In this document: in pieces, positions 1-32,000 of the stretch | Position numbering within the stretch: position 1 is the stretch's first letter | Layout of the letters: each line of letters begins with the position of its first letter | Source: an uncultured archaeon | GTDB lineage: Archaea > Iainarchaeota > Iainarchaeia > Iainarchaeales > DATDZZ01 | DNA: 32,000 nucleotides | Assembly: GCA_964373795.1 (NCBI GenBank) | Contig: CAYJVY010000001.1 | Coordinates: forward strand, 101,537 to 133,536 | Direction: 5' to 3' | Made by a program: the position numbers and the translations under genes | The notes under the pieces: model-generated | What the model was told of the DNA's origin: nothing | Database searches by the model: none | The model's input: only the letters and a program-made list of their open reading frames with translations

Positions 1-2
1 TT

Positions 3-422
3 GATTCTTCTGGAGAATTGACTCTTGAAGCAAGAAACTCTTTAAAGCAATTTAATTCTGATTTGGATAAAGTTCCGGGCGTTTTAAGGAATGCTTTTTT
101 AGGTGAAACTATTACTTTAGAAGTTAACTTTTCTGACAATAGCACTGAATTTTTTTGTGTTAAGACAACTTCTAAAATTGAAAGCATTTCTAGAATTAAT
201 TGTTCTAATCCTTCCTTGCTTGTTTCAATTAACGAATCTACTATTAAAGAGATTTCTTCAAGTGATAATTTTTTTGATAGTTTGGTTTCAGCTTATCTTT
301 CTGGTGAAATAAAGGTTTCACCGGTTGGAGTTCCAGCTACTCTTAAAGTTACTTTTGTAAATATTTTTTCGGCTGTGTTTTCTTTTTTTAATTCCTTGTT
401 TGGGAGAGTAGAGGTTAAATGA
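3..422 (+). CDS. hypothetical protein, probably 5'-truncated by the window edge; hydrophobic C-terminus
   Basis: The frame is open from nt 3 with no stop; the ORF track starts at TTG 18. Its stop overlaps the next start (ATGA at 419-422), suggesting translational coupling. No motif recognised. Confidence 0.45.
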   Translation, partial: DSSGELTLEARNSLKQFNSDLDKVPGVLRNAFLGETITLEVNFSDNSTEFFCVKTTSKIESISRINCSNPSLLVSINESTIKEISSSDNFFDSLVSAYLSGEIKVSPVGVPATLKVTFVNIFSAVFSFFNSLFGRVEVK

Positions 423-1492
423 CTGAAGCAATTCAGATTTTAAAGGACTATCAGAAAAAAGTTGATGTTGAATTAATTGCTTTTTTAAATGAAAAAATTT
501 CTGAAGCTAAAGGGCAAGATTCTTTTTCAATTGAATTGCTTAAAAGAATTAAGGAGGTAAGTGAGAAAGGCGGAGGAAAAAGAATTCGCCCTGCAATGGC
601 TATTTTTGGTTTTAAATGTTTTGATTCTTCTACTGAAAAAGAGATTATTAAGGCATCAATTTCTTTAGAATTAATTCATACTTTTTTTTTGTTTCACGAT
701 GACATAATGGATGAATCTGATACTAGAAGAGGATTGCCTACTTTGCATAAACAGTATGAATCCATTGCTTTAGAGTCTTTTCCTTCTTTTAATCCCAGGA
801 GATTTGGAGAGTCAATGGCAATGCTTGGAGGAGATTTGCTTTCTTCTTTTGGTTTTGAAGCAGTTCTTAGAACTTCTTTCTCTGAAAAACAAAAACTTAC
901 TGCTTTAAGAAAATTGAATGACATAATTTTTTTCACTTGTTTTGGGCAAATCAAAGATGTATTAAATGAAGGTAGAAAGGATTTCACTGAAGCAGATGTG
1001 TTAAATGTTCATACTTTAAAGACAGCTAAATATTCTATTGAAGGGCCTTGTCAGTTTGGAGCAATGTTTGCAAACGCTTCTCAAAAAGATTTAAAGGTTT
1101 TCACTGATTATGGAATTCCTGTTGGAATTGCCTTTCAAGTCCAAGACGATCTTTTAGGAGTGTTTGGTGATGAAAAAAAAATTGGAAAGTCTGCAGACTC
1201 TGATTTAAAGGAAGGAAAAAAAACCTTGCTTATTTTAAAGGCTTTAGAGAATGGTTCTGAAAAACAAAAAAAAGTTATTTACTCTGTTTTAGGAAACAGA
1301 AATGCTTCTCCTGAAAAAATTAATGAAGTAAGAGAAATAATTAAGGAAACTAAGAGTTTTGATTATTCTGTTAAAAAAGCTAAGGAACTACTTGAGAAAG
1401 GAAAAAAGGAAATGAAGAAATCCAAATTCAAATCCGAGGGAAAAGAGTTTTTGATTGGCATTGCTGATTACATGCTTTCAAGAGAATATTAA
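419..1492 (+). CDS. idsA: trans-polyprenyl (geranylgeranyl-type) diphosphate synthase
   Basis: Carries the two aspartate-rich motifs of trans-prenyltransferases: FLFHDDIMDESDTRRG (first) and FQVQDDLLGVFGD (second), followed by KxxxSDLxEGKKT. Product chain length cannot be read by eye. Confidence 0.9.
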   Translation: MTEAIQILKDYQKKVDVELIAFLNEKISEAKGQDSFSIELLKRIKEVSEKGGGKRIRPAMAIFGFKCFDSSTEKEIIKASISLELIHTFFLFHDDIMDESDTRRGLPTLHKQYESIALESFPSFNPRRFGESMAMLGGDLLSSFGFEAVLRTSFSEKQKLTALRKLNDIIFFTCFGQIKDVLNEGRKDFTEADVLNVHTLKTAKYSIEGPCQFGAMFANASQKDLKVFTDYGIPVGIAFQVQDDLLGVFGDEKKIGKSADSDLKEGKKTLLILKALENGSEKQKKVIYSVLGNRNASPEKINEVREIIKETKSFDYSVKKAKELLEKGKKEMKKSKFKSEGKEFLIGIADYMLSREY

Positions 1493-4134
1493 TTTTTTAC
1501 TTGTTTTTCTTTTATTGCCATTTGAGCTGCTGCGAGTTTTGCTATTGGAACCCTAAACGGACTGCAGCTAACATAATTTAATCCAATTTTGTGGCAGAAT
1601 TCAACTGAAGAAGCTTCTCCTCCGTGTTCTCCACAAATTCCTATTTCTAGTTCTGGATTTGTTTTTCTTCCAAGTTCAACACATAACTTCATTAGTTTTC
1701 CTACTCCTTCTTGATCTAATACTGCGAAAGGATCTTTTTCAAATATTTTTTTTTCCTCATAGTGTTGAACGAATTTTCCAATATCGTCTCTTGAAAACCC
1801 ATAAGTTGTTTGAGTTAAATCGTTTGTTCCAAAGGAAAAAAATTCTGCTTCTTTTGCTATTTCATCTGCTGTAATGCATGCTCTAGGCAATTCAATCATT
1901 GTTCCAATCTTGAATTTAACTCCTTTTTCTTTTAATTTTAGTTCTTCTGCGACTTTTAAAATTATTTTTTTCATTTCAGTTAATTCTTTTACTGTTCCCA
2001 CTAAAGGAATTTCGATTTCAGGTAATACCTTTATTCCTTCTTTACTTACCTCTAATGCAGCTTCTAGTGCTGCTCTTGCCTGCATTTCATATACTTCTGG
2101 ATAGCTTAGCCCTAATCTTACTCCTCTGTGGCCAAGCATTGGGTTTGTTTCTTTTAATGATTCTACTTTTGCTTTAATTATTTCTTTTTCTACATTCATT
2201 TCCTTACTCATTTCTTCTACATCTTTTTCAATAAATGGAAGAAATTCGTGTAAAGGCGGATCTAGAAATCTTATTGTTACTGGAAAGCCATTCATTTCTC
2301 TGAATAATTCTTTGAAATCATTTTTTTGTAATGGCTTGATTTTTTCTAAAGCTTTTTTTCTCCCTTCTAAGTCTTTTGCTAGAATCATTTCCCTAATTGT
2401 TTTAATCCTGTCTTCTTGAAAAAACATGTGTTCTGTTCTGCATAAACCTATTCCTTCTGCTCCAAATTCTCTTGCTTTTCTTGCATCAATTGGAGTGTCT
2501 GCATTTGCTCTTACTTTTAGTTTTCTGTATTTGTCTGCCCAATGCATTATTTCTTCAAATTCCTTGCTTAGAGTTGGATCTGTTACAGGAATTTGTCCTT
2601 TAAATATTTCTCCTGTTGCCCCGTCTAAAGTAATCCATTCACCTACTTTTATTACTTCTTGTTTTGAAGTAGTGAATTCTCCAGGATTTCCTTTAATGGA
2701 TATTTCTTCACATCCAACAATGCAGCATTTACCCATTCCTCTTGCAACAACTGCTGCATGACTTGTTAATCCTCCTCTTGAAGTTAGAATTCCTTGAGCT
2801 ACATGCATTCCTTCAATGTCATCTGGAGAGGTTTCAGCTCTAACTAAAATTATTTTTTCTCCTGGATTTTTTTCAAATAGTTCTTTTGCTTTTTCTGCGC
2901 TGAAAACAACTTTTCCTACTGCAGCTCCTGGAGAAGCAGCTAATCCTTTTGCAATTGCTTTAAATTCTTTTTTTGCTTTTTCATCTAACTGTTTATGCAG
3001 TAATTGATTTAACTGGTTTGCATTTATTTTTAGTAAGGCTTCTTTTTCTGTTAAAATTTTTTCTTTCACCATGTCTACTGCAATTTTTACTGCTGCTTTT
3101 GCAGTTCTTTTTCCATTTCTTGTTTGCAATAAATATAGCCTGTTTTCTTCAATTGTGAATTCAAAGTCTTGCAAGTCTTTGAAGTGTTTTTCTAGTTTTT
3201 CATATACTTGAATTAGTTTTTCATATGATTCTGGGAGATCTTTTTTCATTTCATCAATGTGTTTTGGAGTTCTAATTCCTGCTACTACATCTTCTCCTTG
3301 CGCGTTTAAGAGATATTCTCCGTAGTGTTCTTTTTCTCCTGTTGCAGGGTTTCGAGTGAATCCAACTCCTGTTGCACTAGAGTTTCCTTTGTTTCCGAAA
3401 ACCATTGCTTGAATATTTACAGCTGTTCCTGCATCGTCTTTTAATGAATTAATTCTTCTATAAGAAATTGCTCTAGAACTATTCCATGACTCAAAAACAG
3501 CATTAATTGTCATTCTTAATTGTTCTTCAGGGTTTTGAGGAAAACTTTTTCCTTTTGCTTTAACTAATTTCTTGTAATCTTCAACTAATTCCTTTAAATC
3601 TTGTGCACTTAAATCAGTGTCAAATTTTACTTTTCTTGCATGCTTTTTTTTTTCCAGTAACTCTTCAAAATCTGAATGACTTAACTCCATTACTACGTCT
3701 GAAAACATTTGAATAAATCTTCTATACGAATCCCATGCAACTCTTTCATTTTTTGTTTTCTCTGAAAATGCTTTAACTGATTCGTCGTTCATTCCCAGAT
3801 TTAAAACTGTATCCATCATTCCAGGCATGGAAACATAGCTTCCGCTTCTAACTGAAACAAATAAAGGGTTTTCTTTATCTCCTAATTTTTTGTTCATTTT
3901 TTTTTCTAATTCTTTTAATTTTTCTTTTACTTGTTCTTCTAATCCTTTAGGCCATTTTTTTTCTAATTCATAATATTTTTTGCATGCTTCAGTTGTAATA
4001 GTAAATCCTGGTGGAACCATTAAACCTATTGCAGTCATTTCCGCTAATTGAGCTCCTTTATTTCCTAATAGAAAAGCGCTTTCCTCGCTTGCTTTGCTTT
4101 CATTAAACGCGTATACAAGTCTTTCTTTATTCAT
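1489..4134 (-). CDS. ppdK: pyruvate, phosphate dikinase
   Basis: 881 aa. N-terminal LLGNKGAQLAEM ATP-grasp start, phosphohistidine swivel motif GGLTSHAAVVARGMGK, and a C-terminal PEP-utilising domain (GLCRTEHMF, FFSFGTNDLTQ, CGEHGG). Confidence 0.95.
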   Translation of the reverse strand: MNKERLVYAFNESKASEESAFLLGNKGAQLAEMTAIGLMVPPGFTITTEACKKYYELEKKWPKGLEEQVKEKLKELEKKMNKKLGDKENPLFVSVRSGSYVSMPGMMDTVLNLGMNDESVKAFSEKTKNERVAWDSYRRFIQMFSDVVMELSHSDFEELLEKKKHARKVKFDTDLSAQDLKELVEDYKKLVKAKGKSFPQNPEEQLRMTINAVFESWNSSRAISYRRINSLKDDAGTAVNIQAMVFGNKGNSSATGVGFTRNPATGEKEHYGEYLLNAQGEDVVAGIRTPKHIDEMKKDLPESYEKLIQVYEKLEKHFKDLQDFEFTIEENRLYLLQTRNGKRTAKAAVKIAVDMVKEKILTEKEALLKINANQLNQLLHKQLDEKAKKEFKAIAKGLAASPGAAVGKVVFSAEKAKELFEKNPGEKIILVRAETSPDDIEGMHVAQGILTSRGGLTSHAAVVARGMGKCCIVGCEEISIKGNPGEFTTSKQEVIKVGEWITLDGATGEIFKGQIPVTDPTLSKEFEEIMHWADKYRKLKVRANADTPIDARKAREFGAEGIGLCRTEHMFFQEDRIKTIREMILAKDLEGRKKALEKIKPLQKNDFKELFREMNGFPVTIRFLDPPLHEFLPFIEKDVEEMSKEMNVEKEIIKAKVESLKETNPMLGHRGVRLGLSYPEVYEMQARAALEAALEVSKEGIKVLPEIEIPLVGTVKELTEMKKIILKVAEELKLKEKGVKFKIGTMIELPRACITADEIAKEAEFFSFGTNDLTQTTYGFSRDDIGKFVQHYEEKKIFEKDPFAVLDQEGVGKLMKLCVELGRKTNPELEIGICGEHGGEASSVEFCHKIGLNYVSCSPFRVPIAKLAAAQMAIKEKQVKN

Positions 4135-4323
4135 TTAATTTTTCACCCCAAGGCAAAGAGAAAATAGCCTATTTAATTCGTGTAAATTACTTTCCTTTCA
4201 CAATCTTCTTAAACTTATTCTTTTAAATTCATTTTTTTTCGTCAATTAGTTTAATCTTTTTTCATTACTGGAACCTTTTTAACTAATTCCTTGTTTAAAA
4301 ATTTATTAAAAAGGTGATTAAAA

Positions 4324-5598
4324 ATTTCTTCATCTGAATTAAAAGAGTTTTATAAAAAATCTTTAGAGGAAAGAATTAAGTTAGTGAAAGAATTCTCCAA
4401 TCTTTCCGATGCAGATGTCAATTTGCTTTCTTCTTTCAAACCATTAGAATTTGAAGTTGCGAACAGAATGATTGAAAATGTTGTAGGAGTAATGCCTTTT
4501 CCTCTAGGAATTGCAACCAATTTTTTAATCAATGGAAAGGATTACTTAATTCCAATGGCTTTAGAAGAAGCCTCTGTTGTTGCAGCTGCTTCTCATTCAG
4601 CAAAGCTTGCACGCGAAAAAGGAGGATTTACTGCTTCTTCAACTGATCCAATAATGATTGGACAAATTCAGTTATTGAATGTTCCAAACCTATCTAAAGC
4701 AAAAAACGCAATTGAGTCTGCGAAAAAAGAAATTTTGGAATTCTGTAATTCAATTGATTCAGTGTTAGTGAAATTTGGAGGAGGAGCAAAGGATTTCACT
4801 TTACGAGAAATTCCCTTTTCTAAAGGAAAAATGCTTGTCTTTCACTTGCTTGTAGATGTTCGAGATGCAATGGGTGCAAATGCTGTTAACACAATGTGTG
4901 AAAAGCTTTCTCCGCGTTTAGAACAGCTTTCAGGAGGAGAAACTCGTTTAAGAATTTTATCAAATCTAGCAATTTATCGTTTAACTAAAGCAAAAGCTAT
5001 TTGGAGTAAAAAAATTTTAACAGAGCAATTCGGTGAACAAGCAGTTGACAGAATTTTAGATGCATTTGAATTTGCTGTAAACGATCAATTTCGTGCAACA
5101 ACTCATAACAAAGGAATAATGAATGGAATTGATGCAGTAGTAATTGCTACAGGAAATGACTTCAGAGCAGTTGAAGCTGGAGCACATTCCTATGCTGCTT
5201 TTGAGCATAATTATTCTTCTCTAACAAAATATTACAAAAATTCTGATGGAGACTTGGTTGGAGAAATTGAATTACCTTTAGCAATTGGTTTAATTGGTGG
5301 AGCAACTAAAGTGCATCCAATGGCTCAAGTTTCATTAAAAATTTTGGGAGTAAAAACAGCTAATGAATTAAGTCAAGTAATTGCTTCTGTTGGCCTTGCG
5401 CAAAACTTTGCTGCAATGCGTGCATTGGCAATTGAAGGAATTCAGCAAGGCCATATGAAGCTTCATTCCAGAAACCTTGCTTCAATGGCTGGAGCAAAAG
5501 GAAATCAAATAGATTTAATTGCAGCTCAAATGGTGAAAGAAAAAAACGTTTCATTTTCCAGGGCAAAAGAATTAATTGAAGGATTGCAAAAACACTAA
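4324..5598 (+). CDS. hmgA: HMG-CoA reductase, class II (start uncertain: ATT 4324 proposed, GTG 4384 in the ORF track)
   Basis: Class II signatures are present: ENVVG, EEASVVAAAS, VDVRDAMGANAVNTM, ATHNKGIMNGIDAVVIATGNDFRAVEAGAH, VGLAQNFAAMRALAIEGIQQGHMKLH. Homology-like sequence (SSELKEFYKKSLEERIKL) continues upstream of the GTG to the in-frame TGA at 4315-4317. GGTGA at 4313-4317 lies 6 nt before ATT 4324. Confidence 0.9.
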   Translation: MSSSELKEFYKKSLEERIKLVKEFSNLSDADVNLLSSFKPLEFEVANRMIENVVGVMPFPLGIATNFLINGKDYLIPMALEEASVVAAASHSAKLAREKGGFTASSTDPIMIGQIQLLNVPNLSKAKNAIESAKKEILEFCNSIDSVLVKFGGGAKDFTLREIPFSKGKMLVFHLLVDVRDAMGANAVNTMCEKLSPRLEQLSGGETRLRILSNLAIYRLTKAKAIWSKKILTEQFGEQAVDRILDAFEFAVNDQFRATTHNKGIMNGIDAVVIATGNDFRAVEAGAHSYAAFEHNYSSLTKYYKNSDGDLVGEIELPLAIGLIGGATKVHPMAQVSLKILGVKTANELSQVIASVGLAQNFAAMRALAIEGIQQGHMKLHSRNLASMAGAKGNQIDLIAAQMVKEKNVSFSRAKELIEGLQKH

Positions 5599-5629
5599 TT
5601 AATTCTTATATTTTTTATTGAAATCTTAG

Positions 5630-5691
5630 TTCCTGGTGCCTAAAATATGTTTCTTTTTTCCCTCTAAAAATTTGTTTTCCTGGTGCCTAAA
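5630..5691. repeat. two perfect 15-nt direct repeats TTCCTGGTGCCTAAA (5630-5644 and 5677-5691), the cores of a degenerate ~47-bp tandem duplication
   Basis: Read directly. The only GC-containing blocks in the AT-rich hmgA/HMGCS intergenic region. Confidence 0.85.
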
Positions 5692-5837
5692 TTTTTTTCT
5701 TTTAAAACTCTTTTTTATTTTTTTATATTTTTTTTGTAAATTTTTTTTAAAAGTTTCTGCGATCAACGATTAGAATTCTTTTTAAATCAAACTCTTGAGA
5801 ATATTAATATTGAGATTTCTATTTTTGTGATTGAATA

Positions 5838-6881
5838 ATGATTACTGGAATTGTTGGTTACGGAGCTTATATTCCGCAGTATAGAATTAAGGCTGAAACA
5901 ATTGCCGAGGTATGGGGAACTGATCCTAAAACAATTATTAATGGCTTGCTTATTCAAGAAAAAAGTGTTCCAGGAAAAGATGAAGACACTATTTCAATTT
6001 CAGTTCAAGCAGCTCGAAATGCTTTAACTCGCGCGCAAATAGATCCTCAAAAAATTGGAGCAATTTTTATTGGCTCTGAAAGCCATCCTTATGCAGTAAA
6101 GCCTTCTGCTTCAATTGTTGGAGATGCATTAAATGCTGGGCCAGATTTAATGATGGCTGACACAGAGTTTGCTTGCAAGGCTGGAACAGCTGCAATTCAA
6201 ATGGTTTACGGTTTAGTGAAATCTGAAACAATTGAATATGGTTTAGCAATTGGAGCTGATACTTCTCAAGCCTCTCCAAATAATGCTTTAGAATACTCTG
6301 CTTCTGCTGGAGGAGCAGCATTTATTTTAGGAAGACAAAAAAAAGAAGTCCTCGCTTCCTTGGATTCAACTTATTCTTTTGCAACTGATACCCCTGATTT
6401 TTGGAGAAGAGGTTTAGCTTCTTTTCCTTCTCATGCAGGCAGATTCACTGGAGAACCAGGTTATTTCAAGCACTTGGAAGCAGCTGCTAAAAAAATAATG
6501 GATTTAAATGGCTTTAAGCCTTCAGATTTTGATTTTGTTTCCTTTCATCAACCAAATGGAAAATTTCCTTTAACTGCTGCAAAAAATTTAGGTTTTAATT
6601 CAGAACAATTAAAAACCGCTTTGCTTGTAACAAGAATTGGGAACACTTACTCTGGAGCATCTCCTTTAGGTTTAACAGCAATTCTTGACATTGCAAAGCC
6701 TGGGCAAAAAATTCTTGTAACCTCTTATGGATCTGGTTCTGGAGCAGATGCATTTATTTTTACTGTAACAGATGTCTTACCTTCAAAACAAGGTTTAGCA
6801 AAAAAAACAGAAGACTATATTGCTAGAAAAAAATATTTATCTTACACTAAATACAGACAACACATGGAGCTCATCCACTAA
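5838..6881 (+). CDS. HMG-CoA synthase, archaeal type
   Basis: 347 aa, thiolase-fold condensing enzyme. Motifs GSESHPYAVKPSA, ACKAGT (catalytic Cys context), FHQPNGKF and GNTYSGA. Sits directly upstream of the thiolase and DUF35 partners. Confidence 0.9.
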   Translation: MITGIVGYGAYIPQYRIKAETIAEVWGTDPKTIINGLLIQEKSVPGKDEDTISISVQAARNALTRAQIDPQKIGAIFIGSESHPYAVKPSASIVGDALNAGPDLMMADTEFACKAGTAAIQMVYGLVKSETIEYGLAIGADTSQASPNNALEYSASAGGAAFILGRQKKEVLASLDSTYSFATDTPDFWRRGLASFPSHAGRFTGEPGYFKHLEAAAKKIMDLNGFKPSDFDFVSFHQPNGKFPLTAAKNLGFNSEQLKTALLVTRIGNTYSGASPLGLTAILDIAKPGQKILVTSYGSGSGADAFIFTVTDVLPSKQGLAKKTEDYIARKKYLSYTKYRQHMELIH

Positions 6882-6922
6882 GCCTTTTTAGCGGATTTTG
6901 TTTCACAAAATCCTAAAAGGCT
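6881..6922 (+). other. bipartite hairpin immediately after the HMGCS stop codon
   Basis: AGCCTTTT (6881-6888) pairs with AAAAGGCT (6915-6922). GGATTTTG (6893-6900) pairs with CAAAATCC (6906-6913). Loop is TTTCA. No T-run follows on the + strand. Confidence 0.6.
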
Positions 6923-6925
6923 TGC

Positions 6926-6983
6926 GAAAATTTGAAAAAATTTGAAAAAATTTGGAAAAATTTGAAAAGAAAATTTGAAAATT
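6926..6983. repeat. about 5.5 tandem copies of a 10-bp A-tract unit (AAAATTTGAA-like), phased with the helical repeat
   Basis: TTTG recurs at 6931, 6941, 6951, 6961 and 6974. The tract ends at the AGAGGG ribosome-binding site before the thiolase ATG at 6995. Confidence 0.8.
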
Positions 6984-6994
6984 AGAGGGAAAAT

Positions 6995-8152
6995 ATGAAA
7001 GTAGCAGTTGTTGGAACTGGTTTAACTCAATTTGGAGAGTTATGGAATAAAGGCATTAAAGATTTGCTTGCTGAAGCTCAGTTAAAAGCTTTAGAGGATG
7101 CAAAAATGTCTGGAAAAGATATTCAAATGATATATACAGGTAACATGGTTTCAGGAGAATTAACTGGTCAAGAACATTTAGGAGCAATGGCTTCAGAGAA
7201 TTTAGGATTAAATATTCCTTCAACTCGAATTGAAGGAGCATGTGCTTCAGGTAGCTTAGCAATTCGAGAAGGAGTTTTTGCAATTCTTTCAGGGCAAGCA
7301 GATATTGTAATGGTTAATGGAGTAGAAAAAATGACTGATTGTTCTGTTGAACAAGTTACAACTGCTTTAATGGGTGCAGGTGATGAAGAATGGGAGGAAT
7401 TTCAAGGAGCAACTTTTCCAGGGCTTTATGCTTTATTTGCGAGAAGAATGTTTCATGAAAAATTAATTACTCGCGAACAACTTGCAATGGTTTCAGTTAA
7501 ATCTCACAAGCATGGAACCTTAAACCCTATTGCTCAATTCAAAAAAGAAATCACTGTAGACGATGTATTAAAGTCTTCAATGGTTGCAGATCCTTTAACC
7601 TTGCTTGATTGTTCTCCAATCTCTGACGGAGCTGCTTCAATTATTCTTGCAAAACCAGAACTAGCAAAAAAATTCACTGATTCGCCTGTTTACTTAATTG
7701 GTTCAGGGCAAGCAACTGATACTCTTGCATTGCATGCAAGAGATTCTTTAACTGAAATTAAAGGCACTCGAATAGCTGCTCAGCATGCTTTCAAGCAAGC
7801 AGGAATTTCAGTAAAAGATATTTCTATTACTGAAGTGCATGACTGTTTTTCTATTGCAGAGGTTTTAGCAATGGAGGGCATTGGCTTAACAAAGCCTGGA
7901 GAAACAGGGAAAGTAATTGAAGAAGGTCAAACATTTTTTGATGCAAAAATTCCAGTGAACACTTGTGGTGGATTAAAAGCTTGTGGGCACCCAATCGGAG
8001 CTACAGGAGTAAAACAAGCAATTGAAGTGGTTCATCAATTAAGAGGCGATGCAGGAAAAAGGCAAGTAAAAAATGCTTCAATTGGCATAACACATAATGT
8101 TGGAGGTACTGGAGCAACAGTAGTAGTAAATGTGTTTTCAAATAAAAGGTGA
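6995..8152 (+). CDS. acetyl-CoA acetyltransferase (archaeal acetoacetyl-CoA thiolase)
   Basis: 385 aa thiolase/SCP-x-like fold. Motifs EGACASGS (active Cys), HDCFSI, CGGLKACGHPIGATG and NVGGTG. Lies between HMGCS and DUF35. Confidence 0.9.
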   Translation: MKVAVVGTGLTQFGELWNKGIKDLLAEAQLKALEDAKMSGKDIQMIYTGNMVSGELTGQEHLGAMASENLGLNIPSTRIEGACASGSLAIREGVFAILSGQADIVMVNGVEKMTDCSVEQVTTALMGAGDEEWEEFQGATFPGLYALFARRMFHEKLITREQLAMVSVKSHKHGTLNPIAQFKKEITVDDVLKSSMVADPLTLLDCSPISDGAASIILAKPELAKKFTDSPVYLIGSGQATDTLALHARDSLTEIKGTRIAAQHAFKQAGISVKDISITEVHDCFSIAEVLAMEGIGLTKPGETGKVIEEGQTFFDAKIPVNTCGGLKACGHPIGATGVKQAIEVVHQLRGDAGKRQVKNASIGITHNVGGTGATVVVNVFSNKR

Positions 8153-8157
8153 AATGA

Positions 8158-8556
8158 ATGTATCGTTCAAGTCCAATTATTCGATGGAGAAGATATAACG
8201 ATAGATATCGCTTTGAAGGAAATCAATGCATTAAGTGTCAAACAGTTTTTTATCCAAAAAAATTTTTATGCAAATGTGGTTCAAAAGAATTCAACGCATT
8301 TGAGTTTTCAGGAAAAGGAGTCCTTCTTTCTTTTACTGAAATAAAGTCTCCTCCAGAGGTTTTCATTGAACAAGCCACCTACTGCATTGGAATAGTTCAA
8401 TTAATTGAAGGCCCTAAAATTACTTCCCAAATTGCTGATGTAGAATTAAAAGACTTAAAAATTGGAATGAAATTAATTTCTTCTTTCAGAAAATTTTATT
8501 CCTCTGGAGAAGAAGGAGCAATTCATTATGGAACAAAATTCATTCCAGATTTCTAA
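8158..8556 (+). CDS. DUF35 zinc-ribbon/OB-fold protein (scaffold of the thiolase/HMGCS complex)
   Basis: 132 aa. CIKCQ...CKCGS rubredoxin-like zinc ribbon followed by an OB-like region (GKGVLLSFTEI). Conserved position after the thiolase. Confidence 0.8.
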   Translation: MYRSSPIIRWRRYNDRYRFEGNQCIKCQTVFYPKKFLCKCGSKEFNAFEFSGKGVLLSFTEIKSPPEVFIEQATYCIGIVQLIEGPKITSQIADVELKDLKIGMKLISSFRKFYSSGEEGAIHYGTKFIPDF

Positions 8557-8567
8557 TTACAAGAAAC

Positions 8568-8975
8568 TTATTTTCCTTTTTTTTCCTGAAGAAACTTTTC
8601 TGCTTTAATTATTCTACTAAAATTTTCAAGAATTTTTGCAGTAATTTCGGTTTTTTCTTCATCCATTGATATGAATTGAACCCTTAATGAAAATCTATAC
8701 ACTTCTTCATCAATTTTATCTAATAACTCTTTACTTCCAAGTCTTTCAAGCCTACCTGTTTTATTTCCTTGTTGCAATAAAAATGCTTTAACTAATGCTC
8801 TTTCTTGTGCATTGCTTGAAGTTATTCCGGCAATTATTTGCGCTAAATTTGTTCGAGTTTTATCTGCAAACTTAATATGTTCAATTGTTCCACGTGTATG
8901 CGGATTTTTATCCATTCTTTCAAATTCTTTTACAAGTATTTTTCTATGAATATCTGGGTTTAAAGGTTTTCGCAT
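8568..8975 (-). CDS. hypothetical protein
   Basis: 135-aa ORF with K/E-rich composition like neighbouring genes. Diverges from the 9084 operon. No motif recognised. Confidence 0.5.
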   Translation of the reverse strand: MRKPLNPDIHRKILVKEFERMDKNPHTRGTIEHIKFADKTRTNLAQIIAGITSSNAQERALVKAFLLQQGNKTGRLERLGSKELLDKIDEEVYRFSLRVQFISMDEEKTEITAKILENFSRIIKAEKFLQEKKGK

Positions 8976-9083
8976 AACTTTCTATAAATAATTGTTTTTA
9001 AGGTTTTTATATCTTTAACCTTGTGCTTTAAAACAATTTTCAACCATATTTTTTTAATTAAATTTTTATTAAGAGGTGTTGAA

Positions 9084-9512
9084 ATGCCTAAAAGAAATGA
9101 AGCCTTTTTTTGCTTATATGAAAACTTTTTCTTAGAATTAAAAAAATCTCTTGGAAGAAAAGGAGTGAAACTTTGGCAAAAAGTAATGTTTAATGCTTTA
9201 ATGAATGCCTTCAAATTCGATGGCGCGCGAAAAAAATCCGGAATAAATTCCTTCATTAAATTTGTTGGCAAACGAGATAACAAGCTTGGATTGAAAGTTT
9301 CATTCAAAAAAACTCGTAACGGATTTATTTACAGGTTTGCTGTAGACCCTTTTCCTGGCTTGAAAGGGAAAACCTCTATTCAAACCATTACCGAATCATA
9401 TTTAAATCCCAAAAAAGAATATTTTTTAGGAAGCAAGTGGAGATTTAAAACTTCAAAGCATTTCTGGAAAGGAGATAACTTAATTGAACACGTTTTTTGG
9501 AGAGAGAATTAA
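9084..9512 (+). CDS. hypothetical protein (start moved to ATG 9084)
   Basis: GAGGTG ribosome-binding site at 9073-9078 precedes ATG 9084. Its stop TAA abuts the next ATG at 9513. No motif recognised. Confidence 0.55.
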   Translation: MPKRNEAFFCLYENFFLELKKSLGRKGVKLWQKVMFNALMNAFKFDGARKKSGINSFIKFVGKRDNKLGLKVSFKKTRNGFIYRFAVDPFPGLKGKTSIQTITESYLNPKKEYFLGSKWRFKTSKHFWKGDNLIEHVFWREN

Positions 9513-10283
9513 ATGAAGCGAAAAACTTTTTCAAAAGGAAGAAAAGAGTCTCGAAAAAAGTTTCAAGCAAGAAAGCTTGAAGGCCTTAAAGCAAGAATTC
9601 CAGAAGAAGTTAGAACTCTTTCATTCGCCGAATTTGTTAAAAGATGCAATAATTTTTCCCTTCTTTTTCGAGATAGTGGAACTGTAGAAAGAAAAAACCT
9701 TTTGAAAGAAATTGAAGCACTTAAACGTGTAAACCCAAAACTATTCAAAGAACTTAGTAGAGCAGTAACTAATTTTGATGCTATTTCTTCAGGACAAACA
9801 TGGTTTTTCCTCTTGGAAAAACTTAAAAGACCTTACAAGAGTTTTAGAAAAGATTGGCCAAAAATAAGAATGAAAAGAATAACTGATTTTAGGATTGACC
9901 AAAGGTTTAAGCGTGACCAAATCAAATTAGCAGAAGATCGTATTAAATTCAACAAATTTCTCTTAACTTCAAGAGGTGCAGAAAAAGCGCGACTTGAAGA
10001 AGAAATTGCTGCAAAAAGTTCCGAAATAGAAAGCTTGCAAGAAGAAATAACTCATATTGATAGACAAATAGCAGCTTTTGAACAAACATCTTTTCCAGGA
10101 AAGAGCAGTGCAGAGTTTGAGAGATACTTAAAAGGACTTAAGATAGAAAAGAGTATTTATAGTTCAAAGCACATGCAAAAATCCGTGCAAGAAGGATCAA
10201 TTCTTTATTCATTATTGTATAAAGCCTATAAAGCGTTTCGTAGATTTAATCCATCTCTTAAAAATTCACAATTATTTGTTTAA
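9513..10283 (+). CDS. hypothetical protein with a highly basic N-terminus and a predicted coiled coil
   Basis: 256 aa. Starts MKRKTFSKGRKESRKKFQARK. Heptad-like region ARLEEEIAAKSSEIESLQEEITHIDRQIAAFE. Abuts the upstream ORF. Confidence 0.6.
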   Translation: MKRKTFSKGRKESRKKFQARKLEGLKARIPEEVRTLSFAEFVKRCNNFSLLFRDSGTVERKNLLKEIEALKRVNPKLFKELSRAVTNFDAISSGQTWFFLLEKLKRPYKSFRKDWPKIRMKRITDFRIDQRFKRDQIKLAEDRIKFNKFLLTSRGAEKARLEEEIAAKSSEIESLQEEITHIDRQIAAFEQTSFPGKSSAEFERYLKGLKIEKSIYSSKHMQKSVQEGSILYSLLYKAYKAFRRFNPSLKNSQLFV

Positions 10284-10327
10284 CGCAATTTATTAAACTC
10301 TTTTGTTTGAACATTAATTAGGGTTAA

Positions 10328-11329
10328 ATGAATTCAGTTAAAGCTTCTGCTCCTGGAAATTTATTTTTTTTAGGCGAGCACGCAGTTGTTTATGGTTGTC
10401 CTGCAATTAACACTGCAGTTAACAAGAGAACTGTTGCAATTGCTTCAGAACGCACTGATAACAGAGTTGAAGTTGAATCAGCGTTTTATGGAAAAGCAAA
10501 TGCTTTGCTTCAAAATGGAAAATTAGTTGAAAGAAAATTTGAAGAAAAAGGATTAGATTCAATGCTTGATTTATGTGAATCCACTTTAAATGCATTTGAA
10601 TTGCGTTCAGGATTTAATTTGAAAATTGATTCAGAGATTCCAGTTGAATCAGGAATGTCTTCTTCTACTGCAGTTCTTTCAGCTTCTTTTAAAGCAATAA
10701 CTGAGTTGTTTGGACAAAAAGTTAAATTGGAAAAATATTTTGACTATTTATATCCTCATCAAGTAAAAATTCATGGAGGAAAAGCATCTGGAAGTGAAAT
10801 TGCTTCTTCGGCTTTTGGAGGGTTTAATCGCGTGCAAAAAATAACTTTGCCTGATGGAAAAGCAAAACTTGACTTTAAATCTTTAGGCAATCAAGAATTT
10901 CAAGTAGTAATTGGGAATACTAAAATTCGTTCCCCAACTGGCTTGGTTGTAGGAACACATCATCCATCTCTTTTCGCGCGATGGAAAGATCAAACAGATA
11001 AAGCAATTAAAGACATTGAAAAGCTTTCAAAAAAAATGCAGTCAGCAATAAAAAAAGGAAATGCAGAAGCAGTTGGAAAAATAATGAATAAAAATCATAA
11101 AATTTTGCGAGACAAATTTCTTGTAAGCCATCCAAAACTTGAAGACTGCATTAATGAAGCATTAAAAGCTGGTGCTTTAGGAGCAAAGCTTTCAGGAGCA
11201 GGATGGGGAGGAGTAATGTTTGCTCTTGTAACCCCTGAATCAAAGGAAGCAGTAGTGAAAGCAATTCAATCAACTGGTTCTGAAGCAATTTCTACTCAAA
11301 TTGGAGTTGAAGGCGTTCGCTTAGAATAA
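10328..11329 (+). CDS. mvk: mevalonate kinase
   Basis: Three GHMP kinase motifs: APGNLFFLGEHAVVYG, PVESGMSSSTAV and KLSGAGWGGVMFAL. Confidence 0.9.
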   Translation: MNSVKASAPGNLFFLGEHAVVYGCPAINTAVNKRTVAIASERTDNRVEVESAFYGKANALLQNGKLVERKFEEKGLDSMLDLCESTLNAFELRSGFNLKIDSEIPVESGMSSSTAVLSASFKAITELFGQKVKLEKYFDYLYPHQVKIHGGKASGSEIASSAFGGFNRVQKITLPDGKAKLDFKSLGNQEFQVVIGNTKIRSPTGLVVGTHHPSLFARWKDQTDKAIKDIEKLSKKMQSAIKKGNAEAVGKIMNKNHKILRDKFLVSHPKLEDCINEALKAGALGAKLSGAGWGGVMFALVTPESKEAVVKAIQSTGSEAISTQIGVEGVRLE

Positions 11330-11389
11330 CTTTCTTTGGAAAAGAAAAGTTAACAAAAGAAAGTGGTTAAAGAAAATTGTTAAAAGAAA

Positions 11390-12187
11390 GTGATTTTTTT
11401 GATTAAGAATTTTTTAATTGATTTAGATGGAGTAATCTATGAAGGGTCAAACATTATTCCAGGAGCTTTTCAAGCAATTGATTTTTTGCAGAAAAATAAT
11501 TTTCCTTTCCTACTTTTCACTAACACTAATTCTCGTACAAAAAATTCTTTAATGAGAAAACTTGCCAATTTTGGTTTTAATGTTCAGCCAGAAAATGTGT
11601 TCACTGCATTAGATGCAACAATTGAATTCATTAAATCCAAAAAACCTGCTGCAAAAATTTTTTCAATGCAGAACAAGGAAGTAATGGATTTCATGCAAGA
11701 AAATAGTTTGGAATTAGTGAAAAACGAGTTTGAAAGAGTGGATTTCGTAGTATTGGGAGTTGATTATGAAAACACTTTTTCTAAAATGGATTTAGCTTTT
11801 AGGCTTCTTTTAAACACTAAAGCAGAACTAATCTTGGTTTCAGGTGATAGATTTTATCCTGGCGGAGGAAAACTAATAATGGGGCCAGGAGGTTTTGCAA
11901 AAGCATTAGAATTTGCTTCAGGAAAGCAAGCAATTCTTATAGGAAAACCTTCCCCAAATTTTTTTGAAATTCCAGTAAAAAAATTTGGCTTCAAAGATTC
12001 CGAAACTCTTTACATTGGAGACACAGTTGACTTAGATGTAGAGCCAGCAAAAAAAGTTAAACTAAAAACAATGCTTGTTAAAACAGGGAATTTTTCAGAA
12101 AAAGAATTCAAGAACTCAAAAAACAAGCCAGACTATTTATTGAAATCAATTGCTGATTTACCTAAATGGATTGAGAAAAATCATTAA
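11390..12187 (+). CDS. HAD-superfamily phosphatase, subfamily IIA (NagD-like)
   Basis: Motif I is LIDLDGVIY, followed by FTNTNSRT, GKPSP and a C-terminal GDTVDLD. Confidence 0.8.
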   Translation: MIFLIKNFLIDLDGVIYEGSNIIPGAFQAIDFLQKNNFPFLLFTNTNSRTKNSLMRKLANFGFNVQPENVFTALDATIEFIKSKKPAAKIFSMQNKEVMDFMQENSLELVKNEFERVDFVVLGVDYENTFSKMDLAFRLLLNTKAELILVSGDRFYPGGGKLIMGPGGFAKALEFASGKQAILIGKPSPNFFEIPVKKFGFKDSETLYIGDTVDLDVEPAKKVKLKTMLVKTGNFSEKEFKNSKNKPDYLLKSIADLPKWIEKNH

Positions 12188-12261
12188 TTCCTTATTTAAA
12201 AATCTAAAGTACGTTGATTAACAAATTTCGTGAATGTTTTTAAAGTTCAATTGATAATTAT

Positions 12262-12849
12262 TTGTCTATGTTGAAATCCTTTGAATTAATTGTTGAAGGT
12301 CAAGTGCAAAGAGTGGGCTTTAGAAATTTTGTTAGCAGGATTGCTTTTGAGTTAAACATTAAAGGTGAAATTCAAAACATTTCTGGAGAAAAGGTAAGAA
12401 TACTTGTTCAAGGCGAACAAGAAAATCTTTCTGAATTTATTAAAAGAATTTGGGTGACTGAATGGCCTATTGATGTTTGGAATATTTCTAAAAAAGAAAC
12501 CAAGTCTCTAGAACAATTTGATAGATTTAAAATTATTAGAGGAAAAATTCAAGAAGAAATTAGTGAAAGAATGGATGAAGCAGCTTTTTTCCTTCAAAAA
12601 CTCAATAAAGATATGAATGAAAACTTTGGGAGATTGTTTAATGAAACCCATGAACATAAAAAGCTTACTGAAAAATTCTTGGAAGACTCTAATTTAAATT
12701 TCAATAAACTTGATTCAAAATATGGCATGATTTCTGAACAACTTGAAAAAGCAAACAAAAAACTAGACAAATTAGATAAGCTCGATGAAATTGGAGATTC
12801 TCTTGGTGCAATGAAAGATTCAATGCAAAGACTTGAGAAAAAGATGTAA
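12262..12849 (+). CDS. acylphosphatase-like domain fused to a C-terminal coiled-coil extension
   Basis: The N-terminal ~90 aa carry the acylphosphatase signature VEGQVQRVGFRNF...IKGEIQN...VRILVQGE. The C-terminal ~100 aa are K/E/L-rich and helical. The start may be ATG 12268. Confidence 0.7.
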   Translation: MSMLKSFELIVEGQVQRVGFRNFVSRIAFELNIKGEIQNISGEKVRILVQGEQENLSEFIKRIWVTEWPIDVWNISKKETKSLEQFDRFKIIRGKIQEEISERMDEAAFFLQKLNKDMNENFGRLFNETHEHKKLTEKFLEDSNLNFNKLDSKYGMISEQLEKANKKLDKLDKLDEIGDSLGAMKDSMQRLEKKM

Positions 12850-12856
12850 CTTTTTT

Positions 12857-13654
12857 TCACTGCTTTAGATTGATTTTAAGCATAAAGATTTTTTCAATGT
12901 AATCTATTATTGAATAAAAAATTATCCCCCAAAATGAAATCAATAAAATTGCTGCAAACATCAAAGGAGTATTCAAATAATAAGAAGAGTTCACAATTAT
13001 GTGTCCCAATCCTTGAGTTGCACCAGTGAATTCTCCAATTATAACTCCTACAACTGCCAGAGTACTTGAAATTTTTAGTGAAGAAAAAACAAATGGCAGT
13101 GAATTAGGAATTTGAAGCTTCAATAATGTTTGCAGTCGCGTAGCAGAATAGGATTTCATTAAATCTAGTTGTTCTTTTTCAATGCCTTGAAGTCCTTCCA
13201 ACGAATTTATTAAAACAGGAAAAAAAGCAACAAGGCTTCCCATAACAATTTTTGATTCTAATCCATTTCCAAACCATAAAATTAATGCTGGTGCAAGAGC
13301 AATTAGTGGAGTGGCCTTTATTGCAATTGCAAAAGGAAGAAAAGAATTTTTTACAGTTTTTGAAAGAACAAAAACAATTGCTAATAAAAAAGCTAGCAGG
13401 CTTCCAATAATAAAAGCAGAAACAGATTCAAATGCAGTGACAAAAAGATTTGAATATAATTCTCGGTTATTAATAATGATTGATTTTATTACCTCTGAAA
13501 ATTTTGGGATAATTATATTATCAACTATTTCAAGAGAAGCAAAAAACTCCCAAAAACCAAGAAATAAAATCAATACAATTAAAGGCAGAATTAATTCTTT
13601 TGCTTTATCAATAAATTTTTTAAGCATTTTACATACTCCTGAAATTTTTTGCAA
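12857..13654 (-). CDS. ABC transporter permease (NitT/TauT/SsuC-like)
   Basis: Multi-TM protein in an operon with the ATPase and binding protein. An internal Met at 13627 would reduce overlap with the upstream ATPase gene. Confidence 0.8.
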   Translation of the reverse strand: MQKISGVCKMLKKFIDKAKELILPLIVLILFLGFWEFFASLEIVDNIIIPKFSEVIKSIIINNRELYSNLFVTAFESVSAFIIGSLLAFLLAIVFVLSKTVKNSFLPFAIAIKATPLIALAPALILWFGNGLESKIVMGSLVAFFPVLINSLEGLQGIEKEQLDLMKSYSATRLQTLLKLQIPNSLPFVFSSLKISSTLAVVGVIIGEFTGATQGLGHIIVNSSYYLNTPLMFAAILLISFWGIIFYSIIDYIEKIFMLKINLKQ

Positions 13655-14316
13655 TGTTTTATCTCAGGATTTCTTGGCCTGGAAAAATCAATTTTAATAA
13701 TTTTTTTTACCATAGAAGGTATTTCAGATAAAACAATTATTTTGTCTGAAAGAAAAACTGCTTCTTCTAAATGATGAGTGACAAATAAAATTGTTCGCTT
13801 TTTTTTCAACCAAATATTTTGCAACTCTATTGCAAGTGTTTCTCTTGAAAGTTCGTCTAGTGAAGCAAAAGGTTCATCCATTAAAAGCAAATCTGGTTGA
13901 AACGATAAAGCTCTAGCAATTGCAGTTCTTTGTTGCATTCCTCCCGAAATCTGATGAGGGAAAAATTTCTCAAAATTTTGTAATCCAACCAATTCAACAA
14001 ACTTTTTAACATGTTTTTCGCTATTTCCCAAAATTTCTTGAGGTAGTTTAATATTTTCTTCAACTGTTCGCCACTTCAATAATCCCGGTTTTTGAAATAC
14101 AAATCCAAATCTTGGATTAGTTTTCTGAATTTCTATATTTCCATTTGAAGGATTTTCTAATCCTCCGATAATTCTTAAAAGAGTGCTTTTTCCACAACCA
14201 CTTTTTCCTACAAGTGAAACAAATTCTCCTTGTTCTGCATGAAAGTTCACATCTTTTAATACAAGTAATTCTTCAGGAGAATTAAAAACCTTTGAAACAT
14301 TTTCTACTTTAATCAT
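13591..14316 (-). CDS. ABC transporter ATP-binding protein (nitrate/sulfonate/taurine family)
   Basis: Walker A GKSGCGKST, signature ISGGMQQR, Walker B LLLMDEPFASLD, H-loop FVTHH. Confidence 0.92.
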   Translation of the reverse strand: MIKVENVSKVFNSPEELLVLKDVNFHAEQGEFVSLVGKSGCGKSTLLRIIGGLENPSNGNIEIQKTNPRFGFVFQKPGLLKWRTVEENIKLPQEILGNSEKHVKKFVELVGLQNFEKFFPHQISGGMQQRTAIARALSFQPDLLLMDEPFASLDELSRETLAIELQNIWLKKKRTILFVTHHLEEAVFLSDKIIVLSEIPSMVKKIIKIDFSRPRNPEIKHCKKFQEYVKCLKNLLIKQKN

Positions 14317-15315
14317 TTAATCCCTAATATTCAATTTGTTTACAAAAGATGTGTCAAAGGCGTCATCTACATTGAATGGTTTTTCAACTACTTTTTCAGT
14401 TAAAAGTCTATCATATGTTTCTTGAAACATTTGCGTATCCATAAACCCATAAGGATTTTTAGAAACAGGTTCATTGTAAATATGCAGTCTTTTTAATTCA
14501 ATATTTTCATTTATTTTTGCATCATATTTTGCTAAAATTTCAATAGATTCTTTTGGATAATTAACGCTATACTTTAAGCCTTTCAATGTTGCTCTCAAAA
14601 ACTTTTCAGTAGTTTTAGGATTTTTTTCAATAAAGTCTTCCCTAGCAAAAAGAGTATATCCATGACTACTAACTCCGTAATCCTTTGGATCAATTGAATT
14701 TATTTCAATTCCTTTTTCAGGAAGATCTATGCCTGCTGTTGGCCTAAAAGCAAATTGTGCATCAATTTGTCCGGAAACAAGTTGACTATAATTATATCCG
14801 ACATCCACCTCTTGCACACTAATTTTCTCTTTATTGAAAAGTGCATGCAAGATATCAGTAGAAATATGTCCATAATAAAATCCAACTTTTTTTCCTTGCA
14901 AGTCTTCAACTTTTGTTAAACCACTTTTTTTAAGTGAAAGCAATACAACAAAGTTTGCATTTTTATGAAAAACTGCAATGGCTTTTAATGGCTGGCTCTT
15001 GCCTCTTGCAACAAGTAAGGTGTCAGGTCCGCCAAGCAAACCAAACTCATCAGATTTTGTTAAAATCATTTTAACTGGATTAAGTTCTGGAGAGCCATGA
15101 TTAAAAGTTACATCTAATCCTTCTTCAGCATAATACCCTTTATTTAAAGCCACATAAAAAGGTGTTTGCCCGGCTTCAACAAAGGGAATTGGAAATCTAA
15201 CTGACACTTTTTCTAATTTTTTAGAGTCATTATTAGAATTCGATGAAACACATCCCAAAATCAAGAGAAAAATGATTACTCCGCTAACGATAACTATCAA
15301 CTTATTCGAATTCAT
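14317..15315 (-). CDS. ABC substrate-binding protein, NMT1/THI5-like (SsuA/TauA/ThiY family), lipobox-like signal peptide
   Basis: N-terminal TM followed by LILGCVSS. Periplasmic-binding-protein-like length. Its stop abuts the ATPase start (14316/14317). Substrate is not assignable. Confidence 0.7.
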   Translation of the reverse strand: MNSNKLIVIVSGVIIFLLILGCVSSNSNNDSKKLEKVSVRFPIPFVEAGQTPFYVALNKGYYAEEGLDVTFNHGSPELNPVKMILTKSDEFGLLGGPDTLLVARGKSQPLKAIAVFHKNANFVVLLSLKKSGLTKVEDLQGKKVGFYYGHISTDILHALFNKEKISVQEVDVGYNYSQLVSGQIDAQFAFRPTAGIDLPEKGIEINSIDPKDYGVSSHGYTLFAREDFIEKNPKTTEKFLRATLKGLKYSVNYPKESIEILAKYDAKINENIELKRLHIYNEPVSKNPYGFMDTQMFQETYDRLLTEKVVEKPFNVDDAFDTSFVNKLNIRD

Positions 15316-15434
15316 TTTTTGTTCACCTTTTACAATTAATAAGTAAATCTTGTCCTCGCTTGTTATTATATATTATTGTCCCCTTATGGGGTCGAAGTGA
15401 ATATAATTAAAAACCCTTTATAGAGAAATTTGTT

Positions 15435-16181
15435 ATGAATCACAAATTGTTTGAGGATATTGGTTTAACCTCTGGAGAAGTAAAAGTTTATTTTGCTTTA
15501 TTGAAGTTAGGCGCCACTAAAACAGGAGCGCTAGCTATAAATGCAGGGGTTTCTTCTTCAAAGGTTTACAAAATTCTTTCAAGGCTTGAAAAAAAAGGGC
15601 TTGCAGGGCATATTCTTAAAGGTAAAATAAAATACTTTAGCGCTAATGCTCCTAAAAGAATTCTTGATTATGTGGATGAAAAAGAATCTATTTTGCAGGA
15701 AAAAAAAGCTTTAATTGAGGAGTTACTGCCAGAATTAGAAAAACAAAAATTGTCTAGTAAAACTGAGGCAACAATTTATGAAGGCTTTAAGGGAGTTACA
15801 AATTTTTTCAAAAACATTTTGCACGAACTCAAAACAGGCGAAACTTATTATGTTATTGGCGCTGGATATGGAGATGATATTCTTGAATTGCGCGAATTTT
15901 TTTATAGTCATCATGCTAAAAGAGCTAAAAGAAAGATTAAAGTGAAAATGTTGGCAAATCATAATGTTAAAGACTCATTGGTTTCTACAAGTAAAAAAAA
16001 TTCTGAGATAAGATTTTTGCCTCAATATTTGATCACTAATATGGAGATTGTTTTCTATAAAAACAAGGTTTTCATTGCTTTATTAACTCATGAACCAATT
16101 GGTTTCTTGATTGAAAGCGAGGAAGCAGTTAAAAGCTTTCAATCCTATTTCAATGCTTTTTGGAAAATAGCTAAAAAATAA
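15435..16181 (+). CDS. TrmB-family transcriptional regulator
   Basis: N-terminal winged helix LFEDIGLTSGEVKVYFALLKLGATKTGALAINAGVSSSKVYKILSRLEKKGL plus a C-terminal effector-like domain. Divergent from the ABC operon. Confidence 0.85.
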   Translation: MNHKLFEDIGLTSGEVKVYFALLKLGATKTGALAINAGVSSSKVYKILSRLEKKGLAGHILKGKIKYFSANAPKRILDYVDEKESILQEKKALIEELLPELEKQKLSSKTEATIYEGFKGVTNFFKNILHELKTGETYYVIGAGYGDDILELREFFYSHHAKRAKRKIKVKMLANHNVKDSLVSTSKKNSEIRFLPQYLITNMEIVFYKNKVFIALLTHEPIGFLIESEEAVKSFQSYFNAFWKIAKK

Positions 16182-16240
16182 AAAGCAATTAATTTGCTTT
16201 CATCAAGCTATTTAATTCTTTTTCTTGGTTTAATTATTTA

Positions 16241-16891
16241 ATGACTTCGACTTTAGTTTACCTTGTAAGACATGCAGAAACTGATTGGAATGTTTTGAAA
16301 AAACTTCAAGGGCAAACAAATGAACAAAATTTAACTCTATTAGGATTAAAGCAAGCAGAGTGTTTGAAAAAATTTTTTGAGGAAAACCCTGTTGACTTGA
16401 TTTTTTCTAGTCCAATGAAGAGGGCAATGGATTCAGTGAAAATTGTTTTTCCTGGCAAAAGAGTTTTCACTGATCATAGATTAATTGAACGAGGTTTTGG
16501 AGAATTTGAAGGAAAAACATGGCAAGAAATTGAAGCAATTCGTCCTGGATTACATGCATTGTATAAAGATACTAGAACATTGCCCGAAGTAAAAGGAGCT
16601 GAAACAATTGAAGAACTTCAAAACAGGTCAGTTGAAGCCTTGCAAGACATAATTAAAATTGGAGAAGGAAAGAAAATTGCAGTAATTGTTCATGGAGCAA
16701 CAATTAAAACAATTTTGTTAAAAATCTTAAATAAGCCTTTTACTTTCTATAAAGAAATTCCTCAAAAAAACGGCTGCATTAATTTGTTAGAGTTTTCAAG
16801 TAAAAATTTTAGTTCAGGAAAAATTTTAATTCAAGGAGATTTAAGTCATTTACAAATTTTGTCTGAAAAAGATTTTGATTTAAAGAGGTGA
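16241..16891 (+). CDS. histidine phosphatase superfamily protein (phosphoglycerate mutase-like)
   Basis: Catalytic RHG-type start LVRHAETDWN, plus later ERGFGEFEG and HGATI motifs. Its TGA stop lies 4 nt before the decarboxylase TTG start. Confidence 0.85.
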   Translation: MTSTLVYLVRHAETDWNVLKKLQGQTNEQNLTLLGLKQAECLKKFFEENPVDLIFSSPMKRAMDSVKIVFPGKRVFTDHRLIERGFGEFEGKTWQEIEAIRPGLHALYKDTRTLPEVKGAETIEELQNRSVEALQDIIKIGEGKKIAVIVHGATIKTILLKILNKPFTFYKEIPQKNGCINLLEFSSKNFSSGKILIQGDLSHLQILSEKDFDLKR

Positions 16892-16895
16892 TTGT

Positions 16896-17900
16896 TTGAC
16901 TTCCAAAATTTTAAAAGCAACAGCTTTGGCTAATGCAAATATTGCTTTAACAAAGTATTGGGGGAAAAGAGATAAAGCATTAATTCTGCCAATGAACGGT
17001 TCAACCTCGGTTTCATTAAATCATTTAAACACTATTACAACAGTGGAGTTTTCTGAAAAATTTAAAGAAGACTTTATTACTTTAAACGATGAAGAATTAA
17101 AAAAAGATGCAGCAGATATTGTAAAACATTTAGATCTTATTCGTGAAATGGCTGGAATAAAATTTAAAGCCAAAATGATTTCAACCTCTAATTTTCCAAT
17201 TGCAGCTGGCTTGGCTTCAAGTGCTTCTGGTTTTGCAGCTCTTTCTTTAGCTGCTTCAAAAGCAGCTGGCTTGGAGTTAAATGAAAAAGAATTATCCATT
17301 CTCGCTCGCCGAGGAAGCGGTTCCGCTTCCAGATCTATTCCAGGAGGATTTGTTGAATGGAAAAAAGGTGAACAAGCAGATGGTTTAGATAGTTTTGCTT
17401 ATTCTTTTGCTTCAAAAGATTATTGGCCTGAATTTAGAATGCTTACAACAATTTTAACTGAAGCTAAAAAGAAATGGAGTTCTAGATCTGGAATGGCTCA
17501 AACAGTTGCTTCTTGCAAGCTTTACAAGGGATGGCTTGACTCAGTTCAAGAAGACATTGAAGGATTAAAAAAAGCGGTTTTGCAAAAAGATTTTCAAACA
17601 GTTGGAGAAATAGCTGAAATGAATTGCTTGAAAATGCATGCAACAATGATTTCTACTAATCCTCCAATAATTTATTGGCAGCCTGCAACTATTTCAGTAA
17701 TTCATTCAGTTCTTTCTTGGCGCGATCAAGGCCAAAAATGTTTTTTTACTATAGATGGCGGTCCAAACGTTAAAGTAATTTGTTTAGCGCAAGACGCAAA
17801 ACACTTGACAAAAGAGTTGCTCGCAGTAGAAGGAGTAAAAAAAGTAATTGAATGCTCTCCAGGAGACAAAGCTCAACTCATTGAAAAACACTTGTTTTAG
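16896..17900 (+). CDS. mvaD: diphosphomevalonate decarboxylase family (MDD; substrate MVAPP versus MVAP not resolvable by eye)
   Basis: Motifs NIALTKYWGKRD, AAGLASSASGFAAL, RRGSGSASRSIPGGFVEW, MHATM and TIDGGPNVKV. TTG start preceded by GAGGTGA. Confidence 0.9.
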   Translation: MTSKILKATALANANIALTKYWGKRDKALILPMNGSTSVSLNHLNTITTVEFSEKFKEDFITLNDEELKKDAADIVKHLDLIREMAGIKFKAKMISTSNFPIAAGLASSASGFAALSLAASKAAGLELNEKELSILARRGSGSASRSIPGGFVEWKKGEQADGLDSFAYSFASKDYWPEFRMLTTILTEAKKKWSSRSGMAQTVASCKLYKGWLDSVQEDIEGLKKAVLQKDFQTVGEIAEMNCLKMHATMISTNPPIIYWQPATISVIHSVLSWRDQGQKCFFTIDGGPNVKVICLAQDAKHLTKELLAVEGVKKVIECSPGDKAQLIEKHLF

Positions 17901-18077
17901 AAGGACTGATTTAATGATTAGGTTTACATCAAAGATTGTAAAAGTTGGAAAAGATATTTATGCATTATTTCCTGGCGAACTATAAAAACGCTTTACAACT
18001 TACTCCGTGGTTTTTGATTGAATTAGATTGGTATTTAAATAATTTCAAAAAATAATTTATAGCTGGTTTGAATTTTT

Positions 18078-19019
18078 ATGTTAATTGAATTAGGAATTTT
18101 AGTTCTTGCATTAATTGTTTTAGCTAAGTCTTCTGAAATAGTTATTGATGCAAGCATTAAGATTTCAGAGTACCTGAATATTTCCCAGCTTGCAATTGGA
18201 TTTATTGTAATTGCAGTAGCTGTTTCAATGCCTGACTTTGTTGTATCTATTACTGCTTCTCTTCAACAAAAACCTGCTCTTGCCATAGGAGATGCTTTGG
18301 GGAGCAGCATTGCAAATATTTGCCTTGTATTAGGAATTGCTACTTTTATTAGAAAAATCGATGTTGAAAGAAAGCATACTTTAGAATCAGCTGAACTGCT
18401 TTTATTAATTTCAATTATTCCTTTAGTTGTTTTAAGTAAAGCAATTGTTGGAACCTTTGAAGGAATAATTTTACTGCTTACTTTTGTTTTGTATGTTTTT
18501 TTTGTAGTGAAAAGCAAGTTTTCCTTAAAAATTAAAGACGGAGTAACTCATAAAGATTTCATTAAACTTTTACTGTTTTTCGCGTTTGGATTAATTATTG
18601 TAATTGTTTCCGCACAATTTGTTGTAGGCTCTGCAATTGATTTGGCTAAACTTTTGAAAATAAATGAAGCAGTAATTGGTTTAATTGTATTATCTTTTGG
18701 CACTACTTTACCTGAACTAGCAATTGATTTCACTGCAATTAGAAGAGGACAAGTAGCCTTAGCAATAGGGGATGTTTTAGGAAGCACTGTAACAAATCTA
18801 ACCTTAATTCTTGGAACAGTTTTAATTATTTCTCCAACAGTAATTGATTTTGCTTTTTACTCTTTACCTTTAGCTTTCATTGTAATAGCTAATTCTTTTC
18901 TAGTATACAATTTATACAAGCACCAATACCTTGGAAAAAAACAAGGACTAGCATTTTTGCTTTTATATGTTTTATTTATTTTTTCAACTCTATTGTTTTC
19001 CGTTCGCCCTGCAATTTAA
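18078..19019 (+). CDS. Ca2+/cation antiporter (CaCA family, YrbG-like)
   Basis: About 10 TM segments with the two alpha-repeats GDALGSSIANI and GDVLGSTVTNL. Confidence 0.85.
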   Translation: MLIELGILVLALIVLAKSSEIVIDASIKISEYLNISQLAIGFIVIAVAVSMPDFVVSITASLQQKPALAIGDALGSSIANICLVLGIATFIRKIDVERKHTLESAELLLLISIIPLVVLSKAIVGTFEGIILLLTFVLYVFFVVKSKFSLKIKDGVTHKDFIKLLLFFAFGLIIVIVSAQFVVGSAIDLAKLLKINEAVIGLIVLSFGTTLPELAIDFTAIRRGQVALAIGDVLGSTVTNLTLILGTVLIISPTVIDFAFYSLPLAFIVIANSFLVYNLYKHQYLGKKQGLAFLLLYVLFIFSTLLFSVRPAI

Positions 19020-19062
19020 AAAATTTTCTCACACAATATATTTGCTTTTTTGAGGTGAAAAA

Positions 19063-20211
19063 ATGAAGGAATTAACTGTTTCTGCTCCAGGAAAACTAAT
19101 GCTTTCAGGAGAATGGAGTGTTCTTGAGCTAGGAGTTCCTTGTGTTGTAATGGCTATTGATAAAAGAGTTTACGCGAAAATTCATTCAACCTCAGATAAT
19201 AAAATTGTTTTAAATGCTCTAGACGTTGGTTTAAGCAATATCTCTGGATACTTTGATTTAAGTTCAAAAAAACTTTTATTTGAAAAAGAATTATCCAAAG
19301 AAGAATTAGATAAAGTTGTGTTCATTAAAAATGCTATTGAATTAAGTTTGGCTTTTTTGCAAGACAAAAAAGTTTCATTGAAAGGATTTTCATTAGAAAC
19401 TAAAAGTGATGATGCTCAAGTAAAACTTGAAGATGGCTCTGTAAAAAAAATTGGTTTTGGAAGCTCTGCGGCTGTATGCGTTGCAGTTTCAGGAGCTGTG
19501 TTTGCTTTACATGAACAAGAATTTAATTCTTATTCGTCTAAAGAAATTATTTTCAAGATTTCAGCTTTGGCTCATTTCACTGCTCAAGGAAAACTTGGAA
19601 GCTCTTTTGATATAGCTGCTTCTTCTTTTGGAGGAGTTCTTTTATATAAAAAATTTGACCCAGAATGGGTTGTAACTGAATTTAACAAAGGCAAACCAGT
19701 GCATGAATTAATGCTTGAAAAATGGCCTTATTTAGAAATTCGTTCTTTAAAGCTTCCAACAGATTTCAATTTATGTGTTGGTTGGACTAAGTCTAGTGCT
19801 TCAACTAAAGAATTAGTTTCAAAAGTGAACGAGTTTAAAAAAAATAATAAAGATAATTACATGCAAATAATAAAAAAAATTGAAGGTGTTACTTCAAAAT
19901 TAATTTCAGAACTTGAATCAAGCAATAAATTAACTGTTTTACAGTTATTACGCGAAAACAGGAAATACTTAAAAGAATTCAGTGATTTAACTCAAAACAA
20001 TTTAGAAACCCCTGAATTAAAGACTTTAGCTGATACAGCTGACTTGCTTGGAGCTGCAGGAAAGTTTTCCGGAGCAGGAGGAGGAGACTGCGGAATTGCA
20101 GTAACATTTTCAAACGAAGCAGCGCACAAAATTCAAAACGCTTGGAAAGAAAAAGGCTTATATCCATTAAACGTAAAAATAGCACAGCAAGGTTTGAGGT
20201 TGGAACACTAA
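19063..20211 (+). CDS. mvaK2: phosphomevalonate kinase, GHMP/ERG8 type
   Basis: Motifs APGKLMLSGEWSVLE, GFGSSAAV, VGWTKSSAST and FSGAGGGDCGIAV, which match the bacterial/fungal PMK pattern. GAGGTGA ribosome-binding site. Confidence 0.85.
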   Translation: MKELTVSAPGKLMLSGEWSVLELGVPCVVMAIDKRVYAKIHSTSDNKIVLNALDVGLSNISGYFDLSSKKLLFEKELSKEELDKVVFIKNAIELSLAFLQDKKVSLKGFSLETKSDDAQVKLEDGSVKKIGFGSSAAVCVAVSGAVFALHEQEFNSYSSKEIIFKISALAHFTAQGKLGSSFDIAASSFGGVLLYKKFDPEWVVTEFNKGKPVHELMLEKWPYLEIRSLKLPTDFNLCVGWTKSSASTKELVSKVNEFKKNNKDNYMQIIKKIEGVTSKLISELESSNKLTVLQLLRENRKYLKEFSDLTQNNLETPELKTLADTADLLGAAGKFSGAGGGDCGIAVTFSNEAAHKIQNAWKEKGLYPLNVKIAQQGLRLEH

Positions 20212-20843
20212 ATTATTTTTTTTTGTTCAAGTATTTCTAAATCTTTTTTAAAAGCAGGGGTAAAATTTCCCTTATTCATATTTTTAATTTCTTGCAAGGA
20301 ATAAAATCCTGCCTCTTCTATTTCTTCTTTATCTAATTTGAATGATCCTTCATGAATTGTTTTAAACAAGTAAACAAATTGTAAATGGATTGGATCTTCA
20401 ACTCTAAATTTTGCAATGAATTTAATTTTTTTAAATTTTATGCCAATTTCTTCTTCAGCTTCCTTTAAAGCAGTTTTTTTAGGAGTATCTCCTAAGCTAA
20501 TATGTCCTGCAGTAGAACATGTAAATTTTCCAGGATGAGTATCAATTAATTTACTTCTTTTTTGTAAAAAAATTTCGGTTTTTGAATTAAACACAATTAA
20601 ATGAATTACCTTACAATAAACTCCTAATTTATTATGAATTTTTGCTGAGACTGTTAAAACCTTTTTCTCTTTTTCGTTAACTAATTCAAGTAACTCTATT
20701 TTTCCTTTTTTGAATTCTGTTTCTTCTTCTCTGTTTAATAAAACTAGTTCTGGCTTTAATTCTAGGACTTTTTCCTTTGATTTAATCTCTTCCCAGAAAA
20801 CAATTTTTTTAAAATCCATTTCAATAAAACACTGTTTACTCAT
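20208..20843 (-). CDS. Nudix hydrolase, IDI-1-like subfamily (start at Met 20843 or 20819, not 20915)
   Basis: Nudix box GHISLGDTPKKTALKEAEEEIGI, preceded by HPGKFTCSTAGH, which parallels WPGVWTNSVCGH of type 1 IPP isomerase. The longest ORF would overlap fni, so an internal Met is preferred. Confidence 0.75.
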   Translation of the reverse strand: MSKQCFIEMDFKKIVFWEEIKSKEKVLELKPELVLLNREEETEFKKGKIELLELVNEKEKKVLTVSAKIHNKLGVYCKVIHLIVFNSKTEIFLQKRSKLIDTHPGKFTCSTAGHISLGDTPKKTALKEAEEEIGIKFKKIKFIAKFRVEDPIHLQFVYLFKTIHEGSFKLDKEEIEEAGFYSLQEIKNMNKGNFTPAFKKDLEILEQKKII

Positions 20844-20874
20844 TAATTTAAATTTAATGGATATAAATTTAATA
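20844..20874. promoter_or_regulatory. very short divergent promoter region shared by the Nudix gene and fni (TTTAAATTTAA and ATATAAATTT TATA-like boxes)
   Basis: Only 13-55 bp separate the two divergent starts, depending on start choice. The region is entirely A/T with palindromic TTTAAA. No experimental support. Confidence 0.3.
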
Positions 20875-21891
20875 ATGCCTGGAGAGGATACTTCTGCAAG
20901 AAAAATGCAGCACATTAAAATTGCATTGCAACCTGATTTAAGTCAGTTTCAATCAATTTCAACTGGCTTGGAAAAAATTCAATTAAATTACAACGCCTTG
21001 CCCGAAATTGATTTAAGCGAGGTTTCCATTGAAACAACTTTTTTAGGAAAAAAATTTTCAGCTCCACTTTATGTTAGTGGAATGACTGGCGGCTGTAAAC
21101 CAGCTGAAAAAATTAATAAAGATATTGCAAGGGCTTGTGAAGAACTCGGATTAGGAATGGGTGTTGGCTCGCAAAGAGCAATGCTTGAAGACCCTTCTTT
21201 AACTGAAACCTATGTTGTAAGAGATGTTGCTCCTTCAATTTTTTTAGCCGGAAACCTCGGAGCAGTACAATTAAAGAATTATTCTCTTGAAAGAATAGAG
21301 GAAATGATTAACTCAATTAAAGCAGATGCTTTGGCAATTCATTTAAATCCTGCTCAAGAAGCAGTTCAACCTGAAGGTACAACAAATTTTTCCAATATAT
21401 TATCATTAATTGACAAAGCTTCAAGAAAGCTTTCCAAACCTGTTTACGTTAAAGAAGTTGGAAACGGCATTTCAAGAGAAGTAGCTGAAAAGCTTTCTAA
21501 AACAAATATTCAAGCATTAGATGTTGGAGGAGCAGGAGGCACTTCTTGGACTAGAATTGATTATTTACGTAACAAGAAAAACAAGTTTGGGCCGTTCGCG
21601 GAATTCGGAATTCCAACAAAAGATTCTTTAGAACAAGTTAGAGAAGTTTTCTCTAAACCAATTATTGCTACTGGCGGAATTAGAACTGGCTTAGATGTAG
21701 TGAAATGCTTGTCTTTAGGGGCTTCTTTGTGTGGAATGGCTTTTCCTGTTTTAAAAGCCCAAGACAAAGCAGGATTTGAAGGGGTGAAAGAATTCTTGGA
21801 AAAAACAATGACTGAAATAAAGATTGGACTTTTCTTAGTTGGAGCAAAAAATATTTCTGAATTAAGAAAATTAAAGCCAATAAACTATTAA
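20875..21891 (+). CDS. fni: isopentenyl-diphosphate delta-isomerase, type 2 (FMN-dependent)
   Basis: Begins MPGEDTSARKMQHIKIAL, like known type 2 IDI N-termini. TIM-barrel flavoprotein motifs SGMTGG, GVGSQR, VKEVGNG and ATGGIRTGLD. The upstream part of ORF 20710 overlaps the Nudix gene and looks non-coding. Confidence 0.9.
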   Translation: MPGEDTSARKMQHIKIALQPDLSQFQSISTGLEKIQLNYNALPEIDLSEVSIETTFLGKKFSAPLYVSGMTGGCKPAEKINKDIARACEELGLGMGVGSQRAMLEDPSLTETYVVRDVAPSIFLAGNLGAVQLKNYSLERIEEMINSIKADALAIHLNPAQEAVQPEGTTNFSNILSLIDKASRKLSKPVYVKEVGNGISREVAEKLSKTNIQALDVGGAGGTSWTRIDYLRNKKNKFGPFAEFGIPTKDSLEQVREVFSKPIIATGGIRTGLDVVKCLSLGASLCGMAFPVLKAQDKAGFEGVKEFLEKTMTEIKIGLFLVGAKNISELRKLKPINY

Positions 21892-21903
21892 TCAGGGTTT
21901 TGC

Positions 21904-22023
21904 TTACTTTAACTTGTTTCTCACTTCCAATAATTGTGCATTTAATTCACTTTTTCTTTGTTCAAAACTTTCTTTAGTATATTTTCCTTTCTTATAATAT
22001 TCTTCATTTAATTTACTAATCAT
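21904..22023 (-). CDS. 39-aa SHOCT-like small protein (not in the ORF track)
   Basis: Hand translation gives MISKLNEEYYKKGKYTKESFEQRKSELNAQLLEVRNKLK. It resembles the SHOCT pattern L..L...G.iT.eeFe..K..LL. AGGAA precedes the ATG, 5 nt after the upstream gene's TAG. Confidence 0.45.
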   Translation of the reverse strand: MISKLNEEYYKKGKYTKESFEQRKSELNAQLLEVRNKLK

Positions 22024-22028
22024 TTCCT

Positions 22029-23096
22029 CTAATAATCTTTTTCTTCCTCTAAATCTTTTCCTTTAAAAATCCTTTTCTTAACTGCAATCAATATTTTTAA
22101 TACTAATAAAACTACTACTATTGCAATTAATATATTTAACCAATTATTTTTTGCTAGCCAAAAAAGTTTTCCCGAAACAATTATGTCTGTTTTTAATTCT
22201 CCTACATTACCTGCTTTATCTTCTACTTTTAATGTAATTCCTTTTACCTCTTCATTTAAAGAGCCATCTAAAAAAATACTGAAAACAAATTCTTCCTCAT
22301 TTAATTTGTTTGCATCAAACGTTTTTTCATTAAATGCTACTTGCATTTTTCCGCTAACAATCTTTTTTTCATTCGCATAATTTGCTTTAACTTTAAACTT
22401 CACTTCTTCTCCAATATTGAATTTGCTTTCAAATGGTTCAAGCAATTTTAAATTTATTTTTTGTTTTTGAATTTCTATTTCAATTTTTTCTTCTCCCCCA
22501 GAAAAATTGTTTTCATCAAGTGAATTACTTGTAACAATTAATCCCCATTTTCCTTCCACTGCATCGAACGGAATTTCATAATCTGCCAAATAAGTTCCAT
22601 TACCTCTGTATTCTAATTTTTTTCTTTCACCTTTTGGGGTCCAAAAATTCACTTCACCATTTTCTACTTCTTTTCCTGCATCAGTTATTTTAACACTAAT
22701 TTTTATGTCCTGAGTTCGAGAAACAGTTATTTGCTGTGGACTTAAAAAATTGATTAAATGAAATTTGCTTTCCTTGGAATTTCTTACATTCACTTCTTTT
22801 TCTACAACTTCTTTTGATTCATTTTCTAGAACACTTATTTTCCATTTTCCGCTTGGATCTAGAAAACTTATTTGTTTATTAAAATCATAAGAATTATTTT
22901 TGCAAGTAATTTTTTCTTCAAATAATTTTTTTTCATTCATTACTATGTTTAAATCTAAAATGCTTTTTGTTTTACATTCTCCATTTAATTGGATGGTTTC
23001 TCCTTTAATGAACGCTTTATTGTTTACATTCAAGCTTAATGCATTGATTAATCCTGCAAACAGTATAATCGCAATAAATGTCTCAAATGCTTTCAT
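22029..23096 (-). CDS. secreted, C-terminally membrane-anchored protein with beta-rich (Ig-like?) repeats
   Basis: Signal peptide MKAFETFIAIILFAGLINALSL from Met 23096 (the ORF track starts at 23156). C-terminal TM WLNILIAIVVVLLVLKILIAV followed by a charged tail. No catalytic motif. Confidence 0.65.
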   Translation of the reverse strand: MKAFETFIAIILFAGLINALSLNVNNKAFIKGETIQLNGECKTKSILDLNIVMNEKKLFEEKITCKNNSYDFNKQISFLDPSGKWKISVLENESKEVVEKEVNVRNSKESKFHLINFLSPQQITVSRTQDIKISVKITDAGKEVENGEVNFWTPKGERKKLEYRGNGTYLADYEIPFDAVEGKWGLIVTSNSLDENNFSGGEEKIEIEIQKQKINLKLLEPFESKFNIGEEVKFKVKANYANEKKIVSGKMQVAFNEKTFDANKLNEEEFVFSIFLDGSLNEEVKGITLKVEDKAGNVGELKTDIIVSGKLFWLAKNNWLNILIAIVVVLLVLKILIAVKKRIFKGKDLEEEKDY

Positions 23097-23258
23097 GTTT
23101 ATCCACACAGGCTTTTTCTGATTTAACAATGAAGCCAACATTATTTTGTTGAGCATAGATTGAATTAGATAAATTAACTAGTAATAAAATTATTAACACT
23201 GAAATGAATTTCATTTAATCAAATTAATTATTATCTTATTATTTTTATTTATTTGGAT

Positions 23259-24083
23259 TCATTGTTTAGTTAATTGTTCTGTTTTAATTATTTCTAAACC
23301 CGTTTCTTTAATTAATTCCTTAATTCTTTCTTTTTCATTTAATCCTTTATAATCTAGTACAATGAATTCAACTTTTTCCAAAGTTTTCTCAATTGCTTGA
23401 AAAAGCATGTCTTGATTTAATTCTTGCAATGCATTTTTAGGACATAAATGACTTAAAGCAAAATCACTTCGAAAAACTGTTTTAACAAAGTTATCTGCAT
23501 AATGTGTTCCACCTAAACCTATTCCAATTTTCCAATTATTTTTGTTTTCAAGTAGAGTGTAATTCAAAATTGTCTCTCCCACAACTTTTGCTGCGATTTC
23601 ATTTGACCATTGCTTTTCCATTCCACCAAATTCAATAAATATTACTGGTTTTTCTTTAACAAAAGGCCCGTGATGGTCTACTTCAAAAGTTGTTCTAAAA
23701 AACTCTAAGCCAAATTTTTTCCTATTTTCTTCTAATCCAAGCAAATAGTTTTTCATTAAAACCGCTGAATTCTTGCAAAGCGTTTTCTCCTTTCCTCCTA
23801 ATAATGCTTTCCCCCAGTTTCCAATTGAATGCACTGTAAACTCTGAATTCCCTGTTTTATTTGCATGCTTTGAAGCAAAAATTAAAAACTCTGAATGCAA
23901 TTCATTCACTTCATCTGCAAATACTTGAATTTCATTTAAAGTAATTAATTCAAATTCCTTGAATTCAAACACTTTATTTCCTTGAAACTCGCGTTCAGTC
24001 TCTTTGAATCCTTTTTCCTTTAATAAAAAGTTTTTTACATTCATTCCAGCTTGGTCTGTTTTTGAAACAATAATTGAAATCAT
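23259..24083 (-). CDS. dtdA: D-aminoacyl-tRNA deacylase, archaeal DtdA (DTD2) type
   Basis: 274 aa. N-terminus MISIIVSKTDQAGMN, plus HSIGNWG and GLGGTHYA motifs typical of the archaeal/plant tRNA deacylase family. Confidence 0.75.
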   Translation of the reverse strand: MISIIVSKTDQAGMNVKNFLLKEKGFKETEREFQGNKVFEFKEFELITLNEIQVFADEVNELHSEFLIFASKHANKTGNSEFTVHSIGNWGKALLGGKEKTLCKNSAVLMKNYLLGLEENRKKFGLEFFRTTFEVDHHGPFVKEKPVIFIEFGGMEKQWSNEIAAKVVGETILNYTLLENKNNWKIGIGLGGTHYADNFVKTVFRSDFALSHLCPKNALQELNQDMLFQAIEKTLEKVEFIVLDYKGLNEKERIKELIKETGLEIIKTEQLTKQ

Positions 24084-24162
24084 TTTCCCACTTGAATAAC
24101 TCTGTCAAAAATTTCAATTCTTTTTCTGCAATTAAGGAAAGCTTCGCGTTTTTTTATTCCTT

Positions 24163-24639
24163 TTATTTGTATTTTTCAGCTAAATAATCTAAAATTTTTT
24201 CAATGTTTAAAGTTGTTTTTGCAATTGCTTGTGAAAACCAATGCGCATAAGAAGTTTTCAAATCCAATGCTTCTCCTTCAGGAGCATTGTTTATCATGAA
24301 TCTATTATTTTTTTTGCGCACAAAACCAATTTCAACTAATCTATTAGCATGATAGCGCAGTAATTTTTCAGAAATTTTTTTACCAGTTTTTTCCTTAATG
24401 AAGGCCTGTAACTCCAGAGTAGTAGGAGTGTGTTTTTTCTTCAAGCACAAAAACAAAACTGCGTCCAGAATATCGAAAACAGTATTTCTGGATTCGTGTT
24501 CTGAAATTAGTCCTGTACTTAAAGCAAACCATCTAAGCAAGGAACGCTTTGTGAGTTTTATTTCTGGAGGAAAATCCATTTCTCTGACCGTAAAAGTTCT
24601 TCTAACTAACTCAGCTTCAGGCAATTCATTTTCAGTCAT
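24163..24639 (-). CDS. hypothetical winged-helix DNA-binding protein
   Basis: The segment ISEKLLRYHANRLVEIGFVRKKNNRFMIN looks like a recognition helix plus wing. A perfect palindrome lies in its upstream region. Confidence 0.5.
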   Translation of the reverse strand: MTENELPEAELVRRTFTVREMDFPPEIKLTKRSLLRWFALSTGLISEHESRNTVFDILDAVLFLCLKKKHTPTTLELQAFIKEKTGKKISEKLLRYHANRLVEIGFVRKKNNRFMINNAPEGEALDLKTSYAHWFSQAIAKTTLNIEKILDYLAEKYK

Positions 24640-24650
24640 TTTTCTCGCCT

Positions 24651-24679
24651 TTTAAAGGAAAAACTCTTTTTCCTTTAAA
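24651..24679. promoter_or_regulatory. perfect 13-bp inverted repeat with a 3-bp spacer (TTTAAAGGAAAAA ctc TTTTTCCTTTAAA), a candidate operator
   Basis: Read directly. It lies 12 bp upstream of the wHTH gene start in the divergent intergenic region. A TATA-like TTATAAAATAT follows before ATG 24733. Confidence 0.5.
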
Positions 24680-24732
24680 TTTAATGCATTTCTCTTTAAA
24701 TTATTTCCCTTATAAAATATATTAGTGATTTA

Positions 24733-25089
24733 ATGGTTTTAGAAGTCAAGACAAGGCTTTTTCCTTACAGGCTAGTTTTAAATAGAAAAAAACCAGTTGA
24801 ATTAAAGATTGATTTAACTAATGCCTCTGACAAAAAAGCTTTGGCTTCACTAGAATTATCTTTGCCTAGAAGCCTTTCATTAGATAAATCAGGATTAAAG
24901 GGATCTGAATTACTTAGATTAGGAGAATTGTCTCCAAATGAATCCAAAACCTTTTACTTTGAAATTTATCCTAAAGCAATAATTGAAGGAAAAGAACACT
25001 TAATTAGATTAAAAGCTACAGAGCATCACTTAGATTACAACTACATTGCAAAAGAAGTTGAAAGAACTTTAACCCTACTTGTAGACTAA
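24733..25089 (+). CDS. hypothetical protein (beta-rich)
   Basis: 118-aa ORF with typical composition. No motif recognised. Confidence 0.5.
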   Translation: MVLEVKTRLFPYRLVLNRKKPVELKIDLTNASDKKALASLELSLPRSLSLDKSGLKGSELLRLGELSPNESKTFYFEIYPKAIIEGKEHLIRLKATEHHLDYNYIAKEVERTLTLLVD

Positions 25090-25185
25090 ATTCGCCGAGC
25101 ACGTGGCGAGCGTGAACGGTTGGCGAGGATGAGTACTTATGCAGGCATGTGTTAATGCGAATTGCTTGGCTGAAATTTGAAAAAG
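25089..25185. other. GC-rich island A (about 55% G+C by hand count over 25091-25170), function unknown
   Basis: Starts at the stop codon of the upstream gene. Contains CACGTG (25100-25105), two GGCGAG copies, and a 7-nt inverted repeat AATTCGC (25089-25095) / GCGAATT (25157-25163). Also has GGCGAGGATGAGTAC (25122-25136), which matches 13 of 15 nt with 30144-30158. Confidence 0.5.
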
Positions 25186-25221
25186 AAAAATAAAAAACAT
25201 TGCAAAGTAAGTGCTTTGCAA
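25180..25221 (-). terminator. hairpin plus T-tract terminator candidate for the minus-strand small gene
   Basis: TTGCAAAG (25200-25207) pairs with CTTTGCAA (25214-25221). On the minus strand the hairpin is followed by TGTTTTTTATTTTTCTTTTTC. Confidence 0.5.
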
Positions 25222-25277
25222 AAAGAAATAAAATTAGATTATTAAAAAAAGAAAAAACAAAAGGAGTTTTTATCCTT

Positions 25278-25430
25278 TTATTTTCCTGCTAATTTATGTC
25301 CTTTAACATAAGCCCATATTTTTTTAGTCATTTCACTTGGAGTAACTGGGTTTTTTCCGAAAACACTTTCAAGTGAAGCGTCTTGTCCTTTAAAACTAAT
25401 AGTATATCCTCCAAAAGCTTTTTTTGCCAT
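25278..25430 (-). CDS. 50-aa SWIB/MDM2-like half-domain protein (start at internal Met 25430)
   Basis: GGAGGG ribosome-binding site 8 nt before ATG 25430. LESVFGKNPVTPSEMTKKIWAYVKGHKL parallels the SWIB pattern L..v.G....sR.evvKklW.YIK.n.L. Confidence 0.5.
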   Translation of the reverse strand: MAKKAFGGYTISFKGQDASLESVFGKNPVTPSEMTKKIWAYVKGHKLAGK

Positions 25431-25662
25431 TAATTTATCCCTCCATAGATAATAAATTTTATATAGTTTATAAAAAAAAGATATAAAAATCCATAGCATG
25501 AAAACCTGTTTTTTTCAGGTTTCTAGCTCTTTAGCATTGAACCAATCTCTTTAAAAGGAGTTTAACTAATATAGATTATATTCTTACACTAGTTTTGGAA
25601 GTGTAGCTATTTTGAAGTCAATTCAAAAAAACAAATTAATTCCGATTTGGAGGATGGATTAA

Positions 25663-25935
25663 ATGCAAAAGACTGTAATGGACATATTTGGATCCCAAGT
25701 AGATGACTCTATTAGGCTTAGGTTATTAGCTGAAGAGCAAAAGCTTAGAAAAAAACAGCCAGAGCCTTGGACTAAAACAAAATACAGAGCTTACGCTAAC
25801 TTTAAGGCAAAAAAGAAAACCGAGGAATTAATTAGCGAAATAACTAAAATAGATCAAACACTAAAGACGGCTTCAATTAAAGCAACAGTAAAACCGATTA
25901 AAACAGTTAAAAGAATTATTAAAAAGAAGAACTAA
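25663..25935 (+). CDS. hypothetical lysine-rich small protein
   Basis: 90-aa ORF with a GGAGGATGG ribosome-binding region upstream. No motif recognised. Confidence 0.45.
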   Translation: MQKTVMDIFGSQVDDSIRLRLLAEEQKLRKKQPEPWTKTKYRAYANFKAKKKTEELISEITKIDQTLKTASIKATVKPIKTVKRIIKKKN

Positions 25936-26035
25936 ATTTCTTCTTTCTTTTACTTTTTAGATTATTTTTCACTTTTCCTAAATATAAGAAGAATTAAATA
26001 TTTCCTTAATTCTATAATTCTTTTAAAGTGAGAAA

Positions 26036-26761
26036 ATGACTTTAATTAATTCAAGTATAACACAAGAACCAATTGATTTAGTTGAATTAATTAATCAACC
26101 CACTTGGAAAACAATTTTATTAGACTTAGTTAAATCAGAGAAAATGGATCCATGGCAAATAGATGTATCTATTTTAGCAGATAAATATCTTGAAAAAATT
26201 AATTTACTTGATTACAGTAATTTAAGAGTTCCAGCAAATGCTATTTTATGTTCAGCTATTTTATTGAAACACAAGTCAAAGGCTTTAAAGGTTCCAAGCT
26301 TGGAAGAATTTGATGAAATTGAAGAACTTCAATTAACTGAAGAACAAATTCGTGAAAGAGAACGCTTGTTTTTAACTGAAGGAATTCCTCACCTAATTGC
26401 TCCGCGTTTAATTCGAGGCGGAAAGGTTTCATTAGATGACTTAGTTAATTCAATTGAAGAAATTTTAAACAAAAATAAACGCAAATATTTTTTAGAAAAA
26501 AATAGAAGAGACTTAAAGTTTCAAATTCCTTTACCAGAAAAAAAAATTGATGAAAAAATGTCAGAAGTATTAATGAAATTAAACTCCATAGCTGACGAAG
26601 AAAACCTAGTATTATTTTCTCGCTTAGTTAGTGAATTAAATTCAATTAATTTAATTCACACATTCATAGCCCTGCTTTTTCTACATAACTCTAGAAAAGT
26701 TTTTTTATTTCAAGAAGAATTTTTTGGAGAAATATTTATTTCTTTAAATGCTTCTCCCTAA
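26036..26761 (+). CDS. scpA: segregation and condensation protein A (kleisin)
   Basis: The N-terminal LLDLVKSEKMDPWQIDVSILADKYLEKI matches the ScpA signature. The length also fits. Confidence 0.75.
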   Translation: MTLINSSITQEPIDLVELINQPTWKTILLDLVKSEKMDPWQIDVSILADKYLEKINLLDYSNLRVPANAILCSAILLKHKSKALKVPSLEEFDEIEELQLTEEQIRERERLFLTEGIPHLIAPRLIRGGKVSLDDLVNSIEEILNKNKRKYFLEKNRRDLKFQIPLPEKKIDEKMSEVLMKLNSIADEENLVLFSRLVSELNSINLIHTFIALLFLHNSRKVFLFQEEFFGEIFISLNASP

Positions 26762-26837
26762 TTTTTTTAAAACAGGCTTTCAATAACTTTAAATTCCAGA
26801 TTAACCATTACTCTTTTATCGAATGGCTAGTGATTAA

Positions 26838-27557
26838 ATGAGGCTTGTATTTGTTATTGGTTTACCTGGAACAGGTAAAACAACTGTTGGAAGAAAGCTT
26901 GCAAAACAATACAAATTACCTTTTGTTTCTGCTGGAGAGTGGATTAGAAGAGAAATGCGTAGAGAGACTGCTCTTGGAAGGAGAATGAAAAAAGCTCATG
27001 ATACAGGTAGATTGAATGATTTAGGTGATTTAAAAGAATTATTTATTTCAAAAATTTTTACTAATTTGAAAGGATCGAAAAAAATTCGACCCGAGTTCAG
27101 TAATGGATTTGTTTTAGAGGGTTTTCCTAGAAGCCTTGCAGGCCTTGAACTGCTTGAATCAATTTTTGGAAAACAATTAATTAGTATGGCAGAATTTTAT
27201 CATTTATTTACTCCAGTTAGAACAGCTGTTGAAAGAATGTTGTTTGAAAGAAAACGCGCAGACGATGTTCCAGAAGTTGTTGCAAGAAAAATAGCTATTT
27301 TTAAAGAAAGAACTTTTCCACTAGTTTTAGAGTTAAAACATAGAGGGCAATTAATTAGAGTGAAAACAGTTCATGCCGATCGTAGAAGTAAGCCAGGTAC
27401 TAGGTCCGTGGGAAGAGAAACAGCTGTAGAAAGGACTTTAGAATTAACTCAAGTAAACCTTAAAAAAATGAGGGCAAAAAAATTGCGAAAGCAAGAAATG
27501 AAAAGAGTAAAAAAACCAAATAAAGTTCAGCTGCCTAAACGAAGACCTAGAGCTTAA
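26838..27557 (+). CDS. adk: adenylate kinase (short-LID type) with a ~60-aa Arg/Lys-rich C-terminal extension
   Basis: P-loop GLPGTGKTT, then SAGEWIRRE, LEGFPRS and KRADDVPEVVARKIAIFKERT. The tail is RRSKPGTRSVGRE...KKMRAKKLRKQEMKRVKKPNKVQLPKRRPRA. Confidence 0.8.
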   Translation: MRLVFVIGLPGTGKTTVGRKLAKQYKLPFVSAGEWIRREMRRETALGRRMKKAHDTGRLNDLGDLKELFISKIFTNLKGSKKIRPEFSNGFVLEGFPRSLAGLELLESIFGKQLISMAEFYHLFTPVRTAVERMLFERKRADDVPEVVARKIAIFKERTFPLVLELKHRGQLIRVKTVHADRRSKPGTRSVGRETAVERTLELTQVNLKKMRAKKLRKQEMKRVKKPNKVQLPKRRPRA

Positions 27558-27946
27558 TCTTTTTTAATTAAGTTTTTGTATTTTTGAAATACTTGTTCTA
27601 CTTGTGCATGAGTTACATGGTTTTTGTGATGTCTAAATCCTCCTCCAAATCCTTGAGGAATATGCATTAATTCATGAATCAATGTTTTGATTTTTTCATC
27701 CTCGTTTTGCAAATCAAATTGTTCGGAAATTAATTCAATTGAATAAAACGGTTTTAACTGCATTCCTAGTTGCATTACTTTTTGCAGGGAATGAATTCTT
27801 GCAATTGTTCTCCTAGTCTTAGTTCCACTTGACTTAATACATGCAATTCTCTTAATTTGAATATGCTGAAAACCCAATGCTTCAATCAAGTTTCTGGTTT
27901 TCAAAGTCCATTCACTTGAATACTCGTATTTCATTTCATTCCCCAA
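27554..27946 (-). CDS. predicted zinc metallopeptidase (HExxH; SprT/COG4900-like)
   Basis: LIHELMHIPQGFGGGFRHH contains HELMH. It is preceded by the TRRTIARIHSL...FYSIEL pattern seen in small archaeal predicted metallopeptidases. Confidence 0.65.
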   Translation of the reverse strand: MGNEMKYEYSSEWTLKTRNLIEALGFQHIQIKRIACIKSSGTKTRRTIARIHSLQKVMQLGMQLKPFYSIELISEQFDLQNEDEKIKTLIHELMHIPQGFGGGFRHHKNHVTHAQVEQVFQKYKNLIKKD

Positions 27947-28301
27947 AAAATTTTTCCTTCACAGTTAACTCTATATCTCCGTAAACCTTGTATTTTCTCC
28001 AATTCCTTCCTTCACTAATTAATTTTTTTTTCAATTCAAGTTTTAATTCTTTAAATATTTTTCCTAAAGGTTTTCTTCCATGCAAAACCTCTTTCAAAAA
28101 CTTTTCAGGGTTTTTTAAAGGAATTTCTACAACCGATTTTTCAACTCTTTTTCCATTTAATTTGAATTCAATTACTCTTCTAATTTTTAACTTGTTTTTT
28201 GTTTGACTTAAAACTTTAAAGCTTCCGCCTTTTCTTGAAATAAATTCAGTTGTTGAACCCTCGGCTGTTCCCAGAAATTTTTCAAACCATTTTTGTTTCA
28301 T
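27936..28301 (-). CDS. hypothetical protein, co-transcribed with the metallopeptidase (11-nt overlap)
   Basis: 121-aa K-rich ORF. Its end overlaps the start of the downstream gene. Confidence 0.5.
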   Translation of the reverse strand: MKQKWFEKFLGTAEGSTTEFISRKGGSFKVLSQTKNKLKIRRVIEFKLNGKRVEKSVVEIPLKNPEKFLKEVLHGRKPLGKIFKELKLELKKKLISEGRNWRKYKVYGDIELTVKEKFFGE

Positions 28302-28362
28302 TCTGTATTCAATAAAATGTTTGTTCTAATGCAATTTAAATTTATTGCTAAATAATTTTTTT

Positions 28363-29451
28363 ATGAGTCAAAGAATTATTCTTTGCATGGATTTGGATTA
28401 CTTTTTTGCTCAAATAGAAGAAATTCGAAAACCTGAATTAAAAGGCAAACCAATAGTTGTATGCGTTTATTCAGGCAGATCGCAAGACTCTGGAGCTGTT
28501 TCAACTTCAAATTATTTAGCTCGCGCTCTAGGAATTAAATCTAGCATGCCAATTGCTTTTGCAAAAAAGAAAGCTTCAAGTGAAACAATTTTTCTTCCAG
28601 TTGACATGAATTATTATTCTCAAGTTTCAGACAGAATAATGTCCTTGCTTTCAAGCTTTTCACCAGTATTAGAACAAGCATCAATTGATGAAGCATATTT
28701 AGATGTAACTCAACAAACACAAGGAGATTTTAATAAAGCAAAAAGCTTGGCTGAAAAAATTAAATTAGCTTTGCTTGAACAAGAAAACCTTACTTGTTCA
28801 ATAGGCGTTGGCTCGAATAAATTAATTGCTAAAATGGCTTCAACTGCAAAAAAACCAAATGGTTTGACTGTAATCCTTCCTTCAAAGGTTAAAGAATTTT
28901 TAAATCCTTTAAAGGTTGAAAAACTCTTCGGAGTAGGAAAGAAAACAACTGAAGTCTTACTTGAAAATAAAATTGAATCAATTGAACAATTAAGTAAAAC
29001 AAGTGTTCAACTATTAATTGACTTATTTGGAGAAAAAAGAGGAAAACAATTACATGAAAGGGCCAATGGAATAGACTTTTCTGAAGTTGAGGTCAATTCG
29101 GAGCAACAACAATTTTCCAGAATTGGCACTTTAAAACAAGACTCAAAAGACTTTGACTTTGTTTTGAGTTTCTCCGACTTTTTATGTGAAGAATTATTTA
29201 GAAAAATATCTGAAGAAAAAATTTTTTTCAAAACTGTTTCAATTATTGCAATAACAAATAAATTGGAAACCCACACTAAATCTAAAACTCTTTCCAAGCC
29301 CTCAAACAAGTTAAATGATTTAAAAGAAGCCTGTAAAGAATTGTTAAAAAATTTCTTGAATGAAAATTCTTCCTTTTTTTTGAGAAGATTTGGAGTTCGC
29401 GTTTCAAATTTTTCTGCAGAAGAAAAGCAGAAAAATTTGTTTGAGTTTTGA
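28363..29451 (+). CDS. dinB: Y-family DNA polymerase IV (Dpo4/Dbh-like)
   Basis: Motifs ILCMDLDYFFAQIEE, SIDEAYLDVT, SIGVGSNKLIAKMAS and FGVGKKT. ATG 28363 is preferred over TTG 28345. Confidence 0.9.
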   Translation: MSQRIILCMDLDYFFAQIEEIRKPELKGKPIVVCVYSGRSQDSGAVSTSNYLARALGIKSSMPIAFAKKKASSETIFLPVDMNYYSQVSDRIMSLLSSFSPVLEQASIDEAYLDVTQQTQGDFNKAKSLAEKIKLALLEQENLTCSIGVGSNKLIAKMASTAKKPNGLTVILPSKVKEFLNPLKVEKLFGVGKKTTEVLLENKIESIEQLSKTSVQLLIDLFGEKRGKQLHERANGIDFSEVEVNSEQQQFSRIGTLKQDSKDFDFVLSFSDFLCEELFRKISEEKIFFKTVSIIAITNKLETHTKSKTLSKPSNKLNDLKEACKELLKNFLNENSSFFLRRFGVRVSNFSAEEKQKNLFEF

Positions 29452-29500
29452 TTTGCAATTCTAGTTTGTTTTTTTAATACTGTTTGTGTAAAAATATTGT

Positions 29501-30154
29501 ATGAATGAATTAAAGCGAATAGAGAAATACATAAAAAAATATTCTCTTGGATTAATTGAAAGAAAAACCTCTTTAAAGCACTATAATGAATTGCTTGAAA
29601 AAATTGAGGAAGGCCTTTCATTTGAGTCACTGATTTCAGATTTTTTGGAAAAAAAACCGCTTGTTAGAGTGTTTGAAATTGGTTGTGGAGAAGCTCAAGC
29701 TTTAAAGGAATTAAAAGTAATTTTTAAAAACAAAGTTTTTGTTTCAGGAATTGATTTACTTGAAACGGATTTTCAGAACTTGGATGAATTAATTATTGGC
29801 GATGTATTAGAGCAAGTTTTTCCTCAAAACTGTGACATAATTTTTTCATTTAAATCTTTGCACGAAATCGGTTCAACTAAACAACTAATTGAAAAAATTG
29901 AATCCTCTTTAACAAATGGAGGAGTAGCAATTCTTTCCATTCGCGTACAAGAATTCAAGCAAGGCGAATTAGTTTTCCTTGGAGAGTTAACTCAAGAAGA
30001 CTTGGATTTTTTGAATTCAATTCTGCAAGCAGAAAAATTTAAGTCTTGCCTAGTTTCTGGAAGCAAGGTTTTCTTAGAATATAATGGAGTTCAATTTCTT
30101 GCAGGCATTAATTTAATTTTAATGAAGCAAGTGCAGTTCAGCCGGCGAGGCTGA
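29501..30154 (+). CDS. class I SAM-dependent methyltransferase; its 3' end runs into the GC-rich insertion and stops at TGA 30152-30154
   Basis: Motif I is VFEIGCGEAQAL, with later DIIFSFKSLHE and GGVAILS motifs. The last 5 codons (FSRRG) are encoded by the GC-rich element. Confidence 0.8.
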   Translation: MNELKRIEKYIKKYSLGLIERKTSLKHYNELLEKIEEGLSFESLISDFLEKKPLVRVFEIGCGEAQALKELKVIFKNKVFVSGIDLLETDFQNLDELIIGDVLEQVFPQNCDIIFSFKSLHEIGSTKQLIEKIESSLTNGGVAILSIRVQEFKQGELVFLGELTQEDLDFLNSILQAEKFKSCLVSGSKVFLEYNGVQFLAGINLILMKQVQFSRRG

Positions 30155-30375
30155 GTGCCCACGTGGGCATCGCGCTTGCCGCGCGAGACGGCAGCTGAAG
30201 GGTCACGTGACCCCTCGTGCTCGACGCACGAGACGTCGCAGCCGGCGAGGCTGAAGCTAAAGCCAATGAAGCTGAGCCAAGTGGTGGGTGTGAGTCAACA
30301 GTCAGCGGAGCTGAGGCAGGCGGCGAACATGAAGCCAGTGAGGTTGACTCGTGTTCATTGTGTGCAACCGCAGTT
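30139..30375. mobile_element. GC-rich island B: a 237-nt insertion bounded by direct repeats (MITE/REP-like element, foreign fragment or structured RNA; nature unknown)
   Basis: About 63% G+C by hand count over 30141-30380, against about 21% in 30421-30500. GCAGTT occurs at 30133-30138 and 30370-30375. The full GCAGTTGAGTGCC at 30370-30382 reappears at the left end, split by a 14-nt insert. CAGCCGGCGAGGCTGA occurs at 30139-30154 and 30239-30254. Confidence 0.55.
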
Positions 30376-30442
30376 GAGTGCCTTCGAATCATTTTGGTTA
30401 GTCGCGTTATTTTCTGAGTTAATCTCCATTAAAATGAAATAA
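30376..30442 (+). pseudogene. displaced AT-rich 3' tail of the methyltransferase ORF (..LSAFESFWLVALFSELISIKMK*), still in frame
   Basis: ORF 30155-30442 is in the same frame as 29501-30154 and is separated only by the TGA. Deleting 30139-30375 joins GTG CAG TT|G AGT GCC TTC... seamlessly. Confidence 0.5.
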
Positions 30443-30499
30443 CTTCATAATCCCTTTCTTTTAGTATCAAAAGGTTTATTAACACTAAAATAAAGAATA

Positions 30500-31435
30500 A
30501 TGTTGGATTTGACTATTATGTGTTTTAAGGCAAAGATATTATTTGTTTTATTTTTAATATTGTTTTGTAATACTTTTTTTGCAGAACCTACAAAGGTAAA
30601 AGTTGGAAGCTATATTTTGAATGTTGGAAATTTTGATCCTGCTTTAGGAACTTATGATTTGTCCTTCTATGTTTGGGTCAAATGGGATAAGGACATTAAT
30701 GGCTTTACTGCTGAAAATTTTGAATTAATGAATGCAAAAAATATGTCGCTTGAACTAATTGAAGAACTTCCCGGCTACAAATTTTATAGTGGTCAGGGGA
30801 CTTTTTTCCAAAAAATTGATATGGCAAATTTTCCTTTTGATTCGCATGAAATTTCACTTGAATTAGAAGACAAATTATATGATGTAACCAAGTTAGTTTA
30901 TGTTCCTGACACTAATTGGCTTTCCTCAGAGAACCCAGATATTGCAGTACTTGGATGGAAAAATAATGGCGCAAAAATAGAGTTTGTTGAAAGATATTAT
31001 GACACTTGGAACACTACATATTCAAGGTATATTCACAAAATCAATGTCTCAAGGCCTTTAATTGATTCACTAAAAGTTTTTCTGCCAATAATTTTTCTTT
31101 CATTGTTGGGATTTTTTACATTTCTTATAAACATTCGAAAATTTTCAGAAAGACTTTCAATGTCAGTTTTTACTTTCATGGCTGCTATTGCCTATCAAAT
31201 ACAAGTGAATGTAACAATTCCTCCATTGGGGTTTTTCACGATTGCAGACAAGGCAATGATTGCAATTTATGCAGGCCTTTTGTTTGCAACGATTTACACA
31301 ATTTATATACAATGGTATGAGGAGAAAAACAAAGAGGCAGTCGCTAGTAGGACAAACAAATTCGTGATATCATTTTATTTCATTTTCCAGCTGTTAGTAT
31401 TCTTAGTAATATTTGTTTTGGATTATCTATTTTGA
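30500..31435 (+). CDS. pentameric ligand-gated ion channel (Cys-loop receptor superfamily) homologue, prokaryotic type
   Basis: Signal peptide, then a ~190-aa beta-rich domain starting VKVGSYILNVGNFDPALGTYDLSFYVWVKWDKD. Carries the FPFDSHEISLELE loop motif, followed by four TM helices: FLPIIFLSLLGFF, ERLSMSVFTFMAAIAYQIQV, IADKAMIAIYAGLLFATIYTIYI and a C-terminal M4. Confidence 0.8.
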   Translation: MLDLTIMCFKAKILFVLFLILFCNTFFAEPTKVKVGSYILNVGNFDPALGTYDLSFYVWVKWDKDINGFTAENFELMNAKNMSLELIEELPGYKFYSGQGTFFQKIDMANFPFDSHEISLELEDKLYDVTKLVYVPDTNWLSSENPDIAVLGWKNNGAKIEFVERYYDTWNTTYSRYIHKINVSRPLIDSLKVFLPIIFLSLLGFFTFLINIRKFSERLSMSVFTFMAAIAYQIQVNVTIPPLGFFTIADKAMIAIYAGLLFATIYTIYIQWYEEKNKEAVASRTNKFVISFYFIFQLLVFLVIFVLDYLF

Positions 31436-31613
31436 GTAAACAAAAGGATTGCTTTGCTTGTAGCATAAGGCGTTTCGAGAATTGTATCAGAGTTTATTTA
31501 AAAGCTTTTAATTGCATTATTTCTGTGTTAGAAATTGAAAAACTGAACACAAAGCTTTTTATATTAAAATGAATACATGTTATGTAATTCATATGTTTTT
31601 TTGGTGAAATGAA

Positions 31614-32000
31614 TTGAAGATTGTTACTTTAAATCCGCCTTTTTTTGAAAAGTTTTCCAAGGATTCTAGGAGTCCAGGTGTATCAAAAGGAGGCTGTGTT
31701 TATTATCCTATTTGGCTTGGATATTGCACTGGATTACTTGAAAAGCAAGGACATGAAGTGAAATTAATTGATTCCCCTGCTGAAGGAATGAATTTAGAAA
31801 AATGTTTGCAAATTGTTAAAGAATTTAATCCTAGAATGATTGTAGTGCAAACAGTTACTGCAAGTTTTAATAATGACATAATGGTTGTAGAAGAATTAAA
31901 GAAAATCTTGCCAAATGTTTTCATTGCATTAGTTGGAGATCATACTAGTGCAGTGCCAATTGAGTCTCTTAAAGCAAGTAAATTTGTTGACTGTGTAACA
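31614..32000 (+). CDS. B12-binding-domain radical SAM protein, 3'-truncated by the window edge (not in the ORF track)
   Basis: Hand translation from TTG 31614 (GGTGA 7 nt upstream) is open to nt 32000. It reads LKIVTLNPPFF...YPIWLGYCTGLLEKQGHEVKLIDSPAEG...PRMIVVQTVTASF...IALVGDHTSAVP. This matches the N-terminal cobalamin-binding domain pattern of class B radical SAM enzymes. Confidence 0.7.
   Translation, partial: MKIVTLNPPFFEKFSKDSRSPGVSKGGCVYYPIWLGYCTGLLEKQGHEVKLIDSPAEGMNLEKCLQIVKEFNPRMIVVQTVTASFNNDIMVVEELKKILPNVFIALVGDHTSAVPIESLKASKFVDCVT

Follow-up and report, generated by a model that had tools for sequence, protein, structure and literature searches.

How did a mevalonate (MVA) pathway whose genes are partly of archaeal and partly of bacterial type come to lie at a single locus of an archaeal genome? 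We addressed this for a 32,000-nt stretch of a metagenome-assembled contig, here called the window, for which an initial annotation had proposed a hybrid pathway assembled by lateral transfer. We consider it quite probable, as the best explanation of the whole, that this is a classical MVA locus of a DPANN archaeon in which the lower-pathway module was exchanged in place.

Gene content of the locus and its host

Using ORFs, Pfam and NCBIfam, we recovered in place and on the plus strand all nine genes that had initially been named (Table 1); the locus, at positions 419–21891, comprises a prenyl synthase, class II HMG-CoA reductase (HMGR), the trio of HMG-CoA synthase (HMGCS), thiolase and DUF35 protein, mevalonate kinase (MVK), diphosphomevalonate decarboxylase (DMD), phosphomevalonate kinase (PMK) and type 2 IPP isomerase (IDI2). 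The proposed concentration at one locus held as far as the presence of these nine genes, but the cluster is loose, with about 13 unrelated genes interspersed: pyruvate phosphate dikinase (PPDK), three unknown ORFs, a HAD gene, acylphosphatase, a three-gene ABC transporter, TrmB, histidine phosphatase, a Na/Ca exchanger and a NUDIX gene. That nine of approximately 23 genes belong to a single pathway cannot be chance, and the same gene order occurs in at least eight independent contigs. Among the loci of relatives (given L numbers here), PPDK is a conserved upstream neighbor outside the pathway, in the same place in L005, L010, L013 and L018, while DtdA and the winged-helix-like ORF form the conserved downstream border, with homologs in the same place in L003, L010, L012, L013 and L018. 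The histidine phosphatase, TrmB, ABC transporter and Na/Ca exchanger of the window showed no conservation at the locus in relatives. The HAD gene was rejected as a conserved cluster member, since the HADs of the window, L003 and L013 are non-orthologous members of different subfamilies. No tRNA genes and no Rfam matches were found in the window.

Table 1. Coordinates, strand and supporting matches of features in the window
Feature	Position	Strand	Evidence or remark
Short-chain trans-prenyl diphosphate synthase (IdsA/GGPPS-like)	419..1492	+	PF00348 210 bits
PPDK	1489..4134	-	Pfam PPDK_N, PEP-utilizers, PEP-utilizers_C
Class II HMGR (probable start)	4324..5598	+	TIGR00532 439 bits, cut-off 260
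Archaeal-type HMGCS	5838..6881	+	TIGR00748 515 bits (cut-off 353); NF003274 523 bits
Intergenic hairpin, then 5 tandem copies of AAAATTTGAAAA	6879..6981	+	Between HMGCS and thiolase
Acetoacetyl-CoA thiolase, archaeal HMGCS-partner type	6995..8152	+	NF004720 539 bits, cut-off 420
DUF35/ChsH2 scaffold protein (zinc ribbon and OB fold)	8158..8556	+	PF01796, PF12172
MVK, clade A (archaeal-like)	10328..11329	+	TIGR00549 170 bits, cut-off 163
DMD	16896..17900	+	TIGR01240 314 bits, cut-off 171
GHMP-type PMK, Gram-positive type	19063..20211	+	TIGR01220 249 bits, cut-off 166
YfcD/IDI-1-like NUDIX protein	20208..20843	-	PF00293; divergent from IDI2
Type 2 (FMN-dependent) IPP isomerase, IDI2	about 20857..21891	+	TIGR02151 388 bits, cut-off 281
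DtdA (archaeal D-aminoacyl-tRNA deacylase) and 158-aa winged-helix-like ORF	23259..24639	-	PF04414

The expectation of an archaeal, DPANN-like host was borne out: named homologs, together with the archaeal markers DtdA and TrmB, point to DPANN and, indirectly, to the Diapherotrites/Iainarchaeota group. The closest PMK homolog (76% identical) is named Candidatus Diapherotrites, the named matches among the best 120 PMK homologs are all DPANN, and those among the best 120 MVK homologs are DPANN as well, bar one eukaryotic transcript entry. A GTDB genome match is to Candidatus Iainarchaeum, the locus is syntenic with four Diapherotrites-labelled contigs, and the window holds no ribosomal markers. 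Isoprenoid autonomy in such a host had been called notable in itself, yet the classical MVA pathway is on record for some DPANN (PMC6107057, PMC11052028), an MVA pathway for 39.7% of Diapherotrites genomes (PMC8407392), and HMGR-II is common in DPANN (PMC6107057); the classical pathway in DPANN and their class II HMGR are both already published, so that the finding is not new in kind.

The mixture of gene types that had been noted was likewise found, with HMGCS, thiolase and DUF35 of archaeal type, HMGR of class II, PMK scoring best on a Gram-positive model and DMD nearest to bacterial structures. HMGR scored only 73 bits on the class I model TIGR00533, far below its class II score. Its best structures were 6DIO (440 bits) and Pseudomonas mevalonii 1QAX (434 bits), and S. 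pneumoniae (306 bits) and E. faecalis (268 bits) were more distant, so that its nearest type is that of P. mevalonii instead of the Gram-positive one initially supposed. Its EE, NKG, GND and GHM...H motifs, which we take to be the catalytic Glu, Lys, Asp and His, align with 6DIO. The ORF finder placed the start at GTG 4384, but the coding region reaches further upstream: the in-frame peptide LKISSSELKEFYKKSLEERIKL preceding this codon aligns with the HMGR N-termini of relatives, giving a conserved N-terminus without a canonical start codon, and a GGTGA motif lies 6 nt 5′ of an ATT at 4324, the probable start.

The archaeal thiolase/HMGCS/DUF35 channeling complex is known from Methanothermococcus thermolithotrophicus. 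In the window, a like complex is predicted from adjacent genes of the three expected families. The DUF35 gene begins 5 nt 3′ of the thiolase gene, whose product reaches 537 bits with NF053570, the model for the Methanothermococcus thiolase. Unlike in that system, this score stays below the equivalog cut-off of 600, and a spacer of 113 nt separates HMGCS from thiolase. The spacer holds the hairpin (-19.1 kcal/mol, z = -4.85) and the repeats; elsewhere in the window AAAATTTGAAAA occurs at chance level, so that its enrichment is limited to this one spacer. HMGCS itself reached only 129 bits (cut-off 360) on the bacterial model TIGR01835 and is not of the bacterial mvaS type.

Among the lower-pathway genes, MVK, GHMP-type PMK and DMD each scored above their curated cut-offs, MVK barely so (170 vs 163 bits). 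The best MVK structure was that of M. mazei (111 bits; Leishmania MVK, 64 bits). PMK scored 97 bits on the Sulfolobus-type Arch_PMK model NF040957 vs 249 on the Gram-positive TIGR01220, its best structure was Listeria 3K17 (168 bits), and its PGKLMLSGEW, GFGSSAA and SGAGGGDCG motifs are intact. The IDI2 ORF was listed with a TTG start at 20710, which makes it overlap the NUDIX gene, whereas independent gene calling puts its start at ATG 20857; with 237 bits on the Thermus structure 1VCF and 235 bits on Sulfolobus 2ZRU it is equally close to both, which does not favor the Gram-positive origin assumed at first.

The prenyl synthase start overlaps the 3′ end of an unknown ORF (18–422) by 4 nt. 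Its best NCBIfam matches among characterized synthases were IdsA (225 bits) and GGPPS (213 bits), all below equivalog cut-offs; the first Asp-rich motif, DDIMD, lies at residue 94 with Phe at -4 and -5, and the second, DDLLG, is atypical. In the relative L018 no prenyl synthase was found beside PPDK, and the linkage of this gene to the locus is thus not conserved.

From the gene content, motifs and synteny, which are observed directly, the route most likely encoded in the window is the classical (eukaryote-type) mevalonate one, in complete form. The thiolase/HMGCS/DUF35 complex would convert acetyl-CoA to HMG-CoA and class II HMGR would reduce this to mevalonate; MVK would then yield mevalonate 5-phosphate, PMK mevalonate 5-diphosphate, and DMD, by ATP-using decarboxylation, IPP. 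The FMN-dependent IDI2 would interconvert IPP and DMAPP, and the IdsA-like synthase would elongate these to FPP or GGPP.

Lower modules on a common scaffold

The scaffold HMGR-HMGCS-thiolase-DUF35-lower module-IDI2-DtdA is kept across the Diapherotrites relatives, with PPDK upstream in some, and it carries three different lower modules. An all-classical MVK-B/DMD/PMK set occupies it in L002, L003 and L005. MVK-A with UbiX/UbiD/AcnX/IPK, genes of the archaeal MVA pathway via trans-anhydromevalonate 5-phosphate (PMDh AcnX, UbiD-type AMPD and IPK; PMC9254496, PMC11052028), is found in L010, L013 and L018, and the same UbiX/UbiD/AcnX/IPK genes with a second, tandem MVK-B in L016 and L041. The third combination is MVK-A with DMD and PMK, the latter two in varied positions and orientations, in the window, L009, L015 and L012. 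Literature searches turned up no earlier description of differing lower modules at the same genomic spot.

The two MVK clades are well separated, with 29–34% identity between A and B vs 44–57% within B, and their best structures differ. The window MVK is 65–68% identical to those of L009 and L015, 51–58% to MVKs adjoining UbiX/UbiD/AcnX/IPK, and 29–34% to the MVK-B of compact classical clusters. MVK-A mostly adjoins the archaeal module in relatives, whereas the compact classical clusters use MVK-B: of the MVK-A loci, 25 bear UbiD/AcnX/IPK-type genes, while the window and 12 others bear DMD, PMK or the two together, and in no case do both modules occur in complete form. Two candidate remnants or mixtures were discarded upon inspection: the AA_kinase gene near the Aenigmatarchaeota cluster (L007) is an archaeal UMP kinase and not an IPK, and the 186-aa and 264-aa ORFs 3′ of MVK in L012 showed no similarity to UbiX and IPK, of which they might have been decayed copies.

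Gene histories at the locus are incongruent. Our trees were built by neighbor joining, with neither support values nor outgroups nor a species tree, so that the direction and number of transfers are inferred. By HMGCS, thiolase and MVK, L009 is the sister of the window (65–70% identity), yet the DMDs of the two are only 45% identical and fall into bacterial (window) and eukaryote/Sulfolobus (L009) structural clades. The DMD of the window is bacterial-like while that of its nearest relatives is eukaryote/Sulfolobus-like and belongs to another deep clade, which supports the mosaic reading. Similarly, L012 and L013 pair as sisters in the upper genes as well as in MVK and IDI2, but have DMD/PMK (L012, where the pair is inverted) vs UbiX/UbiD/AcnX/IPK (L013). 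Lateral assembly as initially proposed is thus supported with respect to the mosaic, by virtue of the MVK-A/MVK-B clades and the DMD mismatch with the nearest relatives, and not by the evidence then put forward for it. Fast evolution could mimic part of this incongruence.

We read these patterns as exchange of the lower-pathway module in place, on a scaffold common to the relatives. The window genome would have kept MVK-A, elsewhere mostly found with the archaeal PMDh/AMPD/IPK module, and combined it with PMK and a bacterial-like DMD, both of which have their closest relatives in other DPANN; unrelated genes would have been inserted later between the pathway genes. Recent acquisition of the gene set from Gram-positive bacteria does not agree with what we observed, as the named matches among the best 120 PMK and MVK homologs are DPANN with one exception, and scaffold and gene order are phylum-wide. 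With the nearest relatives of the swapped genes in other DPANN and not in Gram-positive bacteria, the locus looks like a patchwork made by gene swapping among DPANN.

The strongest alternative is purely vertical descent, in which the whole classical cluster came from a DPANN or Iainarchaeota ancestor and was shaped by loss and rapid divergence only, without lateral assembly. Conserved gene order across Diapherotrites, the presence of the lower operon also in Aenigmatarchaeota and Nanoarchaeota, and the almost exclusively DPANN origin of the nearest homologs (best 120, PMK and MVK) all fit such descent, as does a reconciliation for Micrarchaeota that derives most MVA genes from the DPANN ancestor, HMGCR and PMVK excepted (PMC12892359). 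We nevertheless regard it as unlikely in view of two deep MVK clades in one slot, sister loci whose DMDs belong to different deep clades, and sister loci L012 and L013 with different modules, one of them holding an inverted pair.

Decarboxylase type, alternative routes and contig integrity

The decarboxylase gene starts 4 nt 3′ of the histidine-phosphatase gene (16241–16891), and we classified its product by the Lys/His criterion of PMC11052028 (section 3.4) together with a comparison of the structure chains 6N0X and 6N0Z. Mutagenesis has converted the specificity of a phosphomevalonate decarboxylase (PMD) to that of a DMD (PMC9254496). The window protein has Lys in YWGKRD, Met in SGMAQ, a GSGSASRS motif and the catalytic Asp in TIDGGPN; the Lys and Met are common to it and six DPANN orthologs, whereas wild-type Anaerolinea PMD has Asn and His. 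With this Lys, the catalytic Asp and no PMD-type His, it bears the signature predicted for a DMD.

If the enzyme were a PMD after all, the route would run via isopentenyl phosphate with an IPK encoded elsewhere, and the PMK homolog would have another role or be redundant. We consider this very improbable. Its best structural matches are indeed to Anaerolinea PMD (6N0Z 273 and 6N0X 268 bits) vs 248 for S. epidermidis DMD and 178 for Sulfolobus DMD, and most of the genome lies outside the 32-kb window. However, the residues at the two positions are of DMD type, the higher of the two Anaerolinea scores falls on the variant chain 6N0Z, which has Lys and Met at both positions, and the score on the PMD model NF040704 (181 bits) is far under its cut-off of 475. 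In addition, the window PMK is intact, a PMK goes with DMD in every compact cluster and in most of the loci that have a DMD, and no locus has both DMD and IPK.

Genes of alternative routes were sought across the window, which covers 32 kb of a contig that is 188.7 kb or longer, and the following absences apply to the window. Pfam searches of all ORFs found no AA_kinase, AcnX or UbiD/UbiX genes, and tblastn with the UbiX/UbiD/AcnX/IPK module of L013 gave no match (best E = 0.035); the window encodes neither the archaeal PMDh/AMPD/IPK route nor the haloarchaea-type PMD and IPK route. In these 32 kb we likewise saw no gene for GGGPS, DGGGPS or G1P dehydrogenase, which belong to lipid assembly. 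A 256-aa ORF upstream of MVK (9513–10283), considered as a hidden IPK, was set aside, as it gave no AA_kinase signal and all its matches, chiefly to families of coiled-coil type, were weak and below threshold.

Scarcely credible is an assembly or binning artefact joining fragments of different organisms: the contig is metagenome-assembled and its part upstream of 11.4 kb lies outside the cover of an independent assembly, but GC is uniform across the window (0.28–0.37), PPDK through DtdA is collinear with eight independent contigs, the independent Logan assembly ERR3478686 matches 11.4–25 kb almost exactly with a contig reproducing HAD through DtdA (DMD, PMK and IDI2 included), and L009 and L015 show MVK-A, DMD and PMK on single contigs.

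The NUDIX gene, known systems and meaning

The NUDIX protein keeps the Nudix box KEAEEEIGI and matches YfcD (53 bits) and IDI-1 (41 bits) in NCBIfam, both below cut-off. We rejected it as a type 1 IPP isomerase: it scores 33–41 bits vs cut-offs of 106–127 on the models for that enzyme, and, relative to the E. coli sequence, it has Ala in place of the IDI-1 Cys (TNxCxHP) and lacks the ExE glutamates. A word-based homolog search returned only two relatives, and related NUDIX genes lie beside MVA genes in L003, L029, L038, L042, L046, L048, L049, L053 and L062. Beyond exchange of the lower module in the window, we tentatively advance two joined proposals: that Diapherotrites and related DPANN present a natural series of such in-place exchanges, the window being a chimera that records the classical route displacing the archaeal one, and that both types of module are accompanied by an IDI-1-like NUDIX hydrolase, which would be an unrecognized accessory. 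Taken as a pair, we hold these to be just short of probable. One possibility is that the hydrolase would make IP or DMAP from IPP or DMAPP.

The origin and spread of the classical mevalonate pathway versus its archaeal variants are under active debate (PMC6107057, PMC11052028, PMC9254496), and a 2018 survey described Diapherotrites mostly with MVK and IPK. The window shares with the classical pathway of Sulfolobales, some DPANN and Asgard the MVK, GHMP-type PMK and DMD route to IPP (PMC6107057; PMC11052028), and with that of DPANN the class II HMGR alongside archaeal HMGCS and thiolase. Unlike in Sulfolobus, PMK prefers the Gram-positive to the Arch_PMK model (249 vs 97 bits) and DMD the bacterial structures (248–273 vs 178 bits). 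The Gram-positive mva genes (mvaK1-mvaD-mvaK2-fni, mvaS, mvaA) are similar in their lower enzyme types, class II HMGR and IDI2, with Listeria supplying the nearest solved PMK, but differ in that the window has an archaeal HMGCS with thiolase and DUF35 instead of mvaS, an HMGR nearer to that of P. mevalonii, and nearest sequence relatives in DPANN, not Firmicutes. The archaeal PMDh/AMPD/IPK loci L010, L013 and L018 match the window in upper pathway, MVK-A, IDI2 and flanking genes; in place of AcnX, UbiD, UbiX and IPK, however, the window has PMK and DMD. With the haloarchaeal and Chloroflexi PMD and IPK route it has in common that its decarboxylase is closest to a solved PMD structure, from Anaerolinea thermophila, and it departs from that route in its DMD-type residues, the presence of PMK and the lack of an IPK in the window.

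The locus reveals no new pathway. Together with its relatives, it presents both versions of the lower pathway as cassettes that can be exchanged at a fixed position in one archaeal group, mixed states included. As inferred from known biochemistry, the two-gene route would cost more ATP, and the five-gene route would need an Fe-S enzyme and prenylated FMN. These loci supply gene pairs for asking whether MVK-A and MVK-B are interchangeable, and also for asking why the two-gene route replaces the five-gene route. The locus also strengthens the case for autonomous synthesis of isoprenoid precursors in some DPANN lineages.

Gene content and host

Every mevalonate gene named by the initial annotation was recovered from the ORF listing and the Pfam and NCBIfam scans, all on the plus strand, while tRNA and Rfam scans of the window returned no tRNA genes or Rfam matches. 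The cluster is real but loose, since PPDK, an ABC transporter, TrmB and other genes are interspersed among those of the pathway. A cobC/dPGM-like histidine phosphatase gene, which together with the decarboxylase gene spans 16241-17900, ends 4 nt before the latter's start, suggesting co-transcription; the phosphatase is not conserved at the same locus in relatives. Elsewhere (27554-28301, minus strand), a 130-aa ORF matching a 'putative phage metallopeptidase' family (PF18894, 63 bits) adjoins a 121-aa ORF without family, both upstream of a DinB-type polymerase gene.

Features of the window and NUDIX genes at related loci
Feature	Contig	Position	Strand	Evidence
Prenyl diphosphate synthase	window	419-1492	+	ORF, Pfam/NCBIfam
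Class II HMGR	window	4384-5598	+	TIGR00532, 439 bits
Archaeal HMGCS	window	5838-6881	+	Pfam/NCBIfam
Thiolase	window	6995-8152	+	Pfam/NCBIfam
DUF35	window	8158-8556	+	Pfam/NCBIfam
Mevalonate kinase (MVK)	window	10328-11329	+	Pfam/NCBIfam
Histidine phosphatase	window	4 nt upstream of DMD		
DMD-family decarboxylase	window	16896-17900	+	Pfam/NCBIfam
Phosphomevalonate kinase (PMK), Gram-positive-type	window	19063-20211	+	Pfam/NCBIfam
YfcD/IDI-1-like NUDIX	window	20208-20843	-	
IDI2	window	about 20857-21891	+	Pfam/NCBIfam
PPDK	window	interspersed	-	
ABC transporter, 3 genes	window	interspersed	-	
ORFs without family, 3	window	interspersed		
HAD-IIA hydrolase	window	interspersed		
Acylphosphatase	window	interspersed		
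TrmB	window	interspersed		
Na/Ca exchanger	window	interspersed		
YfcD/IDI-1-like NUDIX	L003	9484-10008		
YfcD/IDI-1-like NUDIX	L029	4009-4512		
YfcD/IDI-1-like NUDIX	L038	3862-4380		
YfcD/IDI-1-like NUDIX	L046	12972-13478		
YfcD/IDI-1-like NUDIX	L049	8403-8957		
YfcD/IDI-1-like NUDIX	L048	931-1479		
YfcD/IDI-1-like NUDIX	L062	2073-2576		

The guess of a DPANN-like host appears right, judged from archaeal markers (DtdA [PF04414], TrmB and the HMGCS/thiolase/DUF35 trio) and from named kinase homologues. The PMK has its best homologue, at 76% identity, in a protein named Candidatus Diapherotrites, and all named entries among the best 120 are DPANN (Diapherotrites, Aenigmarchaeota, Nanoarchaeota) or plain "archaeon"; the best 120 MVK homologues follow the same pattern, one eukaryotic transcript entry excepted. 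Protein P0242, a homologue (42% identity) of the window's MVK clade whose sole record is a eukaryotic transcript (eukprot EG_transcript_16291), may reflect contamination or transfer. Among GTDB species genomes, only Candidatus Iainarchaeum AR10 was found. A misassembled locus is unlikely, as composition is uniform (G+C about 31% along the entire window), many contigs show a collinear gene order, and the independent Logan assembly of run ERR3478686 reproduces window positions 11.4-25 kb.

Predicted route and individual genes

Unexpectedly, the decarboxylase had its best match among solved structures in 6N0X/6N0Z (268/273 bits) from Anaerolinea thermophila, a phosphomevalonate decarboxylase (PMD; PMC9254496), followed by the diphosphomevalonate decarboxylases (DMD) of S. 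epidermidis (248 bits) and Sulfolobus (178). The two deposited Anaerolinea chains have two visible differences, YWG(N/K)RD and G(H/M)A. A conserved Lys marks DMD and a conserved His marks PMD (PMC11052028); the window enzyme and six DPANN orthologues carry Lys and Met at the signature positions and retain the GSGSASRS motif and catalytic Asp. Given these DMD-type residues, the intact GHMP motifs of PMK and catalytic-site motifs of HMGR, and the lack of amino-acid-kinase (the IPK type), AcnX and UbiD/UbiX genes within the window, we infer a working MVK, PMK and DMD route as the best reading of the 32 kb of genome seen.

For HMGR, GTG 4384 is the first canonical start, and a conserved N-terminus, SSELKEFYKKSLEERIKL, is encoded in frame upstream of it (4318-4386) and aligns with MKTS..FYKKSL in four relatives. 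Because the stretch from the preceding stop codon to GTG 4384 holds no ATG, GTG or TTG, and an ATT at 4324 stands 6 nt after a GGTGA motif, the start looks like either a rare AUU or an ATG lost by sequencing error or mutation. The stretch at 6879-6981 holds a stable hairpin (-19.1 kcal/mol, z = -4.85) directly 3′ of the HMGCS stop codon and, after it, a five-copy tandem array of AAAATTTGAAAA immediately ahead of the thiolase start; this motif shows no enrichment in the rest of the window.

The YfcD/IDI-1-like NUDIX protein recurs beside DPANN mevalonate genes, with DMD/PMK and with UbiD/AcnX/IPK modules alike. Its Nudix box is intact, but the Cys and Glu residues that serve catalysis in IDI-1 are missing; true IDI-1 versions (TNxCCSHP, EHE) occur in the related loci L042 and L046c. 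We infer that it is possibly a prenyl diphosphate hydrolase, for example supplying DMAP for UbiX. In the window it diverges from IDI2 with called starts only about 13 nt apart (20843-20857) across an A/T-rich, near-palindromic spacer; were the other in-frame starts used, at 20819 and 20875, the spacing would be leaderless-style. In the prenyl synthase, Phe occupies both -4 and -5 before the first Asp-rich motif (residue 94), a pattern of FPP synthases, and the second motif (residue about 243) is DDLLG, not DDxxD, leaving the predicted chain length of its product uncertain.

Lower-pathway modules at a shared locus

Among homologous loci fetched for comparison, L002, L003 and L005 (labelled Diapherotrites) have a compact HMGR-HMGCS-thiolase-DUF35-MVK-DMD-(NUDIX)-PMK-(IDI2) arrangement with which the window is collinear, but enlarged by insertions. 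PPDK upstream of the L005 cluster, and DtdA with a 158-aa winged-helix ORF downstream of that in L003, are also neighbours in the window. DMD-MVK-PMK operons occur in Aenigmatarchaeota (L007) and Nanoarchaeota (L008). Identities between the window and the three compact loci are 51-63% for HMGR, HMGCS, thiolase and DMD and 41-49% for PMK, but only 29-34% for MVK, although the three MVKs share 47-54% among themselves. Of the two deep MVK clades, MVK-A, that of the window, best matches the M. mazei structure (111 bits), whereas MVK-B best matches that of Leishmania (235 bits versus 116 for M. mazei).

The same scaffold in L010 (named Diapherotrites), L013 and L018, running from PPDK and HMGR-HMGCS-thiolase-DUF35 through a module to IDI2, DtdA and the winged-helix ORF, holds MVK-A-UbiX-UbiD-AcnX(large)-AcnX(small)-IPK, the archaeal lower pathway ending in isopentenyl phosphate kinase (IPK). 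Counting only MVK-A loci with informative flanks, 25 have UbiD/AcnX/IPK-type genes, 12 and the window have DMD and/or PMK, and none has both complete modules. In L016 (603-2544) and L041 (1-1501), close relatives at 59-61% identity to the window's MVK, two mevalonate-kinase-type genes, MVK-A and an MVK-B-like kinase, stand in tandem beside the archaeal lower pathway, directly upstream of UbiX-UbiD-AcnX-IPK. The MVKs of L016 and of L041/L051 are 59-64% identical to that of the window, as are the HMGCS and thiolase of L051 at 69-71%; L041 and L051 are likely one genome, given that their sample of origin is shared and both contigs end inside MVK-A.

By identities and neighbour-joining trees without outgroups or support values, in a gene-against-gene comparison of the loci, upper genes group the loci as {L012, L013, L010}, {L003, L002, L005} and {window, L009}. 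In the same trees, L012 and L013 are sisters for upper genes, MVK and IDI2, yet L013 has the archaeal module and L012 an inverted PMK-DMD pair, with UbiD, AcnX and IPK absent from its locus. Nearest to the window are L009 and L015, which are 65-71% identical to it in thiolase, in MVK and, for L009 alone, in HMGCS, but only 45% in DMD. Their 363-aa DMDs (L009 10834-11925, L015 3187-4278) best match eukaryotic and Sulfolobus structures (255-295 bits), not bacterial ones, while the window DMD reverses this pattern, with bacterial structures above Sulfolobus. Because upper-gene sisters thus carry different modules or DMDs, the lower pathway has probably been replaced repeatedly at the scaffold locus, and the window is probably a chimera of MVK-A, PMK and a bacterial-like DMD. 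The initial annotation's observation holds, and its interpretation does so in part: incongruent MVK and DMD support lateral, mosaic assembly, but the exchanged genes have their closest relatives among other DPANN and not among Gram-positive bacteria, which relocates the exchange.

Hoshino and Gaucher (2018, PMC6107057) reported that HMGR-II genes are numerous in DPANN, that a few Micrarchaeota have PMK/DMD and that Diapherotrites have mostly MVK with IPK. A 2024 survey (PMC11052028) lists several DPANN MAGs, beside Sulfolobales and Asgard archaea, as carriers of the eukaryote-type pathway. A mevalonate pathway was detected in 39.7% of Diapherotrites genomes (PMC8407392), and orders of Micrarchaeota are described as using either mvaD or ipk (PMC12892359). 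In light of these four reports, neither the pathway type nor its DPANN occurrence is new, nor is autonomy in isoprenoid precursors, which had been thought notable as such and is already documented for some DPANN (e.g. PMC8407392). Cassette exchange at a fixed locus was not described in the literature searched. The window itself is one more DPANN classical mevalonate locus, and the comparative result, that lower-module cassettes were probably exchanged at a fixed locus, is of moderate interest.

Follow-up and report, generated by a model that had tools for sequence, protein, structure and literature searches.

The 32,000-nucleotide stretch of archaeal DNA analysed here (the window) contains a class I SAM-dependent methyltransferase (MT) gene (29501-30154, forward strand; Pfam Methyltransf_31/11/12/23/25) whose 3′ end runs into a GC-rich block, and the question raised by this locus is whether the block has broken the gene or is an element of another kind. 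The initial annotation read the block as a foreign or mobile insertion, and the sequence features that it listed are present. The ORF 30155-30442 lies in the MT frame and starts directly past the TGA; the block (30139-30375) is exactly 237 nt long and has a GC content of 63%, against about 31% for the window; and GCAGTT occurs at both 30133-30138 and 30370-30375. In addition, GCAGTTGAGTGCC at 30370-30382 reappears at the left end interrupted by the 14-nt CAGCCGGCGAGGCT (30139-30152), which is itself a copy of 30239-30252, and deleting 30139-30375 reproduces a product ending in ...KQVQLSAFESFWLVALFSELISIKMK*. This split 13-mer repeat is non-random, since 0 of 500 dinucleotide-preserving shuffles reached it.

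We compared the C-terminus of the window MT with that of its homologues (about 50 in total, mostly 195-220 aa; a 7-sequence alignment was used to retrieve the homologue loci). The alignment shows that K209 (codon 30125-30127) is the last family-conserved residue of the window protein, and the C-terminus reads ...AG(I/V)N(L/I/V)x(L/F)EK plus 0-3 residues in 22/22 aligned and 32/32 genomic homologues. The window MT continues for 8 residues beyond K209, and its final six codons, QFSRRG (30134-30151), together with the TGA (30152-30154), lie inside the motif R described below. Judged by this alignment, the gene is complete at 217 aa and its product is, if anything, extended by 8 residues rather than truncated. 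The earlier proposal of a split ORF with a truncated protein and a displaced tail is contradicted by these homologues, which end at K209 plus 0-3 residues; their C-termini do not match the 22-aa tail, which has a counterpart in none of the 22 aligned and 32 genomic sequences; a tail lacking homology was one of the outcomes that the initial annotation had itself named as fatal to its reading. When a repaired 234-aa MT was used as the query in a word-index search, the sole match was the 217-aa form itself. The 22 codons (to 30442) fall in the AT-rich spacer that separates MT from the next gene (30383-30499) and are most likely non-coding, because no homologue has the tail and an open frame of that length is expected by chance 24-34% of the time. 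The same expectation undercuts the argument that a length divisible by three marks a recent or constrained event, and deletion of 30139-30254 or 30136-30254 also gives long ORFs, of 266 and 265 aa.

RNA-level excision, which had been offered as an alternative, is unnecessary because the MT protein is complete; moreover, the two block junctions, which would have to form the bulge-helix-bulge of an archaeal intron, are not paired in the predicted minimum-free-energy fold, and no intron or ribozyme family was matched in Rfam. The 79 codons gave no evidence of an intein, as they have a stop after 5 codons and no Pfam match. An alternative genetic code with TGA as a sense codon was rejected, as long ORFs in table 11 tile the window and 8 of 30 end in TGA. 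Downstream of the spacer lies a membrane-protein gene (30500-31435, forward strand; weak Neur_chan_LBD match), which begins at 30518 in the Logan gene call; in the synteny comparison, DinB and this membrane protein adjoined MT homologues at 0 of 32 loci. A tRNA-Ser gene adjoins the MT homologues in L080 and L081; the island itself is not tRNA-like, and ARAGORN found no tRNA in the window.

The GC-rich block is part of an island of about 30131-30382 with three parts: an intact module, a decayed stretch and a core-less copy of R. It is the only GC-rich island of this sort in the 32-kb window, where no second copy was found, and it holds all of the perfect GC-rich hairpins of the window with a stem of at least 6 bp except two in the MVD gene (17249-17330). 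The 18-nt palindrome at 17313-17330 was considered as a stray module and rejected, as it encodes the conserved GSGSA motif of diphosphomevalonate decarboxylase. Motif R (30131-30160, forward strand; GTGCAGTTCAGCCGGCGAGGCTGAGTGCCC in the window) opens the island and holds the left GCAGTT, the 14-nt insert and GAGTGCC. The intact hairpin module, located by a hairpin scan (30136-30254, forward strand; 119 nt; 72% GC over 30139-30253), is composed of the R hairpin (30139-30153), a unit U1 (to 30191), a unit U2 (30192-30238) and a second R hairpin core (30239-30254). U1 contains the palindrome TGCCCACGTGGGCA (30156-30169) and the hairpin TCGCGC-TTGCC-GCGCGA (30170-30186), and U2 contains a collapsed core, CAGCTGA, the palindrome GGGTCACGTGACCC (30200-30213) and the hairpin CTCGTGC-TCGAC-GCACGAG (30214-30232). 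U1 and U2 align as homologues over their whole length and show 4 compensatory changes in their stems.

The decayed part (30255-30369, forward strand; about 115 nt; 54% GC over 30254-30375) contains four degenerate copies (11-12/16) of the R core CAGCCGGCGAGGCTGA at 30260, 30299, 30317 and 30332, all in a single phase, an arrangement that 0 of 5000 phase-preserving shuffles reached. The ORF-like signal of frame B (ORF 30217-30417), with a G at every third base, arises because these copies share one phase; G takes 51% of its first codon positions and GC3 is 40%. The right edge of the island (30370-30382, forward strand) is a terminal R copy without the 14-nt hairpin core, so that GCAGTT is followed directly by GAGTGCC, and this is the right-hand direct repeat; the L051 island has an R form, CAGTTGAG-CGAGGCTGAGTGCAC, that is intermediate between the full and the core-less R. 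Decay in the window island is thus polar, with intact units beside R and degenerate core copies farther 3′. Searches for proteins were negative: five island reading frames had no match with E ≤1 among 5.8 billion proteins, the frame-B ORF (30217-30417) and a 95-aa ORF had no Pfam match, exact look-up of the 95-aa and 84-aa island ORFs returned no record, and island translations revealed no spurious ORF calls over other islands. For annotation, this means that the MT gene should be kept as intact and that the 95-aa and 66-aa island ORFs should not be called genes. Tandem Repeats Finder detected no array in the island, and a scan for bacterial-type promoters and terminators gave nothing useful.

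Motif R is about 28 nt long (GCMGTT-CAGCC-GGCGA-GGCTG-AGTRCAC) and consists of a 5-6-bp GC hairpin, with a hairpin core of 16 nt, between fixed flanks. Islands headed by R and carrying GC-rich hairpins were found at unrelated loci of other archaeal contigs of 31-36% GC: between DUF309 and dcd (the L051/L086 island), directly after the TopoVI-A stop (L085) and after a geranylgeranyl reductase gene (L091), these contigs having 34-35% GC. An exact R 12-mer and 13-mer are common to the window and the L051 island alone within 311 kb, and nhmmer with R recovered four islands only, with E-values of 5e-8 to 6e-6. Between genomes with MT proteins of only 48% identity, R keeps 25-27 of its 28 nt. Since R occurs at unrelated loci, the direct repeat around the block is element sequence, a full R and a core-less R, and not a host target; GCAGTT and GAGTGCC, previously taken as a target-site duplication, are the flanks of the hairpin core in R and are conserved elsewhere. 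The insertion idea is upheld in so far as MT has a distinct GC-rich element of repeat-like character at its 3′ end; the element does not split the gene.

The distribution of R is narrow. The exact 20-nt R pattern matched 9 of 241 million metagenome records, 3 of them in AT-rich contigs; the other six are attributed to chance (contigs of 51-72% GC). R was not found in 31 other Iainarchaeota loci, six viral-contig motif scans gave nothing or chance matches (contigs of 48-50% or 72% GC where checked), and blastn of the block gave no match in plasmids and, in phages, 32-nt matches at E 0.3 only. No more than 1 kb separates the island from the MT gene in the two closest genomes; islands show no consistent orientation with respect to the adjacent genes, and each locus has a genomic context of its own. 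Several islands have A/T-rich stretches about 22-27 nt upstream and oligo-T downstream. No candidate enzyme gene was found near any island. A PPDK_N pseudogene remnant adjoins one of the islands. From their sequences, we regard the R-headed GC-rich palindromic islands as a previously undescribed family in AT-rich genomes of DPANN-type (Iainarchaeota-like) archaea.

Comparison of the islands shows that they are mosaics. L085 contains a 60-nt module that is missing from L091, L051 contains an 86-nt module that is missing from L085, and a 36-nt stretch is identical in L051 and L085; R alone is common to all four first-found islands, and a further island, L094, has an R variant. Differences in content between strains were observed at the related L051 locus, where eight assemblies were retrieved, five of which (L094-L098) reach upstream of dcd. 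The flanks of L094-L098 are 98.7-99.5% identical to L093, yet at least three different islands are present. The R-proximal part is conserved at this locus and the distal part is variable: the distal hairpin and linker are swapped, and one version has at least 9 modules and exceeds 330 nt. In L094, synteny breaks beside the island, and a different island with the R variant begins 3 nt past the stop of another gene.

The window island is supported by independent assemblies. Both block junctions (30139 and 30375) are present in Logan assemblies of two runs with 100% identity to the window: contigs L001 (ERR3478686) and L002 (ERR4904391) stop at 30165, and L003 (ERR3478686) begins at 30225 and continues past the right junction. 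Because both junctions recur, a mis-join by a single assembler at 30139 or 30375, which the initial annotation had named as a way for its reading to fail, is excluded. The central 59 nt (30166-30224, forward strand) are present in the source assembly only and absent from both Logan assemblies, and would represent either a sample polymorphism or the interior of a segment found in more than one context. The intact module has its edges at 30136 and 30254, and the k=31 Logan contigs reach exactly 30 nt into it from either side, as expected for a segment present in two or more contexts; polymorphism within 30166-30224 can also explain these break points, and in L097 a Logan contig breaks at a single SNP. 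The suggestion of population heterogeneity is partly upheld, in that the source samples show heterogeneity or repetition, two states that the contig ends do not distinguish. A simple polymorphism in unit number (unequal crossover between U1 and U2, or deletion between the two R hairpins) was rejected, as it does not reproduce the Logan contig ends.

The intact module of the window folds significantly (z = -3.0, 0 of 200 shuffles) and the decayed part does not (z = +0.1), while the folds of the other islands are significant at z -4.9, -5.6 and -6.9. As the stems diverge they stay complementary: 9 changes affect both sides of a stem, against 1 on one side only (a G-T wobble) and 2 mismatches. 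Pairing is perfectly Watson-Crick, G-U is nearly absent, and the centres of some palindromes span 0-2 nt. This stem pattern and the near-absence of centres suit palindromes in dsDNA or ssDNA better than they suit an evolved RNA. In Rfam 15, the window had no match at the gathering score (the best was chrB-a, 22.6 bits against a threshold of 43.9), and the L051, L085 and L091 islands had no match with E ≤1.

We therefore weighed a DNA-level explanation against several others. With modest confidence, we favour the reading that the window block is a palindromic repeat element operating at the level of DNA, with its analogues in the GC clusters of yeast mitochondria or in REP/BIME. The analysis shows the existence of the family, the motif R, modular and strain-level variability, the upkeep of stem complementarity and the completeness of MT. 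Under this reading, an island would open with R, followed by short perfect palindromes and more R-like copies in a series that varies between islands; at the DNA level, its hairpin modules would undergo duplication, replacement, inversion and loss. Template switching, strand slippage or palindrome-to-palindrome gene conversion may be the route, perhaps with a trans-acting, R-recognising enzyme, and old module copies would decay toward the AT-rich background. In the window, the island would abut the natural end of MT with R lying over the ancestral stop position, so that the gene now ends with QFSRRG-TGA in the R hairpin; the upstream transcript might in turn be affected at its 3′ end. Several results count against a repeat element. 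Its apparent copy number is low (one island in 32 kb, 3 AT-rich metagenome contigs and 0 of 31 other Iainarchaeota loci), far below that of classical REP or GC-cluster families; the window ORFs include no transposase, RAYT or integrase; and no empty site was found, nor was a second copy of the window module seen directly. The compensatory changes, the fold z-scores of -4.9 to -6.9 and the GC-richness in an AT-rich genome would also fit a structured RNA, and a functional locus inherited vertically could be why the two closest genomes have an island near the MT homologue.

A published parallel is provided by the GC clusters of yeast mitochondria, which share a 13-nt 5′ end followed by variable downstream sequence and undergo merger and shuffling; a single 13-nt 5′ end is common to 403 cluster sequences in 18 strains (PMC4478555). 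Like those clusters, the islands are short GC-rich palindromic modules in a very AT-rich genome and can occur in or beside genes (PMC4478555). They also resemble them in having a fixed 5′ terminal sequence followed by variable modules that merge and shuffle into new clusters, in fast turnover between close strains (here at the L051 locus) and in stems that are more constrained than loops. The mitochondrial clusters are known from yeast and from other fungi and protists, whereas the islands lie on an archaeal chromosome, are unrelated to them in sequence, have a far lower apparent density of one island in 32 kb and form arrays headed by a 28-nt motif.

In bacteria, RAYT (TnpA-REP) mobilises REP/BIME elements, which are imperfect GC-rich palindromes outside genes that have a short conserved tag beside the stem; they form mosaic clusters in both orientations, often just past stop codons, where the mRNA upstream can be affected at its 3′ end. 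The islands differ from them in having the flank GTT...AGTRCAC in place of a GTAG or CGTC tag, no RAYT, Y1 or IS200/IS605-type gene among the window ORFs, an apparently low copy number and an archaeal host. Rickettsia palindromic elements (RPE) are translated through as in-frame inserts inside proteins. Together with other selfish in-frame insertions in ORFs, they come closest to the idea of the initial annotation, as here too a palindromic repeat overlaps a coding gene and adds residues to its protein; the window element, however, adds six codons and then its own TGA, at the natural C-terminus and not inside the fold. As in MITEs, a small non-coding element that may be multi-copy lies between direct repeats, but a search for terminal inverted repeats found internal hairpins only, the ends are direct R copies, the flanking repeat belongs to the element, and no cognate transposase was found in the window. 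GC-rich ncRNA islands of AT-rich archaea share the compositional signature and the strong predicted folds; the present islands depart from them in the lack of an Rfam match, the unconserved architecture and the turnover of modules between strains. With CRISPR arrays they share a hairpin motif of about 28 nt that begins GTT and recurs, and hypervariability between strains. They differ from CRISPR arrays in irregular spacing with no array detected by TRF, inter-motif sequences that are homologous palindromes, the absence of cas genes and a variable end that is distal to the best-conserved motif.

The main rival, which we consider unlikely, is that the island is a gene for a novel structured ncRNA of Iainarchaeota-like archaea, with R as its conserved 5′ end (3′ on the other strand), the hairpins as variable peripheral stems and the overlap with the MT stop incidental. 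Such a gene would account for a GC-rich island in an AT-rich genome, for folds of z -6.9, -5.6 and -4.9 and of -3.0 in the first half of the window island, for compensatory stem changes, and for the preservation of 25-27 of 28 nt of R despite 48% MT identity. The occurrence of one island per contig, the few exact-motif matches, the A/T-rich stretches about 22-27 nt upstream with oligo-T downstream in several members and the distance of less than 1 kb from MT in the two closest genomes point the same way. However, the architecture is unconserved, with only R shared by the four first-found islands and a variant of it in L094, and module content varies among strains with 99% identical flanks. Near-total Watson-Crick pairing with almost no G-U, loop-less palindromes, inconsistent orientation, a different context at each locus, and the decay of half of the window island, which does not fold, also argue against an RNA, as does the absence of an Rfam match. 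We give less credence to the islands being scar arrays, by-products of repeated cutting by an R-specific nuclease or recombinase of the host or a parasite, in which each round of breakage and repair, through hairpin-capped ends and fold-back synthesis, leaves a new or exchanged short palindrome beside R, with no self-propagation. Perfect and even loop-less palindromes that are intact near R and decayed farther off, the synteny breakpoint and the PPDK_N pseudogene remnant adjoining islands, and the low copy number are what such scars would leave; against them stand the lack of a candidate enzyme near any island, the identical 36-nt modules at different loci and organisms, which require copying between sites, and the L051 locus, where the R-proximal part is conserved and the distal part varies.

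Three further readings concern the window more directly. It is improbable, and slightly more so than scar arrays, that MT earlier read through into an older, decayed island in frame B, with an acidic Ala/Glu/Gly tail ending at the TGA at 30415-30417, and that a module of 116-119 nt (30136/30139-30254) later brought in the present stop. Removing 30139-30254 or 30136-30254 does fuse MT to frame B (266 or 265 aa), the gene caller called this frame on L003, its first codon positions are 51% G with a GC3 of 40%, and the module edges agree with the k=31 contig breaks. The periodicity is nevertheless explained by in-phase degenerate (NNG)5 core copies, no homologue of the frame-B peptide was found and no MT has such a tail, and the compatibility of frames has a chance of about 1/3, with two of the three frames open there. 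We regard as very improbable the original proposal of a 237-nt mobile or foreign element (30139-30375) that inserted with target-site duplication, truncated MT and displaced a 22-aa tail, and whose excision would restore the gene. Its direct repeats are real and non-random, it measures 3 x 79 nt and the frame beyond it stays open as far as 30442, but homologues lack the tail, the "duplicated target" belongs to R at other loci, the repaired 234-aa query matched the 217-aa form only, open frames are expected by chance and other deletions also leave one; only a close relative encoding ...KQVQLSAFESFWLV... uninterrupted would revive it. Least probable of all is that the block is an artefact of chimeric assembly or a one-off capture from a GC-rich donor by end joining. 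The sharp compositional contrast and the restriction of the central 59 nt to the source assembly would suit this, and it is opposed by the recovery of both junctions in two other runs, by R-headed islands in other AT-rich archaea that were assembled independently and by the blastn results, which offered no plausible plasmid or phage donor; viral and metagenome matches outside AT-rich archaeal contigs are chance.

The small, reduced, AT-rich genomes of DPANN archaea are usually described as repeat-poor. Extending the reading of the block as a DNA-level palindromic repeat, we tentatively propose, with something short of an even expectation, that these (Iainarchaeota-like) archaea carry self-renewing GC-rich palindrome arrays, in which modules are added, swapped and inverted beside R while older copies decay. 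If this is true, the arrays would be to archaeal chromosomes what GC clusters are to mitochondria, would have R-recognising machinery of their own, and would remodel gene 3′ ends and mark synteny breakpoints. The arrays would offer a tractable case for the origin and persistence of palindromic GC clusters against strong AT pressure outside organelles; as a marker for uncultivated archaea, they would record very recent genome dynamics, given changes between strains with about 99% identical flanks. An island rewrites a gene end here, in the final six codons and stop of MT, and one island coincides with a synteny break. Islands also systematically break short-read assemblies, which leads to contig ends and possible mis-joins in MAGs; the assemblies L001, L002, L003, L086, L095, L096, L097 and L098 all break inside islands.

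The GC content of the window is about 31% throughout, with the sole exception of a block at 30139-30375 (63%), within which 30139-30253 reaches 72%. The initial annotation had read this block as a 237-nt insertion that splits a methyltransferase gene (MT, class I SAM-dependent, 217 aa) and is bounded by a target-site duplication. The features that it listed are all present in the sequence: the composition, an ORF (30155-30442) that lies directly 3' of the MT ORF (29501-30154) in the same frame, GCAGTT at 30133-30138 and 30370-30375, a 13-mer GCAGTTGAGTGCC at 30370-30382 whose second occurrence at the left end is split by CAGCCGGCGAGGCT, and CAGCCGGCGAGGCT itself as a copy of 30239-30252. The split repeat was reproduced in 0 of 500 dinucleotide-preserving shuffles. 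Logan assemblies from two sequencing runs, which cover the locus as far as 30165 (L001 and L002) and from 30225 (L003), match the window at 100% identity and include both junctions, and thus a mis-join at the block edges is excluded; 30166-30224 is supported by the source assembly alone.

The MT gene itself is not split. When the "repaired" 234-aa protein (translated after deleting 30139-30375) was run in a full HMMER search against 1.84 billion representative proteins, 83 relatives were recovered at E up to 0.001. Close relatives are mostly 195-220 aa long, and their alignments end at query residues 205-210, which are the C-termini of the homologues themselves. The homologue alignment shows that the family ends in ...AG(I/V)N(L/I/V)x(L/F)EK followed by 0-3 residues, an end shared by 32 of 32 genomic homologues (for the most part from Candidatus Iainarchaeum MAGs), and the window MT ends in ...AGINLILMK(209)-QVQFSRRG* at a TGA, which is a stop in this host. 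The 22-aa stretch regarded as a displaced tail, LSAFESFWLVALFSELISIKMK, has no aligned counterpart among the homologues, and a word-index search with the repaired form matched the 217-aa form only. A tail without homology is what the initial annotation had itself set against its insertion model, which is refuted. The preserved reading frame is weak evidence for an insertion, because a 22-codon open stretch is expected 24-34% of the time in window sequence, two of three frames are open across the GC-rich DNA of the block, and the alternative deletions 30139-30254 and 30136-30254 also yield long ORFs (266 and 265 aa, respectively).

In the first half of the block, perfect GC hairpins and palindromes follow one another in a chain; apart from two hairpins within the MVD gene, no others with stems of at least 6 bp occur in the 32 kb. 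An 18-nt perfect palindrome within the decarboxylase gene, GGAAGCGGTTCCGCTTCC (17313-17330), encodes the conserved GSGSA motif of that enzyme and was rejected as an island module. The chain has a tandem structure: unit U1 (30139-30191) consists of CAGCCGGCGAGGCTGA, TGCCCACGTGGGCA, TCGCGC-TTGCC-GCGCGA and GACGG in that order, unit U2 (30192-30238) is a diverged copy of U1 with the first hairpin collapsed to CAGCTGA, and a second CAGCCGGCGAGGCTGA (30239-30254) follows directly 3' of U2. Between U1 and U2, the stems differ at four places, always by a two-sided (compensatory) change and never on one side only, and the fold of the first half beats 200 of 200 shuffles (z = -3.0). The second half (30255-30369) has no significant fold (z = +0.1) and carries four degenerate copies (11-12 of 16 positions) of the same 16-nt core, a number reached in 0 of 5000 phase-preserving shuffles. 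Since the core has the form (NNG)5 and the degenerate copies are all in phase, the "coding-like" G periodicity of frame B is explained without coding. Searches of Pfam and of databases gave no homologue for any frame of the block.

In the closest MT relative (L051; 48% identity, 35% GC), 650 nt separate the MT gene from an upstream GC-rich hairpin island. The fold of this island has z = -6.9 whichever strand is taken; the island has no Rfam match and has two exact words in common with window positions 30136-30158, the 12-mer GTTCAGCCGGCG and the 13-mer CGAGGCTGAGTGC, each of them unique within 311 kb of related sequence. When metagenomes were scanned with GTTCAGCCGGCGRGKCTGAG, nine contigs matched, six of which (51-72% GC) were discarded as chance matches. 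The other three have 34-36% GC (L085, L091, and L086, whose sequence matches that of L051), and in all three a GC-rich hairpin island begins with the motif. The motif common to the islands, R, reads GCMGTT-CAGCC-GGCGA-GGCTG-AGTRCAC, and the 3' end of the window block, GCAGTT|GAGTGCC, is R without the hairpin core. Both halves of the supposed target-site duplication are contained in R, and the direct repeat is thus element sequence. The family is based on six island versions from four loci. At the MT gene, the island overlies the position of the ancestral stop, with the last six codons (QFSRRG) and the TGA now read from R; the catalytic fold is unaffected. In addition, ATGAAGCAAGTGCAGTT (last MT codons, 30122-30138) shows 14/17 identity to a decayed R-core copy at 30329-30345 in the same phase, and the MT extension past K209 may be old island sequence itself.

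The L085 island equals the L091 island with a 60-nt module added, and the L051 island in turn exceeds that of L085 by a module of 86 nt. A stretch of 36 nt is identical in L051 and L085; the hairpins that come after it have TCCT as their loop in both, with four compensatory pair differences in the stems; over all comparisons, stems show nine two-sided changes, one G-T wobble and two mismatches. Eight assemblies of the L051 locus were retrieved through its MT protein; five of them extend upstream of dcd, with flanks 98.7-99.5% identical to L093 and different islands. L093 carries version V1, and L095 and L098 carry V2, with a swapped distal hairpin and linker (at least nine modules over more than 330 nt in L098). 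In V3 (L094), a synteny break lies beside the island (L094:2225-2420 versus L093:2120-2420): L094 is 99.1% identical to L093 from 39 nt upstream of dcd onward, and upstream of that point the sequence and genes are wholly different, with a 742-aa protein gene in place of DUF309, followed by a different island with an R variant.

The gene neighbours are different at every island locus: MT and a membrane protein in the window, DUF309 and dcd in L051, TopoVI-A and a PPDK_N remnant in L085, and geranylgeranyl reductase and a GSDH-like gene in L091. R lies against a stop codon in three cases, overlapping the MT end in the window and starting 0 nt (L085) and 3 nt (L094) after a TAA. The 63-aa L085 remnant (L085:1224-1415, minus strand), which matches only the C-terminal end of PPDK_N (profile positions 255-312 of 328), resembles a fragment of a pseudogene; its end directly abuts the distal edge of the island. 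The TopoVI subunit A gene (L085:116-1042) contains an intein-like segment (weak Intein_splicing match, residues 92-188). In the two closest genomes, the island (L051:4485-4700, equal to L093:2135-2350; window 30131-30382) is within 1 kb of an orphan-like class I MT gene, upstream of it in L051 and directly against it in the window, with no other common neighbour. No island was found within 6 kb of 30 other MT loci. The proximity could be due to chance, residual synteny or a functional link.

Logan assemblies use k = 31, and where a segment occurs in two or more contexts, a unitig that enters it from a unique flank extends for only k-1 nt. Since L001 and L002 end at 30165 (30135 + 30) and L003 starts at 30225 (30254 - 29), the repeated segment, if there are several contexts, is exactly 30136-30254, which extends from the first invariant base of R up to and including the final base of the second R hairpin and coincides precisely with the intact module. 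Alternatively, the contigs may stop at a polymorphic interior, 30166-30224; its edges correspond to no feature, but L097 starts exactly after a SNP that separates L093 from L095, so polymorphisms, too, can end a Logan contig. Both readings imply an island that is either heterogeneous or repeated in these samples. In addition, L086, L095, L096, L097 and L098, including a 65-kb scaffold, end inside the L051-type island, and islands are systematic contig breakers in the short-read assemblies of these MAGs from several projects.

Palindromic GC clusters in AT-rich genomes are a type of element already known from organelles and bacteria, and REPs influence the 3' end of transcripts, as the hairpins here might at the MT gene; for DPANN archaea, no such elements were found described in the searchable literature. 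We lean towards reading the block as a palindromic repeat element that acts at the DNA level, in the manner of REP/BIME or mitochondrial GC clusters (PMC4478555), because the palindromes are strictly Watson-Crick and loop-less in some cases, the modules form a mosaic in both orientations, the islands turn over between strains and are associated with a synteny break and a pseudogene remnant, and old copies have decayed. Against this, the apparent copy number is low, and neither a mobilising enzyme nor an empty site was found. That the islands are a novel ncRNA is improbable: the four searched match no Rfam family, and such a role is hard to square with module content that differs among 99%-identical strains.

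Elsewhere in the window, 419-21891 holds a dense archaeal isoprenoid/mevalonate cluster with polyprenyl synthetase, HMG-CoA reductase, an HMG-CoA synthase/thiolase/OB-fold trio, two GHMP kinases, diphosphomevalonate decarboxylase and an FMN-dependent IDI-2-like gene; the host was judged to be an archaeon from its mevalonate-pathway genes. The gene at 27554-27946 (minus strand) encodes a protein of 130 aa with the PF18894 domain ("putative phage metallopeptidase"); it is surrounded by housekeeping genes and lies just upstream of the DinB-MT pair. At two other Iainarchaeota loci, a tRNA-Ser(CGA) lies directly beside the MT homologue (L080:4709-4794, minus strand; L081:5866-5949, plus strand).
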